Shown: piece after piece, positions 1 to 64,000 of the stretch | Layout: each line of letters begins with the position of its first letter | Numbering within the stretch: position 1 is the stretch's first letter | Origin: a virus | IMG/VR virus record: IMGVR_UViG_3300006919_000001 | Coordinates: 19,396-83,395 of that record | Length of the DNA: 64,000 nt | Strand: one strand, 5' to 3' | The notes under the pieces: generated by a model | What the model saw: the letters and a program-made list of their open reading frames with translations, nothing else | What the model was told of the DNA's origin: nothing | Database searches by the model: none | Translations under genes and position numbers: made by a program

Positions 1-468
1 TCCAAACCATTCGCTCTCCTTATTTGGAGCATCATTATTTCTGATATTTAACTTCTCACCATCTTGTCTAAATGAGATTCCTTGCACTCTTTTATTAGCC
101 TTGTCCGTAAAATCGTAAGGCTTAATAAATACATTTTTCTCTAAGTCCATAACTAACAACGCCTTCATCATATCTTGAGAATAACGATTGTTTGTTGAAA
201 TAGAAATAATATAAATTTCACCATCCGCATCAAAAACGACATTAATACTTTCCCCGTACTTATCATGGGTTCTAAACTCCACTTCTTTAACCATTCCAGT
301 TAAGTCAGCATATCTTGCGCCCTGTCTAGTTTTTACACCTTCAGAGGTAGTATACTCTTGAGTTGCAAAGTTTGGGTCATTCGACTCCGCCTTTCTGTTC
401 CATACGTATCCACCTGCTAAAGATAAATACAATCCTTTTGATTCTTTTACTGCTCCTAATCCTGCCAT
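1..468 (-). CDS. Truncated ORF (runs off window), possible ssDNA-binding/replication protein
   Basis: ATG at 468 after an AT-rich leader; frame open to position 1 (MAGLGAVKESKGLYLSLAGGYVWNRK...). Function is guessed from context only. Confidence 0.4.
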   Translation of the reverse strand, partial: MAGLGAVKESKGLYLSLAGGYVWNRKAESNDPNFATQEYTTSEGVKTRQGARYADLTGMVKEVEFRTHDKYGESINVVFDADGEIYIISISTNNRYSQDMMKALLVMDLEKNVFIKPYDFTDKANKRVQGISFRQDGEKLNIRNNDAPNKESEWFG

Positions 469-553
469 AATTTTTAAAATTTTATAATATTGATAATTTG
501 TTATAAGGACTTTTCTAAGTTAAACACGGATTGCCTTGGGTCTGTGTTGTTTT

Positions 554-829
554 TTAATTGACCAGCTTTTCGGCTTTCTCAATTATTCTTTCTGATATTT
601 CACTATACCTATCTAAATATTCTCCAAGTGTCATTGTGGCCTGCATATTAAAGGTTACCTCATGAGCTATGATTTCTAATGCTCGCTTGAATGTAACTCC
701 ATATGCTTCCGAATGCTCACTCTCCTTTCCAATATTTTTCCCGGTCTTGGCTGTCATCATTTGATATACATCAAACTTGTTTATGCCCTCACTTTTTTTA
801 ATCCTAAAATTTTCAATTTCAATTATCAT
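554..829 (-). CDS. Hypothetical phage protein
   Basis: 91-aa ORF, co-oriented with neighbours, AT-rich leader. Confidence 0.6.
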   Translation of the reverse strand: MIIEIENFRIKKSEGINKFDVYQMMTAKTGKNIGKESEHSEAYGVTFKRALEIIAHEVTFNMQATMTLGEYLDRYSEISERIIEKAEKLVN

Positions 830-974
830 AATTTAGTTTTAAATGTTTGTATTCCTTCTATTTTCTCTCACCTTTTGTCCAAAAGTATTTCCTAGTCCTC
901 TGAGTTTTTTAACTCTACTATTTACGCCAGCGCGGCTCTCGTTTAATTGTGAACTTCCATTTGATGGTTTCATA

Positions 975-1508
975 TTATTTCTTTATTAGTATTCCGTTAA
1001 TCTTACCTTCAACCATCCCTGCAATATATTCATCAGGGGTAGTTCCATTCACAAGTCCATTTAATTTTCTAGACTTATCTTGACATGCCCAATATAAAAC
1101 ATCCAGTGCATTAAAATTCTTTTCTGCAAGTATAAATGCCCGCTTTAATTTTATCCAAGCCTCATCTGTTTCAAAGCAAGTCTCCAATGCCTTCTCTGTT
1201 AATTTAACTTCTACATCTTCATTCCCTACCCTAAGGTTATACTTGCCAACATTTTTTGAAGCTTGTCTTCTTAGTTCGGACTTAAAAGTACCCTCATAAA
1301 GTTTATACTCTAATTTAGCTTCAGCCATCCTAGCCTCCACCTCAGATTTTAATAATCCAATTCTTGCAACGGCAGTTGATATCGTGGTATGTTCTCCAAA
1401 AATATTCGAAGAATCAATTCTAGTTAAGTCATCAATGTTGATATTGCTATCTAAATTATCATGCTCTAAAACTATTGCAGTGTCTCCAATGTGTATTGTG
1501 TATTTCAT
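975..1508 (-). CDS. UvsY-like recombination mediator protein
   Basis: Helical 177-aa protein with a KLTEKALE...DEAWIKLK...AEKNFNAL pattern typical of UvsY-like phage proteins. Confidence 0.5.
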   Translation of the reverse strand: MKYTIHIGDTAIVLEHDNLDSNINIDDLTRIDSSNIFGEHTTISTAVARIGLLKSEVEARMAEAKLEYKLYEGTFKSELRRQASKNVGKYNLRVGNEDVEVKLTEKALETCFETDEAWIKLKRAFILAEKNFNALDVLYWACQDKSRKLNGLVNGTTPDEYIAGMVEGKINGILIKK

Positions 1509-2041
1509 TTTAAATATATTTTTCTAAGTTCTCTTATTGCTATTCTTTTTCTACTCTTTATTGTTCCCAATGGAACTCCTAATACCACACTTGCCTCAAG
1601 TTCGCTTAGCCCCCGAAAGTATAGTGCATTCAAAACACTTTGATATGGTAATCTTAATGACCTTATGTGGTGGTGTATAAAAGTTTTATCCAACTCTTTT
1701 TCCACTGGTGCTTCTAGGTGAAAATTATAATCCTGATTGTCTATAGAATCTTCTCTGAAATTCCTCAGATTAAAAGACCTTTGAATATCAATGGTTTTAT
1801 TCTTTACTATTTTTAACATCCAAGTATATAACCTTCCAGCCTTTGGATTATATTTATCTCTATTCTCCCAAATCTTAATAAATGATTCCTGCATAGCATC
1901 GGAGGATAGTGTGTGGTCTTTTAGAATACCATAGGCTGTCTTATAAAGCTGATTATAATAATTCTTGTATAATATACTCATTGCCTTTTCAGGCTCGTTA
2001 GAGAGCTTTAAAGCGAGGGACTCTTCCATGTCTACTTTCAT
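1505..2041 (-). CDS. RNA polymerase ECF-type sigma-70 factor
   Basis: Region 2 (DAMQESFIKIW...LYTWMLKIVKNKTID) and region 4 (GLSELEASVVLGVPLGTIKSR) motifs. Confidence 0.92.
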   Translation of the reverse strand: MKVDMEESLALKLSNEPEKAMSILYKNYYNQLYKTAYGILKDHTLSSDAMQESFIKIWENRDKYNPKAGRLYTWMLKIVKNKTIDIQRSFNLRNFREDSIDNQDYNFHLEAPVEKELDKTFIHHHIRSLRLPYQSVLNALYFRGLSELEASVVLGVPLGTIKSRKRIAIRELRKIYLK

Positions 2042-2162
2042 AATTTTTTATCTTTTTTTTTCTTCTTATAATACCAAATAGATATTGCAATCCCTTCAGA
2101 TATTAATCCAATTAGTATTCCGAAGAATACCATTCCAAAACAGTTTTCCATTTTATTATTTT

Positions 2163-2254
2163 TAGTTTCAAGGAGAGGGTTCGAACCTCCAAGAATATTT
2201 ATAATATATCCGAACCCTTTAGAGCTCTACCTTTACCAGTTTGGCTACCTTGAT
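2163..2254 (-). ncRNA. Degenerate tRNA-like element (Leu/Ser-type long variable arm, 6-nt anticodon loop)
   Basis: TCAAGG/CCTTGA acceptor stem, D arm GCCAAACTGGTAAAGGT, T arm GGAGG-TTCGAAC-CCTCT, ends A-CTA; no canonical 7-nt anticodon loop. Confidence 0.7.
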
Positions 2255-2289
2255 TCCTTTTTCGATTTGGGGCAAAAAAGGGTTTGTTA

Positions 2290-2487
2290 TTAAATCCAAT
2301 TCTGTTTTACAAAATACTTGTATGCAGTTTTAAGAGAACGAAAATAATTAACGCCATCCCATTTATTCATAGTAAAAAACATACCATCGTTTGGGTCTCC
2401 CTTTTCTTTTACTTCACTAATACATAATCCTTTTGATTCAAATATTTTTACTATCTCTTCGTTTGTGATATCTACTAATGTTGTCAT
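2290..2487 (-). CDS. Hypothetical protein
   Basis: 65-aa ORF directly downstream of a consensus promoter. Confidence 0.6.
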   Translation of the reverse strand: MTTLVDITNEEIVKIFESKGLCISEVKEKGDPNDGMFFTMNKWDGVNYFRSLKTAYKYFVKQNWI

Positions 2488-2523
2488 GATATTTGATTTT
2501 AATTGTTGTTATAATTTCTTACG

Positions 2524-2556
2524 TAAAGATAATATTAATTTCCTTACAAACCTACA
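2524..2556 (-). promoter_or_regulatory. Host-type promoter TGTAGGTT-N17-TATCTTTA
   Basis: Matches the repeated 33-bp motif; the downstream box resembles the Bacteroidetes -7 element TAnnTTTG. Confidence 0.7.
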
Positions 2557-2616
2557 CCTTTCTTAAAAAACTTTTAAAAATAAAAAGGGACATAAATTAA
2601 TATGTCCCACTTTCTA

Positions 2617-4638
2617 TTATAAAACAATTAAACTACTCGAGTCTTTTAATGTAAATTGGTTGGCCTTTGACCACTTCCCATCATACTTTAATTCTCCATC
2701 GAATAATACTAACCTTTTTTCACTGCCCTTTAATTGGTCTGAGAATTTTTCGAATTCATTTGACCAAACTAGAATTTTACAAAGCTTATAATTATGCTCT
2801 ATGGTTAACCTAGCATATTGTCCATTCTTACTTCTAGCAACCCTGCACTCAACTACGTATCCACCGAATGCTCTGAATATTCCCTTCTCTTGTCTTTTTG
2901 TAAAATCGGACATAGAACAAAATTGAGATTCAATACCTTTCTCTATTGCAATTTTCTCATAACCAATATGAGCCAAACCTGTTAACTTCTTTTGTTGAAG
3001 GTTCCACCACCAACGCTCCCCTAGTTCCCCTATCGTATAGATGTCTCTAGCTGGATTCGATGGCTTTTTCTTAGCATGTATTCTATACCTCTTTATTAGA
3101 GAATGTCTTTTTTGCTCTTGTCCTGAGAATCCATATAGTATATCAAATGCTCCAGATGTTATCAATGCTTCAAATGTTGTTTTCTTCACCTTTGAACCTT
3201 TGAAGTTATGCCTTGAATAAAAATCAGCAAAAGATAAATAGAAACCATTGGCTTCTCTTTCATTGATAACTTGAAAAGCTGTATCCTCTCCAATTCCCTT
3301 AACAGAACCTAAGCCCCAGTAAATTGTTGAAGTCTCTTGGTTGGATATCATATTGATTCCCGACTTATTTATATCCGGCGACTTTATCTCTATCTGTTTT
3401 GATTGTAATATCTCAGACAGGTATGATAAGGTATCCGCCTCATTGGCATAATCCAAAGCCACTGTCCAATACTCTATGGGATAGTGTACTTTTAGGTATT
3501 GGCTTACATATCCGGTTAATGCATATGCCGCGGAGTGACTCTTGTTAAAAGAATACTTTGCAAACTCTGCAATTGCCGCCCATATCTCTTGGAACTCTTT
3601 ATCGGTAGCTCCTCTTTCTATGAAACCCTTTTTAACTATACCCTCCCATTGCTGGAGTACATCTAGTTTTTTCTTTCCAAGTGCCCTTCTTACATCATCA
3701 GCCTCTTTCATTGATAGACCACCTAGGTCCTGAAAGATTTGCATAATTTGCTCTTGATAAATTAACAGCCCATATGTGTCCTTGGTTATATGCTCCGTTC
3801 CCCAAAGGTATTTCGGAGACCTATTTCCATTCTTACACTTAACGTATATTTCATGGAAATGATTCTCCATAGGCCCCGGTCTATATAGCGCAACCGCAGC
3901 AATTAAATCATCTATTACCTGTGGCTTTAACGATTTAGTGTATGACGTTAATCCAGCTGAACCCATTTGGAATACATCTCCATTCCAACCGTTACTAAAA
4001 TACCTATATACTTCCCTATCCTGTGGAAGGTTATATATATTCGGAACCACCTTTCCACTCTTTTCTATTAGCTTTAATATATCGGCGAATTTATCCAACT
4101 GCCTAATCCCCAATATATCCTCTTTTAAGAATCCGGCATCATCCAAGTCTTCTCCACCCCACTCGCTTACCAACAAGCCTTGCTGTCTCCTCATCGGAAC
4201 CCATTCTTTGGCCGTTAATACATCCGGGAATACAACCATAGCGCAAGGGTGTATTGACTCCGTTTTTGGCTGGTCTAATAAGGAAGGCAGCATATGAAAT
4301 ATCTCAGAATTCTGTTTAATGAAGTTCTTGAGCTTAGGCTCCAGTGTTGCCCTCTTAATTAAATCAAGCATTGACGAATCCCCCTGACTTATAATTGCAG
4401 TCATTAGATTGGCCTCACTAAAATCAACCGATGATATTCTAGCCAAATCTTTTACCAATCCTTTTACCCTAAAAGTTGTAAAAGTACCAATTGAGCAAAC
4501 CTGAGTTTCTCCAAACCGCTCTTCAATATAAGACTTAATTGCCGCTCTGTCTCTACCACATAAATCTTGGTCAATATCTGGTAAGGTACCTCCGACTAAT
4601 TTAGGCTTTAATGATTCTGTTATATTATCTACTTTCAT
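2617..4638 (-). CDS. dnaE: DNA polymerase III alpha subunit, C-terminal half (split gene)
   Basis: PDIDQD catalytic motif, HPCAMVV, GFLKEDILG, ALYRPGPM, YQEQIM, YSFNKSH, OB-fold C-terminus. Confidence 0.95.
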   Translation of the reverse strand: MKVDNITESLKPKLVGGTLPDIDQDLCGRDRAAIKSYIEERFGETQVCSIGTFTTFRVKGLVKDLARISSVDFSEANLMTAIISQGDSSMLDLIKRATLEPKLKNFIKQNSEIFHMLPSLLDQPKTESIHPCAMVVFPDVLTAKEWVPMRRQQGLLVSEWGGEDLDDAGFLKEDILGIRQLDKFADILKLIEKSGKVVPNIYNLPQDREVYRYFSNGWNGDVFQMGSAGLTSYTKSLKPQVIDDLIAAVALYRPGPMENHFHEIYVKCKNGNRSPKYLWGTEHITKDTYGLLIYQEQIMQIFQDLGGLSMKEADDVRRALGKKKLDVLQQWEGIVKKGFIERGATDKEFQEIWAAIAEFAKYSFNKSHSAAYALTGYVSQYLKVHYPIEYWTVALDYANEADTLSYLSEILQSKQIEIKSPDINKSGINMISNQETSTIYWGLGSVKGIGEDTAFQVINEREANGFYLSFADFYSRHNFKGSKVKKTTFEALITSGAFDILYGFSGQEQKRHSLIKRYRIHAKKKPSNPARDIYTIGELGERWWWNLQQKKLTGLAHIGYEKIAIEKGIESQFCSMSDFTKRQEKGIFRAFGGYVVECRVARSKNGQYARLTIEHNYKLCKILVWSNEFEKFSDQLKGSEKRLVLFDGELKYDGKWSKANQFTLKDSSSLIVL

Positions 4639-4640
4639 CT

Positions 4641-6188
4641 CTAGTGTTTTATTATTTCATCTCCGACTACTATTTCATCGCAGTATACATTTATGATATT
4701 TCCATTTCTTTTAACCTTGGCTAATTGACCTTCGGCTAATCCAATTACATTTCCTTCTTTATCCTCATATTCAAAATAAGGCCTATCTTCAAATGCCCCC
4801 ATTCTCCCACTGTTCAAAAACCTTTCAAATAGTAAATCAAATTCCAAAGGGTCTACGTGGATTATGTTCAATAAATAAGCCACCAAAGAGCCTCCAGCAG
4901 AACCCCTTCCAATACCGGTTAACATGCCTTCACTTCTTGCGTGCTTAACTATGTCATGTAATATTAAAAAGTAATCAATAACATCACCCATTTTAAGAAC
5001 CTCGATTTCTTTCTTAACTCTATCAACATATTTCTGCTCTGTAATACCTTTTGATTTAAAACCCTCCGTAATTAAATTGATAAATAAAGCTTCGTTTGTA
5101 GCAAATGATTTAGCCTCTACTTTTGTCATTTCATACTTTGGTAAATGACGAGTATCAGTATCATATTTAAAATTACAATTTGCAACTAGTTCATCTTCGT
5201 TACTAGTGGCTTGCTTGAATAATTTAACCCAAGTTTTATTACCTCCCTCAAACATTACAATAAGTTCCTTTGCATATTGGTCTCTACTTTTAAAATATTG
5301 ATTATTAGTTTTATCATCAAACGCTTTTGCCACAGTCCACAAAGATTCTCTGGTTACATAATCATCCTGCTCTAGATAATATGCATCTGAAATACTTATA
5401 GGAGATAAGTCTGATTTTAGATAGCTCTCCAAGTTATCAATATATGCCGAATCTATGTCCTCGTTTAAAAACACAACAGTGTCCAGTTGGTAGAAATCAA
5501 TAGCATGCGAAAATTTAACTGTTTCCGCGTATCTAAGGGACTTTGGGTCTACCACCAAGTATAATCCATCTAAATTATTTAAAAGCTCCTCTAAAGCTAT
5601 CTTTCCGACTTTGTCAATATTCAACATTGAATTGAATTTAAGTAGACTTTGCCATCCTTGAAAATCTTTGGCATAGACCTTAACTTCGAAATCACTTTCT
5701 CCAGCAATTGGAAGTGTTTCTCCTATGATGGATTTGATACCATTTCTTTCACATAAGTTTTGAAATACTAGTACTCCACTTAATGTAGATTTCTCACAAA
5801 TTCCCAAAGCCTTAGTTCCTAAAAACTTTGCCTTCTTAATCCAATCTGAATAAAGACCCATTCCATTCATTAATTCATAACCAGAATGTATTCCTAAAAA
5901 GCTTGGAGTTGGTAATTGCATTTCCGGCTCTCCATAATACACCAATTCTTTTAGTTGGAGTTCTTCCTCCTCTGAAGATTGCAGATACCATCTACCTCCA
6001 AACTCATAAACCCAACCATCAACATCATTCACCAATACTGGCAAGAATTCCATGTCATTATTGAATAGCAATATATCACTTTCAACAATTTCAAACTCTG
6101 CCTCTTCTCCTAGTGTTAGGATTCCATCTTCTATCTCAAATTTTAATAATCTGGACTTGCAATATTTCTCTAATTTTTTATCCTGCAT
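4641..6188 (-). CDS. dnaE: DNA polymerase III alpha subunit, N-terminal half (PHP domain) with Hint-like C-terminal tail
   Basis: HSGYEL PHP start, DYFLIL, GIGRGSAGGSLVAYLL, VDPLEFDLLFERFLN. Confidence 0.93.
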   Translation of the reverse strand: MQDKKLEKYCKSRLLKFEIEDGILTLGEEAEFEIVESDILLFNNDMEFLPVLVNDVDGWVYEFGGRWYLQSSEEEELQLKELVYYGEPEMQLPTPSFLGIHSGYELMNGMGLYSDWIKKAKFLGTKALGICEKSTLSGVLVFQNLCERNGIKSIIGETLPIAGESDFEVKVYAKDFQGWQSLLKFNSMLNIDKVGKIALEELLNNLDGLYLVVDPKSLRYAETVKFSHAIDFYQLDTVVFLNEDIDSAYIDNLESYLKSDLSPISISDAYYLEQDDYVTRESLWTVAKAFDDKTNNQYFKSRDQYAKELIVMFEGGNKTWVKLFKQATSNEDELVANCNFKYDTDTRHLPKYEMTKVEAKSFATNEALFINLITEGFKSKGITEQKYVDRVKKEIEVLKMGDVIDYFLILHDIVKHARSEGMLTGIGRGSAGGSLVAYLLNIIHVDPLEFDLLFERFLNSGRMGAFEDRPYFEYEDKEGNVIGLAEGQLAKVKRNGNIINVYCDEIVVGDEIIKH

Positions 6189-6191
6189 GTT

Positions 6192-6443
6192 TTATTTTTT
6201 TACCCAAGTCTTATTGTTGACTATATTAGATATTGCGGTTGAACTTTTCTTATATCTATCCGCTATTTTTTTATTCGACATTCCAACCTCATTCGACAAT
6301 CTTCGAATCTCTGCTATATCATCCCAATTTAGTTTAGTCTTTTCTATTGGTGGGCTTTTATACTTTGGCTCCGGTTTTTCAACACTAGAGTTCCTAGCCC
6401 ATCCCGCACTTCCTACTTTACCATCTTTTCTTATCCAAGTCAT
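6192..6443 (-). CDS. Small HTH DNA-binding protein (resembles the C-terminal HTH of HNH homing endonucleases)
   Basis: KLNWDDIAEIRRL..GMSNKKIADRY..SSTAISNIVNNKTW. Confidence 0.6.
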   Translation of the reverse strand: MTWIRKDGKVGSAGWARNSSVEKPEPKYKSPPIEKTKLNWDDIAEIRRLSNEVGMSNKKIADRYKKSSTAISNIVNNKTWVKK

Positions 6444-6491
6444 AATATATATTTTGTTTGTCTAAAGATAATTTTAATATTTGGTTAAAAC

Positions 6492-6531
6492 TAATAAAAC
6501 CCCAACTATTTTACCAGCTGGGGTTTTATTA
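6492..6531. terminator. Intrinsic terminator hairpin
   Basis: TAATAAAACCCCA...TGGGGTTTTATTA inverted repeat after the 6543 gene. Confidence 0.7.
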
Positions 6532-6542
6532 ATCTTATGAAT

Positions 6543-6791
6543 CTAATCTTCCATCATTTCATCATCTTCCTTTTCCTCCTCCATTTGCTCAATAATCTTA
6601 TCAATGTTTAGGTCACTAGATAAGAAACCGTGGCCTTCACTTGTCATAATTTTCAAGTGGTCTAAAAAGTAAGCTTTTACATTTGACCTCATTCTAGTTC
6701 CGGCAATTGCCTCCTCTATTAATGCATGTGCCAATTCTAAAGCATCTCTCGCCTCTTCAAGTTGTTGGATTTTGTCTGTGTAATTTTTCAT
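6543..6791 (-). CDS. Hypothetical acidic protein
   Basis: 82-aa ORF with its own promoter (6820-6852) and terminator. Confidence 0.65.
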   Translation of the reverse strand: MKNYTDKIQQLEEARDALELAHALIEEAIAGTRMRSNVKAYFLDHLKIMTSEGHGFLSSDLNIDKIIEQMEEEKEDDEMMED

Positions 6792-6819
6792 AATGTTTGT
6801 TTTTAATTATTCGTTACTC

Positions 6820-6852
6820 CAAAGATATGGAAACTTATAATACGAACCTACA
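6820..6852 (-). promoter_or_regulatory. Host-type promoter TGTAGGTT-N17-TATCTTTG
   Basis: 33-bp consensus motif. Confidence 0.7.
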
Positions 6853-6867
6853 AAAATCTAAAAAACT

Positions 6868-7665
6868 TTAATTTGAATCCAAAACTAATTGAACCGCAAG
6901 CTTTACTTTGTCCCACGAAACAGTTCCATTCTCATCTGCATACAATGCTGGATCTTGCCTTCCAATTTCTAAAAACGCCTCTACTCTTTCAACCGAAGAT
7001 GCTGATTTATAATCAGAATACCAATGACCTTCGATTAAAATAGGCTTGTAGGATGTAAGCGTTTTAGAATACGCTGTGTCAAAATCAATACCTAACTTTT
7101 CACATGATACTAAACCTTCTCTTAATATATCAGCTTTCATCATTTCCAAATATGGAGTATAAAAGGAAACCTTATCCGCTCCCCAATTACCCTCCACAAA
7201 TGCTTTGAAATCAGCATCTCTAAATTCCTGTCTACAGTCTGGATACACAGCATGGTCTCCGGCATGGATTCCCATTGCAATCTTTACATCGCAACCTCCA
7301 TTTTCAGCAGAAACACTTAAAGCCACAGCTTGAATGATGGATGAAAATATTTTATTCCTATTTGGAACCACTGTGGCCTTCATGTTTTCATTCTCATAAT
7401 GACCCTCCGGCACATCCTCTCCACCTTCAACTAATGCTGAATTTAATAATGAAGTTAGGGTACTTAGGTCTATTACTTTATGTGTGACCTTGCAGCCTTC
7501 ATCCGTTAAATAATTAACTAAAGATTGGGCCTTTAATAATTCTACCCTATGCTTTTGTCCGTAGTCAAAAGAAAGTGCTGTTACTGAATAATCGTTAGCC
7601 AATAAGTTTAATAAAAGGGATGATGAATCCATCCCGCCTGATAATGATAATACCGCTCTTTTCAT
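6868..7665 (-). CDS. queC: 7-cyano-7-deazaguanine synthase
   Basis: SLSGGMDSS, FDYGQKH, TVVPNRNKIF, HAGDHAVYPDCR; the Zn-binding Cys motif is replaced (Bacteroidetes-like variant). Confidence 0.95.
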   Translation of the reverse strand: MKRAVLSLSGGMDSSSLLLNLLANDYSVTALSFDYGQKHRVELLKAQSLVNYLTDEGCKVTHKVIDLSTLTSLLNSALVEGGEDVPEGHYENENMKATVVPNRNKIFSSIIQAVALSVSAENGGCDVKIAMGIHAGDHAVYPDCRQEFRDADFKAFVEGNWGADKVSFYTPYLEMMKADILREGLVSCEKLGIDFDTAYSKTLTSYKPILIEGHWYSDYKSASSVERVEAFLEIGRQDPALYADENGTVSWDKVKLAVQLVLDSN

Positions 7666-7666
7666 T

Positions 7667-8179
7667 TTAAATGTTTTTTAATAATGTTTCTAACCTTTCC
7701 TCCACTGTTCCAGTTAATGTAATTGGAGATAAACCGTGGTAATCTATTCTCTCTAATAATATTTCATCAATTTCTCTTTGAAAACTTTCTCCTTCAAATC
7801 GAATTCCATCGCTAATCAAACCAAATTCAATTGGTATATAAAAGAATTTAACATCGGGGCGTGGAGTACTTGTAAATAAGTTATTCCTTCTTTCAGCCAA
7901 ATCATCCCAACCCAGAGCCTTGCAATATGCATAGTGGTCTAGTGGAGTCCTTGTTGTAAATAGGTTACTTATTCGAGTTTCTAAATCCCATTTATTGTCT
8001 GAAATTCTATTAATCAATATCTGCTGGTCTCTTGCGGTTAACTTACCTCCAATTTCTTTATCGAAGGCTTTAACTATTCTTGAATCACCATCTTTAACTA
8101 TGTAATTAGAGCCTCTAAGGGCCAAACTATTTAGCAAGGTAGTTTTACCTACACCGTGTGTTCCTATTAATGCTATCAT
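7667..8179 (-). CDS. P-loop ATPase/nucleotide kinase (NadR/AAA_28-like)
   Basis: IALIGTHGVGKTTL, RTPLDHYAY, FYIPIEF..DGIR, LTGTVEERL. Confidence 0.75.
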   Translation of the reverse strand: MIALIGTHGVGKTTLLNSLALRGSNYIVKDGDSRIVKAFDKEIGGKLTARDQQILINRISDNKWDLETRISNLFTTRTPLDHYAYCKALGWDDLAERRNNLFTSTPRPDVKFFYIPIEFGLISDGIRFEGESFQREIDEILLERIDYHGLSPITLTGTVEERLETLLKNI

Positions 8180-8958
8180 ATTAAATTCTTTTTAAATGAG
8201 CTTACGTTAAAGTCTATTGCTGCCCGTTGAGACTTTGTAGGAATGTGGGACAAAAGGTCAACTAATTTAATTGATTCTTTATAGTCCAGCGCTCCACCCT
8301 CATATGTGATATTTTTAATACCATGTACAATCGGGTTAGAAGTATCCAAAGAATAAACCCACTTATAATCTTTATAGTGTTTAAATTCTTGAGGTAATGA
8401 GCATCCTAATAAATGGTGTTCTTTTTCCTCATTAATAATACCTTCTTTTAACCAACGGTCAATCAGATTTTGACGACCTTCCATTCTACCTTTATCCGTT
8501 TGTTCGTAGTATGGATAATGGAAACAAATTGCGATTTGGTCACAAGCCCTATCCATGGCCCTGTAGCATGCAGTTAGTTCTTCATAGGTTGAACCCTGAA
8601 CTACCCCAATTGCTTTGCCCGGCACGTGGGCATAATACCTAAACCAATCATCTAGTTGTTGGCAAGTTTCCATTCCTTTCCCAAGTACATCTGGTACTAC
8701 ATAATGACTTGGTTTTAGTTTCATAATCCAGTATGCAAATTTGCTTGCTTCAAAAGCTTCGCCCAATTCAAATATGGAGTTATCTAAAATTACATCTCTA
8801 CCCGATTCTACCACGTCTTTATAAAATTGATAATACACAGAATTCTCTTCAAATAAATGAACGAGTGCATAATCATAATCATTAAATTCTAAGCTTTCTC
8901 CCAACATACAAGTTGGGACCTCGTGTGATACTTTGATTCTATTTATCGCTTGACCCAA
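8176..8958 (-). CDS. TGT-fold DpdA-like base-exchange enzyme (paralogue 1)
   Basis: ILDNSIFELG, VVPDVLG, GVVQG, HHLLG and SLDTS motifs; located within the que cluster. Confidence 0.75.
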   Translation of the reverse strand: MGQAINRIKVSHEVPTCMLGESLEFNDYDYALVHLFEENSVYYQFYKDVVESGRDVILDNSIFELGEAFEASKFAYWIMKLKPSHYVVPDVLGKGMETCQQLDDWFRYYAHVPGKAIGVVQGSTYEELTACYRAMDRACDQIAICFHYPYYEQTDKGRMEGRQNLIDRWLKEGIINEEKEHHLLGCSLPQEFKHYKDYKWVYSLDTSNPIVHGIKNITYEGGALDYKESIKLVDLLSHIPTKSQRAAIDFNVSSFKKNLI

Positions 8959-9376
8959 AACCTTTTTCCCCCCTATCTGCTTTAGTTACTTCATCAATAA
9001 ATGAAACCTCAGATGGTATCATAAAGTATGGAATTATTTGAGCAACTCCTTGCCCTTTTTTTATTACCTGAGTGTCACTTGAAAAGTTATATAATTTAAC
9101 TCCCAAGTCTCCGCGGTATCCATTATCAATAATTCCCAAGTGTGGTTGTAATCCTTTCTTGAATCCCAACCCAGACCTTGGTTCTATTCTGAACCAATAT
9201 CCCGGAGTTATATATCCCAATTTTAAACCCACCGATACTACTGCCGAACATCCAGCTTCGATTAATACATCCTCTACTGAGAATAGGTCATAACCAGCAT
9301 CTCCAGTTGATTTGCAATCATGGTTCTTTTCTGGAAGCATAGCCTCCTCATGTGTTTTTACAAATTTTATTTCCAT
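8939..9376 (-). CDS. dut: dUTPase (trimeric)
   Basis: AGYDL, RSGLG, GIIDNGYRG, RGEKGFGSS. Confidence 0.95.
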   Translation of the reverse strand: MEIKFVKTHEEAMLPEKNHDCKSTGDAGYDLFSVEDVLIEAGCSAVVSVGLKLGYITPGYWFRIEPRSGLGFKKGLQPHLGIIDNGYRGDLGVKLYNFSSDTQVIKKGQGVAQIIPYFMIPSEVSFIDEVTKADRGEKGFGSSDK

Positions 9377-10083
9377 TATCTTAAGTTATTTGCTAATTCA
9401 ATATTCTTATAAAATTCACTTCTTGCCATTGGCTCAGTAAAGAAAGCTCCAGTTAATTTTGCTGTTTGCATTGAAGCACCTTGATGTCCAACACCCCTAC
9501 AACTTACGCAATTATGTGTTGCCGAAATGTGTACGGCTACTCCTAAATTACCTTCGCAAATTTCCTCTACTGCGTTATGAATAGCGACTGTCAATTGCTC
9601 TTGTATAGCACCTCTTCTTCCGAAGTGTTCAACTATTCTATTTAGCTTTGATAAGCCTACTACCATTCCTTCGCTTGATGCAATGTAGGCTACGCTTACT
9701 TTTCCCATAATAGTTTGGTGGTGGTGGCTACATTGAGATACCAATGGAATATTACTTTCCTGCACAATAGCTCCATACCCATCACTTGGGAATGCAGTTA
9801 TTTTACTCATGTTTTCATAACGTCCCTTCCATAGGTCATTCACATAAGCTTTGGCCACTCTGCGTGGAGTGTCATTTGAATTTGGATCATTCTTCCAATC
9901 ACAACCTAATGCGTCTAAGAAATATCCATATGCGACCGCTGCATTGTTTATGATTACCTCTTTTTCTTCGGTTGATAATACTGCCTTTTTCCCCTCCGCT
10001 TTTTGCTTTTCTGCCAACTGCGTTGAAATTCCATTGGAGTGGCCAATTTTGGCTATCTCTAGGTTTAATACTTTTTCACTCAT
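9376..10083 (-). CDS. folE: GTP cyclohydrolase I
   Basis: TPRRVAK, CSHHH, GLSKLNR, QEQLT, HNCVSCRG. Confidence 0.95.
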   Translation of the reverse strand: MSEKVLNLEIAKIGHSNGISTQLAEKQKAEGKKAVLSTEEKEVIINNAAVAYGYFLDALGCDWKNDPNSNDTPRRVAKAYVNDLWKGRYENMSKITAFPSDGYGAIVQESNIPLVSQCSHHHQTIMGKVSVAYIASSEGMVVGLSKLNRIVEHFGRRGAIQEQLTVAIHNAVEEICEGNLGVAVHISATHNCVSCRGVGHQGASMQTAKLTGAFFTEPMARSEFYKNIELANNLR

Positions 10084-10148
10084 ATTTGTTTTCTAGTTTT
10101 ATTATTATTCGTTAAAGGTATGGAGAACTTTTCAATTCTCCACGCCTT

Positions 10149-10952
10149 TTAAAATGTATCGTATAAAAAGCTTCTGCTCTTAGCTCTTGCAAATGCATAT
10201 AGGGCCGCGTGTATTTTTAACTCTGCATAGGTATCCAATTCTGGATGCTCTTTTCTAGCATGAGCCAAATTGATAGCATATTGAAAAATTGAATAATCCA
10301 CAGTATCCGGTCGAACGAATTTAAAGGTCTCCACATTTTGGCAACCTAGTAAATGAACCTTCTTTCCACACTGTCTAGCATAGTTCATCATTTTCAATAA
10401 CTCTTCCCTATTGGTATGCCATGCTCTCTCCTGAGCTAAACCTCCAATTGCTAAAGTTGGATACATTTCGCTTTCACATAAATCTTTCCAATATTGAAAT
10501 CCTTGGTGTAGTTTAAATACTGGAGTAGGATACATGCCTGTAACATCAAACACCTCTTGCCTGCAATAATTGGATGGACACAATAGGTCTTCCGATTTTC
10601 TAAAGTATTCATTATCCAATTCAAATATCATATGATACTCTGCAATGGAACACATTTTTAAAAATTTCCTTTTCATCTTTTCACAAAGCTTTTCGAAATC
10701 TTCCTTGTCCAGTGTTTGTTGCTTTTTAAATAAAGTAAAACCACCAGAATCCAAAAATAATCTATCCTTGCCAACCATGTCATAAATCTCTTTCGTTACC
10801 ACAAATGGCATATCTACTGTTGAGATTAATACACTATTTGTAAAGGAGTCAAGTAGAGCTGGAAGTACTTTTCTCCACGTACCCTTTTCTCCGCACGAAT
10901 AGATAAGTCCGGCACCTAGTCCGTATACTAATTTGTCCTGCTCTTTACTCAT
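10149..10952 (-). CDS. TGT-fold DpdA-like protein (paralogue 2)
   Basis: FLDSGGFT, LAIGGLA, KVHLLG and DTVDYS motifs. Confidence 0.75.
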   Translation of the reverse strand: MSKEQDKLVYGLGAGLIYSCGEKGTWRKVLPALLDSFTNSVLISTVDMPFVVTKEIYDMVGKDRLFLDSGGFTLFKKQQTLDKEDFEKLCEKMKRKFLKMCSIAEYHMIFELDNEYFRKSEDLLCPSNYCRQEVFDVTGMYPTPVFKLHQGFQYWKDLCESEMYPTLAIGGLAQERAWHTNREELLKMMNYARQCGKKVHLLGCQNVETFKFVRPDTVDYSIFQYAINLAHARKEHPELDTYAELKIHAALYAFARAKSRSFLYDTF

Positions 10953-11373
10953 CTTTTTTTCCTTTTAAAAGTTCCTCTAAATCTTTCTTATTGTTACTGA
11001 ATGAGGTGAGTCCTAATTCTCCCATGAGCTCATCTGGATTCTCAGACATTAGCCTGTCAATTTCAGCATAGTTCCATTGGGAATATTCTCCCACTCTATT
11101 GTCAGCAATTACAAAACCCTTTATCTGGTCTTCCGTTAATCCACTTATTGCAAGCACATCAATTTCGCCTTCATATTTTAGAAGCTTCAAAGCTTTCAAC
11201 CTTGTGTGTCCAGCTAGTATCATTAGCTTGTCGGTAACCACTATTGGATTGATATATCCGTAGGCCTCAATTGACTTGGCAACCACTTTTGCAGATTTAT
11301 TATTTCTACGTGGATTCCTTCCATAAGGGACAAGGTCGTTTATATCTACCTTTATTAATTTTTTCTCCATCAT
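10945..11373 (-). CDS. ParB/Srx N-terminal-domain protein
   Basis: LVPYGRNPR, SIEAYGYINPIVV, ILAGHTRLKA, IADNRVGE. Confidence 0.88.
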   Translation of the reverse strand: MMEKKLIKVDINDLVPYGRNPRRNNKSAKVVAKSIEAYGYINPIVVTDKLMILAGHTRLKALKLLKYEGEIDVLAISGLTEDQIKGFVIADNRVGEYSQWNYAEIDRLMSENPDELMGELGLTSFSNNKKDLEELLKGKKDE

Positions 11374-11402
11374 TATTTGTTTTTATTATTAATATTAATT
11401 CT

Positions 11403-11476
11403 TAGCCGTCGGTGTGGGAATCGAACCCACGGTCTTTTACTGTACTGTAAATGCTCTACCTTTGAGCTATCCTCCG
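11403..11476 (-). ncRNA. Degenerate tRNA-like element (6-nt anticodon loop, mismatched acceptor stem)
   Basis: TAGCTCAAAGGTAGAGC D arm, TTTAC-AGTACA-GTAAA arm, GTGGG-TTCGATT-CCCAC T arm, ends G-CTA. Confidence 0.7.
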
Positions 11477-11488
11477 TTTTGTAGCTGC

Positions 11489-11640
11489 GATTTAAAAAAG
11501 ATCGAACTTTAGAAAATTTAGCTACATTTTGTGGTCAAAAAAGATCGTTTTACATTTTTTACAAAATATATTTTTATCAAATCCAGCTTTTTCAAGCGCG
11601 ATTTCGATCTTTTCGATCTTAAAATCGATCTTTTTAAATC
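11489..11640. repeat. Cluster of five AAGATCG/CGATCTT repeats bounded by an inverted repeat
   Basis: GATC at 11500, 11543, 11606, 11615 and 11627; outer arms GATTTAAAAAAGATCGA / TCGATCTTTTTAAATC. Confidence 0.75.
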
Positions 11641-11678
11641 CGTATGTCGAAATGCGTGAACCGTTAATTACTAACTAG

Positions 11679-12467
11679 TTACACTTCTCTCTGGTCTTCA
11701 AAGGCAATAATGTGTGGCCTCCATGTCATACGATATCCGTTATCCCTTACCCAATCAAATACCAATGGGTATGATTTGAATAATGATTCCCTAGAGTCGC
11801 CTGCAGGCATGAACCAAACCTTACCACTTGGTGCCTCTATGCAATCGAGAAAATATAATATCTCATCAAGTGCATCCTCATCTTTACCATCCCACACTGG
11901 TTTGATATGAAAGTCTTTATGGTAATTGATTGACTTTGAAATCGCATCCACATTAAGCCTAAACTTATTGTGTTGTCTAATCATTTTCTCATCCGTAATT
12001 TTTCCCTTGGGAGTTTCCACTCCAAGCACCGGAACACTATTACTAAACTTTGGACTAATAGATAATAAATCAATAGGATAATCAGTTTCAAGAAAATGAC
12101 TACCCTCAGTTTCGATTGTAATAAAAATTCCATTATCATTTGCAAAATGTGTTAATTCATTTACCAGCTTAGGCCACATTGTCGGGCTTCCGCCTGTAAG
12201 CATCATCTCCTTGATATGTGGATTCTTTTTATAAGCTTCCACTATATCATCAAAAGAGTAGAGCCCCTTGTCCGGATGAATGCTCGTGTACCATGAATCA
12301 CACCAACCGCCTTCTCCAAAAAAGCATCTATGTGTACATCCGGTGGTCCTGATTACCACAGTTGGATAACCTGCCCTACTACCCTCTGATTGTACCGCGG
12401 TATAAATCTCAACAATTCCTTGCCTTTTTGATTTGTCCTCCTCGGACATTCTTTTTATTTTTCCCAT
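11679..12467 (-). CDS. queE: 7-carboxy-7-deazaguanine synthase (radical SAM)
   Basis: EIYTAVQSEG, RTTGCTHRC...WCDS, LTGGSP, IETEG, SISPK. Confidence 0.93.
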   Translation of the reverse strand: MGKIKRMSEEDKSKRQGIVEIYTAVQSEGSRAGYPTVVIRTTGCTHRCFFGEGGWCDSWYTSIHPDKGLYSFDDIVEAYKKNPHIKEMMLTGGSPTMWPKLVNELTHFANDNGIFITIETEGSHFLETDYPIDLLSISPKFSNSVPVLGVETPKGKITDEKMIRQHNKFRLNVDAISKSINYHKDFHIKPVWDGKDEDALDEILYFLDCIEAPSGKVWFMPAGDSRESLFKSYPLVFDWVRDNGYRMTWRPHIIAFEDQREV

Positions 12468-12613
12468 CTTAATATTACATTTTGGTCTAATACTTTATCT
12501 GGACAATCCAGAAATCTTTTAATTATTTCATCCCTCTCTTTTAGTAAACATTCTTCCTTGGAACATTTTTCTAAAATATTAAACTCAAATAATTCTCCAT
12601 CATCATATGTAAA
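12455..12613 (-). pseudogene. Remnant of a GIY-YIG homing endonuclease
   Basis: Start-less frame YDDGELFEFNILEKCSKEECLLKERDEII resembles the GIY-YIG 'FEFEILE.C....L.ERE..I' motif; lies between queD and queE. Confidence 0.55.
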
Positions 12614-12614
12614 C

Positions 12615-13109
12615 CTAATTTTCTTTATAAATTGAACTATTGTTGTCGTTCTCCCAACACTCTACTTTTGTAACTCTACACCTAGCACCATCCGTTAAGG
12701 CCAACCTTTCATTAAAATGGTCATAGACTAGCTTAGCGCAACTCTCTGCGCCCATCTTTTCTAGTACGACTAACTTAGCCAAGCCTAGCTCTTGAAGCAC
12801 CTCAAAAGTCTCTAATTGCGGGTCATCCTTTTCAATTAACAAAGTATGATCCCACATGCTATTCATCCATTTCTTTAGGCCATTGCCCGGAGTTGGTTCC
12901 GCATCCGTATCTTTGAATCCACCATAGTCAACTACCCAATTCATTTCGTCCAATCCTTGGTTTCCATCCATTGGAGTATTCGATTCAAAATACACTTTAA
13001 ATTTTAAAGCATACCCATGTAATAATTGACAATGAGAATGCGCAGCTCTCCACTGTCTTAATGCAACGCTGTAATTGCTAAACGTTTTTGTAGATTGATA
13101 TAGTCCCAT
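12615..13109 (-). CDS. queD: 6-carboxytetrahydropterin synthase
   Basis: SHCQLLHGY, NWVVDYG, WDHTLL, GAES, VECWENDNNSS. Confidence 0.9.
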   Translation of the reverse strand: MGLYQSTKTFSNYSVALRQWRAAHSHCQLLHGYALKFKVYFESNTPMDGNQGLDEMNWVVDYGGFKDTDAEPTPGNGLKKWMNSMWDHTLLIEKDDPQLETFEVLQELGLAKLVVLEKMGAESCAKLVYDHFNERLALTDGARCRVTKVECWENDNNSSIYKEN

Positions 13110-13111
13110 AA

Positions 13112-13372
13112 TTATTTATTTTTTTTAGTTGGTAATAATTCCATGTCCCATATTTTACTTTCACTTAATTTCATCCAGCCCAATGCTAGTAAGAAAAATA
13201 TTGAGACTATTGTTAGTACTGGTCCAAATACTGCAAATAAAAGTGATATAAGAATATCCTTTACTCGTAGTGACCCGCTAAGTAAGCATACTCCAATTGC
13301 GGATAAAAGTCCGCTAAGGTACCATAATAAAAATAATTCAATTTCTGTTAATCCTGATAAAAATGTATCCAT
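13112..13372 (-). CDS. Small membrane protein
   Basis: Two hydrophobic segments. Confidence 0.6.
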   Translation of the reverse strand: MDTFLSGLTEIELFLLWYLSGLLSAIGVCLLSGSLRVKDILISLLFAVFGPVLTIVSIFFLLALGWMKLSESKIWDMELLPTKKNK

Positions 13373-13383
13373 AGTTTTTGTTT

Positions 13384-14268
13384 TTAAAAGTTAAAATTAT
13401 ATTTTTTTCTTTTATACTTGGAAGATTGAGCCCCCTCTCCTCGTAAGCCTTTTAATAGCTTTACTAAAAATTGTGCATTTGAAATTGTATCGGCCAATGC
13501 CCGGTGCGCACCCTTTAAGGTTAAACCAACTTCATTGGCACAAACTCCTAATGCAAAACTTGATAATTCAAACCATCTTAATCTGGCCCATTCTAATGTA
13601 TCAATCATTTGAGTGTCCGAAATTACTTTATGTAGGTTTGCTCCGTTTTTTTCAAATAGCTTTTCTAGAAATGGATTATCAAATTTCTTTATATTATGAC
13701 CAGCCAATATCGGCTTGCTATTTCCCACGGTGTGTTTTTTAATCATAGTTTGAATCAACTCAAATGCTTCTTTTATATCTACACCTTCTTCAACCATAAG
13801 CTCTCTTGAAATACCTGTTACTTCTAAAGCTTGTGGATTATAAGATTTGTCAAAATACAATTTTGCAATTGAGCCTAGGTCTTCTCTTTCCTCTAATTGG
13901 AGGTAAGTTTCATAATCAATAATACTTCCATTTGCCTCCATCCATATGTAGAATGTTTTAATATCCTCCACCAATGGCTCTAAATTCTTTAAAGTAATCA
14001 TGTGTCCATTATACTCCAATATATTTAATCCAGTCTCAGTGTCTTTTTCCTTCAACATTTTAAATAATTCCCTTGCTTCTCTAATTGGCTCTTCTTCCAC
14101 CATTGTTAAATTAAGCCAAGGTTTAATCAATGTGCTAAATTCATCTGCTATTTCTAATGTTTCTAAATCAATAGCAACGATTGCTATTTCTGTAATTTGG
14201 TTGTGCGAGGAACTAAACCCTCCAGTCTCTAAATCATAGACTAAAATCTTCTTATAAGGTGATATCAT
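13384..14268 (-). CDS. DEDDh 3'-5' exonuclease (Pol III epsilon-like) with a ~90-aa insertion
   Basis: YDLETGG, AGHNIKKFD, IDTL, HRALAD. Confidence 0.88.
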   Translation of the reverse strand: MISPYKKILVYDLETGGFSSSHNQITEIAIVAIDLETLEIADEFSTLIKPWLNLTMVEEEPIREARELFKMLKEKDTETGLNILEYNGHMITLKNLEPLVEDIKTFYIWMEANGSIIDYETYLQLEEREDLGSIAKLYFDKSYNPQALEVTGISRELMVEEGVDIKEAFELIQTMIKKHTVGNSKPILAGHNIKKFDNPFLEKLFEKNGANLHKVISDTQMIDTLEWARLRWFELSSFALGVCANEVGLTLKGAHRALADTISNAQFLVKLLKGLRGEGAQSSKYKRKKYNFNF

Positions 14269-14380
14269 ATTTGTTGTTTTTTAATTGTTTTGAGGTACTA
14301 CTTCTCTATAAGGATTGAGGTAACGCGTAACTCTTTGATATTTAAAGAGTTCTCTGTATTTTCGAAATTTTTTACAACGA

Positions 14381-14908
14381 CTAAAAATAATCGGGTAGTA
14401 AAATTGAATTGGCCCTATATATGTCCATTGACTTCTTATCCCCAAAGTCCCATTTTGTATGGCATCTTAAACATAAATGATTTATGTTTTTTAAACTATG
14501 CCTCAATTCTGGTGCAATTGATTTTGCTACTATATGAGAGTATCTAAACCTAGCTATTAGCTTTCCAGCTCCATCTCTAAATTCAATTGGCAATGAAGTT
14601 CCACATTCCTCACATTCATGGTTTGAATTGTTAAAACATTTCTCATAAAATACCTCATCCAATATTAAATTACTTAGACCCTTGGGCTTGCCACCTCCAC
14701 CATAAACCAATTTGTGCCTAGAGCTTCCCTTGTCTATATCTCGTTTAAGGCGCGTTTCCGTCGTTTTGACAGCCTTTATATCTTTCCTGACATACTTATA
14801 TGCCCTAGGCTCTTTGCCTTCATCTAATCGCTCCCTATTGCATATTGCACAAAGCTTCCAATGTTTGTTGGCAATCTCCTTTTCTTTATTGCATCCTTTG
14901 CATTCCAT
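14381..14908 (-). CDS. HNH/NinG-like nuclease
   Basis: N-terminal CxxC...CxxC; CEECG...SHIVAK...NINHLCLRCH. Confidence 0.7.
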   Translation of the reverse strand: MECKGCNKEKEIANKHWKLCAICNRERLDEGKEPRAYKYVRKDIKAVKTTETRLKRDIDKGSSRHKLVYGGGGKPKGLSNLILDEVFYEKCFNNSNHECEECGTSLPIEFRDGAGKLIARFRYSHIVAKSIAPELRHSLKNINHLCLRCHTKWDFGDKKSMDIYRANSILLPDYF

Positions 14909-15148
14909 TTACCAAATTGTTATAAAGTTTGAATACCCATTTCTATAAACAAACTTCCATTGTTGGCATTCAAATATTTTTCTTTCATATTCAAAAACCT
15001 CACCTATTGTATTTGTGATTGTTTTCGGAAATGTATGGTCATACTTCCCAGCGCAGTTTTCAAAATGTCTTTTCCTTACCACCGTGTGGCCACCTTCTAT
15101 TTTATAATCTCCTTTAAATTCTACTTTTAAATTTCTTGTCTGTAACAT
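14909..15148 (-). CDS. Hypothetical protein
   Basis: 79-aa ORF downstream of promoter 15218-15250. Confidence 0.55.
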   Translation of the reverse strand: MLQTRNLKVEFKGDYKIEGGHTVVRKRHFENCAGKYDHTFPKTITNTIGEVFEYERKIFECQQWKFVYRNGYSNFITIW

Positions 15149-15302
15149 ATTGTTTTTTGTTTTTTATTAGTTAAAACAGTTCCACCAAAAGTTAATGGTC
15201 ATGTTATTTATTTTTGATAAAGATAAAGCTTATATCTCTACGAACCTACATAATTCGAAATTTTTTTGTTTTTCTTTATTTTAGCCTACTGTGTTATACA
15301 AG

Positions 15303-15379
15303 GTACTGACTCTTTTTTTTTAACCTCGATACTATAGATAGCTTTCAAAAAAAACAGGGATATAATAAGATTTATTAAA
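15303..15379 (+). repeat. 77-bp inverted repeat, copy A (partner at 60177-60254)
   Basis: GTACTGACTC-T9-AACCTCGATACTATAGATAGCTTTC-A8-CAGGGATATAATAAGATTTATTAAA; 3 differences from the partner. Confidence 0.92.
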
Positions 15380-15447
15380 TCTATATATAAATAAGGGGTT
15401 ATATATTTACATATTACCCCTTTATTATAAATAATGATAGATAAAAA

Positions 15448-15870
15448 CTATCGCACTTGAAAATGTGGTAGGTCTTTAAACCTTCTCCAATCACCACCCC
15501 ATTCGAAGCTTTCGTGGTCTTTAAAGAGACCCTCCTCCTTCATTAAAATGAACTCCTTCTTCATTAAGTCAGCTATTGTTTTATATTTTCCTATACAATC
15601 CCAACAAGCTCCATGCTCGTCATATACAAATATGTCAACTGCATTTCCACTTTGATGGTAACTTATTTTTTTAAATCCATCCAACCAACTTACTTTTGGT
15701 CTTTGATGGAATAAGTTATTTTGTTCTTGTGCGGTTCTTATTCCTCCACTTGAAGGTATTCCAAAATCAATATCAGATTTAGCTAGTACTCGTACCACTA
15801 ATTTCTCAAGGTCTTTATTTATTCCTTTGATATTTTTTTTAGAATTCTTACTTAGCTTAAAATCTGCCAT
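15448..15870 (-). CDS. Endolysin, M15 family peptidase (L-Ala-D-Glu type)
   Basis: GIRTAQEQ, SYHQSGNAVD, WGGDW...DLPHFQ. Confidence 0.92.
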   Translation of the reverse strand: MADFKLSKNSKKNIKGINKDLEKLVVRVLAKSDIDFGIPSSGGIRTAQEQNNLFHQRPKVSWLDGFKKISYHQSGNAVDIFVYDEHGACWDCIGKYKTIADLMKKEFILMKEEGLFKDHESFEWGGDWRRFKDLPHFQVR

Positions 15871-15876
15871 TGTTTT

Positions 15877-16323
15877 TTATTTTTTAAAGTTATCATTGCT
15901 TTCCACTTTCCCAATCAAACTTGATAAAGTTCTCGATAGTCCAGCTCTAATTGCAATCAATAAACCGGAAACAACATCCATCTTCTTTAGTATCACTTTA
16001 TTTTTAGCCATATAGATATTACCCATAATTGAGTAACCTTCTGATACGGTTAAAATTGCCATGACTATATTTATTGCTACGACGAAATCGTAACCTAAAC
16101 TTTTTGCCATTAATGCGAGTGTAACTGGAATCATTAGAAATATTAATTTCATTGTAATCCCCCAAAGCATAGTCTTAAATTGAAAATCACGACCCAGCCT
16201 TACTGCTTTAACAGCTCCTAGCAATGAGTCAATGCACATCAATATCATTAAGATTGAAAATGTTTCTTGGTTTAAATTCAGATAAGTAAATATTGCGTAA
16301 CATAAATATTTAACTTTCTCCAT
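15877..16323 (-). CDS. Holin (phage holin family 4-like)
   Basis: Three hydrophobic segments, SEGYSIMGN motif, adjacent to the endolysin. Confidence 0.8.
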   Translation of the reverse strand: MEKVKYLCYAIFTYLNLNQETFSILMILMCIDSLLGAVKAVRLGRDFQFKTMLWGITMKLIFLMIPVTLALMAKSLGYDFVVAINIVMAILTVSEGYSIMGNIYMAKNKVILKKMDVVSGLLIAIRAGLSRTLSSLIGKVESNDNFKK

Positions 16324-16377
16324 TTTTTTATTGTATTCTATTATTAAAATTAACTAATTTAAGTCTCTCTTAAATCA

Positions 16378-18135
16378 TTACATTATGTACTTTGCTATCT
16401 TTGAAATAGCACGTCTCCCTCTGCGCCTTTGTGATTGGGATAAGTTGAAAACTACATTACTCCCAACTGGTATTACATTTACTATTCTAGAAACTTGTAT
16501 TGCTGAATTAGAACCTGAATCAATAACGTTGTAATAAATTAAATAAGCCCCAACTGTATTTACATCTACAGTTCCACTAATTATAATACTACCCGTTACA
16601 TCTCCATCTTCAAAGTCAGATGCCGTAGCTCCTAATTCTATATATGCATCTCCTTCTTCAATATTTACAATAGATGAACCTACTAATGTTATTACAGGTG
16701 GATTCACTACTACCAAATCATCTATGACGAAACTATACATTTCAATATTGGTGTACGTAGCGCTTAAATCATATCCAACAGGGTCAAACGTATTAGGGTC
16801 TAAACCGTTATTTGTAATCCAAGTATTTGCAACTGTTGCTGTGTGTGTATTTACATCATGAGTATTTGCTATTACTCCAGAATTTAAATCATAATCAGTA
16901 TCTTTATATTGAACTAGTTCCGGTATTATTTTATAATCCAAAGCAGTTGTCCATCCAAAAGTAGTATTATTATCTATCCTATCAAAAGAGCTTGCGTCGA
17001 TTGGTTGTATTTGTTGAATCTTATTTCCATTAGAATCTACCCTTGCACAATTGCCTACATTTCTTTCTGTTATGATTTTATTTTGCCACCAAGCTGCGCT
17101 TTCTAAATCTGCTTCTAAGAAATTTATTAGTGGAAACATTGTGTCCGTCCTATAATTTTCATGAGGTGCGGAATTTAAAGGAAATATATCATGTTCAAAT
17201 TCTCCAGATGTATAGTTGGTGACTCTATTTTGCCATAAGCCTTGAGTTACTATTACTGGCTCCGGTCTATATTGACCCTGAACTACAGTGCCCGTTCCCC
17301 ACTGGTCATCAGTCGCTGTTACTCCTATTCCATTATGTACATTCCCTGCACAATATATAGTTGGTGCTGTTGTTACTGTTGGAGTCCCAACCGTGTTTGC
17401 TCTTGCTTGGTTTTTAGAACCGTTTCCAGATGGCGTTAAGTATGAGTTATTAATCTCATTTAATTGTACATTCCCCTCTGTCACCATTATTCTATTTGCC
17501 CAATCGAATACTACATTACCAATCGCATCACATCTTCCATCTATATTAACATTTGGAAAACGGTGACTCATCACGCTCCATAAATTACCAATACTTGATA
17601 AGTCTACATTTCTAGATGTATCATCACTATCCCCAAGTAGCATTCCAGTTTTACTAAAATTGAAATGGTTATTACTGTTAGTTATTCTCTCCACTACCGC
17701 ATCAACATAAGAAGCTCTAAAGCTCATAGTTTCATCTCCACCAAATGAGACGGAGCAATGGTCTACTATTACATCCTTGCATCCTATAAAATCCAAAGCA
17801 TCTCTTCCAAACCATGTGTTTCTCAAAGATACATATCTCATTATAAAATTATTTACATAATCTGCTCTAATCCCTGGACCTCCATATTCGAAGCCACCCA
17901 TCGGTGCAGTTTGACCCAATACTATTACATTTTGCAAATTAGTATAGGTTGTATTTATACTCTTACAAAGTCCTGATACATTAAAGCTAACAATCGTATT
18001 TGGATTATTCATGGCCCAAGATATTGAACCAACTCCACTGTCATCTAAATTAGTTACTATCCTATGTGTGTAGGTTACATTTGCCCTAGCATTTGCACCC
18101 CCACCAGTTGCTGTTGGAAAAGCTTTTTGTGACAT
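16378..18135 (-). CDS. Pectate lyase-like beta-helix depolymerase with C-terminal DUF5011 Ig-like domain
   Basis: AFPTATGGG, VTNLDDSG.GS, GQTAP.GG, VIVDHCSVSFGGDE, HRFP; PVITLVG...ELGATASDFEDGD. Confidence 0.85.
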   Translation of the reverse strand: MSQKAFPTATGGGANARANVTYTHRIVTNLDDSGVGSISWAMNNPNTIVSFNVSGLCKSINTTYTNLQNVIVLGQTAPMGGFEYGGPGIRADYVNNFIMRYVSLRNTWFGRDALDFIGCKDVIVDHCSVSFGGDETMSFRASYVDAVVERITNSNNHFNFSKTGMLLGDSDDTSRNVDLSSIGNLWSVMSHRFPNVNIDGRCDAIGNVVFDWANRIMVTEGNVQLNEINNSYLTPSGNGSKNQARANTVGTPTVTTAPTIYCAGNVHNGIGVTATDDQWGTGTVVQGQYRPEPVIVTQGLWQNRVTNYTSGEFEHDIFPLNSAPHENYRTDTMFPLINFLEADLESAAWWQNKIITERNVGNCARVDSNGNKIQQIQPIDASSFDRIDNNTTFGWTTALDYKIIPELVQYKDTDYDLNSGVIANTHDVNTHTATVANTWITNNGLDPNTFDPVGYDLSATYTNIEMYSFVIDDLVVVNPPVITLVGSSIVNIEEGDAYIELGATASDFEDGDVTGSIIISGTVDVNTVGAYLIYYNVIDSGSNSAIQVSRIVNVIPVGSNVVFNLSQSQRRRGRRAISKIAKYIM

Positions 18136-18179
18136 ATTTTTATTTATTTTTAAATTGTTATCTACTTCGTATTACATGA

Positions 18180-18791
18180 CTATACTAAAGCCCATCCTGC
18201 TGGATAAGCATCGGGTGTCCAAACATTAGCATTTATTAGGCTAATATATATCGGGTCATTAATTGTTGGATAGTGAACCGTATCTCCAATTTGATAAGCA
18301 TCATGACCACCAGTCGGTTGCACGAATACTAAAGTTTCCACTGTCGCTATAACCTCTAATTGCCAAAGTGCAGGCACAACATCCGGAGTCCATGAAGCTA
18401 ATGTAAAATGACTTTGGATACATTTATATGTATTACCAAGATAAGTTCTAGTATCTCCTAAAATTACATCTTCATTTTCAATCCATTCTGCTCCTTCCGT
18501 ATTTGCCCTATATATAGAAAATAAAGCTGGCGTTTCACTTGGACTAAATAAAGTCCTTTGATGTGATTGCCTTACCTCTACCATAGCTCCCTCATACGAA
18601 TATACCTCACCTTCATTAAGTTGTCCACTTGATGGAAGTATTGGATAAATATTCGCTGGGTCTGAATCCTGAATCATAGTTGGAAATCCTGTTTCCGTTA
18701 CTTGGTTTGAATCAGTAAATCCTTTATGAGTTGTCACCCCATCCGTTACTTCCCAAAATGTTCTTTTATTTGGCTTTTGTATTTTCCCCAT
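18180..18791 (-). CDS. Carbohydrate-binding (CBM5/12-like) virion protein
   Basis: YKCIQSH...WTPDVVPALW and QPTGGHDAYQIGD...NVWTP..YPAGW repeats. Confidence 0.72.
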   Translation of the reverse strand: MGKIQKPNKRTFWEVTDGVTTHKGFTDSNQVTETGFPTMIQDSDPANIYPILPSSGQLNEGEVYSYEGAMVEVRQSHQRTLFSPSETPALFSIYRANTEGAEWIENEDVILGDTRTYLGNTYKCIQSHFTLASWTPDVVPALWQLEVIATVETLVFVQPTGGHDAYQIGDTVHYPTINDPIYISLINANVWTPDAYPAGWALV

Positions 18792-18836
18792 TTTTATTTA
18801 CTTAATTATTAAGTTTAACGTGTGTTTTAAACATCC

Positions 18837-18894
18837 TAAGAGACTTTAAATTAAAAGCTTGTATAATATACTACTTTTAATTTAAAGTCTCTTA
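18837..18894. repeat. Long intergenic hairpin (TAAGAGACTTTAAAT family)
   Basis: Perfect 21-bp stem; related copies at 25305-25384 and 52013-52072. Confidence 0.8.
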
Positions 18895-18914
18895 AAACGC
18901 TTGTTATTGATTTA

Positions 18915-20825
18915 TTAGATTGTAATTTCCTTTATTGAAATTCCTATATCGCAATTAAAAACTACTGTTCCATCAAATGACATGAAAGGGCTTACAGCAC
19001 CCATTGTGAAAGCAAACTTCCAAATACCATCCGTTAAAGTATAATTAGAATATTGATAAGTTGAACCGTTATATATGTCAATCCTAGTGTCACCAGTTAA
19101 ATTAGAAATATCCAAAGTCATTTCATAAGGTACACCAGTCACACAATTCGAAAACGACAATGACGGTCTAATTGTACTACCACTAGTTCCATCGCTAGTG
19201 CAATTATAATTCAATGGAGACGTTAGAGTTGCTATTGCCCCTGCATCATTTGATATTGCTATATTACTAGCTATTTCAGTTGTCTCCAATTGTGGACTTC
19301 CAACCATCACAATATTATCAATGCTAAATGCACCTCCAGTACTGCTATTTATTGCAGCTACAAGGAAGCTGGCAGCAGAACCTGTGTTATAATTTACACC
19401 AGCATAAATATGAGAACCATTTTGAAATTTACGATAACTCACAAGATTAGGATTACCACTACCACTACCCCACATTGCAAAATAAGCATCCTCTGCAACC
19501 GCGACATTAGATATATCAAACGAAATGACATAGGTATCGTATTGTTCGATATAATCAGTAATAGATAAAATTTGACTTAATTTTTTAGAAGTTATCACCC
19601 CGTCATAAGTAGCCACTCCTGAACCTATAGACCAACTGTCTTGCACTGTCCAATCACTAGCAGTGTCAAATGTTCCATTTATGATTTGGTTATTTGAACC
19701 TCCATCAGTAATTGTCCAACCGTAAGTATTAATTAATGTATTTCTAGCTGCTTCCGCCGCTCCTCCATAACTATATCTTGAATTTCCGAAACTAATTACT
19801 TGATTTAATTGCGGTACTTGACCCGCCCAAGATATTAATGTCGCATCGTAGTTTGCTGTTGAAAGTGTTGCATCAATAATAAAAGATGTACCAAAATCTG
19901 CTATTGTAGATATATCCCAATTCGCTAAACTTCTATCAAAGTTATAACATTGGTAAAACATAGACCTTACGGTTGTAACCCCATTCATATCGAAATTTGA
20001 AACATCAACATTATTTAAAACCCTTGCTTGATAAAACAAAAGGGACATATCCGTAGCACTTGTAGTGACCCAATTGCTTACATCTAAATTTACTATAGAA
20101 TTAGTATTACTTCTAAACATTTGAGTAAATAACGTAACGTTACTCACGTCCCAATTACTAACATCTATAGTTGTTAAATTAGTATTATAAAACATTGCAG
20201 ACATATTTGTAGCGTTACTCACGTCCCAATTACTAACATCTAAAGTGGTCAAACTAGTTGAATCTCGAAACATTATGTCTAATCTGTCAGCACTAGACAT
20301 GTCCCAATTAACTACATTTAAAGATATTAAATTTGTACAACTTCTAAAAGTATCAGTCCAACGTGTAACGTCAATTAAATTAGGTATATCCGTAGCCGTT
20401 ACTGTTGTTAATTGGTTACAACCTCTAAAAGACCTATACATAGTTTTCCATGCAATTTCCCCCCATTGTTTAATATCTATTAATTTAGATTTATCACCAC
20501 CATCATTAAAAAATATACTTGGAAAATTACCACTAATTGAAACATCGTAAGTTCCAGCACTTGGAAAAGTAATTGTTAAGTTACCTATATTTCCTAAGAT
20601 TGTTTGTCCATCGGAAGTACTTACATCGTATAAGTACGTTTCAGTCCCAGTGGGTATAGTGAATTGAGTGTCTAAACTAGTTCCAACATTATCCGTTTTA
20701 ACTTGAATTATAAATGGAGCCAATGGTGGAATGTTATCATAAACTAAAGTACTTCCTAAGTATAGCTTAGATATTTCTGAGCTACCTATATACATTTTAG
20801 ATATATCTATATTTCCTATTTTCAT
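18915..20825 (-). CDS. BspA/DUF285 repeat-containing fibre or adhesin
   Basis: 25-aa LDVSNWDVSN.T.MS.MF repeats, QWG.I.W..M...F.GC, C-terminal CBM-like domains. Confidence 0.8.
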   Translation of the reverse strand: MKIGNIDISKMYIGSSEISKLYLGSTLVYDNIPPLAPFIIQVKTDNVGTSLDTQFTIPTGTETYLYDVSTSDGQTILGNIGNLTITFPSAGTYDVSISGNFPSIFFNDGGDKSKLIDIKQWGEIAWKTMYRSFRGCNQLTTVTATDIPNLIDVTRWTDTFRSCTNLISLNVVNWDMSSADRLDIMFRDSTSLTTLDVSNWDVSNATNMSAMFYNTNLTTIDVSNWDVSNVTLFTQMFRSNTNSIVNLDVSNWVTTSATDMSLLFYQARVLNNVDVSNFDMNGVTTVRSMFYQCYNFDRSLANWDISTIADFGTSFIIDATLSTANYDATLISWAGQVPQLNQVISFGNSRYSYGGAAEAARNTLINTYGWTITDGGSNNQIINGTFDTASDWTVQDSWSIGSGVATYDGVITSKKLSQILSITDYIEQYDTYVISFDISNVAVAEDAYFAMWGSGSGNPNLVSYRKFQNGSHIYAGVNYNTGSAASFLVAAINSSTGGAFSIDNIVMVGSPQLETTEIASNIAISNDAGAIATLTSPLNYNCTSDGTSGSTIRPSLSFSNCVTGVPYEMTLDISNLTGDTRIDIYNGSTYQYSNYTLTDGIWKFAFTMGAVSPFMSFDGTVVFNCDIGISIKEITI

Positions 20826-20842
20826 TCTATGATTTTTTTACA

Positions 20843-21142
20843 TTATACTGGAATTACATACCAAGTTGTAGCCACTGGAGTTCCAAGGTCATAATTGGCC
20901 TGAGAAATCGTTACTACATTTGGTATCGTTGAACTACCAGCTGGCTCTCCTATTACTGTACTATTAAATACAGTTTCCCAGCTTATTCCATTCCATTTTT
21001 CTTGTCTCTCTTCTGTGAGATTATATACCGACACTCTATCATTAGCTCCAAAAGAAAAGGCATCTATTTCAGCCTGAGTTTTTGGTGTTAATGAGAGTAA
21101 GGGGGCTTTTAAACCCCCATTTTTTAACTCTTCTTGTATCAT
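20843..21142 (-). CDS. Small tail-fibre-associated protein
   Basis: C-terminal TISQANYD..TPVATTWYVI motif. Confidence 0.55.
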   Translation of the reverse strand: MIQEELKNGGLKAPLLSLTPKTQAEIDAFSFGANDRVSVYNLTEERQEKWNGISWETVFNSTVIGEPAGSSTIPNVVTISQANYDLGTPVATTWYVIPV

Positions 21143-21143
21143 C

Positions 21144-23654
21144 TTAATTTGTTTTTGTTAACGTTACATTGTCCATATAGAATGCCGTAGCTCCCGCTGA
21201 ATTATTAGCTCTAAGTACTATTGAACTTATCGCTACTCCAGAGAAAGTGAAATTAACCGTTTGACCTAATGCCGTTGGGTAATTTGTTGCAGCAACCACT
21301 TCTACTCCATTAACTAAAACAGCGAACCTATTTGTTCCACCATTTAAGATATCAAAGTCTAAATCATAGTTTCCTGTATCAACTATATCTTCACTAGTAG
21401 CAAATGTTACTAAAGCATTATCAAATCCATCGTTAAAGAATAACTCACCTGTAACTACTGACCACCCATTACCTAAAGTAAGATTTGATGCATCATCAAA
21501 AGTACTATTTAATATAATGTTAGTTGCAGCTACTGCTGTTACTGTTATTGCACTTGAATCCGTAAATGCGCCATCATTTGTTGTAAAAGTAATGTTAGCT
21601 ACTCCCGGAGAAACCGTAGTAACTAAGCCATCTATATCTACAGTTGCACTTGCACTATCACTACTCCAAGTCCCTGTTTGGTCCGTGGCATTTGCTGGTG
21701 CTATTGTTGCTGTTAATTGTTGAGGGTCTCCAGCTGGAACGCTAGCTGTTGCCGGTGTTACTGTCACTCCAGTTACTGGTATGTTAATTATCTCTGAATT
21801 AGTATTATTCCATTTCATCCAAATATCATCATCTGTACTCACAATACTAAAAACTTCATCAACAATACGAGGTGTAAATATTATTTGACTTACGCCAACA
21901 TCTGGAGTTATTGAAATTGGTATTCCATTAACACTTCTCATTTTCACTTCTACTATATCCGTATTTACTTTCGTTATTGCTGGCATTGTTACTATTATTT
22001 CACTAGCTACATTATTCGTAAATAAGAAAATCTTATTTGCCAAAATATCTGCTTCCAATAAAGTATAAGTAGCTGTTGCAACTATCACTGGAGTTCTATT
22101 TTCTCCTGTGGCTCCACTTAGATTCAAAGGAGGATTTAAAAATTCCCATGTATCAATCGAAACTTGACGAACTGTTATCAAATCATCTAGTTGATAAGTT
22201 TGATAAGAAGGCATTGTTACACCTGCTCCACCTGCTATTATTACATTGCCAACTCCACTTCTTTTATAAGTTAATAAAGTTCCAATTGGAAGATTTACCG
22301 TAGCATTGTTTACAATTGTAATTGTAACATCTGAACCTGCAATAGAATTATTTAATCCATCTGCGTCTGTCAATAGAGAATCTCTACTTGATGAGATAGT
22401 TGATGAAGTTAAAAGTAAGTCACTACCAATGTAGTATTTATCTCCATACTCTTTTGTAATTAAAAACTTATCATCAACTGCAGCTTCTAAAACTGTAAGT
22501 GCTGATGTTACATTTACAAGTCCACCAAAATCAGATTGCTCCGTTCCAGTATATCTTATAAATCTTTTATTTCCACCTACTGTAATTCCAGATAGTGCAT
22601 CTCCATTTGCTTCAATGTAAGATAAATTTCCAGTAATTGTAGCATTGACTGATACGTCAAAATCTAAAAATATCACCTGAGCTTGAGCAAGTGTCCCATT
22701 TTGAATATCAACTGTAGGGTGAATTCCTTGCATCGTAGCGACTGTTGCATTTGGATTATTCATTGATACATTTGGAGAGATTCCACGCATTATAGTTGAT
22801 ACACTTGATGCTGATGTTCCATCAATAAGCACTCTAACTACCTGTCCATTTAAGAATCCTATATCTCCACTTCCACTATGCCTAGATGTTATATCTGAAG
22901 CATATTGAAAAACTGCATCTCCTGTCCCTTGATTTCTTATATCAATTACGTGACCAGTTGAACCATTTTCGGCCGTCGCTGATGTATTATTTAATTTTAA
23001 GTATTCTCCATACCATGTACTCCCAGTTGCCCCAACTGCTGTCTTAAATAGGTTTTTGAAATCTCCTATAAAATATCCTGTTGAATCTACTGGTTCTGTT
23101 CTTTCTGTATATATTGCAGATGGTACTGATGGAAGATTTCCAGTAAAGTATTTTATACTTTGACCTAGTATTTCTATTCCATTAGTTTCATCTAAATTTA
23201 TAGTTGAAGTTCCAACTGAAAGGGCTACATTCGCATCATTAAGTCCACCACCTTTCCAAAGATAAAGAGAGGCTGCACCTGCTTGCACATTTACTTCTCC
23301 CTCAGCTTCATCAATGTAAAGAGAATTAATTCCACCCGCAGCACCTATTTCTATGAATAAGTCTGAACCAGGAGTTCCTGTTTCTCTATATCCCAAAAGG
23401 GCTCCTGCTGAACCTATTTTCAAATCTACATCAGCTATTCCTCCATCGAAATTATAAACTTCAACTGTTCCACCTGTATAATTTCCAGCGCCATCTTTAG
23501 TGCCACCAGTAATTATATAAATAGGCATACCTAGAGACCTTGAATTTGTATCCAAAGCAGATAATGCCAATACTGTGGAATCATAAGGTCCACTTCTTTT
23601 ATCGAGCAATTCTCTTGATGAAGAATTAAAGCCCGTAATTATATCTATTGCCAT
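21144..23654 (-). CDS. Tail fibre with Ig-like (Big_2) domain
   Basis: IPVTGVTVTP...QLTATIAPANATDQ..WSS...VTTVSPG.ANIT.TT.DG. Confidence 0.75.
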   Translation of the reverse strand: MAIDIITGFNSSSRELLDKRSGPYDSTVLALSALDTNSRSLGMPIYIITGGTKDGAGNYTGGTVEVYNFDGGIADVDLKIGSAGALLGYRETGTPGSDLFIEIGAAGGINSLYIDEAEGEVNVQAGAASLYLWKGGGLNDANVALSVGTSTINLDETNGIEILGQSIKYFTGNLPSVPSAIYTERTEPVDSTGYFIGDFKNLFKTAVGATGSTWYGEYLKLNNTSATAENGSTGHVIDIRNQGTGDAVFQYASDITSRHSGSGDIGFLNGQVVRVLIDGTSASSVSTIMRGISPNVSMNNPNATVATMQGIHPTVDIQNGTLAQAQVIFLDFDVSVNATITGNLSYIEANGDALSGITVGGNKRFIRYTGTEQSDFGGLVNVTSALTVLEAAVDDKFLITKEYGDKYYIGSDLLLTSSTISSSRDSLLTDADGLNNSIAGSDVTITIVNNATVNLPIGTLLTYKRSGVGNVIIAGGAGVTMPSYQTYQLDDLITVRQVSIDTWEFLNPPLNLSGATGENRTPVIVATATYTLLEADILANKIFLFTNNVASEIIVTMPAITKVNTDIVEVKMRSVNGIPISITPDVGVSQIIFTPRIVDEVFSIVSTDDDIWMKWNNTNSEIINIPVTGVTVTPATASVPAGDPQQLTATIAPANATDQTGTWSSDSASATVDIDGLVTTVSPGVANITFTTNDGAFTDSSAITVTAVAATNIILNSTFDDASNLTLGNGWSVVTGELFFNDGFDNALVTFATSEDIVDTGNYDLDFDILNGGTNRFAVLVNGVEVVAATNYPTALGQTVNFTFSGVAISSIVLRANNSAGATAFYMDNVTLTKTN

Positions 23655-23659
23655 ATCTT

Positions 23660-25285
23660 TTATTGATTAAATTCGTATGTTTGTCCAACTACAGAAGTTA
23701 CTGAAGTTGTTTGATATACATAATAAGGTTCTGTCCATTCAGTTGTTTGTCCTGAACTTATTACATTTACGCTATAAAGTGTAAATGAACCAGTAACATC
23801 AAATCCATTCCCATCTTTTATTTGACTTAATAAACCATAAGATTGTGGGTATGCAAATTGTATATATTCGTTTGTTCCATTTAGAGCTACTGACTTATTT
23901 CCACTAGTTACTAAATATTTAGTTTGTCCAGTATAAAGTGCAGTCCCTCCAGTCGATAAATCAACAGCACTCATTCCATAAAAATATGGAAATAAACCTT
24001 GCTTATTTAAAGTTACATTATTTGGTATAGTATCAGCCTTTGCTGATTCAATTGAAGCTACAACATCTGTACCACCTTTATTGTCAGTATAGGTTGTTAC
24101 ACCTGCTTGATTCGTTCCACTTAATACCCAAGAATTGGTTCCTTCTAGTAAAGAATAAATTGCAGTTATGTGAGAATCGGAATTTGCCACTACTGAATTA
24201 TTTGCATAGAAAGCTCCATCTGGATTCTCTAGACGGAAAGTTAATGCATCACCCGAAACAGGCCCAGCAGAAGTTCCATCTCCATTATTAATATTTCCAG
24301 TATCGAAGGACATTGCTGCCGTGAAAGAATACCCAGTCCCAACCTCTAGTGTAGCTGTAGAATATCCACTCATTATTAAATTTGAAATATCACTAATAAA
24401 TGCCAATACAGTTGGGAAGTTTTGTTCCTCAATGTATCTAGTAAATGTATATCCTTGTAAATCTCCTATTGTTGTCCCTGCAGGTATTGAACCTACAGCA
24501 TCTTCCATTGCTAGAGTATTACTTAATGAAGAGTCAAATGTTGATTCTCCACCACTACCAGCTACTATTCCATAGTCAATATTAATTAATAATCCTTCCT
24601 CTATTTTAGTTCCAACAAATTGTTCATATTGTCCATCTACAAATACCGGAGATTCATCTACCTGTCCCGCTACACCTGTACTTAGAAAATAACTTGCACC
24701 TTCAGTCCAAGTTCCTTTCGTATAAACTCCACCGAATTGATATGTGAATGAATCAACTCCAACTATCTCGTTTACTAATCCTAAGACTCCAGCATTTGCT
24801 TCCAAATCAGCCTGAGCTAGTATATATTCTGTTCCATTAAACTTTATGGCATCTCCTATTGTGAAGCCATGAGCTGTTTGGTTAATTTCTATTGTATAAG
24901 GTGTTTCAAGAACCTCCACTAATGGAAGGGCTTGAACTCCACCTGAGTTTGTAACATCATTATAAAATATAATGCTACCTGTATAAATTTTTCGAGCTAC
25001 TGCTCCTTCTGTATCCGGTGTCCACTCGACATCGAAATACCATTTTCCTTCAACGGCTTCAACTAGTGTTTCTCCATCATAGAAGTCACTTGTCTCAATC
25101 CCTGTCATTGTTAAGTATTGTCCATCTACAATTGTAAATGGTCTGTAAGTAGTATCGTTTGGGGATTTTTTCATCCAAGCTTCAAGTGTACCCACAAACG
25201 GCAAACCTAAATCAATAGATAATGGGTTCCCCCTCAATGCCTTTACTACTTTTATATTCCTAATATTATTTGCTTTAGATATCAT
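23660..25285 (-). CDS. Tail/baseplate structural protein
   Basis: Beta-rich; QTAHGF.IGD and FAYP.SYG.L..IKD.NGF patterns; position after the tail tube gene. Confidence 0.6.
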   Translation of the reverse strand: MISKANNIRNIKVVKALRGNPLSIDLGLPFVGTLEAWMKKSPNDTTYRPFTIVDGQYLTMTGIETSDFYDGETLVEAVEGKWYFDVEWTPDTEGAVARKIYTGSIIFYNDVTNSGGVQALPLVEVLETPYTIEINQTAHGFTIGDAIKFNGTEYILAQADLEANAGVLGLVNEIVGVDSFTYQFGGVYTKGTWTEGASYFLSTGVAGQVDESPVFVDGQYEQFVGTKIEEGLLINIDYGIVAGSGGESTFDSSLSNTLAMEDAVGSIPAGTTIGDLQGYTFTRYIEEQNFPTVLAFISDISNLIMSGYSTATLEVGTGYSFTAAMSFDTGNINNGDGTSAGPVSGDALTFRLENPDGAFYANNSVVANSDSHITAIYSLLEGTNSWVLSGTNQAGVTTYTDNKGGTDVVASIESAKADTIPNNVTLNKQGLFPYFYGMSAVDLSTGGTALYTGQTKYLVTSGNKSVALNGTNEYIQFAYPQSYGLLSQIKDGNGFDVTGSFTLYSVNVISSGQTTEWTEPYYVYQTTSVTSVVGQTYEFNQ

Positions 25286-25433
25286 TTAAGTATGTTTTTG
25301 TTAATTTTAAGAGCCTTTTATCTCTTTCTAGTATATTTATATAGAGGAGTCAATTATAGTCTCTTAAAACGCTTGTAATTGATTAGGTAAAAAAAAGCAT
25401 AGAATGAACTATGCTTCGTTTTTACTTAATTTA

Positions 25434-26003
25434 TTAAACTGCAGTGTTTATAGCCGTAGCTAATTCACCAAGGTTTCCTTCTCTAATTACAGCGATGTCC
25501 GGTGTGGCAATCGTTACTGTATAAAAATTAGAATTTTGTGCACCAACATAAGCTCTTTCAACTCCAGATAATTTCAACCCTTGGTCCATTCCGAATAATT
25601 CGTAAAGTCCTGTTGACCTATCTATTGCAATTGCAATAACTCTTGAACCAGCTAATTGTTCTAAGGTCTTACGAGCCTCAGCTGTCTTGCTGTATACTGT
25701 GAAAGCGATAGAGTGGATATACCATGAATCTCCATCTTCTTTTACTTCTGATGTTACATTTGGTACTACTGAATAATCAGTACCTTCAAACGGGTATTGA
25801 ACCGCGCCTGTTTTTAATTCGATGTTTGTTAATCCTCCAATATTATCACCTGCAATTTCTCTGTTTGCCACAAGGTTAGTTGCTGCAAAATCAAAGTCAT
25901 TATAATTTACTAATATTAAATCCTTATCTACTCCAACTGCTGCATTTATAGCATCACAGTCTCTAAGAATACCTGAGGTTAACAACTCATTACAATCTGC
26001 CAT
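25434..26003 (-). CDS. Major tail (tube) protein
   Basis: 189 aa, directly after the capsid gene; N-terminal C...L..G...DC and LFG...GL patterns. Confidence 0.7.
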   Translation of the reverse strand: MADCNELLTSGILRDCDAINAAVGVDKDLILVNYNDFDFAATNLVANREIAGDNIGGLTNIELKTGAVQYPFEGTDYSVVPNVTSEVKEDGDSWYIHSIAFTVYSKTAEARKTLEQLAGSRVIAIAIDRSTGLYELFGMDQGLKLSGVERAYVGAQNSNFYTVTIATPDIAVIREGNLGELATAINTAV

Positions 26004-26030
26004 AGCATTATATAATTTTAATTGTTAATA

Positions 26031-26058
26031 AAAGCCCCTTAACCGAATGAGGGGCTTT
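26031..26058. terminator. Terminator hairpin after the capsid gene
   Basis: AAAGCCCCT...AGGGGCTTT. Confidence 0.7.
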
Positions 26059-26084
26059 GTTGATATTTATTCAAAAACTTTAGA

Positions 26085-27074
26085 TTATACTAAAGCTTCC
26101 GGAGTATAGAAACATACTTCTTCTGGACGAACCACGAAGATATCCAAAGCAAGTGTTAAACACATACCCCATTGTCTTCCGAAGTTACCTAAACGTTCAA
26201 CTTCAACATTGTTGAAATCTCCTGACATAGATGTACCCAATTGGATAGCATCAGTCTGCCACGCACCTGTCATAGAGCAAAGTAACATTGTGTTATCAGG
26301 GAAAGATGTGTTTACGATAATATCATAACCAGCATATCTTAATACACCCTCATCAGTTATATCAACACCTTTGAAATTTAATTCAGTACGTTGAGCGTTT
26401 GTAAGGATATCCGCAGTTGTATGGTTAACCATAAATTTACGGCCCGGTCTTTTTCTTTGGTCAGCAGTTTGAGATGCTATCATTAACTCTAATTTAGAGA
26501 AGATATTAGCAGTTGTTAAAGCAGCGTAAGCATAATCACCAGCACCACCAGTAAAAGCTCTAAAGGCAATTGCAGTGTTGTTTGTGATTTGAGTTGGCGT
26601 TGCCTTAACTCCCGGTGTCATTTGTGTGTAACCAGTTGAAACTAGTTGGTCAACAAGACCTGAAGCAAAAGCTGAAGAACCATTAGTTAAAGAACCTTCA
26701 ACAGCTTCAGCTGCAGAACCTAAAAATAACTCTTCAAGAACTGATTGCACTTGAGATGGTAAACCTTCCCATTGGAATTCACCAGCTGGCTGGTAATCTT
26801 TCCAGTGAGAGTAATAATCTGCTGGGTCAAAAGTCTCAAAAGACTCAAGAACAGTTAAACTTCTTTTGAAGTCATTTTTTTGAGACGTGTTTGCAACGTT
26901 AGAAGCTGGGTCTACCGAACGAGCTCTAAGTACATTTTGTACGTCATGTTTGTATACGTTGTAGCCATCTTTGTCTCCTTCATTCATGAAAGCTAAAGAT
27001 TGTTCAACGAAAATATTTCCGGTTAAAGCTCTTGCTAAAATTCCGATTGGTGCACTTCCTACATTAAAAGCCAT
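26085..27074 (-). CDS. Major capsid protein (HK97-fold, inferred)
   Basis: 329 aa following the protease/scaffold gene; highly biased codons; RPEEVCFY C-terminus. Confidence 0.75.
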   Translation of the reverse strand: MAFNVGSAPIGILARALTGNIFVEQSLAFMNEGDKDGYNVYKHDVQNVLRARSVDPASNVANTSQKNDFKRSLTVLESFETFDPADYYSHWKDYQPAGEFQWEGLPSQVQSVLEELFLGSAAEAVEGSLTNGSSAFASGLVDQLVSTGYTQMTPGVKATPTQITNNTAIAFRAFTGGAGDYAYAALTTANIFSKLELMIASQTADQRKRPGRKFMVNHTTADILTNAQRTELNFKGVDITDEGVLRYAGYDIIVNTSFPDNTMLLCSMTGAWQTDAIQLGTSMSGDFNNVEVERLGNFGRQWGMCLTLALDIFVVRPEEVCFYTPEALV

Positions 27075-27147
27075 AATAATAATAATTTATTTAATTAATT
27101 GTTGAGATGTTTTTTTATATCTCTGATTTGTGTTTGTTTGCGAATTA

Positions 27148-28977
27148 TTATAATCCGGCTTTTTCTTTCATTTGAGAGAATAAACTCCCCTTGCTTTCTT
27201 TTATTTCAGCAACCGCTTTGGCTGCAGGATTAAAAGAAGATGCAGTATTTTTGTAAATTCCATCAATAGCCTGTGTAGCTAAATCCTCGAACTTACTTGC
27301 ATTGACAAGCTTTGCTTCGACCTCTTTTGCTTTAGCTTCTGCTTCGGTTGCCCTAGCTTCTGCCTCAACATTCTTAGCCTCTAACTTAGCCATCCTGTCA
27401 ACAAGCGCTTGATACTTATCCTCAACCTCAATAGCCTCTGGTTCAACCTCTGGACTCATAGCCTCTGGTTCAACATCGGGAGCTACCTCAGCTACAGTTT
27501 CAGTTGTTGTCTTAGTTTCTGCTACCTCTACAACTTTTGCAGGCATAGCATCTTTTGCCTTTACCGGCTCTTCAGTTGGAGCCACTATTGGCTCACCTGC
27601 TGGTGCTGGGCCTTCATTGAATTCTGCCATCGGAGCTTCCTTCTCTGGAGCCTCAATTATAGATTCTACGATTCCCGGCTCTTCGATTGCTGGCTCAATT
27701 ACTGTTTCTCCCTCTGGAGTTTCAGTTACTTCTTCGCTTTCTGGGGCCACTTCAACATCTCTATTGATGTCTTCGATGATACCGCCTTTAACGATAAGTT
27801 TAGCTCCATCAGATAATGTAATTTCACCTTCATCAATATTCACTCTGTCACCTACTTTGTAAGTAGAAGGGTCAGCTTGATATATTTCAATCTGTGAACC
27901 ATCGTTAGTATGATAAAGCTGATTTACTACATCTGACTTGTTTACAGCTGCAATTACTCTATTGAGCATGTTAAATGTCTTTGACATATTAATCTCAGTT
28001 TTAATATTAACGGCCATTTGAAATGACCTCTTTTTTATATCTATCACAGTATCTGCAAATCCATTTTTGACGGATTCATCTGGTGATAAATATGTTTCAT
28101 TGTCCATTAGGGACTTTATTTGTTCTTTGTCTAATCCAGTAAATACTTGATATAAATCATACATCATACCTTCTAAACTTCTCAGTTCATTAACGTATTT
28201 TTGTAAATCATTTGCATTCGCATATTCTATTTCTGGTACCATTGGATTGTGTACCATTACTTCTCCATGCTTACTGATAAATCTCATATCAGCTGATAGC
28301 ATAATTAGTGAAGCTATTGAATAAGCATTTGCAACTACTACTGTAACTATTTCCTTACCCTGTTGTGATAGCATGTCTAACCATACCATAATTTCTAATC
28401 CTTCGGAGACACTCCCTCCCGGACTTGCAATTTCAACAACTAAAGTATCAAAAGAACTTAAATCTCCAGCTTGGTCTTTTAGAGATTGTAAGGTTTTACC
28501 CTCAACAACTTCTCCAAACATTTGGATAGTTTTAATTCTAGCTTCTTCCGCCATATCTATATTTTTATTTATTGGATGAATTGTTTTCTCACCATCATTA
28601 AGCCAATTTCTAAAATTACCTAATGAGTATGTTTTTATATTTCCTAATCCTTTCCAACCATCTTCATAGTTATCATAATAAGCCTTAGTTGCACTCTCTA
28701 CATTCTCAAAGCCAAACATTACTTTATGCTCATCAAATATATTAGTTCCATCTTGTACTTGATTAATTACGAATACATTAAAATTTGATTCTGTATTTGG
28801 ACCTATAAATACATCCACTTCATCTCCATCTGAGCCCTTAGAGCCCTCAAAAAATCCGTATTGATGTTTCATCTCAGTACTCCATTCAGTACCATCAGAG
28901 CTAGTCCCTTTGCGTATAGAGCCAACTATGTTCTCAATGACTATAGAGAAACCTTTTATTTTCTTTATATTTTTCAT
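27148..28977 (-). CDS. Inorganic pyrophosphatase-like domain + ClpP-type prohead protease + acidic scaffold fusion
   Basis: WSTEMKHQYG...DGDEVDVFIGP...FDEHKVM; SPGGSV, AYSIAS, MVHNP, ETYL; E/P-rich coiled tail. Confidence 0.85.
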   Translation of the reverse strand: MKNIKKIKGFSIVIENIVGSIRKGTSSDGTEWSTEMKHQYGFFEGSKGSDGDEVDVFIGPNTESNFNVFVINQVQDGTNIFDEHKVMFGFENVESATKAYYDNYEDGWKGLGNIKTYSLGNFRNWLNDGEKTIHPINKNIDMAEEARIKTIQMFGEVVEGKTLQSLKDQAGDLSSFDTLVVEIASPGGSVSEGLEIMVWLDMLSQQGKEIVTVVVANAYSIASLIMLSADMRFISKHGEVMVHNPMVPEIEYANANDLQKYVNELRSLEGMMYDLYQVFTGLDKEQIKSLMDNETYLSPDESVKNGFADTVIDIKKRSFQMAVNIKTEINMSKTFNMLNRVIAAVNKSDVVNQLYHTNDGSQIEIYQADPSTYKVGDRVNIDEGEITLSDGAKLIVKGGIIEDINRDVEVAPESEEVTETPEGETVIEPAIEEPGIVESIIEAPEKEAPMAEFNEGPAPAGEPIVAPTEEPVKAKDAMPAKVVEVAETKTTTETVAEVAPDVEPEAMSPEVEPEAIEVEDKYQALVDRMAKLEAKNVEAEARATEAEAKAKEVEAKLVNASKFEDLATQAIDGIYKNTASSFNPAAKAVAEIKESKGSLFSQMKEKAGL

Positions 28978-31124
28978 TAATCCATTGTTGTTTGCCCTTC
29001 CACGAAATTAACTTGGTCTTGGAAATCATTATACGCCCCTTCTGAGAATACTACATTCCCTCCAGAACTTCCTGATACATTATTAGAAGCTGCAGCCGTT
29101 GCTGAATTTTCTAAGGCAGTTTCTGCACCCAAATTGGCTGCGTTGTTTGCCGATAAATCTCCAACTGCTGTAGCTGATACTCCTTGAGGGGCTGCGATTG
29201 TTCCACCTCCACCACCAGAGCCTCTTCCTCCAGCTCTACCTTTCATTTTTGTTTTCTTTATAGTAGACAAACTCTTAGCTATTGGAGCTAGTACCATTGC
29301 TGTCCCAACTGCTCCATGTAAAGCAATTTGCGGAATTGTTTTTTTATCTGCAGCTCGAGCCCAAACTGCGCCTATTGCTTCCGGTGCTTTAATTAAGGCC
29401 AATGCAATTGCAGCTTCCTTACTTACTCCGAAGGCTTCAGCTGCCATAGCTATACCAGATTCTAACATTGCATTGTCACTTGCTTTAGACCTTTTAACTG
29501 CCTCTGCCTGTAACTTGTCCGTTACATTCTGGTAGTTCTTTTCTATCGCTTCTTTTTCTAATGCAGTTAATCCTAGTTGTTCTAATTCTTGGTCTCTTTT
29601 TCGTATTAAGAAATCGAGTTCTTCTTGGAGAGTTAATTCTCCAGATTCTCTTTTTCTTTCTATTTCTAAAAGGTCAATTTCATTCCTAGCCTCTCTATCT
29701 TTTTCAGCATTCTCTGCAAGTAATTGCCTTTCAACTTCTGCCTCGTCTGCTTCTCTTTGTTTCTTCTGTTTTTCTATTTCAGCAAATGCTGCTTGTTGTT
29801 CTTGAAAACCTTTGATTTCTTTGGCCCTTGCGTCCATAGCAGCTTTTTCTAACTTTGCTGCTTCTGCTTCTTTCTTTTTATTTTCGGTTCTAATTTGACC
29901 ATTGACTCTCTTATTTTCAGATTCAATCTGTCTAGCTAGGTTTAATCTTGCAGTTTGTTGATTATTTACCGCTGCGATTGCCTCAGCCTCTGCATCTAAA
30001 TTTTCTTTATTGGAGCGACTAAATGTATTCTCTAAGCTTTGGGCATCTCTTCTTAATTCTAAAGATTTCAATTCTTTTGCTAATAATTGGTCTCCAATAT
30101 CTAAAGCTTCCTGTAAGAAAACTTTTCTTTCTGCTGCTGAGAATTTTTCCTCTTGTTTTGCCTTTAATCTTAAGTCCGCTATTTTCGCATCTAGAACTGA
30201 ACGTTCGACCTTTAATTTACGGTCTATACGGTCAGCCTTAGCTCTCATGTCAGCCACTTCGCCTGCAGCCTCAGCTTCCTTTTCTTGTTCTTTTATAAAT
30301 TCACCTAATGCATTTTTGGCTCCATCTATTGAATCCGTAACACTGTCAACGCCTAGGGCAACTTTACCCATTGCATCTAAAGCTACTTTACCAGCTTCTG
30401 CAAATTTACCTTTAAATACTAATGATATTGCACTACCTAATTTTGGAATGATTTCTATTAGTCCATCTATCCTATTTGAGATATTTGTTTTTATAAAGTT
30501 TCCAAAACTTTCTAGAGCTTCTCTTGGATTTGTAAACATCCAAACTAAAGCTTCAGCTACTTCAGCAACTAAATCCATAAGGTTTCCTAATAGAGCACTC
30601 GCAACTCCCATTGCTTTATTCCATTTGTCTTGACCTTCTTCACTAGATGTGAATGCTTCTTTTAATAGTTTGAATAGTCCAACTAAAAGTGTAATCATTA
30701 AAACAATTGGATTTGCAGCCAGAGCTTTGAATGAAGTTATCATTCCACCAGTTGCATTGTCCAATTTATTAACGGCTCCTTGTTGGGCGTTATATGATTT
30801 CCTTAAAGAATTAGACTGCTTTATTAATGCGGTCTCCTGCTTTGTTGCTTTTAATTTTGTGTTAGTTAATTTTTTGGATGCTTGGTCCAATTCCTTTTCC
30901 TTACCTACAACACCAGTTAATGCTTTTACCTCATTTTCTAATCCGGCTATTGTTTGCTTATTAAGCTTTTCCTGAATTTCAGTTTGCTTATTTTTTGCGG
31001 AAATTCTTTCTTCTAAAGTCTTGGTACTATCTGACGCAACAGCATTTAATTTAACAATCTCTTGTTGTGCCTGCGAAGCGTCTAAGATGACCTTAGTTTC
31101 AATTGTATTATTTTCTGTTGCCAT
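28977..31124 (-). CDS. Tape measure protein
   Basis: 715-aa Ala/Lys/Glu helical protein with hydrophobic patches (ANPIVLMITLLVGLF). Confidence 0.7.
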   Translation of the reverse strand: MATENNTIETKVILDASQAQQEIVKLNAVASDSTKTLEERISAKNKQTEIQEKLNKQTIAGLENEVKALTGVVGKEKELDQASKKLTNTKLKATKQETALIKQSNSLRKSYNAQQGAVNKLDNATGGMITSFKALAANPIVLMITLLVGLFKLLKEAFTSSEEGQDKWNKAMGVASALLGNLMDLVAEVAEALVWMFTNPREALESFGNFIKTNISNRIDGLIEIIPKLGSAISLVFKGKFAEAGKVALDAMGKVALGVDSVTDSIDGAKNALGEFIKEQEKEAEAAGEVADMRAKADRIDRKLKVERSVLDAKIADLRLKAKQEEKFSAAERKVFLQEALDIGDQLLAKELKSLELRRDAQSLENTFSRSNKENLDAEAEAIAAVNNQQTARLNLARQIESENKRVNGQIRTENKKKEAEAAKLEKAAMDARAKEIKGFQEQQAAFAEIEKQKKQREADEAEVERQLLAENAEKDREARNEIDLLEIERKRESGELTLQEELDFLIRKRDQELEQLGLTALEKEAIEKNYQNVTDKLQAEAVKRSKASDNAMLESGIAMAAEAFGVSKEAAIALALIKAPEAIGAVWARAADKKTIPQIALHGAVGTAMVLAPIAKSLSTIKKTKMKGRAGGRGSGGGGGTIAAPQGVSATAVGDLSANNAANLGAETALENSATAAASNNVSGSSGGNVVFSEGAYNDFQDQVNFVEGQTTMD

Positions 31125-31184
31125 TTATTTATTGTTTATTAAAACTAGCCTAAATAAAGTCTAGGCTAGCTCTATGTGTTATGT

Positions 31185-33977
31185 TTATGATACTATCCAA
31201 CCTCCACCTGGTGGAACTGCTGAATCAGCTTCATTAGTTTTCAATACTACTTTGTGAAATCCTGTGTTTTGGAAATCTACTAATACAGTTCCCGTACTTG
31301 GAGAAACTGGAAAAGCCACTGAATATAGTGGTCCTAATGCTACATCATTTGTATTGTCCCATTTCTGGAATTCAAATGTTGCAAAAGTTGGAGTATTATT
31401 GAAATCTGTATATGTATAAGTTACATTAACAAACTCTGTATCAGTCCCCATTTGATTTGGAGATATCGTTACCGTTGCCGGAGTTGTATCTGGCCCATAG
31501 TATAGAGTTATCTCATTAGATTCTAATCCTCCATCATCAGTTACTTTTAATACGTACCATCCAGCATCACTGCCTATTGGGTCTGCATTTAACCAAGATT
31601 GTTGATTGTCAATATATGGTGGAAATGAAAGCGTTGAATTATATTGAAATCCAGTTGGAGTTCCTCCGGTTGCTGGATTATCTGAATACTTGATTCTTGT
31701 TAGAGTCGCTGCATTCGGTGTATAATATTTAAAAGTTGCTTCACTTACCATATTCCAGAAATCAAATCCAACATAAGGCTCTTCAACCCTACCAGATAAT
31801 CTAATTTCAGCTGCTGGGGGAATTATATCCTCATTGTTTAAATTAGCTATTAATTTAATAAGACTAACTGAAGTTGGCGTTGAAGAATTTTCATATTCTG
31901 AAATTTCCTCTATTATATAAAAGCCTCCAAGTTCACCTATATAAATTGGTTCGCTTAAATCTATGTTTTTAATTATTGGTGCCGGCAATAAGAAGTCTTG
32001 TTTCACTCTAACCGCATTGTCAACTAACCTATACCATTCAGTAACTCCTTGAGGAATCGTTGCATAATTTACATTTGCCATTAATGGAAGTCCGGTGAAG
32101 TCTCCTTGTATTGAACCATCAGCTCTTTGTTGAGATAATACCCCAGCAAGTGCGCCCCTATATTGAATTAACCCAAGTCCTTTATTTGTAAATTCAGTAT
32201 ACGGAGAAATGGTGTTTCTCACATTGACAACTTGCTCTACATCTTTAAAGTTTTTATTATAATCTTCGGCTGTTGCCTTGTATCTATTTTCTTGACCTTG
32301 ATTTACTAAATTGTATTTGAATGTATTTCCCAAATATGGGTCATTTAATCCAATTGAATTTATCTTACCATATTCATTTCCAAAATTAGTCTTCCACGTT
32401 GGGGGATTATATTTTAGTAAATATTCATCCCATACTCCATAATTACCATTGTCTTGCTGCGTTTCATATTGACCGTATGTGAAGAACTTAATAACTTTTG
32501 TGTCGTTATTTATATCCATCAAAATACCTTCTTTATGCATTAAGCTTGTAAGTAATGTTTTTAAAGATTCTGTTGGTGCTCCAAATGTTAAATCCGCTGT
32601 GTTGGGTAAAAATTGTCCAAACTCATCAAATGCTATTACATCTACAGGTAATATTACCTCTATTGCTCTCATTGAACTCAATAGGGTATTATATGAATAA
32701 AGTTGGTTTTGTCTATATCCAATTTGCATACCGATAAAGGCTCCGACACCTGCTGGTGCTAGATTTATTATACTTTTATTTACATTCAATTCTATATCAA
32801 ACTCTCTCGCTGGGTCAACGTTTAATTCAATTACTCCAGCTGGAAATTCATTTGGGTCTCCTATTGGTAAACCACTTGAATAATAAGTAGATACTATAGG
32901 GTCTCCTTGAACTAGCGGATGCCAATACAATATAACTCTAACTCTAACATTAGAATGAGCATCTGGACTTACATTAAATTGAAAATCAATTTCTCCAGCA
33001 TTACCAGATTCTAAATTTGGAACAAACACATAGTTACCATTAAGTGATGGATTGTCCTCTAATATTGGGTTGTTTACCCAATTAGAATAATCGGCCGGAT
33101 TTACCGAAACTGATTGTGGAAAAATCATCAATGAAGATGTGGCCCTAAGAACTACTGATACGGCCTCTGCCCAAAATTCTCCGACTTGTTCAATTACTTC
33201 ATGTGGTACGGTTTCAAAAACCGAATCACTATCTTCATTGTCCTTATTGCTTGAACCAACCATGTATGTCGATTCAATAGTCGCCCAATCTACTGACGGG
33301 TCATATATTGCCGTGTATCCAAATCTTTCAGTTGCTAAATCAAATAATGACATAGCATTAAAGACTGGTCTAGATTGATATGGATTAAACACATTATCTA
33401 CTCTAATTCCAGCATTGTTTTGTTGAAATTGGTCACCTATAACATTCAAGTTATTTGGAAATAAACATAAATTATACCCTCTAGTTCCAACTTCAGTAAG
33501 CGGAGTTAATACTGCATTTGTTGGCAATGAATATCCACGTAGTTCAGCTATTGAAGCTGCGTAATCCGCTGGAATGTCATATGCTATATTTAATAATAAT
33601 TCTTTATAAGTTATTGAGCTCCACCTTGAAATTACATCAAAGGCTTCATCTACAAAATTTACATTTATATCACCACGTAAAGTATTATTGATTAATAAAA
33701 ATCCAACCTTTATAAGTTGGTCATTTATAAAATATTTAGCATTATATTTACTATTCAAAGACCTTGCCAGTTGAGATTGATTAAATACATTAATCCCTAA
33801 TGCATTTATATTCTTCCAAGTATTTGGAAGTGAAAATGTATTACTTCCTCCAATTTGCCTATTCTTTGTTTCTCCTATTTTATTAACTCTTGCATTATAC
33901 TTAACGGACTTAGAATCTCTGAATTCGAGTTCCACCCAGTTCCCGTTTTTTAATATTTCGATTCTGTCTGCATTCAT
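31185..33977 (-). CDS. Tail tip/hub protein
   Basis: 930 aa; SNTFSLPNT..N motif; adjacent to the tape measure gene. Confidence 0.65.
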   Translation of the reverse strand: MNADRIEILKNGNWVELEFRDSKSVKYNARVNKIGETKNRQIGGSNTFSLPNTWKNINALGINVFNQSQLARSLNSKYNAKYFINDQLIKVGFLLINNTLRGDINVNFVDEAFDVISRWSSITYKELLLNIAYDIPADYAASIAELRGYSLPTNAVLTPLTEVGTRGYNLCLFPNNLNVIGDQFQQNNAGIRVDNVFNPYQSRPVFNAMSLFDLATERFGYTAIYDPSVDWATIESTYMVGSSNKDNEDSDSVFETVPHEVIEQVGEFWAEAVSVVLRATSSLMIFPQSVSVNPADYSNWVNNPILEDNPSLNGNYVFVPNLESGNAGEIDFQFNVSPDAHSNVRVRVILYWHPLVQGDPIVSTYYSSGLPIGDPNEFPAGVIELNVDPAREFDIELNVNKSIINLAPAGVGAFIGMQIGYRQNQLYSYNTLLSSMRAIEVILPVDVIAFDEFGQFLPNTADLTFGAPTESLKTLLTSLMHKEGILMDINNDTKVIKFFTYGQYETQQDNGNYGVWDEYLLKYNPPTWKTNFGNEYGKINSIGLNDPYLGNTFKYNLVNQGQENRYKATAEDYNKNFKDVEQVVNVRNTISPYTEFTNKGLGLIQYRGALAGVLSQQRADGSIQGDFTGLPLMANVNYATIPQGVTEWYRLVDNAVRVKQDFLLPAPIIKNIDLSEPIYIGELGGFYIIEEISEYENSSTPTSVSLIKLIANLNNEDIIPPAAEIRLSGRVEEPYVGFDFWNMVSEATFKYYTPNAATLTRIKYSDNPATGGTPTGFQYNSTLSFPPYIDNQQSWLNADPIGSDAGWYVLKVTDDGGLESNEITLYYGPDTTPATVTISPNQMGTDTEFVNVTYTYTDFNNTPTFATFEFQKWDNTNDVALGPLYSVAFPVSPSTGTVLVDFQNTGFHKVVLKTNEADSAVPPGGGWIVS

Positions 33978-33978
33978 A

Positions 33979-34986
33979 TTATCTTGTTTTTTGTTTTGTT
34001 TCTGAAATACTCTTCATTGATACTGAAAAATCCCCACCGCTTGACAAAGAAGTTATTGGAGTCGATGAACTAGTTTTTCTAACTAATTCTAATGGACTAG
34101 TAACAGTTCTTTTATAGTATAGTGCAGGTGTCGAGTGAATACCACTAACAGCCATTAAGTCTTCCTTAGAAAGAGATAATGCTTTTGTTGAGATTGTATA
34201 CGAAGACATAACCTCAGTGTAGTTAACTCCAATGTATGGAGAACCATTTATTTCTTCAGTTGATTTAAACATACCTGATGATATGTTTCCACTATATGAA
34301 CCTGATTCCGATTCTGTTGCTATATCCATACCCCAAATCATCCACGACCCAAATCTACTTTTAAATACTAGGAATCCACCATCTGCAGCGCAGCCTTCGT
34401 CTTCGATATTTGTCGTTATTATTGGCGATGAATCGACGGCAGTTGCTAATGCTAATTGGGAATCAAAAGTTGGATATCCAATCCATCTCCCTTTTAACTG
34501 TACCCCGTAAAGTTCAGCTTCTGTCAATACTTGACTTTCGTCAACTAATGGTACAAAATTCTTAAGAGTCCTGCCCCCTATTATTGGTAATTTTGTAACT
34601 ATAGTTTCGGCCACAGTGTAGTCCGTATAAATTCTAAACTCATACTTATATTTTGAAACTACGGATTGCCAACCACTTACACTATCAGTCATCTCAGTAG
34701 TAGATTGATACTTGTAAACATCTGCATCATGATACTGCCTAGCTAGCTCCATTAAGTCTACACTTAAAGCTACTCCAGAATTAATGTCATAGATTGCATA
34801 CTTTGATTCAAAAGCTACTTGAACAGAACTATCCGTTGTGTCTATTATACTAATGTCTATAAAGAATAAAGTTGATAGTGGATTGTCATCCAATAAAACT
34901 ACCCTTAGGGGCTCGAACAAATAACAGTAAGAGCATGCTGGTGTAATTACTTGCCCGGATATTTCCGGATTAATTGTTATTGCCAT
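33979..34986 (-). CDS. Distal tail-like structural protein
   Basis: FKSRFGSW motif; located in the tail module. Confidence 0.55.
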   Translation of the reverse strand: MAITINPEISGQVITPACSYCYLFEPLRVVLLDDNPLSTLFFIDISIIDTTDSSVQVAFESKYAIYDINSGVALSVDLMELARQYHDADVYKYQSTTEMTDSVSGWQSVVSKYKYEFRIYTDYTVAETIVTKLPIIGGRTLKNFVPLVDESQVLTEAELYGVQLKGRWIGYPTFDSQLALATAVDSSPIITTNIEDEGCAADGGFLVFKSRFGSWMIWGMDIATESESGSYSGNISSGMFKSTEEINGSPYIGVNYTEVMSSYTISTKALSLSKEDLMAVSGIHSTPALYYKRTVTSPLELVRKTSSSTPITSLSSGGDFSVSMKSISETKQKTR

Positions 34987-34991
34987 TTTAT

Positions 34992-35147
34992 TTATTTTTT
35001 AGGTGACCAAATATTTCCTGAGAAATTATTTAACCATTGTTTTTTATTATTACACGATACGCAATCTTTTTTACGTTCTGCTGTTTTTGGTAATACGGTT
35101 TTGATTATGGTCTCAACCATATCGCCAAGTCCTTTTGTATTTTCCAT
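34992..35147 (-). CDS. Small CxxC protein (not in the ORF track)
   Basis: MENTKGLGDMVETIIK...KDCVSCNNKKQWLN, 51 aa. Confidence 0.6.
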   Translation of the reverse strand: MENTKGLGDMVETIIKTVLPKTAERKKDCVSCNNKKQWLNNFSGNIWSPKK

Positions 35148-35159
35148 ATTATTTTATTT

Positions 35160-35226
35160 TAGTAACTCATAGGGGATTCGAACCCTTCTCTATAATTGTA
35201 CCACCTGGCCAGTTGGTGGATGAGTT
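35160..35226 (-). ncRNA. tRNA-like element lacking an anticodon arm
   Basis: Perfect AACTCAT/ATGAGTT acceptor stem, ACC-AACTGGCCA-GGT D arm, GGG-TTCGAAT-CCC T arm, ends A-CTA; only ~15 nt between the D and T arms. Confidence 0.7.
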
Positions 35227-35312
35227 AAAAGATAATAAGTTTGTATTTCACTTACTACCAACAATTGCCCTCGACTATACTGCATGTAGCAATATATTAT
35301 CTCGAAGTACCG

Positions 35313-35543
35313 TTATCTTAAATTAATTATAATTCTACTTACTGTTCTGCTTAAGTGCTGTAGGTACACATTAAATGCGTCCATAACCCTTGATTGACCA
35401 TCGCCTTCGAATCTAGTATTTGTTGCGAAATTAATCGTATCTCCAAATCTAATATCTTGACAATCCTGTAAATGTGCTAATAATTCTCCATTGTAATATG
35501 AAGTCATATCGCTGCTATTAATTATTAATATATCTTTCGTCAT
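35313..35543 (-). CDS. Hypothetical protein
   Basis: Translationally coupled 76-aa ORF. Confidence 0.55.
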   Translation of the reverse strand: MTKDILIINSSDMTSYYNGELLAHLQDCQDIRFGDTINFATNTRFEGDGQSRVMDAFNVYLQHLSRTVSRIIINLR

Positions 35544-35992
35544 TATGCTTTAAATTTTATTTCAGTGGGTAACGCCTTGTCATAAGCTTTATTTACATCT
35601 TGAGATTGCTTCTCCATGACCTCAACACTTAAAGTTTTAGTGTATTCTCCTACGCTATTATTAATTGCCTCCTGAATTGCATTCGGTGCATTAGGTACCC
35701 AATTTTTGGTTCCCTTTTTTCCAATGCTATTCTGTATTGCAAACGCGGTTCCCATCTCATTTGTACCCTCAAAAATAATTCCCTTGTCTCCAATCCATTC
35801 TAAAATTGGGTCTAGTGGTGGTTTCTTTCCAGGGCCTCTTCCGTACTTCGCAAATTGTACGTGTGCTGGGGTTAACATTGTGACATTGTCTGAACCTATA
35901 TTAATAACACTTTTGTCAGTTGTGTATTGGTCAAGGTCTTCAGCAATTGCTTTTAGAAATGCCTCTGATAACCTTATGAATATGTCGTTCAT
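35543..35992 (-). CDS. Neck/tail completion protein
   Basis: YGRGPGKKPP...I.EW...KG....AFAI..SI.KKG. Confidence 0.65.
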   Translation of the reverse strand: MNDIFIRLSEAFLKAIAEDLDQYTTDKSVINIGSDNVTMLTPAHVQFAKYGRGPGKKPPLDPILEWIGDKGIIFEGTNEMGTAFAIQNSIGKKGTKNWVPNAPNAIQEAINNSVGEYTKTLSVEVMEKQSQDVNKAYDKALPTEIKFKA

Positions 35993-35998
35993 TTTTGG

Positions 35999-36445
35999 TT
36001 AGCAGTTTTTAACCGGGGCTGCCATTGTAAATCTGCCCAATATCCCGGCATGTTTTCCGGCGCCATGCTTTGGTACTAATTTACTTCCAACTGCGGACAA
36101 AGGTTCTCCTGCATAATTAGTAAGAGTTGGAGACAATAGACCCCTCAAGTTTTGGACGAATTGCATATACAAATAATGCATTTCAGTTGCCATGCTTTCA
36201 GCTTCATCTTTTGTTGTGTCTTCTGGTTTACCCATTAGTAAACAAACCACATCCACGGTTGGGTTGTCTAAGAATCCATGTTCGTTAAAAGTCATTTTAA
36301 TATCCATGTCCCAAGATACCAACATAATTGGCAAATCAGCTTGTGATGTTATTCTATTTAATTGTACTTCTATTTTTTCAGTGGAATTTGTGATTACAGC
36401 CGTAATTCCAACTGACTCAGCTGCTTCTTTTATTTTTGTAATCAT
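35999..36445 (-). CDS. Putative tail terminator protein
   Basis: Size and position next to the neck gene. Confidence 0.45.
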   Translation of the reverse strand: MITKIKEAAESVGITAVITNSTEKIEVQLNRITSQADLPIMLVSWDMDIKMTFNEHGFLDNPTVDVVCLLMGKPEDTTKDEAESMATEMHYLYMQFVQNLRGLLSPTLTNYAGEPLSAVGSKLVPKHGAGKHAGILGRFTMAAPVKNC

Positions 36446-36587
36446 TTTTTTGTTTTTATTAAATTAATCCACTCCAATATAATATAAACCCTATGAGATG
36501 GGTTGTCATAGGGTATTTGAATAAATTTGAATCGACATATGCACCATTAAAATACATCAATAATACTATAAGTCTTTCCATTATTTT

Positions 36588-37061
36588 TTATTTTCTAGTT
36601 GAGATATTTCTATATTTCTCCATCCCCCTTGAACCAAAATATGCTATGTAAACACCAAGCAATAATGATTTCAAAAGTTCAATCCATTCTGACGGTACTT
36701 CAATTTCCGTGCTGAAAGAATCTAAATAAATTAATACAATTGTTGTAACTGTTAGGAATACTAAACTTAGAGGTCTAACATTTTTTGATAACCAAGAATC
36801 TGACATCATATCAGAATCCCATCTATCGGTAACGCCTTCCATTTCTGCAATATCAAGTTTCATAACTGTTATTGCAAATTCTCTATCAGCATCCGACATT
36901 GAATCATCTCCTGCAATTATATCCATTGCACCTTTTATGTTTCCAGTAGAAAGGTTTCCTACAACCCCAGCCACATCTCTAAAATTTATGGAACGTAGGA
37001 ATTTACCTACTGCAGTTCCATCTCCTCCGTTCTTTCTTTTATTCGGGTTAGGTTGTTTCAT
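36588..37061 (-). CDS. 3TM-type holin-like protein
   Basis: DRWDSDM.SDSWLSKNVRPL...AYFGSRG.EK. Confidence 0.75.
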   Translation of the reverse strand: MKQPNPNKRKNGGDGTAVGKFLRSINFRDVAGVVGNLSTGNIKGAMDIIAGDDSMSDADREFAITVMKLDIAEMEGVTDRWDSDMMSDSWLSKNVRPLSLVFLTVTTIVLIYLDSFSTEIEVPSEWIELLKSLLLGVYIAYFGSRGMEKYRNISTRK

Positions 37062-37067
37062 ATTTTT

Positions 37068-37808
37068 TTATTTTGCGTATCTTCTTTGTTCTCTCATCTT
37101 CCTTTCTTTGATGACCCTTAAATTCTCATGAATATGAGCGTAGGTTGCATCTGAATAAGAATTCATTTGAGTTAAAGCATAGCTTACTTGCCAAGCTTCA
37201 TCATAAGAACTATTAAAGTCCTTACATATTTTTTTTATTGTTGACAGCATGTTGAATTGTTGCATCCTATGAATTCCAGCAGTTTGCATATCTTCATTGG
37301 GTACCTCAACCGAGGCGAATCTTTTTTTCCACTCTAGCTGTGATTCTTTTAGATTTTTGTAAATCCAATTATACAATCCAACCATATCTACCAATGATTC
37401 ATTCTCTATTTTTTCAATAAAGTCTTTAAACTTTTTACAATCCGAATCATAGTGGTCATCTATATTTTTCTCATAGCATGATATTGCTATCATCCTACTC
37501 ATCATATTTACAACATCTGAATCTTCATCCACTGAGCCAAGGAAAGAATTTATTTCCATCATTGCCTTGAACGATATTGAATCTATATTGCTAGGTCTTT
37601 TTATATTTCCTTTTTCATTATACTCCAATTCCTCAAGGTCAAGATTTTGACCATGCTTGATTATAAGTAATGCTTTTTTTAGTGCTCCGCTAAATCCAAT
37701 ATTATTGAAGAACCAAAGCTTCTTATATCCAACGACTTCTTCAACAACTCCAGTAACATCGATGGAGCTTCCAGTTATCTTTGTTAAGTCTTTTAATCTC
37801 AATTTCAT
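37068..37808 (-). CDS. Putative tail assembly chaperone
   Basis: AGI....F..L.TI..I pattern; start of the tail module. Confidence 0.4.
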   Translation of the reverse strand: MKLRLKDLTKITGSSIDVTGVVEEVVGYKKLWFFNNIGFSGALKKALLIIKHGQNLDLEELEYNEKGNIKRPSNIDSISFKAMMEINSFLGSVDEDSDVVNMMSRMIAISCYEKNIDDHYDSDCKKFKDFIEKIENESLVDMVGLYNWIYKNLKESQLEWKKRFASVEVPNEDMQTAGIHRMQQFNMLSTIKKICKDFNSSYDEAWQVSYALTQMNSYSDATYAHIHENLRVIKERKMREQRRYAK

Positions 37809-37885
37809 TTTACCTAGTTTTTTAAAATAGAAAAGGAGCCGTTTTAAGGGCCCCTAATTTTTATTCTATATATTTGTATTAAACC

Positions 37886-38458
37886 TTATTGATTATCCCT
37901 TATGGTTGCGCTATGATATTCCTCGTAGGTTAGATTAACAAAGATTGCTAACGGGATTGCCGCCACAACCTCTCCCCAAGCTACTGAGTATATTTTTAAT
38001 ACGAATCCTCCGACAAACCCGAGTATTCCAACTATGGCTCCAATCAAGGCGATTAACTGTGCTCTTTTTGACCTATGGTAAGTTACCATTGCAACATACC
38101 CAAATAGGATTGCGCTTCCGGTTCCAGCCAAATGCAAAGCCTCTATTATCTTTGATGGGTTATTTACACTAAATGTAATTACCGTTCCAAACAAATAAGC
38201 CACTGCTATAAAACATTGTCCCAATGTAATTCTACCAAGTAACCAAATTTTAGTTATCTCAACTTCTTTATTCGGATTTGTAAAACCCGATATCATAAAT
38301 AAGGATGATATACATACTAGCGTTGAATATAAAAGTGGGTCATGCATAGTTCCAGCATATTGACTCCAACTTGGATATAAATTTAGTACGGCCATAAGTA
38401 ATCCAAGGACTAATGAAATTGCCGTTAAAATTCTTACATTTAAGATTGCTCTTTTCAT
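37886..38458 (-). CDS. Polytopic membrane protein
   Basis: About six hydrophobic helices. Confidence 0.7.
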   Translation of the reverse strand: MKRAILNVRILTAISLVLGLLMAVLNLYPSWSQYAGTMHDPLLYSTLVCISSLFMISGFTNPNKEVEITKIWLLGRITLGQCFIAVAYLFGTVITFSVNNPSKIIEALHLAGTGSAILFGYVAMVTYHRSKRAQLIALIGAIVGILGFVGGFVLKIYSVAWGEVVAAIPLAIFVNLTYEEYHSATIRDNQ

Positions 38459-38598
38459 AGTTTTGTTTTTTAATGGATATCTACCCTAATGGTTTTGCAT
38501 TAGAATCGATTTTAAACAATAAAAGAGGCCCTCTACGAGCCTCTAATGTGTTTTGTATATATTTATGTCACTATATAAAAGATAAGCCGTTAGACCTC

Positions 38599-41500
38599 TT
38601 ATTTTAAATAGTCTCCATTGGTTAACATTTTCTCAAACGTTTCCAATCTAACCAGTAATCCTTTTTTATGAGAAGCGATTGCAACTCCAGAAGCTCTTTT
38701 TAATTTTGCAATCAAAGTTTCTAACTCAGCTTTTGGTAGTAATTCTTCTTTTTCTTTTTCCTCCTGAACCAAAGCAATCTCAGCCTCCTCAGCCTTCTTA
38801 CCAGAAATCTCTGCTAATTTATCTAATGCAGATTTGATTAGTTCATTTGCTTTTTTGCCGGGCTTCCAAACTCCCTCAATTCCCAAATCGGTAAACTTTG
38901 ATTTTAAATCTCCGTATTTTACTTTTGATAATGATTCGAATGTCTCTCCTTTTCCTTGTGTATTTTCCATAATTTGTTTTTGTTAAATTAAACCTTTTAA
39001 TTGTTTTTCTAGTTTTTTTGATGCTATTACATCCCGGATAATTGCAAGGTGCCCATACAATTCATATGGTTCAAATGCTTTTAGCATCTCCTCATTGTCT
39101 TCTGCAAATCCGGTTTCACACCAAGTCTTAAATTCATCTAGCGTTTTAAATTGCTGGATGAGGTTTGTTGGCTTGAGCAATTCTTCAAACATGGCATCCA
39201 TCTCTGTATGCCCATAATTTTTTCCCTCGAAGTGTTCGCCTCCGTTTTGGTTATCTTCGTTATACATATCCTCTGGTGTCATTTTGATTATTATTAATCG
39301 TTATCGTCGAAGTCGCTTGGGTCTCCGTATTTTGAATATAAAATATCTGAAACTATCAAAGATACTATCAAAATGATTATTAGTCTTACACAGTCCTCCA
39401 TAATGTTCTATTTTAAAGGCCGGCTTTTTACACCGGCTCTGTTAAACTTAACTTCTAAGCGCTTGGATTATTTCCTCCGCCATTATATTGGCTTGCTCTT
39501 CTTTTCTTTTCCTCGTGTCTCGGGTTAGTGTTTCTAGGTGGATTTCTGTTCCATCTATTTTAACAATTTTCTGTCCCGCCAATAAGGCTCCTACAACTTG
39601 CTCATGGTCTGTGTTTGGTAAAAATTTCATAACGGTATTTTTTATAGTTTTATAATTCATAATTTTATTAGTCAACAATTTTCATTCCTAATTTTTTCTC
39701 AGCCTCTTCTTTTGTAATGGTTGTCACAATATCAACCCACCCCGTTTCTGGAGAAAATACTATTACATTCTCACCATGGCCCATTGCCCAAACTCGATTA
39801 TAATTATCTACGTGCCAAAATTCAGAAATAGAAATAACTTTATCACCGTCTCCTCTTACTTGAGCTCCACCCGAATAACCCTTTTTATTAAATTGTATTT
39901 TTAATGCCTCATGTATTTCTTTCCCAGTCATTTCAATCAATTGCTGCGACCATCTAGTATTCGACCATGAACTTACGGCCCATTCTCCATCACTAATTTC
40001 AAAATGCTCATGTTGAACTGAACCTTCGAAAAAACCATCCTTGGTAATAGATTTAATTAGTATTTCATAATTAATACTAGTTTCTTCGTATCCATCTGGA
40101 AGTCTATACCATTTTCCAACTTCTAATTTAATTGGAAATAATCTTGGGAAAATGGCCTTAACTTCTGAAAGTTTTGGTACATAATTTTGCTCGTTTAAAT
40201 TTTTAATAAATTCTTTTTGTTCTGCGTTCATGATTTTAAAATTTGTGGGTCTATATTTATTTTTAAATAACCCGGTTTATAATTTTACTTCTTTTAATAA
40301 TCCTACTTGAGTCTGTGTTGCCTTGGTAAGTAAGTCAACTGCATTAGTATACTTCTCTACCAACTTCTCAACCTCTTTAAAGTTCTTAACTAATTCTCCC
40401 ATCATTATGGCTTTAGATACTGAGGCCACACAGGATAAATCAAAACTTCCCATTGAACCAGTATTGAGTTCTAATTTTGTACTTTCCTCTTTATTGAAAA
40501 AGTCTTCCCTGTAATACATATTGATATCAGACCCAAAAACTCTTTTACCATCCTTTTTTTCCACCAACAATTCTACTTGGTCTGAATAAACTACCGCTTT
40601 AAAATCTTCACTAAAATTTAATCCTATTACCCTAAGGCTTGATACAAATTCATCTGACATGAATTGGCGTGCATTTTTTAAAGTTGAATAAAGTGCTTTA
40701 ATTTGTTGAGCGTTTGAATTTTTCATAATATTTGATTTTAGTATTTGTTATTATTCGTTATCCAAATATACACCCACTTTATGGAATCCACACGCTTTTT
40801 TTAAAAGAATTTTTTTTTTTTTTATTAATGCTCAGTTAGCTAGGTTCGTATCAAAAAATTTTGTAACTTTGGTTCGATGTCTTTATTTTTCCCTTGTTTC
40901 CAGTTTAAACTTTTTAGACATTACTTCCCAAATTCCTTTTGGTGAAAGAAAATTGTCCGGAGTTCTCATAATGTTTGAATTTAAAGGGGGCCTTTCGACC
41001 CCTCTATTAATTATATCTTTGATAATCTCTCTTGTTCTTTTTTAAGGTCTTTCTCCAAGTAAGCTATTCTATTTACTATATGAGTAGACTCTTCCATTGC
41101 TCGGTCAATTGTTTTCTCATTGGTATCCACTATCCATTGTTTATAAACCTCGTATGAACCTTGAAATATTTCATCCCTATGGTCTTGTGGAAATTCACTC
41201 CAGTTATCATTTGTGATAAATCTGTTGGCATCATTCGCATTGATATACTCAATCCAATCTTCTCTAGTGAGTTTTGATAACATATCAGATTTCACATAGG
41301 CATTTTTAATATGCTTTTCCAACCTTGAAATATCATCCATCTTTCTCTGTTTCTTATTTTTCAAAGCAATCACTTTCTTAATCTCCTTAGCCAATACCAT
41401 ATTCCCTGTTTTAGGAAGGTTCGTTTTGGTTAGATATCTATAGTGGTCTCTCTGAATATACCCTCCAGCTATAATTGCTTCGGTTGAAAAACTATATCTC

Positions 41501-43682
41501 TTTCCACCTCTTTCAATTTCTCCAGTCATTTCAAAATTACCTTTTACTGAGGTACCAGCATTGAACCATAATAACATATCATCTTCATTGGTGTAGCTAA
41601 TAATGCTTTTGCATATATCATGTATCAATTGTAATTCAATACACTCTTTACCAAACTCGGTAACTGGCATTGCATTTTTTTCTGACTCCATCCATTTAAT
41701 AGTGCTTTCAATTTTTTTCTCAATCTGAGGCTTCATTGAATTTAACACGTTCTTTAACACTTGGTTTTTCGAAGACTCGATGTACTGGTTTGTAAATTTC
41801 ATAATATTTGGTTTTAAATTATATGTAAAGATACACCTTTTTTGAATACCTCACAACGTTTATTTCAATTATCTTTTAGTGATTTGATTCCATCTCTTTG
41901 AAGCTTCCTTTAGTGAGGTGAATCTTTGCATGCTAACAACCTTAATTTCATTAGTCACCTCGACATAGTATTGACTTGAATCATATGATACGATTCCAAA
42001 AGAACAACTGTTTGTTCCGTATGTGTTTTGGTAAGTGTGTTTTTGAGTTTTCATAATCTATATTTTTCTTATATGTAAAGATACATATAATTCTAATACG
42101 AACCTACAAATAAATTATTTTCTAAATTAATTCTCCAGAGTTAATTCTCCATCATAGACTATAAAAACGTCCTTTGCCCAAGACCTTGAAAACTCCCCAA
42201 TATGAAACGGGTCATCTTTCGACAGGTGAACCAGTGTGCCATCGAATAAATCATCCGCATGTTCTCCGCTGGTCAATATGATTTTACCATCTCCGGAACC
42301 AGACTCCATAATTACAAGCTGAGGTGTGTCCCAATTAATGGCTTGTACCTCATGTGGTGTTGCTTTACTTTTCATAATTATATTTTTTCAGCGTTAATTT
42401 TTACTACTAATCTTCTCACATACGTTGGATGGGAACCAATAGTTTTGGCAATCTCTTTTGGAATGGTATTACCTAAAGCTATTTGCTCTCTCACTTGGTC
42501 AATCCTACTTGGGACATCCTTTTTCATATGCACCGGCGTTGGAAGTTCTATTTCAACAACCTTAACTGGTACCGTTGAAAAATGCTTTTTAAACATAGCT
42601 GGCGTGGTTGTAATAACCGTTTCATCATCTACTGTAATAGTTGCCGCTCTTGTAGTAAGCTTCGTTAGAACGCCTAATACTGCTCCATTAAATTTCTTAC
42701 CATCGATTTGGTAAGGTGTGTTTACTGCAATAACTTGGTCTTGTAATTTCATAATATTTGATTTTAATTGTTTATTTTTACTTCTATTAATTTATAACCC
42801 TTGGCTTTCCCACCAAGCTTTTTCAATATCTCTAGGCCATCGCTCATAACCACTGTTGTGTTATCAACTCTTTTACCCCTCTTATATAGTTTAAATGTTC
42901 TCATAATATTTGGTTTGATAAAGATAATGAATAGTTCCTTACGAACCTACTATAATCCAATAAACTTTACATTAAATAATTCATCTGATAATCTATTGGC
43001 TTTTGCCATACTCAGTTTCGCAGTATCCTTGAGTTTCTGGCTGTAAGTATCATCATTAACCCTAATTGATATATTGTCCCTAAAGACCTCTCTACCCTTC
43101 GGAGACTTAGCCACAACTAATAAATACTGGATATTGTCAGCTCCCTCATTTACTCTTACTCCGTCATACTCTATTGTTACTAAACCTAATTTCATAATGT
43201 TTGATTTTAATGTTATTATTTCGTCTATCCAAAGATAAGTATAAATTCCTTATGAACCTACACTTATCTGAAAAACTTTTCTAAAGTTGAGGTATACCCT
43301 CAAATGATTTGGAGCTATGCTCCAACTAGAAATCCGATTTAATTAAATCCTGACATATAATAACCATCTCTTCCAACATTTGGCTGGTCAATACTGTATG
43401 ATTATCCACACTATCATCTAAGTGGCGTTTAAGTTGATTTGCAACCTTCCTCTTCTCAAACTCTACTTGGTCATATTCTACATGTTCCTCCTTGAGATAC
43501 ATCGTTAGAACGCCTCCATTGCAGTCATAGTATCCCGGGAACGATACGTAGAGGTATCCATTTTCCTCTGCTTCTTTACATACTATCTTTTGACCATCTA
43601 GGTTTTCAATAACCTCTTGTTCCATTTGCACATAGTCCGCTAACTCTAATGCAAATCCATTTGTTCTAAATACTCCTTTCAT
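38599..43682 (-). other. Cluster of small hypothetical early genes (38599, 38983, 39448, 39668, 40277, 41011, 41869, 42127, 42378, 42950, 43326)
   Basis: Co-oriented short ORFs with AAATATTATG-like leaders; many have their own consensus promoter (40763, 41826, 42076, 42919, 43230). Confidence 0.75.
40839..40871 (+). promoter_or_regulatory. Plus-strand (antisense) consensus promoter
   Basis: GCTAGGTT-N17-TAACTTTG with exact 33-bp spacing. Confidence 0.55.
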
Positions 43683-44447
43683 AATGTTTGATTTTTATAA
43701 TTGTTATTAATACTCTGGTGTGAATTCTTCTATCTTAGCCAACACCTCTGTCAACTCAGCTTCCATATTATTATTGTAAAAATGATTTCTTTGTGTTTGC
43801 AAGTAAGCTAATTCTGATAAATTTCTCATGGTGTATATATTTTTCGTTATCCAAAGATACAGAAAAGAATAACATGAACCTACTCTTTTCTGAAATCTTT
43901 TTAGAATTAATTGAGGGGAACCCTCAAAACTTTGAGACTGTGTCTCAACTAATTATTCTCCTTCAGATTTTCATACAAATCTATTACATCCACCTCCACA
44001 TAATCTCCATTGGATAGGTTTAACAAAGTCGTTCTGTCATCTCGGTTGTCCATACTCACTACATATACTTTCATAATCTATATTTATTTATATCTAAATA
44101 TACAAACAATTCTAATAAGAACCTACACTTTCTCTTGATATATTTTCAGGAAAGTTCTTTGTTTACTTGATTTTTTTTTTTTAAAAAAGTTCGGTGGAGT
44201 CCAGTCTTCCGGAGTTGGCGTTACTCCCGGCCCTTGTCACCTCTCGGTTTTTAGAAATCAGTTTTCTATTAAATCAGGCGGGTGCCTACATAGATTACTG
44301 CGCTGGTAATTATAATGGCTATTACCAGTAAGAAGACTACGTCTACTTTGTCCATTTTTTCATCGTCTTTCATAATGTTTGTTTTATAAAGGTTATTATT
44401 AATATATCTAAATATACAAATAATAACCTTTGCCTCCTACATAAATC

Positions 44448-44729
44448 TTAGTTATTTGCCCAAGTAATACATTTGAAGTTTGCATCACCAGCATCTAGAA
44501 CAATCGTGTATTCTAAATCCACGTGCATTAAATGTGGGGAACGGTCTGTGTAATGGTATGTAAATACAGCACTACCGCCTACGTAGGTTTTTGTGATATA
44601 GTCATCTCCATTCGGATTTGCACAATGAACCGTTGGCACATCGGCTTTTGTAATTACCGGTTCTGGAGAGCTCATTGAGATACTCACGATTCCAGCAAAG
44701 ATTGCCATTGTTAAAAATACTTTTTTCAT
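44448..44729 (-). CDS. Small secreted protein (probable start 44729)
   Basis: MKKVFLTMAIFAGIVSISMSS signal peptide; two Cys. Confidence 0.7.
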   Translation of the reverse strand: MKKVFLTMAIFAGIVSISMSSPEPVITKADVPTVHCANPNGDDYITKTYVGGSAVFTYHYTDRSPHLMHVDLEYTIVLDAGDANFKCITWANN

Positions 44730-44773
44730 ATAATATATATTGCGTCCCCTTTTGATTAGGCGGTGGACAATAC

Positions 44774-44950
44774 CTATTTTTTCAGTTGGAAATATATGGT
44801 TAATCCATTGTGGTGGGCCTCCACCTTGTTTAAGGCGCATAGCTCTCGCAATCCGGCGTGGACATCGTCTATGAACATATCCGCTTTTTTCGAAATGTAC
44901 GGTGCGCTACGCCCGGCTCCATCGCTTAATACTTCTAATATCTCTTCCAT
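44774..44950 (-). CDS. Small winged-helix-like protein (not in the ORF track)
   Basis: MEEILEVLSDGAGRSAPYISKKADMFIDDVHAGLRELCALNKVEAHHNGLTIYFQLKK. Confidence 0.5.
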   Translation of the reverse strand: MEEILEVLSDGAGRSAPYISKKADMFIDDVHAGLRELCALNKVEAHHNGLTIYFQLKK

Positions 44951-45040
44951 AATTATATCTTTTTCTTACATATGGTACACACACCATTTTTAGTTGAGGT
45001 CATGGCACAACACTTTTTACAAAATCTAAATTGAGCCATA

Positions 45041-45232
45041 TTACCTTATGTTAGGTCTTCCAACAAATTCGCCTTCATCATTATATTTCCAAGTCTCGGT
45101 AATGTGACAATCGTCACTGAACGCCTCCTTTATACCCATCCATTCATCGCGCGCCTCTTGTAAGGTCTTGTGACCATCTGATGAGTACTCATCGCCTTCG
45201 TTATCCTTGTAGTTAAAATCGTAAGTTGCCAT
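45041..45232 (-). CDS. Small acidic early protein
   Basis: 63 aa, D/E-rich, own promoter at 45261. Confidence 0.6.
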   Translation of the reverse strand: MATYDFNYKDNEGDEYSSDGHKTLQEARDEWMGIKEAFSDDCHITETWKYNDEGEFVGRPNIR

Positions 45233-45289
45233 AGTGTTTGTTTTATATTATTTCATTACATAAAGATACCTATAATAATTGGTTCCACT

Positions 45290-45894
45290 TACTTTTTTCT
45301 ATTAATATTTAAAGAAAAAGTTTTTTATAAAAGTCGAGGTTATATGAATTCTTTTACGTATCTTTATGTATGCCAATAGAGGCACAGAGCAAGCGAGCAA
45401 AGCTGAGACGTAGACGGCGCTGATCCCTATACCGAGATTTTTAAAACAGAGTGGTCCTTCCGCTCACTCTTTGTATGATTCGCTCCCGATGTATAAAGAT
45501 ACCATTAATAAATGGTTCCTCCTACACTTTTCTCATTTATTTTTAAATGACTACCACTCTGTTATTTTACTCATACTGCTTACTCTTACATTTTGACCCT
45601 CAGGTGAGGTCATGAAGTAAGTTCTTTCTGAGCAATGTGCTCCAACTTCTTGAAACTGTCTGTAACCGTGATTTTTATATCCTTGTAATTTTAATTCGTT
45701 TACTGTTGATGTCTGTGTTACTTTTTTCATGATATTTGGTTTTAATTATTTCTTCTATCCAAATATACCATATATATAGGTATGAACCTACACCTTTCTC
45801 ACATTTCTTTTTCGACACATGGATTTTTTTAGCTACTTTTTTCTATTAATATTTAAAGAAAAAGTTTTTTATAAAAGTCGAGGTTATGTGAATT
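45290..45894 (+). repeat. 61-bp direct repeat (45290-45350 and 45834-45894) overlapping plus-strand promoters
   Basis: TACTTTTTTCTATTAATATTTAAAGAAAAAGTTTTTTATAAAAGTCGAGGTTAT(A/G)TGAATT; 60/61 identical. Confidence 0.9.
45551..45730 (-). CDS. Small early protein (not in the ORF track)
   Basis: MKKVTQTSTVNELKLQGYK..., 59 aa; promoter at 45760-45792. Confidence 0.6.
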   Translation of the reverse strand: MKKVTQTSTVNELKLQGYKNHGYRQFQEVGAHCSERTYFMTSPEGQNVRVSSMSKITEW

Positions 45895-46070
45895 ATTTAT
45901 TGTATCTTTATATTATCATAAGAGCTACACTCCCAAGGGGAGAGGGAACCCTGTATTGAAATATTTGGATATAGGGTTCGGTGTGATTACTACCTGCCCC
46001 GGACCTCCTTCAATATAAAGATACCATTTATTCCTCACATATCCTACAAAAATCGGATTTATTTAAACAA

Positions 46071-46104
46071 GAAAAACCCCACAGATTTCTCCATGGGGTT
46101 TTTC
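46071..46104. terminator. Bidirectional terminator
   Basis: GAAAAACCCCA...TGGGGTTTTTC. Confidence 0.75.
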
Positions 46105-46112
46105 AATACTAT

Positions 46113-46640
46113 TTAATCAAACGGGTTTCCACCAGGATCTGGAGGTCCAGTTATTGCTGAAAAATCAGTTTCTGAAGATACCATTTCTTTAAACTCATCA
46201 TCGGAATTAAAAGCCGAGATTGTAAAGATAGCGGTTCCTTTCATACTTTGTGGAATATCCACATAAATTAAACCTTTCTTTTCAATAAACTTTTCTTCAT
46301 AAGTTGCATGAACTGCTCCGCTCTTATTTAAGATAATTACTTCAAGTACATAATAACAATACTTGTCCCAAGGCTGACGGTCAACATCTAGTTCTGCAAC
46401 TAGGTGTCCAGCCGAGGCTCTGGTTACACTAATAAGTGTCAAATCATAATTACCTTGTGAACCAGGGTATACCGCAGTACTCCATGGACCATAGTAACAA
46501 GAAGAGCCGGGATTATCCATAGTGCTACTTTTCGTAATCTCAGTTTCAAAAACCGATTGGTCATCCATCTGGATTGACTCATCTTTACTACAGCTGGACA
46601 TTCCAACCATAAGTACTAATAATAATAATACTTTTTTCAT
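46113..46640 (-). CDS. Lipoprotein (probable start 46640)
   Basis: MKKVLLLLVLMVGMSS-C lipobox followed by SKDE. Confidence 0.8.
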   Translation of the reverse strand: MKKVLLLLVLMVGMSSCSKDESIQMDDQSVFETEITKSSTMDNPGSSCYYGPWSTAVYPGSQGNYDLTLISVTRASAGHLVAELDVDRQPWDKYCYYVLEVIILNKSGAVHATYEEKFIEKKGLIYVDIPQSMKGTAIFTISAFNSDDEFKEMVSSETDFSAITGPPDPGGNPFD

Positions 46641-48185
46641 AAGCGTAATAGTATTTGCCTCGGGTTCGAGGACTTTATTATCCACCGGAATTATTTCCAA
46701 TGGTGTGATACAAATCAAAATGTCAAATAACTTATAAAAATGATGGTGCCAATGTACTTTTTCTATGGAAGGTTTGTTTCAACCGATTCACCATCATTGA
46801 GAAAATCCGCTGGTTCAGTTCCGGTTTTGACTCCGTTTCACACCTACCCTATTTCCTTACATAAAGATAATGAAAATATCCTTTGTAACCTACCTTTTTC
46901 TAAAAAACTTTTAAATAAATCTTTTTTACTAAATGTGTAGGTTGGTATTATAATTTTTTGTATCTTTGGTTATACGCAATAAGACGTGGGCTGGAGGGCA
47001 TATCAACTCCAGAAGAGTAGACCTGACTGAACCTCTGTTTGTAAAATCTGAGGTGTGCAATCAGTTGCCCCTTGAGGCATTGTATCAAATCCTTACATAA
47101 AGATACAAAAAAATCCTTTGAAACGCACATGTTTAGGCTAAAGATTTTGTCGAATTGTCATTTTGACAAAAATATGTAACTAGTTGATACTTAAATGCAA
47201 GCTATGTCTTTTTACCGGGGTTGATGCAAGCTTTTTTGCAAGAAAACGGCTTTCCACTGAGAATAGTGCAAAAGCACGGATTTGTTCATAAAGAAAAGTG
47301 TTAAAAAATTTGGATATAAAAGAAAAAAAGCGCGCCTGTTTGTTCCCCCACCTTTTTTTAAGTCCGTTGTTGTAAAACTTCTAATAACCAAAACATAGCG
47401 ATACAAGGGTTTTTTCCGTAACTATGTGGGGATGTGGCCCTTTACTCAAATCTGGTATAAGACCTCCTGTTTTTACAATCCTGTTCCTAAAATCCATACC
47501 TTGGAGTCCTTCCTACTGTATGGGTAAATATCATCCAGTTGTTAATGTTTCTGTCCGTTTGGTTGAATTTGATTCTATTTCTATTCTTTGTTTTTTTTTG
47601 TATAACTTGCTCTTTTTTATAGATTTTCTATTGTTCGTTTTCTTTTTTAGTGTTGACCTGCCGTTTTGTTCATTTTGGTATAAACGCGATATGCTCATTT
47701 CTAAGGCTATATCTCTTATGCATTCATATAACTATGACACTTTATCTTTAAACGCTGTTAAATCGATTGTATGGGAGCTTATATGCATCTCTTATAAAGA
47801 GTTTAATATAATTATTATATTTTTGCATATGGTATATACACTCTTGTATTACATCTTTGGCAATACAAATGGTGTGTTATTACACTATGGTCTACTTTCT
47901 TTTCTTCTGTACTATCTTTATATACTACTAGGTTACTTGCTTTGTGTTTACATTTGAATATCATAGCTTTATTATTCTACTGGTTGACTGTTTTGTAATT
48001 CCTCCAGCTCCTCCTTGGTCATATACTTTATGCTGAAGTAGTCTTCCTTCTCTTCTATTATTCCAATATGACTCAAGCCTCCTGACTTAGGGGTGTTCAT
48101 CATATAGTTTACCGTGTGTTTCATTATAAATAATCTCATATCTTTTTTATTTTAATTATTTTCGTTATACAAATATACTTCTTTT

Positions 48186-48737
48186 TTATTTCTTTAATAT
48201 CTTTTTGGTTACTGTATATCCTTCTACTGTTCTTATGATTGCCATATAGATTCCAGTGGATAGATTGTCCAGCATTACCTTATTCTTTCTTGTTGTTGTC
48301 CTAAAATCTTTTACTAGCTTTCCACTTAATGTGTAGACCTCGATTGATTGTATTCCATCTCCTTCTATGTAAACGTATCCTTCACTTGGAGTTGGCCATA
48401 GTTTGAAGTCTCTGTTTGCTATCGGAACCATTGGTACACTTAATACCTCTCCTCTTATCTCTAACCATGCTGAATCGCATCCAAGAATTATCTCTCCTTC
48501 ATTTAGTATTTCTCCTATTACAATTATATGTGCATTGAGAATCTCTAAGGTGAACCCGTTCATATCTAGATTACCCTGAATGGTTATCTCGAAGTCATCG
48601 GTTGAATCACATGCGTTTCCATATGTATAATTTGCTTGCATTACTTCTATTTGGTTGGCAACCTCTTCTCCATTCTGTCTTTGACTAAATGATAGTGTGG
48701 TGCTTACTAGTAATAGTATTGTAAGTAATCTCTTCAT
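48186..48737 (-). CDS. T9SS type A sorting domain-containing secreted protein
   Basis: Sec signal ending SFS-Q; C-terminal LWPTPSEG...IEVYTLSGKLV...LDNLSTGIYMAII...VTKKILKK. Confidence 0.88.
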   Translation of the reverse strand: MKRLLTILLLVSTTLSFSQRQNGEEVANQIEVMQANYTYGNACDSTDDFEITIQGNLDMNGFTLEILNAHIIVIGEILNEGEIILGCDSAWLEIRGEVLSVPMVPIANRDFKLWPTPSEGYVYIEGDGIQSIEVYTLSGKLVKDFRTTTRKNKVMLDNLSTGIYMAIIRTVEGYTVTKKILKK

Positions 48738-48755
48738 CTTTCTTTTATTTTTAGT

Positions 48756-50306
48756 TTACCAATTACTCATATCAATCTCTTCTATAAAAGTGATATATTC
48801 ATCCGGTATTAATTTGTGGGATTGTATTTCATATCCTCTATACTTAGTTCCTATTTCTAATCCAGTTAGTATCATTAAATCCACACTCACCATCAAATAA
48901 TATTCTCTACCATCTTGTAATACTTCTGTATTGGCTACTATAAGCTCATCTACCGCATCAAAGAAATCCTTTAATGTATTTATACGCCCGACTAATTTGG
49001 GTTCCTTAAAACCTCCTTTTAGTCTCATGTATCCTCTTGCCCTTATTATAGCTTCAATGTTTATATCTTTCTCCATGTCTATTTCTTTTTGTCTAAATAT
49101 ATGCAACATAGTGCACCAACTAACATTCCAACTAGGAATTCCCACCCTACCTTATCAAAGTAAGCTAAAAATCCAGTAAGTAATGCTATTAGAAATATAA
49201 GTCTTCCACCTCTTGGGCTCTCTTCGTATGTTGTCATAGTATGTCTTCTGATTTACAATATCTATCGCAATATGCCTGTGTTGCTGGTCTTCCGCAATTC
49301 TTACATTTGCCTACTTTATCCTCACCCTGAGGGTCTATTTCATCATAATAATTCATAGTTTTATTTTTAGTCTCTATCTATATTTGAAGGACTAGTTCTT
49401 TGAGTTTGGTTTCTAATGACTCTACCTTATGGATAAGCCTACTTAGTCTTAATGCTAATCTAAATTTAAATCGTTTCATAATTTTTTGTTTTATAATATT
49501 TTTACCAAACCTTCATTCCACATCTTGCCATCTCATTAGACCACTTAACTAAAATCTTTTCTTTTCTTTGGTAGAACAAAGGACTGAATCCATTTTCATA
49601 CCCAACCTCCAAACAAGTTTCAGAAGCGTTTTTTCTTAATTCTTTTAATTGAGCTTTAAATAAGGCAATGTTTGTCTCTGCCTCATCATCTAATAAATGT
49701 AACTCATTTTTTTTGTAACTCGTTTTTGCTAAAGTTTCAGTTCTCATAATATTTGTCTTTAAACTCTTAATAATTTAATATTCTTTTTAAGGGTTTTTAG
49801 CTCTTCTGCATAATATGCATTAACTATCTCATGGTGTCTAGGCCTTAAATCCTTTTCTTTAATCCTAAAATAAATAGCCATTGCCTCGGTTCTTGATTGT
49901 GCCTTGATATGTGCATGGCATGATAATAATTGGTCTAATAAAATAAAAGTTTTCATAATATTTGATTTTTAGTTGTTGTTATAATTTCTATACTCCAAAG
50001 ATACGGACACATATTTGATTCCACACGCTTTTTCTAAAAAACTTTTAAATTAAATAAAGACGGGGCTTTTAACCCCGCCTTAGATTTAACACGCTCCTTT
50101 CTTTTATCCTTCCTTCACTATGAATCAGAAGGCTTTCCTTTCGGGCCTTCTTCATCCTCTACTTCTGGTTGAATAATTTGTGCTGACTGCACCGCTTGTA
50201 TTAAGTTAGCTACCTCTATGTAAGGTCGCTTCCCTAAATATTCTAATACTGCATTTAATTTACTTACTTCAATCTTTGCAATCTCTTCTTTCTTTACTTT
50301 TGACAT
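48756..50306 (-). other. Small hypothetical genes (48756, 49502, 49759, 50118)
   Basis: Short co-oriented ORFs; promoter at 49996-50025. Confidence 0.6.
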
Positions 50307-50330
50307 AATTTAATTTAGTTTATTATTTAT

Positions 50331-51911
50331 TTATCTTTCCTCTACTGACCATGATGAATCTATTTCTAGTGTACAGTTTTCTATACCTGTTATGTTTTTA
50401 ACATTCCAGAATAAGAATTCATTTTGATTTAATATTACGTTTGCCATACTGCTAAAATATGTAATGTCTCTTCCACCTTGTAAGTTATTTACAACTCTGG
50501 TTTGTGAGAATAATATATTATCTACCCCATCATTTTTGATAAGGTCTATTGTATATTCAGCATTGGCAGCTCCCTCTAATACAAAATCAAAGTTAACTGT
50601 ATATTCTCTAGGATTAATTCCCAAATGCCTTAACCTTCCATTGGATGGAGAGTCAAAGTGCTGTAGGTCTGTATTGGCAAACGTTCCAGCTATTTGAACT
50701 GGAGTATTTATAGTTGCTATAACCGTTTCTATCTGTGTAGATATTGTTGCTATTCCCCCTACAAAAGTGTTTGGCAATCCATTGTTTCCTTTCCAAAATG
50801 ATGCTAAATCTGAAGCGGATATGTTTGGCGTCAAGTTTGTATCTTTTGGAGACAATACTCCGTCTCTAGTGATTATTGTATTCCTTATATCCAACGTTCC
50901 AGGGTTTGGAAAGTTCACTTGTGAAAAGTCAAATAAAGATGCCAGAGTTGGCAAGTCACAATTGATATCCGTTAAGAATCTACTGTTCATTAAGAAAGCA
51001 GTTCCTGCTTTAAATAATGGTGTGGCCATTGATGCACTCAGGCTTCTAACTATTGAAGTTGTTATTCTGTACCCACCTAGCCAAGTTCCATGTAAAGTTA
51101 GAGATGGTGCTCCACCAAATCTTCCAGTCCCTTCCTCTAGTCCTTGTCTATAGTTATACATATCACCCAATGAGGAGCAGTCTATGAAGTTAACTCTTGC
51201 GAATTCAAATGCACTAAAACCCGTAGCATCATACAATTCATATACTTTACTATTAGTTCCTGATGTGGTTACAAAGTAATCGACACCTAGAATATTTCCA
51301 CTTCCAATTTCTGGAGATTCGGATACAAACATTGTATAATTATCTGCAGTGGAAACTAATCCAGCTACATCAAAGCTTGCGCCTCCTAATGTTAATCCAG
51401 TTGGTGGTACTGTAATTTGAGTTGTACCCATATCTATAACTCCATCTATGAAATATTTCTTAGATGAATCTATTATTCCACCAATTGTTTGGTCTTTATT
51501 TAATTGAGTAACCCTTATTTCAGAGTCTCTCGTATTAAGTTCTAATTGATTTGCAATTGCATTCCTATCAGATAACCAAGTTGAACCATTCCATACATAG
51601 AATCCCGCTGGATAGTATGTCCCACCAAGAGAACCGGGTGCCCAAGATGTTCCTTGGGAATTGTATACGTATGCTATTTGACCTAGGCTTCCGCCCGGTG
51701 TTAATGATGAATAATTATTTGCTACTTCTGTTATTTGAATAGCTGCGCCTGATGTCGCCTCGTTTATTGCTATTGGAATCTTACTATAATTGTATTTGTA
51801 CAATACATTTATGTCCTCAGCCCAATAGAAATCTCCGTATGGAAGTTCGCTTGGCTTATCAGCGTCGAGTCCTCCGTAGTGATTTATTGTGTATTGTCTT
51901 AAAAAACTCAT
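50331..51911 (-). CDS. Fibre/virion protein (probable start 51911)
   Basis: Beta-rich; N-terminal YGG..AD.P..LPYGD.Y.A.D motif shared with the next gene. Confidence 0.6.
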   Translation of the reverse strand: MSFLRQYTINHYGGLDADKPSELPYGDFYWAEDINVLYKYNYSKIPIAINEATSGAAIQITEVANNYSSLTPGGSLGQIAYVYNSQGTSWAPGSLGGTYYPAGFYVWNGSTWLSDRNAIANQLELNTRDSEIRVTQLNKDQTIGGIIDSSKKYFIDGVIDMGTTQITVPPTGLTLGGASFDVAGLVSTADNYTMFVSESPEIGSGNILGVDYFVTTSGTNSKVYELYDATGFSAFEFARVNFIDCSSLGDMYNYRQGLEEGTGRFGGAPSLTLHGTWLGGYRITTSIVRSLSASMATPLFKAGTAFLMNSRFLTDINCDLPTLASLFDFSQVNFPNPGTLDIRNTIITRDGVLSPKDTNLTPNISASDLASFWKGNNGLPNTFVGGIATISTQIETVIATINTPVQIAGTFANTDLQHFDSPSNGRLRHLGINPREYTVNFDFVLEGAANAEYTIDLIKNDGVDNILFSQTRVVNNLQGGRDITYFSSMANVILNQNEFLFWNVKNITGIENCTLEIDSSWSVEER

Positions 51912-52088
51912 TTGTTTTTGTTTTATGTTAATAAGTATCAATTTTAATTGTACTCTATATTCTCTATTAATAATTAAAGGAATACGTATCGTTTGAATGT
52001 AAATAAAGCAATCTAAGGGACTTTAAATGGTTTAACATATATTGTGTCAAATCATTATTTAAAGTCTCTTAGACCGTTTATATTTTAT

Positions 52089-53096
52089 TTATAGTTTTAT
52101 TCTTAATTCTCCTGTTGGTGTAGAATAGAATACTCCACTTGTAAGTCCACCAGCTAAAGCCGCAGCTTCATCTGCATATACTGGACTTGCACTTGTTTCT
52201 AAGTACTTTGCCATAACTTCACCTGCAAAGGTAGAAGGTAGGTCAACGTCTGAATCAATTACTTTAATTCCATTTGCTCTACCTTGAGTTAAATCATATC
52301 CAGCTTTTACCCAAAGATAAGAGCCTGAACCCCAACTTGAATTGCCTACTGGTCCTTGGTCAACTTCTAACATTAATCCAGTATAGAAAGCCATATCTCC
52401 TTTGGTCATTGCTAACTTAGAAATTGACCCATATACATCTATTATTGTAGCAGAATCATTATTCAAAGAAACATTACTTCTAGTTCCGTATGCAAAACTT
52501 ATTTCACCAGTTCCAGCAACATCCGTAAAATCAACTAAATTCTCAGCTGCACCTAATAACGCTACAGTTTCAATGCCTCTATTTCTATAGGATGCCTCGT
52601 TGTATAAACCGATTATCTCTGACGGTGCTCCAGTTGAATCAGTTCTTGCTCTATTATAAATACCTCTTAATTGAGATATATTACCAGCTCCATCATGTTC
52701 AGTTAGATTTGATATACCGTATACTAAATCTGCATTGTTTGCTGCATTGGCTTTGTTCACTGCATTGTAAAATGGAAACGTATTTCCACTTGTGGTTACT
52801 GAACCTAAAGAGTTAGAAAGGTTTGAACCAAAAGGGCTTGAAGCTCCTATGGTTAATTTTCCCGATACTAACTGTAAACTTTGAGTCGCTGCTACTGAAC
52901 CAACTGTTAATACTTGTTCTATGTTTCCTACCCCTGAAATTGCAGCACCACCAACCTTAACTGGTACGCCTTCATAATCATAAAGAAATAATTCTTTAGT
53001 GTCATCTGCAAAGTATCTATCACCGTATGGCAACGTTGCTGGTATGTCAGCGGCAGGTCCACCGTACTCACTTGTGTTAAAAATTTTTAAATACAT
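52089..53096 (-). CDS. Fibre/virion protein
   Basis: Shared N-terminal motif; C-terminal YADEAAALAGGL..G.FY.T..G.L.I motif. Confidence 0.6.
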   Translation of the reverse strand: MYLKIFNTSEYGGPAADIPATLPYGDRYFADDTKELFLYDYEGVPVKVGGAAISGVGNIEQVLTVGSVAATQSLQLVSGKLTIGASSPFGSNLSNSLGSVTTSGNTFPFYNAVNKANAANNADLVYGISNLTEHDGAGNISQLRGIYNRARTDSTGAPSEIIGLYNEASYRNRGIETVALLGAAENLVDFTDVAGTGEISFAYGTRSNVSLNNDSATIIDVYGSISKLAMTKGDMAFYTGLMLEVDQGPVGNSSWGSGSYLWVKAGYDLTQGRANGIKVIDSDVDLPSTFAGEVMAKYLETSASPVYADEAAALAGGLTSGVFYSTPTGELRIKL

Positions 53097-53116
53097 TTAT
53101 TTTATTTTTTGTACTA

Positions 53117-54382
53117 TTAAATGAATCCCTTTTGCCTATGCCTTCTAGCAGAGCGCTTTTGATTCTTATCTGGATTCTTCTTTGGAGTCTTACTGTTTAT
53201 ACCATATCTCATGGCAGCTAAACAATCTGGTTCGTGTGGAAGTTTCCCTTTCTTATCTCTTCTAAAAGTCATATAGGCTACATACAAATCTGTTGTATCA
53301 TCCCCTATTAACGTTATGTCCTTGTTTTGTACTTTTTTTATACCAGCCTCAACGTTACCCTTGGTTGCTTTTCTTATACTTGAATGGCCACCCATTCTAA
53401 TCTCAGAGATTAGTAATGGCATTGCTGAATCTGCATATATCTTAGCGTTAAAAGGTACACCAGCTTTTCTTAATAATGTAAGAGTGGCTCGTATTGATAA
53501 CTTGGCTTCGGAAAACATTTCCTCTACATAATAAACTCCATCTATCCACGTAATCTTCACGCAGGATGTTTTATCATTTCCACCATAACCAAAGTCCATA
53601 CCATACCATACATCACCATCCTCCATTAAATCAGGCCAATGATTCCATCCAGCATAGATTCTTCCTGATGCCTCAAGAGTCCACTCCGCTAAAATAGTAT
53701 TCCTATAGTAAACCGGATTGGTTCTTTCTAGGTCTCGGTATCTTTTAATAACCGATGGGTTCATATTCTCTAGGTTGTCTAGATAAGTACTATGAATATA
53801 CATGGTGTCAGAATGTCTTTCCGGATTCGGAAATCCTTCTATAAACCATTCTTTATGTATCCATGAACCAACTGAGGTTCCGGGATTGTAAATCAATATC
53901 ACTGCAAGTGGTTTACCTGCAATCCTGATTGATTCATCAACCTTTGAGAACTCATCAAAAGACTCCAGCTCTTCAGCCTCCTCTATTATCAAAGTAGTTA
54001 TACCTGACAATGATTTTAGCTTTGCTGTTTGTCCGCCTGTAGACCTAATACCTTTGAATGATATAGTCGCCCCTGTTTTTATATTTGTTATTACACCTTT
54101 GGATTCTCTAAAGTCTTTCTGCTTTCCGAGTAGCACAATCGCTGCCCTAACATCTGCTATGGTTGAATCCTCTGACGAACTCATGGTTTGTCTTAGGTAT
54201 AAAATCTTATGCTTGAATTTACTATACGTCTTTAATACTGATGATATTGACACCGTAAATGACTTTCCACTTCCCCTTCCACCATACACTTGGTAGTATC
54301 TAGGCTGGTCGATATAGTCTAGAAATAATGGTTCGAAGAGTGGTGATATTTTTAATACTCTCTTTTCCACTTTTTCTTTCAT
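53117..54382 (-). CDS. terL: Terminase large subunit (PBSX/SPP1-like)
   Basis: YGGRGSGKS Walker A, IIEEAEE Walker B, STYLDN, GMDFG, YADSA, DCLAAMRYG. Confidence 0.93.
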   Translation of the reverse strand: MKEKVEKRVLKISPLFEPLFLDYIDQPRYYQVYGGRGSGKSFTVSISSVLKTYSKFKHKILYLRQTMSSSEDSTIADVRAAIVLLGKQKDFRESKGVITNIKTGATISFKGIRSTGGQTAKLKSLSGITTLIIEEAEELESFDEFSKVDESIRIAGKPLAVILIYNPGTSVGSWIHKEWFIEGFPNPERHSDTMYIHSTYLDNLENMNPSVIKRYRDLERTNPVYYRNTILAEWTLEASGRIYAGWNHWPDLMEDGDVWYGMDFGYGGNDKTSCVKITWIDGVYYVEEMFSEAKLSIRATLTLLRKAGVPFNAKIYADSAMPLLISEIRMGGHSSIRKATKGNVEAGIKKVQNKDITLIGDDTTDLYVAYMTFRRDKKGKLPHEPDCLAAMRYGINSKTPKKNPDKNQKRSARRHRQKGFI

Positions 54383-54388
54383 AATCTT

Positions 54389-54814
54389 TTAATCTTTATT
54401 TTGTCCACCTGTAAATTTAATTACAACCGGATTATCATCTACACCATCAGTTCCACCAATCTCAATTTGTAAATCGGATTGTGTTGGAAACAATATTGTT
54501 GATAGTTCAGAGTCAATATTTGAGGCCACCCATTTGGATGCTTGAAAATGGTCTTTGTGTTGCGGGTCGTTTATAATATCATTTATATTATCAACCGACA
54601 CGTCCACCATCATTCTCTTATTAACTATCCACTCGTTTCTTAATTCGGTATTGTTAGCAAGCATCATGGAGACAATCGTTTTCTCTAGGCCGGTAGCTTT
54701 GGCTATCGTACTCCTAGTTGTCTTACCTTGCTTTATCGCAGCCCTGATTAGAACCTCTCTTTCACTACTAACTATCGCAGCTTCCCGAATACTATTCTTC
54801 ATGCTCTTTGCCAT
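54389..54814 (-). CDS. terS: Terminase small subunit
   Basis: N-terminal HTH; immediately upstream of terL. Confidence 0.65.
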   Translation of the reverse strand: MAKSMKNSIREAAIVSSEREVLIRAAIKQGKTTRSTIAKATGLEKTIVSMMLANNTELRNEWIVNKRMMVDVSVDNINDIINDPQHKDHFQASKWVASNIDSELSTILFPTQSDLQIEIGGTDGVDDNPVVIKFTGGQNKD

Positions 54815-55013
54815 AGTTCTCTTATTTTATTACCTCGTCCCTTATAGACTTAATGAGGTAGGTTAATGTCTCTTCTGTTATCTTACACACTATTTTTATG
54901 AACCTAACTACTACTATCACAATTTGAATTGGTGACAGTAGAAGCGCTAATAATAATGCTACAATCAATACTCCGAGTCTTTTCAATGTTCTCATAATTT
55001 GATCTTTTTTATT

Positions 55014-55083
55014 TAGTTAGTACCGTTGGGATCGAACCAACCACTCCGGCTATAGTACCGTTATGTCCTTTACACTTCTACTA
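55014..55083 (-). ncRNA. Degenerate tRNA-like element (6-nt anticodon loop)
   Basis: GTGT-AAAGG-ACAT D arm, CGGT-ACTATA-GCCG arm, GTTGG-TTCGATC-CCAAC T arm, ends A-CTA. Confidence 0.65.
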
Positions 55084-55138
55084 ATCTCCTTGTCGGGAGT
55101 ATAAAGTTCCAATGCACGAATGCCCGAAACTTACTTTT

Positions 55139-55654
55139 TTAATTACTTGCTCTCCATTCTCCTCCTCCAAATACTTGGATTCTTGGAACTAGTTTGCCCA
55201 CCTGCTGCTCTCCATCATCATCAAACTCTTCCTCTAAAAAAGAAAGAACATCAACCATAAAATCTTCTGCTACTGACTTTGCCTCATTTGACAATGCCTT
55301 TGCAGCATTTCTATCTTCAGCTCCATCTTCAGACGCAGAGATTAAACCCGAATCCGTAAAGACCGTGTGGTATAATCTTAATAGTCTACTATACGTATAA
55401 AAGCATAGTGCTGGTATAATCAAAGCTTTCAACTGCTTATCAGCATCGCTCACTGGAGTTATAGACGCTGGGTCTACAATACACCTCTTGAGATTATCTT
55501 CTCCGATTACCCTTTTTATATCTATATTTTGTGCTATCAGTTGTGCTGACTTACATTTGGTTTCATCAATATCCTGTTGAATATTACAATAATCTGCAAG
55601 CGCATCAACTATATTCGGGAGAATTAAAGAATTCTCATTTATTCCCGTATACAT
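55139..55654 (-). CDS. Head-tail adaptor protein
   Basis: AQ..DIK.VIG, I.PAL..Y.Y.R and T.SG pattern; follows the portal gene. Confidence 0.6.
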   Translation of the reverse strand: MYTGINENSLILPNIVDALADYCNIQQDIDETKCKSAQLIAQNIDIKRVIGEDNLKRCIVDPASITPVSDADKQLKALIIPALCFYTYSRLLRLYHTVFTDSGLISASEDGAEDRNAAKALSNEAKSVAEDFMVDVLSFLEEEFDDDGEQQVGKLVPRIQVFGGGEWRASN

Positions 55655-55672
55655 AATTGTTGTTTGTTTTTA

Positions 55673-57040
55673 TTAATCCAGCCAAACAGATACCTGCTCT
55701 TCTGTTAATCCAAAACCGGTAAGCATTTGCTCTGCTTGTGCTCTTGAGATTTCTTCTTTGTTAAATTTTCTAACCACCCTTTGTAGGTTTTGCATTTCAC
55801 GTCCACTCATTTTTGAAAATACAGCGTTCGCTTTTGCCTCCTCTAAAGTCTCTCCTTCAATTACTTCACCTTCAGGAAGAACGTCCTCTTCATCAAGTGA
55901 TAATTTCTTAATACTAATTGACTTGGTATTAAAAACGGAATGAGCCAGTATTCGATTTAGCTCTCCTTCTATCATATCTCTACCACCTTGTGTAATGGAA
56001 TTGAATACAAAGTAAGCCTCCTTTAAATCTGCCCCTGAGAATCCAGTTGAGTTGTCAATTCCCGATAATGCTGGTGGTATTAAATACGCCCCAGTGATTA
56101 CGTTCTTGTCAAGGTTATATGCTAATTCAGCAGCTTCTATAATTGCTTTCGAACCAGCTCCACCTCCACCTATTTCTTCAAGTAATGTAGCTGTAACCTC
56201 CTCTGGAGATAATCCACTAAATGTGATTATCTTTCCTGAGCCTCTAGCCCCTTGAGCTTCTGCTATTGCTGATTGCATTGCATCCAATGTTGCATCTCCA
56301 CTTTCCAATGAAGTTTTCAACATATATGTATTAATGAATCCAGTTGAAGTTTCTTTCCTTACTAGGATTGAATTTTCAACATCACTCAATACATAATTTA
56401 CTGGAGCCTGTAATGGAGATATCGGGTATGAACTATGCCCAGTTTCAGTGTGGTAAAGCATTTGCCCTAAATAGTTTCCTATTCCACCTTTTGTGCTCTC
56501 TATTTGCTTCAAGGCAACCTCCGGATTGAATCTATCAAACCATCTTATGTCTCCTTTTGTAAGTGCTTTTGTAATTGCTTTGTGAACCTCTGAATTCCTA
56601 CCAAAGTTTTGGTGGTATCCTATTTTAGAAGCATAGTTTAATTCATCGAATTGATTGAACCTAAGCTCTGCAATTCTCATTGGATTAATTCCAGTTACTT
56701 TTCCTTCTAAATTATAATTAACCTGCAAGGCGAATGCCTCCCAAGTAGCGTAATCTTCAGCCATGATTGATACAACTTTCTTCAAAGTCAATCCTCTAGT
56801 TGAAACTATTTCATCTTCTCCATCAAACCCAGCACCTTTGTAAAACTTAGCGGTTCTTGTAACTGCTGGTTTTGCGTTGGCTGATTGTTCGATTAAATTA
56901 ATCATTGATTGTGGAAATGTATTTGTAAATCCCCAATCCATAATACCCAAGGAAATATTCTCCCTTGTCCATATTTGTGCAACTTCTCGATGTGATTGCA
57001 TGTTGAAGTTGGTTACTGCTGGTATGTTATATTTTGACAT
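55673..57040 (-). CDS. Portal protein
   Basis: WG..N.FPQ, G..GSGK, I...Y.IPP.L.GI...TGFS, Q...IE..LN.I. Confidence 0.8.
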   Translation of the reverse strand: MSKYNIPAVTNFNMQSHREVAQIWTRENISLGIMDWGFTNTFPQSMINLIEQSANAKPAVTRTAKFYKGAGFDGEDEIVSTRGLTLKKVVSIMAEDYATWEAFALQVNYNLEGKVTGINPMRIAELRFNQFDELNYASKIGYHQNFGRNSEVHKAITKALTKGDIRWFDRFNPEVALKQIESTKGGIGNYLGQMLYHTETGHSSYPISPLQAPVNYVLSDVENSILVRKETSTGFINTYMLKTSLESGDATLDAMQSAIAEAQGARGSGKIITFSGLSPEEVTATLLEEIGGGGAGSKAIIEAAELAYNLDKNVITGAYLIPPALSGIDNSTGFSGADLKEAYFVFNSITQGGRDMIEGELNRILAHSVFNTKSISIKKLSLDEEDVLPEGEVIEGETLEEAKANAVFSKMSGREMQNLQRVVRKFNKEEISRAQAEQMLTGFGLTEEQVSVWLD

Positions 57041-57085
57041 AAGTCTATCTAATTTTATTTTAGATAGACTTTATCATCTATCCTG

Positions 57086-57307
57086 TTATTGTTGTGTTTC
57101 TTTTTTTCTATGCTTTCTTAATGTTTGAACGCAATGAGAGAATGAGTGTTTTTTCATATTGTGGTCCTCTACTTTAAATGTAGTTTGATATACATCATAA
57201 ACCGCACGCTCAGCGATTGGCCCAAATGATTTTGCAAATACGTCCACATCCAAGAATTTTTTCCTTGGCTTTCTTTTTACTGTTGTACTCTTGTTTACTA
57301 CTGACAT
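57086..57307 (-). CDS. Small basic hypothetical protein
   Basis: 73 aa; first gene of the packaging module. Confidence 0.5.
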   Translation of the reverse strand: MSVVNKSTTVKRKPRKKFLDVDVFAKSFGPIAERAVYDVYQTTFKVEDHNMKKHSFSHCVQTLRKHRKKETQQ

Positions 57308-57446
57308 TGTAATATAATTTTGGTAATATACTTTTGGAATATTCCGAGGTGTATACTGTGAACCTCTTTAATCCTTTTCAAAAATACGGATTGAGTTTTA
57401 ATTCAACCCGTACCCATAAAAACTAAATTATGAAAATTGAAAAGAT

Positions 57447-57523
57447 TGTTAACTAGCGGAGAGTCGAACTCCTATTATGAATACCCATTGTCCTGATTAA
57501 CAGTGTCAATGTTATTCCTAGTT
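57447..57523 (-). ncRNA. Degenerate tRNA-like element
   Basis: AACTAG/CTAGTT acceptor stem, TAAC/GTTA D stem, GGAG-TTCGACT-CTCC T arm; stunted anticodon arm. Confidence 0.55.
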
Positions 57524-57813
57524 ATAAAAATATTAGCTCCTAGCGAATCAAGCAACCTACGGAAATAGGTTGATGATATTTTATTTAATGTCCGCTCTAC
57601 TCTTTTTAATATCTTATGTTAATATAGTAGTACCAGACGCAATTACTTACTATCTGGACGCAATACTATACTATAAGTATCGAGGTAAGGCCTAACATTC
57701 TAATTACCAATACTTTAACTCTCTTTTCTATTCTACTTTATTTTTATAAAAACACTTATAATATAACGTCCAAAAAAACTCAGATGAGCCATTCCGGGAT
57801 TTTTTTAGTAATT

Positions 57814-60132
57814 CTACGAAAAAAACCAGTCTGAGTTTTTCAGTTCATCAATCCCCTTCTCCAAATCAAACCCTCTAAACGATGGAACCTCGACTTTACT
57901 TAACTCTTTCTGTATCTTAGATTCTCCAGATACCTGAGCCCTAAGCTCCTTGTCAAGCGTGTAGAGAGGCTTTCTCTTAATTAACTTATTGAACTCCTCC
58001 TTTGTAATATCTAGCATCACATCCACGTAATTTGGATGACACCCATATGAGTCATGAATCCAATCCGAATTTTCAATACCAGCCTTCTTCATCTTCATAG
58101 CCACTCTCCTTAGTAATTCAGCATCCAGTGCGTGAATATAATTTGGAGATATTGCTGACCGCATCTTAGCTGGAGAAACCCTTTTTGAAAACGTTTTCTT
58201 ACTAATGGTTACCCTTGACCTAGAGCCCGGCAAGGTACATAGTATTTGCCTTGACTTTAATTCCTTATTCTTTTTGTGTTCCACATAGAATCCATCATCG
58301 GTCGTCCACGTTACCTTACAATCTCCTCTTGAGATTAAATTACACATTCGTTGTACATATACCTCAAAGGCTTTACCGCCGTTTAAAACGCCTTGTATTG
58401 AGTCTCCAATTATCTTGGAGAATAATGCCGCGTTCTTCTTGGTAATCCACTTGTGTTCACATTTCAATTCCCTAAACATCTGCCATAGAATTTCAGCCCT
58501 ACCCTGAGCAGTTCCACCATAGTTGGAAACCATTGTAGGTTGCTTGCATATCTTTCTTCCATGCTCTGATAACAAATCTCTTAGAAATTCTAAGATTTCT
58601 CTCTCCGCTTTGTCATTGGACTGTATGATGCGTTTTTTAGTTTCCTCAATTGATTTCTGAGCCACCAACATATACGCATCCTGTCTTAGTATTTCACCAT
58701 CCTCATCATAAGTTGGCATCACATTAGTTGCTAGACATCCAGCTTTATCACCGGTGATGGCGCTAGTAAATTGAGAACCACTATTGCAGGCATCCAAATG
58801 TATTCTAGTATTTGGTGTATACATTCTATCATTCTCCCATTCATTCAATTCGATTTGGTGAGATAGGAATTGGTACGGTTCATCTGCTTCCATATAATCC
58901 GCATCAATCAAGTCTTTGCCTCTTTCAACTCTTTCTTCAAATGGTAATTTATCATCTCCATATAAACTTGCAAGGTATGCCCAATTCCATTCTGTACCGG
59001 CACTGGTTGGAGCCTCAACCTCTTTATACAATAGAAGCGCCTTAACAGCATCGGAGCCTTGAGGTGACAAACCAACTGGTAGCGGATAGATTCTTCCTCT
59101 AAAGTCATAAGAATGCGGAAAGTATAATACCTCCTCATCTTTATATCTATCAGCTATTCCAACAGCCAACTTTACGGCCCTATATTTACCGACCGCGCTT
59201 TCATAATCTCCCTTTTCCGCATTGTACAATTCAATCTGCTCCCTCGTTCTTAACCTTAGTTCTATAATCTCATTTTTCTTTTCCTCAGACATTTCCACAT
59301 CTTCCTCTAAGTCTTTTTCCCACACACATCCCCCCATCTCTGGAAATTCAGTATGGATGAAGTCGCTTTTTTTAGGGACACTAAGGTCTCTCTTTAGTTG
59401 GGCCAAAACTACTTTATTAATAACCCATGGAGTAGACTGTATGTAGTTTAGGCTGTTGTAAATCTTTTTAGAGAATGGCTCATACTCAATTTGAGAACCT
59501 GAAGGAGACCTTACCATCTCATATTGGTAATCTTCATAACCACCAGTGATTCCTAATTCGGGGTCATAGGTCCAATCAATTGGTTTAACCAACATAGGTT
59601 GAGGATAAAATGCCTCGGCCGCCTCTATGGTTAACTTCCCGATTATGGTCTCGGATAGCGTACATCTATAATTTAACCTCCATCTGTAGGTTTCTCCTTT
59701 TCTGTCCATCTCTCTTTCCGTATGAAAGTATGAGCTATAATCAACTATAACCTCTACCACTCTCCAAACCTCATCAAAGCCCAATTCTGGCATTAACTTA
59801 TCTTGAAGTGTTTGTATTTTTCTATGGCGATTTAAACTCTCTCCCTTTTGCTTGATGTCACCGGACAATAATAACATCACCTCCACGATTCTAACCAGTA
59901 AGATTTCGTCATCAGTAAAGTAGTTCTTATAAGCCTTTCTATGCATCTTTGCACAACCGGTACTTATCCAAACTTTTACATCATCAAAGATTCTCAATCC
60001 TTCGTCTAATAATAGTCTTTTTCCAATCTGTGTTGATGAAGCCTTCTTAGTGTCAAGAAAGTCTTTTGTCATAATGCCTTTCCACACCTGCCTCTCACCT
60101 AAGCGTTTCATTTGAAGTTCGTTTACATTCAT
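57814..60132 (-). CDS. T7-like single-subunit DNA-directed RNA polymerase
   Basis: DFRGRIY, PQGSD..KALL, HLDACNSGSQ (motif A), RKICKQPTMVSNYGGT (motif B), PNYIHALDA, IHDSYG (motif C). Confidence 0.95.
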   Translation of the reverse strand: MNVNELQMKRLGERQVWKGIMTKDFLDTKKASSTQIGKRLLLDEGLRIFDDVKVWISTGCAKMHRKAYKNYFTDDEILLVRIVEVMLLLSGDIKQKGESLNRHRKIQTLQDKLMPELGFDEVWRVVEVIVDYSSYFHTEREMDRKGETYRWRLNYRCTLSETIIGKLTIEAAEAFYPQPMLVKPIDWTYDPELGITGGYEDYQYEMVRSPSGSQIEYEPFSKKIYNSLNYIQSTPWVINKVVLAQLKRDLSVPKKSDFIHTEFPEMGGCVWEKDLEEDVEMSEEKKNEIIELRLRTREQIELYNAEKGDYESAVGKYRAVKLAVGIADRYKDEEVLYFPHSYDFRGRIYPLPVGLSPQGSDAVKALLLYKEVEAPTSAGTEWNWAYLASLYGDDKLPFEERVERGKDLIDADYMEADEPYQFLSHQIELNEWENDRMYTPNTRIHLDACNSGSQFTSAITGDKAGCLATNVMPTYDEDGEILRQDAYMLVAQKSIEETKKRIIQSNDKAEREILEFLRDLLSEHGRKICKQPTMVSNYGGTAQGRAEILWQMFRELKCEHKWITKKNAALFSKIIGDSIQGVLNGGKAFEVYVQRMCNLISRGDCKVTWTTDDGFYVEHKKNKELKSRQILCTLPGSRSRVTISKKTFSKRVSPAKMRSAISPNYIHALDAELLRRVAMKMKKAGIENSDWIHDSYGCHPNYVDVMLDITKEEFNKLIKRKPLYTLDKELRAQVSGESKIQKELSKVEVPSFRGFDLEKGIDELKNSDWFFS

Positions 60133-60176
60133 CTATTGGTCTTTTTCTTTTTTTATTATTATGTTAAATCTCCTTG

Positions 60177-60254
60177 TTTAATAAATCTTATTATATCCCC
60201 TGTTTTTTTTGAAAGGTATCTATAGTATCGACGTTAAAAAAAAAGAGTCAGTAC
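60177..60254 (-). repeat. 77-bp inverted repeat, copy B, upstream of the RNAP gene
   Basis: Reverse complement of 15303-15379 with 2 substitutions and 1 indel. Confidence 0.92.
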
Positions 60255-60283
60255 TATTCTATACCCAGTACCGCAATTCTTAA

Positions 60284-61352
60284 CTATAGCCCGTCGAAAT
60301 CTATCCAATACTGACCGTTTAAGCCCTGTTTACGCTCTTCTACTGGACTATCTATTGATTCTGCGCCACTAGTGTCGGTTTCCCTAGAGCCTTCGTTAAA
60401 CTCATTGTTATCAAACTCTAGTGACTTCCTAACTTGAGAAACTGTTTTGTTGTCAAACTCCCTAACAATTTCTTGTTGGGCCTTCGATGTTCTCTCAACA
60501 TATAATTCGGGGTCTCTAGTTAATCCAAGCAGGCTTCTAAATCCAGCAATTTGATATGCAAGGCCTTTTGGGCTGGTGTTTAATATATTGGTTATTCCGT
60601 AAATCCCACGAACCTCTCCCAAGAAATCAATCCCACTAAATCCAAATTTTGTGATAAAGTAAACGATTCTCATTTCTCTTTTTGTCCATTTCTTTTTTCC
60701 CATGATTATAAGTTTTTTCTTAACCCAAACAATATATCTCTTATCAAATTAGGATCACAATATTCTCCATATTGATTCCTACAAACCTCTGGAATACTTA
60801 TACCCATACTCGCTAATTGACTAAACGTTGTAAGTTCTTTTTGGCTCTCAATTGTTATTACAATTTCAATTGGAGTGAAATCATCCTCGTTTGGTAATGT
60901 TTTTTCTATTTTCATAATTCCTGTTTTAAATGTTATTATTGATAAAAATGCTTTGAGGCCATATTTTCAGCATCTCGCTGGTCATATCCCTGATTCATAA
61001 AATCTGCCATTAACTCTTTAAAGTTATAAATTTCTGTTACCTCCTCTAATTCCACAACTTCAAAGCTGTTAATTAAAACTTTTTCCTCCTCGGTAAACCC
61101 GAAGTCATCCATTCCACTCATTTTATTCTTATTTTTATTTTAGTTAAACAACTCCGCCATTTGCGATGTCTCACGGAAACACTTTCCAGTTAATACTACA
61201 GAAACAGTGTCGCACTCACATATTGTCAAATCTAGCCAATTAGTTTTTCCTTGCAATGCCGTCTTGGCTATGCTTTGGGAAATTTTAAAATTAACACTCT
61301 CAGTTTTAAATGACGCCTGATGTTTACTGCTCAATCTTTCAAATAATGTTTT
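60284..61352 (-). other. Four small hypothetical genes
   Basis: ORFs 60284, 60706, 60936 and 61140, downstream of promoter 61375-61407. Confidence 0.6.
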
Positions 61353-61411
61353 CATAATTGTTATTTTGTTTTGATAAAGATAAAACCTATATCCATACAA
61401 ACCTACAATTA

Positions 61412-63298
61412 CTATGAAAACTTTTTTTCAAGCCAATCTTTATCATAGTGGTCACCACTCAGTTCGTTCCCATCTTCATCAATAGGAATATACCTACCCG
61501 ATGCCTTGTGGTAATCAAAAAATGTCTCAGCTCCAGTTGTCCCAAGGTTATTCTGCTTAACCTTTAAAATCTTAACCATTACGGAACCATCGGACTTTCT
61601 ATAAACTACCCATCCATGATAACTCATTTCAAAGAATGCTGAACTACCCTTCACAGAATAAAAATCTGGAACTTCATATTCTCCGGTCTTCTCATCCTTC
61701 CTCATTTTAAAGGGGTGTGCTACTAATATAACCAATACTCCCATTTGATGAGAAAACTGTGTTAGGGCTCTTAATATCTGCTCTATCTTCTCATGTCCAC
61801 TTGACTTAGATTTTATAGATAACATATTAAAAGGGTCAATAACTACATACCTAGGGTCTCCACCCTCTTCTCTTGATAGTTGAATTTGCCTTGCCGCAAC
61901 ATCTAATATCTTTGTTACATTACCACCAGTCCTATTCGTATCAATATGCTTAAACTTACTAGTTATAAAATCATATGCCTCTCTTGTCCTACCATTATCA
62001 TCCCAAGTAGAACACGTAATATCTGAACCAACAGCTTTCCTCATTAACTTGATGATGTGCTCTTCTGGACTTTGCTCGAATCCAGCCACGATGGTTTCAT
62101 GCCCATATAGTCTAGCAAGGTCTCCCGTTATGGCATCAACAAATTCTGTCTTACCACTACCGGGTATTCCAGTGACGGTTAAAATTCCGGTACCTTTTGG
62201 TCGGAACACTTCTGCAAAGTTCTTAAAGGAAACTTCAAATCCAACCCTATCTCCTTCTGCAATAACCTCCAGTACTTTTCCGAACAATGAACTATAGTCA
62301 ATTAGTCCACTTTCCTCATCCGGCTCATCTTCCGAATCCTCACCAACAGACTCTCTTTTAACTTTCTTAGGCTCTTTTGACTTGAACTCCGAATAGTCAA
62401 TTTCATCATCATCATAATCCTCTACATCATCCGCTTTTCTCAAATCATATGGCCACCTTGTTTGTGGGTAGTCTTTGGCTAGATTAGTTACCTCTAGGAA
62501 TCGATTTTGATTGTCATTGGATACTTTAAATTCGGCCTCTGAAAAATCTATCACAAATGACAAATCTTCTTGAGGGTGTTTGAATCCAAATTTCGCAAGG
62601 TCTAATATTGAGACCTGAATGAAATGGAAATTGTTATTAGTCTTCTCCAAGATATCATCCAGCAATACCGTTTCGTAAAAATCCGAAACATCATCCCATA
62701 GATTCTTTGACTCATCTCTCTTTTCTAATTCTCCATTACTAACCTCGATATCCTTTAGCATAATAAAGGCTGGTTCCACTTCTAGGTTAATGAGAATATC
62801 AGGATCCCAAGTCACAATTAAGCAATCTGTAACTGACAAGAAATCTACCTTTCCATAGTCTTCAAATTCTTGAATAATCTGTTTTCCAATTTGCCTATAA
62901 TTATCAGCCGTTATAAATTCCGGCTGAACATAGTATAGAACTTTAATTCCGTTTCCACTTGGAGATACCATTGCAGCTAAAACATTATCAAACTGCTCCA
63001 TTATATCTACCTTATATTCTTCCAATTCATCGGCTATTATATCATCAATGTCCAATACAATCAATCCGCTTGCTTCTGTGAAATTACTTTTCTTTCTCTC
63101 AAATGAAAATAACCCGTGCATAGCATAGGTTGGAAGGTGTTGTTTGATGGTTTCATCTCCAGCCCTTAGTTTCGTAATCTCATCTCTATACTCACCGCAT
63201 TTTATTGAATTTAGAATTTCCTCAATTTTTGTTGAGTTTGCAACTTCTGTTTTGTATGTAGATTTAAATCCACTTACCTTTGTTTCAAATATACTCAT
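61412..63298 (-). CDS. Primase-helicase: BT4734/VirE-N primase-like domain + DnaB/Twinkle-like SF4 helicase
   Basis: SGLIVLDID, SPSGNGIK; TGIPGSGKT, VVIDPFN, LVAHP.K, VKGS. Confidence 0.88.
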   Translation of the reverse strand: MSIFETKVSGFKSTYKTEVANSTKIEEILNSIKCGEYRDEITKLRAGDETIKQHLPTYAMHGLFSFERKKSNFTEASGLIVLDIDDIIADELEEYKVDIMEQFDNVLAAMVSPSGNGIKVLYYVQPEFITADNYRQIGKQIIQEFEDYGKVDFLSVTDCLIVTWDPDILINLEVEPAFIMLKDIEVSNGELEKRDESKNLWDDVSDFYETVLLDDILEKTNNNFHFIQVSILDLAKFGFKHPQEDLSFVIDFSEAEFKVSNDNQNRFLEVTNLAKDYPQTRWPYDLRKADDVEDYDDDEIDYSEFKSKEPKKVKRESVGEDSEDEPDEESGLIDYSSLFGKVLEVIAEGDRVGFEVSFKNFAEVFRPKGTGILTVTGIPGSGKTEFVDAITGDLARLYGHETIVAGFEQSPEEHIIKLMRKAVGSDITCSTWDDNGRTREAYDFITSKFKHIDTNRTGGNVTKILDVAARQIQLSREEGGDPRYVVIDPFNMLSIKSKSSGHEKIEQILRALTQFSHQMGVLVILVAHPFKMRKDEKTGEYEVPDFYSVKGSSAFFEMSYHGWVVYRKSDGSVMVKILKVKQNNLGTTGAETFFDYHKASGRYIPIDEDGNELSGDHYDKDWLEKKFS

Positions 63299-63308
63299 AT
63301 TTTCATAA

Positions 63309-63986
63309 TTATTGTTTTTGGTATAAATATTCGTATTCTACTGAATCACCTCTTCTTAATTTCAAATCTTCCTTTATTAAAAGACTTTTTATAGCATTAC
63401 CTCTTAGCTTAGAATTTACTCCAGCTCCAATGCGCAACCCTTCTGCTGTTACTTTGTATGTTCTGACATTATATATAGATGATGGAGAAAAGTCCAGTAC
63501 ATCGCTTAAAACCAATACCTGTCCATGCTCTAGCGACATCTTCTCCGCACTCATAATTGATTCTCCAACCCTGGTACTCTTTGCGTCCTCAAAATACTTT
63601 TCGAAATTTTTTGTCCGGAAGATAGTTCCCGGATTCAAATTTGTATGCATTACCTTGTCATCTTTCCACCTTAGGTATCTATTTGAGACAACCGACTTAA
63701 TGTCATTGATTGAGTAGTTTTTTAACCTAGCGGTTAATATAGATATGTTGTGTTTCGAGTTTGGATCAAATTTTCGTCCATATAAATTATTCATGAAATC
63801 AATAATCTCCACAACCTCTTTTGATGCGGTTTTCTTTTTGATATTTTTTACGGCATTGTCACATCCACTCCATTCGATAAGTCCTTTTTTATGGAGAAGG
63901 ATAAGTGCCAAGTTAGCCTCTCTCATATTGGTCACTGCCTTGAACTTTGCCAAGGTCATTTTTGGGTCTATTTCTTTTACGGCCAT
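63309..63986 (-). CDS. Replication initiator-like protein (conserved phage C-terminal domain)
   Basis: IIDFMN...GRKF...I..ARL..YS..D.K.V...W..D..M...L.P.T.F...FEKY. Confidence 0.7.
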   Translation of the reverse strand: MAVKEIDPKMTLAKFKAVTNMREANLALILLHKKGLIEWSGCDNAVKNIKKKTASKEVVEIIDFMNNLYGRKFDPNSKHNISILTARLKNYSINDIKSVVSNRYLRWKDDKVMHTNLNPGTIFRTKNFEKYFEDAKSTRVGESIMSAEKMSLEHGQVLVLSDVLDFSPSSIYNVRTYKVTAEGLRIGAGVNSKLRGNAIKSLLIKEDLKLRRGDSVEYEYLYQKQ

Positions 63987-64000
63987 TATTGTTAATAACA

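What the first reader, a model, noticed from the sequence alone, without database searches (positions are those of the whole stretch)
2163..57523. Five dispersed tRNA-shaped RNAs, all with disabled anticodon arms
Seen at 2163-2254, 11403-11476, 35160-35226, 55014-55083 and 57447-57523 (all minus strand, intergenic, co-oriented with mRNA). Each keeps a TTCGA T-loop with a paired T stem, a D stem and at least partial acceptor pairing. Three have 6-nt anticodon loops (CTAAAG, AGTACA, ACTATA), one has essentially no anticodon arm and one has a stunted arm. Four end N-CTA. No intact tRNA was found in the window. Random decay is not expected to spare the elbow while breaking every anticodon arm. Inference: these may be tRNA mimics acting as RNase P/Z punctuation sites in long transcripts, decoys for host anticodon nucleases, or modulators of stringent-response/tRNA-sensing defences.
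Basis: partly seen in the sequence, partly recalled or inferred. Interest (0 to 1): 0.75.

Follow-up and report, generated by a model that had tools for sequence, protein, structure and literature searches.

The report
tRNA top-half mimics between phage genes
A freshwater phage of Flavobacteria-type hosts carries five tRNA-derived RNA folds that keep only the part of a tRNA that the cell's tRNA-trimming enzymes recognise, and they most likely mark where its long messages are cut just in front of genes.

Summary
The five elements exist where stated, on the coding strand and between genes. None has a normal 7-nt anticodon loop. ARAGORN calls only site 1, with a 2-nt "anticodon". The Rfam tRNA model scores site 2 at 37.5 bits, site 1 at 28.4 and site 3 at 19.1, and does not hit sites 4 or 5.

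The window belongs to an 83.4-kb phage related to Cbastvirus (Cellulophaga phage phiST, Tenacibaculum phage Larrie). In eight related genomes a strict T-arm motif occurs 28 times on the coding strand and never on the other. One locus, between the portal/170-aa gene and the terminase genes, holds such an element in nearly every lineage sampled. These range from cloverleaf tRNAs to 42-nt acceptor/T-arm minihelices. Across orthologues, 14 of 18 changed acceptor/T pairs still pair, while the middle is rewritten or deleted.

Most elements end with a discriminator (usually A) followed by C, and lie 15-33 nt before a start codon.

Best reading (about 0.55): analogues of plant-mitochondrial t-elements, cut by host RNase P and RNase Z. 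No RNA data exist, so cleavage is inferred. Plain pseudogenes and released decoy RNAs remain possible; anticodon-nuclease decoys are unlikely. This scan has noted similar minihelices in other phages. I found none in print for phages.

The parts
2165..2254 (-). Site 1: 90-nt tRNA-like element with a long variable arm and a 6-nt 'anticodon' loop. It ends A-CTA, and an ATG follows 15 nt after the discriminator (37-aa ORF, then a sigma-factor gene at 1505-2041).
   Evidence: ARAGORN tRNA-???; Rfam tRNA 28.4 bits; custom model 54 bits as a seed sequence; distance to ATG; sigma factor.
11405..11476 (-). Site 2: 72-nt cloverleaf with a 6-nt loop and an acceptor stem of 4 of 7 pairs plus a tandem G.A. 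It ends G-CTA, and an ATG follows at 33 nt (ParB-like gene).
   Evidence: Rfam tRNA 37.5 bits, above the cut-off of 29; fold; neighbouring genes QueE and ParB-like.
35162..35226 (-). Site 3: 65-nt element with a 7-bp acceptor stem, a D-like hairpin, no anticodon arm and a TTCGAAT T loop. It ends A-CTA, and an ATG follows at 16 nt (51-aa ORF, then virion structural genes).
   Evidence: Rfam tRNA 19.1 bits, E 0.01; custom model 21.8 bits, E 0.007; acceptor shuffle p 0.008.
35227..35262 (-). Promoter-like motif (weak -33 part, TATCTTTT -7 box) that abuts the 5' end of site 3.
   Evidence: Relaxed regex match. It is the only one of 13 matches whose spacing and upstream half depart from the GTAGGTTCGTA-N17-TATCTTTA pattern, so its status as a promoter is uncertain.
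55016..55084 (-). Site 4: 69-nt element with a 5-bp T arm, a 4-bp stem with a 6-nt loop, and an outer stem of 5-6 pairs. It ends A-CTA, and an ATG follows at 22 nt (57-aa membrane ORF, then a 141-aa gene and terminase). This is the one site with orthologues in nearly all relatives.
   Evidence: T-arm scan; synteny; custom model only 14.4 bits, E 1.3; no Rfam tRNA hit.
57448..57524 (-). Site 5: 77-nt element with a perfect 7-bp outer stem, a 4-bp T arm (loop TTCGACT) and a long irregular hairpin. It ends A-CAA and lies downstream of the RNA polymerase gene.
   Evidence: Fold z-score -3.6; acceptor shuffle p 0.010; custom model 13.4 bits, E 2.7; no Rfam tRNA hit; no orthologue seen in G001.
57380..57410 (-). 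Hairpin of about 9 bp followed by TTTTT, about 35 nt after site 5. It looks like a terminator, so site 5 may end a transcription unit or be a separate small RNA.
   Evidence: Read directly. The consensus terminator scan did not list it.

Best explanation
The five elements are tRNA genes that have lost decoding ability. They are kept as cis-acting copies of the tRNA top half: the acceptor stem stacked on the T arm, with a GG-bearing loop that can close the elbow. In the phage's polycistronic RNAs, host RNase P would cut at the 5' edge and host RNase Z at or just after the discriminator. This would free the downstream cistron with a short A-rich leader of 15-33 nt, and would release a small tRNA-like RNA that the host CCA-adding enzyme could cap.

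Shown:
- the shapes of the elements;
- their restriction to the coding strand;
- their position just before start codons;
- syntenic persistence of one locus;
- pair-preserving evolution of the top half;
- free change of the rest.

Inferred: the cleavage, the enzymes involved and the benefit to the phage.
For: 1. Strand and place. The strict T-arm motif gives 28 hits in 8 related genomes, all on the coding strand. Some of these genomes overlap, for example G001/G004 and G003/G005. Of 29 elements (the 28 plus site 3, added by hand), 3 lie inside long ORFs and the other 26 are taken as intergenic. The script flagged four of those 26 as overlapping an ORF of 60 aa or more; I judged these overlaps spurious by eye. 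Most are followed by an ATG 15-33 nt after the discriminator.

2. Custom model. An acceptor-plus-T-arm covariance model searched over 503,535 nt gives 40 hits at E<=10, 39 of them on the coding strand.

3. Conserved locus. At the spacer after the portal and 170-aa genes, 14 of the 15 metagenome loci with at least 900 nt downstream carry an element. So do G000, G001/G004, G002, G003, G005, Larrie, L009, L014 and L021. ARAGORN sees a tRNA in none of the 19 metagenome loci.

4. Reduction series at syntenic sites.
- At the portal locus: cloverleaf tRNAs in G002 and G005, 65-81-nt non-canonical forms, and 44-nt minihelices in L051/L052.
- G002 37376 is a cloverleaf. Its orthologue G003 25060 has the same flanks, acceptor and T arm but a scrambled middle.
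- G002 48362 is 90 nt. The phiST element at the same place is about 42 nt.

5. Orthologue comparisons. Of 101 top-half pairs, 82 are unchanged, 9 changed on both sides and still pair, 5 changed on one side and still pair, 4 are broken and 1 is unpaired in the reference. Three of the four breaks come from a misaligned 5' strand of site 4. One change is counted three times, so there are 7 independent double changes. Of 311 middle columns, 96 differ or are gapped.

6. Pair counts on the model-fitted alignment. 90.8% of cells pair, against 45-50% when the partners are slid. The covariation score is 0.738 against 0.10-0.19.

7. 3' end. The C after the discriminator is present in 31 of 31 aligned elements, but I chose those 3' ends by eye. 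The unbiased register shows the same [A/C/T]-C-[A/T/G]-A pattern, with a one-base shift in some elements.

8. Phage enzymes. The phage encodes no CCA-adding enzyme, RtcB or Ro60, so any processing would rely on the host.

9. Precedent. Plant-mitochondrial t-elements with the same GGTTCRANYCC motif have mapped RNase P and RNase Z ends and non-templated C/A additions (PMC1920247, passages read).
Against: - There is no RNA evidence at all. No RNA run holds the phage, so no cut site has been seen.
- Only site 4 has orthologues. Sites 1, 2, 3 and 5 were not found at the matching places in G001, G002, L001 or L002, so they could be recent and neutral.
- phiST and L067 lack the site-4 element, so it is dispensable.
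- Elements were found through their T arm. Remnants that kept only a bottom half would have been missed.
- The acceptor stems of sites 2 and 4 are no better than chance on their own.
- Co-orientation, intergenic position and the A-C trailer would also hold for ordinary phage tRNA genes.
- The alignment behind one search was fitted to the structure, and descent from different tRNAs by itself gives covariation among non-orthologous copies.
- Site 5 is followed by a terminator-like hairpin rather than a start codon, so it does not fit the 'leader-trimming' picture.
Confidence: 0.55

Rival explanations
1. These are plain decaying tRNA pseudogenes. The phage lineage gains tRNA genes and loses them, and the five elements are neutral wrecks whose T arm and acceptor stem happen to survive so far.
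For: Relatives carry higher-scoring tRNAs: 62.7 and 49.3 bits in G005, and 42.9-56.3 bits in G002. Four of the five window sites have no orthologue in the relatives examined. Some lineages lack the site-4 element. Detection was conditioned on a T arm. The acceptor stems of sites 2 and 4 are weak.
Against: At the site-4 locus about 18 distinct sequences keep an acceptor/T-arm stack while the middle is rewritten, replaced by another hairpin (L061 against L065), shortened by 12 nt (L062) or cut to a 12-nt linker (L051/L052). Of 18 changed top-half pairs in orthologue comparisons, 14 still pair. ARAGORN finds a 7-nt anticodon loop in only 6 of the 31 aligned elements. Neutral decay should damage both halves alike.
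Confidence: 0.13
2. The released small RNAs are the point. After excision and CCA addition, the top-half mimics would act in trans as decoys or sponges for host factors that read the acceptor/T-arm end of tRNA. Candidates are acceptor-end toxins of defence systems, tRNA-modifying enzymes, EF-Tu and uncharged-tRNA sensors.
For: The conserved part is what such factors contact. Site 5 looks like a separate unit, with a promoter-like stretch before it and a hairpin plus T-run after it. The elbow GG and the TTCRA loop are kept even in the 44-nt forms. Bacterial YrlA RNAs show that tRNA mimics without a decoding loop are modified, cut by RNase P and CCA-tailed in vivo (PMC4201824, passages read).
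Against: The tight coupling to a start codon 15-33 nt downstream is not needed for a trans-acting RNA. The acceptor sequences differ freely between orthologues, so no specific tRNA identity is mimicked. No partner protein such as Ro60 is encoded. This reading is compatible with the best explanation rather than opposed to it.
Confidence: 0.15
3. The elements are cis-acting translation or stability elements that are not cut. A compact fold just upstream of the leader would keep the A-rich start region unstructured, or protect the 5' end of the message, in hosts that do not use Shine-Dalgarno pairing.
For: The distance to the ATG is constant. Two phiST elements, and perhaps site 3, sit directly after a -7 promoter box, so they would be at the 5' end of the transcript. 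Several site-4 orthologues have a further conserved hairpin between the element and the ATG, with wobble-preserving changes (L011 against L054).
Against: Any stable hairpin would serve this purpose. It does not explain why the TTCRA loop, the 11-12-bp stack and the discriminator-C trailer, which are features read by tRNA enzymes, are what is conserved.
Confidence: 0.08
4. They are working tRNAs with unusual anticodon loops, for example frameshifting or otherwise specialised decoders.
For: Site 1, the Larrie element at 21140-21211 and the G002 Leu-like tRNA share a CTAA(A/G)G loop sequence. Site 2 passes the Rfam cut-off.
Against: Three sites have 6-nt loops, one has no arm and one has an irregular hairpin. 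The acceptor stem of site 2 has three non-standard pairs. No loop sequence is conserved among orthologues at the site-4 locus. No recoding signal was looked for or seen in the ORF map under table 11.
Confidence: 0.03

Closest known systems
t-elements of plant mitochondria (Forner et al. 2007, PMC1920247; passages read)
   Same: Both are tRNA-derived, non-canonical cloverleaves or acceptor/T-arm folds with the GGTTCRANYCC motif, lying in mRNA leaders and trailers. In plants their borders coincide with mRNA ends made by RNase P and RNase Z, and the excised RNAs carry non-templated C/A. Four of the five window sites match that motif exactly. In both systems some transcripts come from a T7-type single-subunit RNA polymerase (phage gene at 57814-60132; the plant part is recalled).
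   Different: The present elements are in a phage of Bacteroidota-type hosts, not an organelle. Cleavage has not been shown here. The position 15-33 nt before start codons is much tighter than in plants. There is an invariant C after the discriminator, and a documented reduction series down to about 42 nt at one syntenic locus.
tRNA punctuation of animal mitochondrial transcripts (search listing and abstracts only; model otherwise recalled)
   Same: Polycistronic RNAs are cut into messages by RNase P and RNase Z at interspersed tRNA shapes.
   Different: There the punctuating units are the organelle's own working tRNAs and flank nearly every gene. Here most units cannot decode, and only a few gene junctions carry one.
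Bacterial Y RNAs of the YrlA type (Chen et al. 2014, PMC4201824; passages read)
   Same: Both are tRNA mimics with T arm, D arm and acceptor-like stem but no decoding loop. One relative (Yrn1) even has a 6-nt 'anticodon' loop. They are substrates for RNase P and CCA addition, and they also occur in phages.
   Different: YrlA lies next to Ro60/Rsr and has a Ro-binding helix. This phage has no TROVE-domain gene, and no Y RNA family reached its cut-off in the Rfam scan. The elements here are embedded between protein genes.
Acceptor/T-arm minihelix substrates of RNase P, RNase Z and CCA-adding enzyme (recalled biochemistry; no paper read here)
   Same: The 42-44-nt forms in L051/L052 and phiST consist of this minimal substrate plus a short GG-bearing linker.
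   Different: Those minihelices are laboratory constructs. These are natural and conserved.
Earlier notes of this scan on tRNA-like minihelices in other phages (e1-1239721, e1-3458200, e1-3448024, e1-3446769)
   Same: The same kind of element, placed between phage genes, and the same proposed reading.
   Different: Those are AI notes on other genomes, mostly actinobacterial phages, and were not checked here. The present case adds full-length cloverleaf-derived forms and a locus where the whole series from tRNA to minihelix can be seen.

Membership tests
Canonical tRNA (Rfam RF00005) | Score at or above the curated cut-off of 29 bits | tested here: not met
   Met by 1 of 5 sites. Site 2 scores 37.5 bits, site 1 28.4 and site 3 19.1. 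Sites 4 and 5 have no hit at E<=10.
Canonical tRNA (Rfam RF00005) | 5-bp anticodon stem closing a 7-nt loop with U33 and a purine at position 37 | tested here: not met
   Met by 0 of 5 sites. Sites 1, 2 and 4 have 6-nt loops, site 3 has no arm, and site 5 has an irregular hairpin with a 5-nt loop.
Canonical tRNA (Rfam RF00005) | 7-bp acceptor stem and 5-bp T stem with a TTCRA loop | tested here: inconclusive
   Acceptor pairs: 7 of 7 in sites 3 and 5, 6 of 7 in site 1, 5-6 in site 4, 4 of 7 in site 2. T stem: 5 bp in sites 1, 2 and 4, 4 bp in site 5, 3-4 bp in site 3.
Canonical tRNA (Rfam RF00005) | Aminoacylation and use in translation | not testable with these tools
   No RNA or biochemical data are available.
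Plant-mitochondrial t-elements (functional analogue) | Conserved T-arm motif GGTTCRANYCC inside a non-canonical tRNA-like fold | tested here: met
   Met by sites 1-4. Site 5 differs at both ends of the motif. The motif is taken from PMC1920247.
Plant-mitochondrial t-elements (functional analogue) | Element borders coincide with mapped mRNA 5' or 3' ends, and excised RNAs carry non-templated C/A | not testable with these tools
   No RNA run holds the phage.
Plant-mitochondrial t-elements (functional analogue) | Residence in a plant mitochondrial genome | tested here: not met
   The record is a phage genome with terminal repeats. Its closest named relatives are Cbastvirus phages. The claim is therefore 'works like', not 'is a member of'.
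YrlA / bacterial Y RNA | Encoded next to a Ro60 (TROVE) gene and matching a Y RNA model | tested here: not met
   There is no TROVE match in the genome. No Rfam family other than tRNA reached its cut-off in the window.
tmRNA tRNA-like domain | tmRNA gene with a tag reading frame | tested here: not met
   ARAGORN reports no tmRNA, and there is no Rfam tmRNA hit.

The most novel reading that the evidence does not exclude
This clade of Flavobacteria-type phages may run a mitochondrion-style punctuation system. Each such gene would then receive its own 5' end and a short A-rich leader. That could matter especially in hosts that do not use Shine-Dalgarno pairing to find internal start codons. The excised CCA-capped minihelices could additionally soak up host factors that bind tRNA ends.
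Probability: 0.3. Interest if true: 0.8.

Novelty: new variant of a known kind. Interest (0 to 1): 0.6.

Why it matters
If these elements are cut as proposed, phages have reinvented the organellar trick of using tRNA shapes as punctuation. The 'tRNA pseudogenes' that annotation pipelines discard, or never see, would then be regulatory signals. ARAGORN finds none in phiST, in the published Larrie annotation (PMC10013915) or in the 19 metagenome loci.

The result would give a concrete, testable handle on mRNA processing and translation start selection in Bacteroidota phages. It would also explain why tRNA-like fragments persist in phage genomes, and provide a natural series that defines the minimal substrate of bacterial RNase P and RNase Z in vivo. 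Two cultured phage-host pairs, phiST/Cellulophaga baltica and Larrie/Tenacibaculum, carry such elements, so the test is feasible.

Tried and rejected
- Near-identical phage records: none for window 1-20000.
- DNA polymerase as anchor. This gave three short contigs whose downstream regions are not homologous to the site 1 region and have no tRNA hit.
- Capsid-region protein as anchor: no relatives found.
- ParB-like protein as anchor. This gave one unrelated larger phage without tRNA-like hits.
- Loosened ARAGORN thresholds and loosened T-arm or acceptor scans. These returned mostly noise on both strands and were not used.
- An extra T-arm-like hit at 11495-11511 was dropped. Its stem is A/U-only, it does not abut an outer stem, and it lies in the GATC-rich repeat region noted earlier by the scan.
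- Three strict-motif hits inside long ORFs (G000 genome 43886, G002 7258, Larrie 63585; all TTCAA loops) were treated as chance.
- The idea that the 'anticodon' regions are promoters of the phage's T7-type polymerase was not pursued beyond a visual resemblance. No shared motif other than the T arm unites the elements, and a different repeated motif (18880, 25352, 52057) is a better promoter candidate.
- Automated covariation counts with a fixed 5+7 register, or with the minimum-energy fold of one member, picked wrong 5' strands or spurious helices and reported many 'breaks'. They were replaced by numerically specified top-half pairs. L050 against L059 could not be scored automatically because MAFFT gapped the 3' strand. 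By eye, five acceptor pairs differ on both sides and still pair.
- No RNA holder was listed for the window. Contigs of four DNA runs showed no variants in 54800-57700.
- Host tRNA gene trailers were not examined, so it is unknown whether the C after the discriminator is a host-wide habit.
- An 18-nt D-arm pattern from site 2 matched tRNAs of many isotypes and phyla and did not reveal a donor.
- Literature searches for phage t-elements or minihelices found nothing relevant. Subscription journals and supplementary files were not visible. The genome paper on the Cellulophaga phages (recalled, not read) may say something about tRNAs.


Full report
WHAT THE WINDOW IS

The window is bases 19396-83395 of an 83,395-bp virus record with direct terminal repeats. 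G+C is about 35% and GC skew is strongly negative throughout. Nearly all long ORFs lie on the minus strand.

PHROG matches identify these genes:
- a split PolIII-alpha-type DNA polymerase;
- a primase/helicase;
- a T7-type single-subunit RNA polymerase (57814-60132);
- portal and terminase;
- virion proteins;
- QueE, a DpdA-like gene and a ParB-like gene;
- a sigma factor (1505-2041).

The closest named phages are Cellulophaga phage phiST and its kin, and Tenacibaculum phage Larrie (genus Cbastvirus). The RNA polymerase is 56% and 50% identical to theirs, and the portal 68% and 56%. The DNA is held only by freshwater metagenome runs.

THE OBSERVATION

Detection by standard tools:
- ARAGORN reports only site 1, as a tRNA with a 2-nt anticodon, which means a 6-nt loop.
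- The Rfam tRNA model scores site 2 at 37.5 bits, above the cut-off of 29.
- It scores site 1 at 28.4 bits and site 3 at 19.1 bits.
- It does not hit sites 4 or 5 even at E<=10 in a 2.8-kb search.

Sites 1, 2 and 4 have 6-nt loops, site 3 has no anticodon arm, and site 5 has an irregular long hairpin. Four elements end N-CTA and site 5 ends A-CAA. No normal tRNA exists anywhere in the genome.

Minimum-energy folds give an outer stem for all five and a T hairpin for sites 2-5. The z-scores are modest, -0.4 to -3.6.

Against shuffled upstream sequence, acceptor pairing is significant only for sites 3 and 5 (p 0.008 and 0.010). It is not significant for sites 2 and 4.

RELATIVES

I fetched phiST and Larrie. 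I also fetched five IMG/VR relatives, G001-G005, and 19 metagenome loci anchored on the portal gene.

A strict T-arm motif (G-TTCRA-NN-C with at least 4 contiguous stem pairs) occurs 28 times in the eight genomes. Every occurrence is on the coding strand. Some of these genomes overlap, so the hits are not all independent.

Three hits lie inside long ORFs, have TTCAA loops and are probably chance. The other 26 elements (25 motif hits plus site 3, added by hand) I take as intergenic. The script flagged four of them as overlapping an ORF of 60 aa or more, and I judged those overlaps spurious by eye.

I built a covariance model that encodes only the acceptor and T stems, from eight of the more tRNA-like elements. 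Over 503,535 nt it finds 40 matches at E<=10, and 39 of them are on the coding strand. Results for the window:
- sites 1 and 2 are found, as seed sequences;
- site 3 is found at E 0.007;
- sites 4 and 5 are found only weakly, at E 1.3 and 2.7;
- one further weak match, at 24471-24536, lies inside an ORF.

THE CONSERVED LOCUS

Synteny mapping shows that site 4 lies in a spacer between a 170-aa virion gene that follows the portal gene and a small membrane ORF. That ORF is followed by a 141-aa gene and the large terminase.

The spacer holds a T-arm element in G000, G001/G004, G002 (three tRNAs), G003, G005 (two), Larrie, L009, L014 and L021. It also holds one in 14 of the 15 metagenome loci that extend at least 900 nt past the portal match. 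L067 has only a 33-nt spacer, and phiST has no spacer there.

ARAGORN calls a tRNA in none of the 19 metagenome loci. The published Larrie annotation says that no tRNA is present (PMC10013915, passage read).

Three kinds of form occur at this one locus:
- Cloverleaf tRNAs, for example a Phe-GAA of 62.7 bits in G005 and a Glu-TTC of 56.3 bits in G002. Several of the cloverleaves look odd for their isotype.
- Forms of 49-81 nt with other hairpins in the middle.
- 44-nt forms in which a 6-bp outer stem stacks directly on a 6-bp T stem, with a 12-nt GG-bearing linker (L051, L052).

Other syntenic pairs tell the same story. G002 37376 is a cloverleaf. G003 25060 shares its flanks, acceptor 3' strand and T arm, but its middle is unrelated. 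After the RecA-like gene, G002 has a 90-nt element and phiST one of about 42 nt. Larrie and phiST both have an element directly upstream of the polymerase N-part gene.

HOW THE ELEMENTS EVOLVE

I made nine orthologue comparisons with numerically specified acceptor and T pairs. The 101 pairs divide as follows:
- 82 unchanged;
- 9 changed on both sides and still pairing;
- 5 changed on one side and still pairing;
- 4 broken;
- 1 unpaired in the reference.

Three of the four breaks come from MAFFT misplacing the 5' strand of site 4 against L011. One change, shared by L056, L062 and L064, is counted three times, so there are 7 independent double changes. The regions between the two stems differ or are gapped in 96 of 311 columns.

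L011 and L054 are nearly identical. They differ by two double compensatory changes in the T stem and three changes in loops. L061 and L065 share the top half, but each carries a different middle hairpin. L062 has lost 12 nt of the middle.

L050 against L059 could not be scored automatically. By eye, five acceptor pairs differ on both sides and still pair, while the middle is about 85% identical.

On the model-fitted alignment of all 40 matches, 90.8% of cells form standard pairs, against 45-50% when partners are slid. The covariation score is 0.738 against 0.10-0.19. That alignment leans towards the structure, and copies descended from different tRNAs covary for that reason alone. The orthologue comparisons are therefore the stronger evidence.

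Cruder automatic counts gave many apparent breaks, because they chose wrong registers or included bottom-half helices.

CONTEXT OF THE ELEMENTS

After the outer stem comes a discriminator, A in 24 of the 31 aligned elements, and then a C in all 31. I chose those ends by eye. The unbiased register shows the same pattern, shifted by one base where the stack is 11 bp rather than 12 bp. CCA is never encoded.

An ATG that opens an ORF follows 15-33 nt later in most cases. The distances for sites 1-4 are 15, 33, 16 and 22 nt.

Site 5 is different. A hairpin with a T-run follows it, and the next ATG is 142 nt away.

The phage has about eleven copies of a fixed-spacing promoter-like motif, GTAGGTTCGTA-N17-TATCTTTA. 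Two phiST elements follow such a -7 box directly. A weaker match abuts site 3. Some elements would therefore lie at the very 5' end of a transcript.

The phage encodes no CCA-adding enzyme, RtcB or Ro60.

INTERPRETATION

What is conserved is the 11-12-bp acceptor/T stack, the TTCRA loop, a GG that can close the elbow, and the discriminator-C trailer. By recalled biochemistry, these are the features that RNase P, RNase Z and the CCA-adding enzyme read. The part needed for decoding is free to change.

The closest described system is the plant-mitochondrial t-element. It has the same T-arm motif and a non-canonical body. Its mRNA ends have been mapped to the element borders, and its excised RNAs carry non-templated C/A (PMC1920247).

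I therefore read the five sites as processing signals that detach the downstream cistron with a short leader.

This remains inference, for these reasons:
- no RNA data exist;
- four of the five window sites have no orthologue in the relatives I could find;
- the site-4 element is missing in two lineages;
- discovery was conditioned on a T arm.

Neutral pseudogenes, trans-acting decoys and uncut structural leaders remain possible and are scored as rivals. Decoys for anticodon nucleases are unlikely, because the anticodon loop is the least conserved part.

NOVELTY

Seven literature searches found no description of such elements in phages. Earlier AI notes of this scan report similar minihelices in other phages, and one note on this genome describes site 3. 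Those notes are not independent evidence.

I class the finding as a new variant of a known kind.

Noticed in passing
window 2524-2555, 6820-6851, 15218-15249, 42076-42107, 42919-42950, 43230-43261, 43852-43883, 44095-44126, 45760-45791, 61375-61406 (minus strand): A fixed-length promoter-like motif, GTAGGTT(C/T)(G/A)TA-N17-TAT(C/A)TTT(A/G), lies 20-35 nt before start codons and clusters in the small-ORF region at 42-46 kb. The -7 part looks like the Bacteroidota TAnnTTTG box (recalled). The conserved upstream half may be read by the phage's own sigma factor (ORF 1505-2041, PHROG sigma factor).
   Followed up: partly
window 18880-18915, 25352-25387, 52057-52092: Three copies of a 36-nt repeat lie upstream of structural and packaging genes (family D15). 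This is a candidate promoter for the phage's T7-type RNA polymerase.
   Followed up: no
L011 3975-4010, L054, L055, L051/L052 (just after the site-4-type element): In several relatives a further hairpin sits between the tRNA-like element and the start codon. Its changes preserve pairing by wobble (L011 against L054). It could be a 5' stabiliser of the processed message. The window phage lacks it.
   Followed up: no
G003 genome 9065-9135 and 43786-43856 (L043, L045): Two copies of one 70-nt tRNA-like element, about 93% identical, lie 35 kb apart with different flanks, and their T stems differ by a compensatory change. The elements can evidently be copied between loci.
   Followed up: partly
L081 (Bacteroidales MAG), L088 (Spirosoma MAG), L137 (Saprospiraceae MAG), at the pattern matches: Chromosomal tRNA-like sequences of Bacteroidota share the site 2 D arm but have a 3-5-nt loop where the anticodon loop should be. 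They may be YrlA-type Y RNAs. The control Bacteroides genome has a TROVE gene.
   Followed up: no
window 11480-11640: A GATC-rich inverted-repeat region lies upstream of site 2. It contains the spurious T-arm-like hit at 11495-11511 and was already noted by the scan (e1-6116319).
   Followed up: no
L067 1279-1311: In the one portal locus without an element, the 33-nt spacer still contains an AACTAAAA stretch like the usual trailer. This may be the footprint of a deletion.
   Followed up: no

Follow-up and report, generated by a model that had tools for sequence, protein, structure and literature searches.

The window, the whole stretch of 64,000 nucleotides analysed here out of an 83,395-bp genome, is that of a phiST-like (Cbastvirus-like) phage with Flavobacteria-type hosts. 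All of its protein genes lie on the minus strand, which holds 23 out of 23 ORFs of at least 250 aa; the plus strand has no genes. The phage has its own specific version of a host-type promoter motif, GTAGGTT-N17-TATCTTT, the consensus for Bacteroidetes being TTTG at -33 and TAnnTTTG at -7. A position weight matrix (PWM) derived from the repeated promoter of this phage (tGTAGGTTcgTA...gTATCTTTa, 52 nt) and applied with a cut-off of at least 12 bits finds 22 sites in the genome, compared with 0-3 per shuffle in ten shuffles; PWM scores are descriptive, because the matrix was trained on those same sites. Eighteen of the sites are on the minus strand and four on the plus strand (40833, 45328-45379, 45872-45923 and 46930-46981), and the fit to the consensus is as good for the plus-strand promoters as for those of genes.

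The last three plus-strand sites belong to what we call cassettes 1 to 3 (Table 1), which the initial annotation had described as non-coding stretches clamped between facing promoters. That description holds by PWM and by inspection of the spacer ORFs, with one qualification: the plus-strand promoters and the facing promoters of cassettes 1 and 2 are full matches, but the third facing promoter is only half of one, its -7 half scoring 17.8 bits (a level reached at just 21 sites in the genome) and its upstream half being absent (-18.5 bits). The order is the same in every cassette of the window, namely distal gene-strand promoter, spacer, anti-gene promoter, AT-rich DNA and proximal gene promoter, with ~80-103 nt between the facing PWM windows. 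The spacers are indeed GC-rich (0.51, 0.48 and 0.47 in cassettes 1, 2 and 3, against 0.351 for the genome), and the three hairpins claimed for them are all present: AGAGTG (45448-53) with CACTCT (45465-70) in cassette 1, followed on the minus strand by GTTTT; GAACCCTGTAT (45947-57) with ATATAGGGTTC (45969-79) in cassette 2; and CTGGAG (46991-96) with CTCCAG (47007-12) in cassette 3. A further promoter, proposed to drive a long structured leader, is also real, and its leader folds with a z-score of -2.51. The repeat that we call D2, which spans inter-promoter DNA and the plus-strand promoter, is 94% identical between cassettes 1 and 2, while the first copy is 62% identical to a third one at 46892-46969.

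Table 1. Features of the cassette region and of the element copy C0 (positions in the window; a dot marks features without strand).
Feature	Position	Strand	Details
C0, copy of the RNA element	44179-44243	-	GGGC, hairpin CCGG(G)AG/CTCCGG, GGAAGACTGGACTCCACC, then T6
Hydrophobic ORF, 34 aa	44269-44373	-	C0 directly after; sequence reading
Proximal promoter of gene 45041-45232	45248-45299	-	PWM 36.7 bits; back to back with cassette 1 plus promoter
Repeat D2, copy 1 (78 nt)	45290-45367	.	AT-rich inter-promoter DNA and plus-strand promoter
Cassette 1 anti-gene promoter	45328-45379	+	PWM 33.4 bits
Cassette 1 spacer	45372-45488	.	51% GC; AT-rich centre GAGATTTTTAAAACAGAG
Cassette 1 facing promoter	45481-45532	-	PWM 34.0 bits, full match
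Proximal promoter of gene 45551-45730	45747-45798	-	PWM 44.2 bits
Repeat D2, copy 2	45834-45911	.	Repeat search
Cassette 2 promoter	45872-45923	+	PWM 32.6 bits
G module (CCCAAGGGGAGAGGGAACCC...TGAAATATTT)	45926-45968	+	Purine-rich; blastn and model R2
Hairpin, 11 bp, one G-T pair	45947-45979	.	Surrounds AT-rich centre of cassette 2
Candidate diverged core (GGGGCAGGTAGTAATCACACCGAACCC)	45974-46000	-	Likeness to Larrie copy 1, by eye only
Cassette 2 facing promoter	46003-46054	-	PWM 32.9 bits, full match
Two-way terminator hairpin	46071-46104	.	After gene 46113-46640
Promoter of ~200-nt leader and lipoprotein-like gene	46849-46900	-	PWM 41.9 bits; back to back with cassette 3 promoter
Cassette 3 promoter	46930-46981	+	PWM 47.6 bits
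C3, copy of the RNA element	46978-47042	+	GGGC, hairpin CTGGAG/CTCCAG, GAAGAGTAGAC
AT-rich centre of cassette 3 (CTCTGTTTGTAAAATCT)	47033-47049	+	Loop of CCTC/GAGG hairpin
Cassette 3 partial facing promoter	47085-47136	-	Overall -0.7 bits

Comparison with other phages shows that cassette 3, on the plus strand, and the copy C0, on the minus strand, encode a conserved element whose predicted product is a small RNA. A short leader and GGGY precede a hairpin, variable in sequence and immediately 5' of GAAGAG, after which come a near-invariant stretch GAAGAGUAGAC(UCCAACCUACC) and usually a U-run. A covariance model built from seven sequences (R1) scores C3 at 58.6 bits and C0 at 63.9 bits, and model R3 gives 31.3 and 45.4 bits; since both copies were in the training set of R1, independent support comes from the 19-mer core of C0, found with three mismatches where 0.00 matches are expected, and from the blastn match of C3 to the phage locus L005 (75% over 56 nt, E 1.3e-7). 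R1 also recovers a third copy in phage Larrie and two more in phiST, giving three copies per complete genome, as well as a copy in L011. C3 has its 47.6-bit promoter within ~60 nt upstream. C0 is placed without a promoter of its own behind the 34-aa ORF, and the transcript predicted from a promoter at 44396-44447 runs through this ORF into C0. Cassette 3 and its counterpart in L005 each adjoin 0.8-1.2 kb of non-coding DNA, with iteron-like repeats in the case of L005.

A motif that the initial annotation had noticed near 44241 thus belongs to C0. It had been likened to a 17-nt motif shared by two spacer centres (45435-51, minus strand; 47033-49, plus strand; two mismatches), which marks the AT-rich centre of the cassettes and may resemble the class II pause signal of T7. 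This shared motif is present but not beyond chance on its own: allowing up to three mismatches there are four matches, whereas shuffles average 1.22 and six in 100 of them contain at least four.

Beyond the cultured phages, 42 stretches of IMG/VR contain the core's 16-mer without mismatch, many contigs having two to five copies, and R1 applied to these stretches gives 57 matches at E <= 0.01 (48 distinct). With the IMG/VR contigs included, the family comes to 57 distinct sequences, although the conservation of the core in this alignment partly reflects how the sequences were picked, namely with the exact 16-mer. In 596 Gb of cellular genomes the 16-mer was found in only 20 stretches, four of which (in three MAGs) pass the model, so that by these searches the family is almost confined to viral contigs. 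The RNA polymerases of phages that share core and hairpin are just 50-56% identical. Among 16 IMG/VR records with a related RNA polymerase, 14 gave no match, including all three that are at least 90% complete, and the other two gave weak ones (18.6 bits). Searching with a 63-aa gene led to L005 and nine metagenome loci, of which only L009, the same phage as L005, has the RNA by blastn; a degenerate 19-mer scan of IMG/VR yielded one true match and one chance match inside a coding sequence. DNA searches against phages, in near and distant modes, gave no match. In Rfam release 15 only a tRNA at 11406-11476 reaches its gathering score, and the eight weak matches in 43800-47700 (E 1.2-7.1) are far below threshold, none of them sensibly covering a spacer; ARAGORN places no tRNA in the cassette region. 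Titles and abstract openings of the literature contain no description of the RNA element or the cassettes, and as far as these and Rfam go, the family is previously undescribed.

The hairpin covaries strongly across the 57 distinct sequences. Hairpin positions can pair in 87.8% of cases, compared with 50.9% in shuffles (0 of 500 reach the observed value), all five pairs are changed on both sides, and slid controls pair in 23-51%. A MAFFT alignment of seven sequences, which was not fitted to the model, shows the same helix with four of five pairs compensated, and when the segment is folded in isolation, 51 of 53 analysed copies form a stem of 4 bp or more. Single-sequence folding energies are ordinary (z -1.57 to +0.98), and the covariation would equally fit a hairpin formed in DNA. 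Signals of transcription accompany the element: a host-type -7 box lies on the same strand within 60 nt upstream in 46 of 56 copies, copies end in ...CCUACCUUAUAUUUU(U)n, and in most relatives the near-invariant stretch folds as a short terminator hairpin (GUAG/CUAC) followed by a U-run. Larrie copy 3 and the L011 copy, for instance, fold into hairpin, terminator hairpin and U-run. In the window, C0 ends in T6, whereas the 3' half of C3 departs from the family consensus, with CCTGACTGAACC replacing TCCAACCTACC and then only TGTTTGT, which is no clear U-run terminator. We estimate from these signals that the RNA would be ~65-85 nt long. The facing layout recurs in phiST copies 2 and 3, Larrie copies 1 and 3 and one IMG/VR subfamily; overall, 30 of 56 copies have a facing -7 box nearby, a modest enrichment over the 34% seen in random windows, and 26 of 56 have none within 150 nt.

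Cassettes 1 and 2 are linked to this family less directly. Even with filters off, R1 and R3 find no match above noise on either strand (45372-45488 and 45916-46010; best score around the cassettes 6.4 bits, E 2.5), nor do they detect the candidate diverged core. The spacer of cassette 1 has no significant similarity elsewhere, and what it has in common with the others is architecture only. Cassette 2 contains a G module that is also present in phiST cassettes, within the transcripts facing the core: blastn against phiST gives 77% identity over 35 nt (E 0.004), and model R2, made from the cassette 2 copy and two phiST copies, recovers a third phiST copy (E 0.0043). The kinship of the two cassettes with the family is therefore suggested by architecture, this one modest blastn match for cassette 2 and a resemblance seen by eye.

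The absence of a credible ORF from the spacers, as first proposed, withstood every candidate we considered. A 60-aa minus-strand ORF (46948-47130) would start upstream of the supposed -7 box and is similar to other sequences only over 19 aa, across the conserved RNA core. A 177-aa plus-strand ORF has no relatives and a first-position purine fraction of 0.42, against 0.64-0.72 in real genes. Peptide frames spanning the core (VYSSGV..., ...SLLF) looked conserved, but most copies lack a start codon for them, and the changes found are non-synonymous. Of 11 family copies only four provide a start codon for a micro-ORF opposite the core, and codon positions 1 and 2 take most of the core substitutions. 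We also rejected a promoter for a phage RNA polymerase opposite the core because its orientation relative to genes is inconsistent. As for the surroundings, no relatives of genes 46113-46640 and 45551-45730 were found in IMG/VR, none of eight small proteins has a PHROG family, and no relative of the T9SS-type protein was found. With regard to a CRISPR mini-array or solitary repeat, a repeat search over 43800-47700 (minimum length 14, seed 9) reported no direct repeat whose two copies fall within a single spacer. DNA contigs of the same phage from four runs show no informative variants.

Taken as sequence evidence, these observations suggest that in the cassettes the host RNA polymerase probably uses Bacteroidetes-type promoters to transcribe early non-coding units, small-RNA genes often arranged as convergent pairs. 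The early small-RNA array put forward initially finds support in cassette 3 and C0, which are conserved, covarying and part of a family mostly preceded by promoters and ended by U-runs, and in the recurrence of the facing layout in phiST and Larrie. Sense/antisense pairs, also put forward, are possible, but the T-run/A-run centre suggests that transcripts mostly stop before they overlap. The anti-defence role suggested for such RNAs finds no support here. The second promoter of a clamped cassette would fire in the opposite direction and produce a second short, purine-rich RNA, namely the G module in cassette 2 and the phiST cassettes, and both polymerases would mostly halt in the AT-rich centre common to the two units, in which an A-run comes after a T-run. 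Such a centre would give each strand a hairpin and a U-tract, and thereby two short hairpin RNAs with little read-through into neighbours, the facing promoter both adding a partner RNA and shielding those neighbours.

The core keeps no fixed orientation relative to the genes: phiST, L011 and C0 have it on the gene strand, whereas L005, Larrie and cassette 3 have it on the opposite one. Most likely, therefore, the product works in trans, its invariant GAAGAGUAGAC stretch serving as the binding site of a conserved protein or RNA partner, and a cis-antisense RNA of a particular gene is unlikely. A bolder version, which we offer as a tentative idea with the balance against it, is that Bacteroidota phages carry undescribed multi-copy twin-RNA cassettes, in which host-type promoters aimed at one another yield two short hairpin RNAs, whose GAAGAGUAGAC(UCCAACCUACC) RNA would capture a conserved host factor early in infection, perhaps an RNA-binding protein, a nuclease or a defence sensor, and which can be inverted without loss of expression; inversion between promoter repeats would explain the free orientation. 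Two other roles proposed at the outset find no support. Sites that trap RNA polymerase are at odds with there being only three of them in the genome and with the 26 family copies that have no facing -7 box, and facing promoters would oppose, rather than drive, the one-way entry of DNA into the cell.

The order of promoter, hairpin, invariant linear stretch and terminator, repeated in several copies per genome and in early regions, would also suit conditional terminators, in which a phage factor or the RNA itself permits later read-through from an RNA signal and terminator near the promoter, switching on downstream genes or making antisense RNA that silences early ones. There are precedents in lambda PR'-tR' with Q and in nut and put sites, and on our reading the hairpin parts of Larrie copy 1 and C0 can pair alternatively with downstream short-word repeats. 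We nevertheless regard this as unlikely: the orientation of the core relative to genes varies, read-through in the window and in Larrie meets no gene on that strand, and the next gene usually has its own promoter (same-strand box downstream in 33 of 56 copies, close to the background rate of 36%). Alternatively, promoter-gene-terminator modules might recombine through their repeated promoters and leave behind functionless spacers, sometimes inverted. The D2 copies, 94% identical and 544 bp apart, point in this direction, as do a depth of 63.4 for the 549-nt inter-repeat contig in one metagenome run (neighbours ~35), the inverted repeats formed by facing promoters (34 nt at 79%), the flipping core and the want of clear relatives for cassettes 1 and 2. 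Mere leftovers, however, would hardly keep a core and a covarying hairpin across phages with such diverged RNA polymerases, nor plus-strand promoters that fit the consensus as well as those of genes, and the neighbouring small genes have no detectable relatives (two of three tried; PHROG 0 of 8), so that we hold this to be quite improbable.

Covariation suits a DNA hairpin as well as an RNA, and a layout of GC-rich arm, AT-rich centre and GC-rich arm, together with the position of cassette 3 and its L005 counterpart at the border of a long non-coding region, would fit a replication or priming site opened by two-sided transcription, or a binding site for a phage protein, with the RNAs as by-products. 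Against this, the cumulative GC skew runs monotonically without marking an origin, solitary copies complete with promoter and U-run occur several times per genome, and a U-run and promoter spacing are features of transcripts; we consider a DNA-level role very unlikely. Least credible of all is a switch in which facing promoters throttle each other to time the gene behind the distal minus-strand promoter. The constant promoter order and the short distance between PWM windows are what such a switch would need, but every gene already has a proximal promoter to itself, none is served by the plus-strand promoters, and the conserved, covarying core and the stand-alone copies would be left unexplained.

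The small-RNA reading can be placed beside several known systems. Lambda OOP, P22 sar and lambda PreS are phage small RNAs with their own promoter and terminator, each with a specific gene that it overlaps or a host target that is known. The element resembles them in being a short, predicted non-coding transcript with a constitutive host-type promoter, a hairpin and U-run end and a place in an early or regulatory region; it differs in overlapping no gene, flipping its orientation, occurring in two to five copies per genome and joining a variable hairpin to an invariant stretch of 11-22 nt, with no sequence or Rfam relationship. In coliphages 186 (pR/pL) and P2 (Pe/Pc), face-to-face promoters each drive the gene set of an alternative life style. 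The promoters here also point at each other over a roughly comparable distance, the third pair as a half only, but in each pair one has no gene to drive, and the intervening DNA has conserved RNA modules. The PeSL (promoter-early stem-loop) cassettes of T4-type phages, all in gene direction, are similar in that early-promoter modules are repeated among the small ORFs of an early region that varies and bears traces of inter-repeat recombination; unlike them, the cassettes here also have promoters pointing against the genes, and we know of no report of conserved non-coding RNAs enclosed by PeSLs. Lambda PR'-6S RNA-tR', a single Q-controlled copy directly upstream of the late operon, likewise combines a constitutive promoter, a terminator at short range and a short RNA, whereas the element comes in several copies, in either orientation and with a next gene that has its own promoter.

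For Bacteroidota, titles and abstract openings yielded no phage small RNA. These bacteria are not known to have Hfq, and Shine-Dalgarno sequences are mostly ignored in them. With promoter, RNA, shared AT-rich stop, RNA and promoter in a row, a clamped cassette would be an unusual route to produce and confine small RNAs, of interest for the mechanics of transcription and usable as a compact genetic part. Two phages in culture with their hosts have the element, phiST (host Cellulophaga baltica) and Larrie (host Tenacibaculum), and these pairs give a direct experimental handle on a putative early takeover at the RNA level in marine and freshwater Flavobacteriia.

The three spacers that the initial annotation had described as GC-rich, free of credible ORFs and clamped between convergent promoters are indeed organized in this way, two of the facing sites being full matches to the promoter motif and the third (47085-47136) half of one. 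Their GC content is 47-51%, against 35% for the genome, and the candidate ORFs fail. The only long one within a spacer (60 aa, 46948-47130, minus strand) starts upstream of the supposed -7 box, and its likeness to a related phage is confined to 19 aa coinciding with the conserved RNA core; of 11 copies of a micro-ORF on the strand opposite the core (ending ...SLLF), only 4 possess a start codon, and substitutions are mainly at codon positions 1 and 2; and behind cassette 3, a 177-aa ORF on the plus strand is without relatives in ~750 kb of related loci and lacks the first-position purine bias of real genes.

Cassette 3 holds what we call the core element, which consists of GGGY, a hairpin of variable sequence, a near-invariant stretch and usually a U-run. 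It matched a stretch of L005, an IMG/VR phage related to the window phage (75% over 56 nt, E 1.3e-7), and was weakly similar to 44189-44238 on the opposite strand of the window, where a 19-mer of cassette 3 recurs with three mismatches (0.00 expected). Searching all loci for the 12-mer GGAAGAGTAGAC with up to two mismatches revealed the same core in phiST (once), Larrie (twice) and the metagenome locus L011, and R1, a covariance model built from a MAFFT alignment of seven copies, added a third Larrie copy and two phiST copies, giving three copies per complete genome. The exact 16-mer GTAGACTCCAACCTAC occurs in 42 IMG/VR stretches, with 2-5 copies on many contigs, and R1 returned 57 matches in these stretches at E <= 0.01, of which 48 are distinct. 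Bacterial and archaeal genomes totalling 596 Gb contained the 16-mer in only 20 stretches, and only four of these passed the model, all on contigs of 2.5-39 kb from three MAGs, which argues that the core element is essentially viral. Among 16 records with a related RNA polymerase, 14 gave no core-element match, including all three near-complete ones. No description of the core element was found in Rfam or in the literature surveyed at title and abstract level.

In each of the copies listed in the table, the core follows a hairpin that varies in sequence but retains its pairing, and the seven-copy MAFFT alignment recovers the same helix with four of five pairs compensated. Pooling 57 distinct sequences in an alignment that was seeded by the 16-mer and fitted to the model, for which the MAFFT helix and stand-alone folds are the independent checks, we found 87.8% of hairpin cells paired versus 50.9% after shuffling (0 of 500 shuffles as high), both-side changes in all five hairpin pairs, and only 23-51% pairing in slid registers. 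Stand-alone folds gave at least 4 bp in 51 of the 53 copies analysed, seven of 60 having been left out as their core was missed by the regular expression. Many copies appear by eye to have an additional small 5' hairpin, also of variable sequence; single-sequence folding was unremarkable.

Transcription signals accompany the element across the family. A same-strand -7 box lies within 60 nt upstream in 46 of 56 full-flank copies, usually 10-29 nt before GGGY, and most copies end in ...GUAGACUCCAACCUACCUUAUAUUUU followed by further U; in Larrie copy 3 and the L011 copy, the 3' part folds into a short GUAG/CUAC hairpin, extended by flanking pairs, right before the U-run. The clamped layout is recurrent but not universal. 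phiST copy 3 has its own promoter and a second one facing it ~125 nt away, phiST copy 2 has a facing promoter only, both promoters occur at Larrie copies 1 and 3, a two-way terminator closes Larrie copy 2, and an IMG/VR subfamily has a facing promoter ~25-35 nt past the U-run; overall, 30 of 56 copies have a facing -7 box no more than 150 nt away, compared with 34% of random windows.

The promoters themselves carry a 40-50-nt motif that also lies upstream of each small gene at ~42-47 kb, tGTAGGTTcgTA-(N)-gTATCTTTa. Its weight matrix finds 22 genome sites of at least 12 bits (18 minus, four plus) versus 0-3 per shuffle in 10 shuffles. Its 3' half, TAnnTTTg/a, matches the Bacteroidetes -7 element; the upstream part is GTAGG in the window phage and TTTG or TTAGG at that place in related phages, and we therefore read these sites as putative early promoters of the host sigma-A type whose upstream part is specific to the phage. 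The half site facing cassette 3 has a -7 score that only 21 sites genome-wide attain. Along the gene strand the order is distal promoter, spacer, back-pointing anti-gene promoter, AT-rich DNA, proximal promoter and gene. The first two plus-strand promoters form, with their AT-rich upstream DNA, a 78-nt repeat (D2) whose copies are 94% identical; between them lies a 549-nt contig (45314-45862) whose word depth in one metagenome run was 63.4 versus ~35 in flanking contigs, which may reflect tandem duplication of cassette 1 and a 59-aa gene, or population heterogeneity. A fourth plus-strand promoter-like site (40833-40884, 21.9 bits) has neither facing promoter nor cassette and aims at the terminator hairpin of the gene at 41011-41802.

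Coordinates and sequences of promoters, core hairpins and the phage RNA polymerase
Feature	Position	Strand	Remark
Plus-strand promoter, cassette 1	45328-45379	+	also in the initial annotation
Plus-strand promoter, cassette 2	45872-45923	+	also in the initial annotation
Plus-strand promoter, cassette 3	46930-46981	+	also in the initial annotation
Facing promoter, cassette 1	45481-45532	-	full match
Facing promoter, cassette 2	46003-46054	-	full match
Facing promoter, cassette 3	47085-47136	-	-7 half 17.8 bits; upstream element missing
Proximal gene promoter, back to back with cassette 1 plus-strand promoter	45248-45299	-	
Proximal gene promoter, back to back with cassette 2 plus-strand promoter	45747-45798	-	
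Proximal gene promoter, back to back with cassette 3 plus-strand promoter	46849-46900	-	
Core hairpin, cassette 3			CTGGAG/CTCCAG
Core hairpin, second window copy	44179-44243 (copy)		CCGG(G)AG/CTCCGG
Core hairpin, L005			GGTG/CACC
Core hairpin, phiST			CGAGC/GUUCG
Core hairpins, Larrie copies			CGAAC/GUUCG; AGUAU/GUACU; GCGCAU/AUGCGC
Core hairpin, L011			CC(U)GAU/AUCGG
Single-subunit T7-like RNA polymerase	57814-60132		PHROG match

In all cassettes, two GC-rich arms flank an AT-rich centre, which is often a T-run followed by an A-run. The 17-nt motif noted earlier as common to two spacers marks this centre; on its own it does not exceed chance. Cassettes 1 and 2 match neither R1 nor the broader model R3, even with filters off. 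The predicted plus-strand transcript of cassette 2 starts CCCAAGGGGAGAGGGAACCC...TGAAATATTT, matching the starts of the core-facing transcripts of phiST copies 2 and 3 (77% over 35 nt, E 0.004), and a sequence model of these three starts finds the untrained third phiST copy (15.3 bits, E 0.0043) where it was expected and on the right strand. On its minus strand, cassette 2 has GGGGCAGGTAGTAATCACACCGAACCC, whose likeness to Larrie copy 1 is by eye only. Similar but weaker likenesses occur in cassette 1 (plus strand, GAGACGTAGACGG; minus strand, ATCGGGAGCGAATC), for which the similarity search gave no significant match. In cassette 3, the 3' half departs from the family and the facing promoter is a half only.

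The strand of the core relative to local genes varies: it is the gene strand in phiST (where gp001-010 and gp107-109 run leftward), L011 and the window copy at 44179, and the anti-gene strand in cassette 3, L005, Larrie and L065. The two promoters of a facing pair form an inverted repeat (around cassette 2, 79% over 34 nt), and recombinational inversion of the spacer would thus be an easy route between the two orientations. In Larrie cassette 1, the core GGGTAGACTCC (16963-16973) recurs 50 nt downstream as a perfect inverted copy of 11 nt (17024-17034), so that the facing transcript would also bear core-like sequence, or the core RNA could mask itself.

Host polymerase would initiate early at both facing promoters, and each transcript would fold its hairpins and stop in the shared centre, at the U-tract available on its strand; on the minus strand of cassette 1, this would give an RNA of ~50 nt with the hairpin AGAGUG/CACUCU, then GUUUU. 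Each cassette would yield two short RNAs with little read-through into neighbour genes, the conserved product being the core RNA. Since this RNA can lie in either orientation and does not overlap any gene, we expect it to act in trans, with the invariant GAAGAGUAGAC as the putative site at which a conserved partner binds. An 18-mer search of both strands, allowing up to three mismatches, found no second core-complementary site in the phage, only the copy at 44193-44210.

From sequence comparison, the core element looks like a small-RNA gene, and likely is one. Weighing against this are the divergent 3' half and half facing promoter of cassette 3, the failure of cassettes 1 and 2 to match either model, the 14 related-polymerase records that gave no match and the ordinary single-sequence folds. 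Less probably, the element plays a role at the DNA level or serves as a conditional terminator, or the cassettes are plain relics of cassette shuffling. The small-RNA reading offered by the initial annotation gains support for cassette 3 and the copy at 44179-44243, is plausible for cassette 2 and may apply to cassette 1, while its ideas of polymerase traps and of help in DNA entry found no support. As a small-RNA gene, the element defines a predicted phage RNA family that is new, widespread and unusual in its convergent setting, present in two cultured phage-host systems, phiST/Cellulophaga baltica and Larrie/Tenacibaculum.

The window covers bases 19396-83395 of an 83,395-bp IMG/VR virus record, which carries terminal repeats. 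The 23 ORFs that reach 250 aa are all encoded on the minus strand, and among the PHROG matches are a primase-helicase, the RNA polymerase, portal, large terminase and a DnaE-type polymerase. In tblastn comparisons, the RNA polymerase shares 55.8% identity with its counterpart in Cellulophaga phages phiST, phi19:2 and phi13:1 and 49.5% with that in Tenacibaculum phage Larrie, all of them Cbastvirus, and these identities place the window phage as a distant phiST relative with some Flavobacteriia-type Bacteroidota member as its predicted host. ARAGORN reported an odd tRNA, its type undetermined, at 2165-2254 (minus), and Rfam a tRNA at 11406-11476 (minus) that is absent from the ARAGORN list.

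Several neighbouring regions deserve mention. Adjoining cassette 3, 47136-47970 is ~0.8 kb without a convincing gene and includes the 177-aa ORF; its counterpart in L005 (~1370-2660) contains iteron-like repeats (tcaagctttg; tcctcactacgtc). The ~200-nt leader of a lipoprotein-like gene (46641-46845, minus; fold z -2.51, 3 of 200 shuffles as good) has a 9-bp hairpin, AUGAUGGUG/CACCAUCAU, then U5, and may act as an attenuator or represent a further small RNA. Near-identical modules separate early genes in L005 (2940-4140), each a fused terminator and promoter in which the loop of the hairpin GGTAGG...CCTACC contains the -33 element and the -7 box comes after the hairpin. In Larrie (16813-19860), GTTAAA(A/G)TTTTGTTAAAA occurs at least seven times in the AT-rich DNA between back-to-back promoters, as a possible regulator site or UP-like element. 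In L065 (5050-5095), the promoter that faces the RNA gene is itself a near-perfect inverted repeat (TTTGCAAAGGT ... ACCTTTGCAAA), with similar sites in L052, L057, L060, L068, L072 and L079, which hints at an operator for a dimeric regulator.
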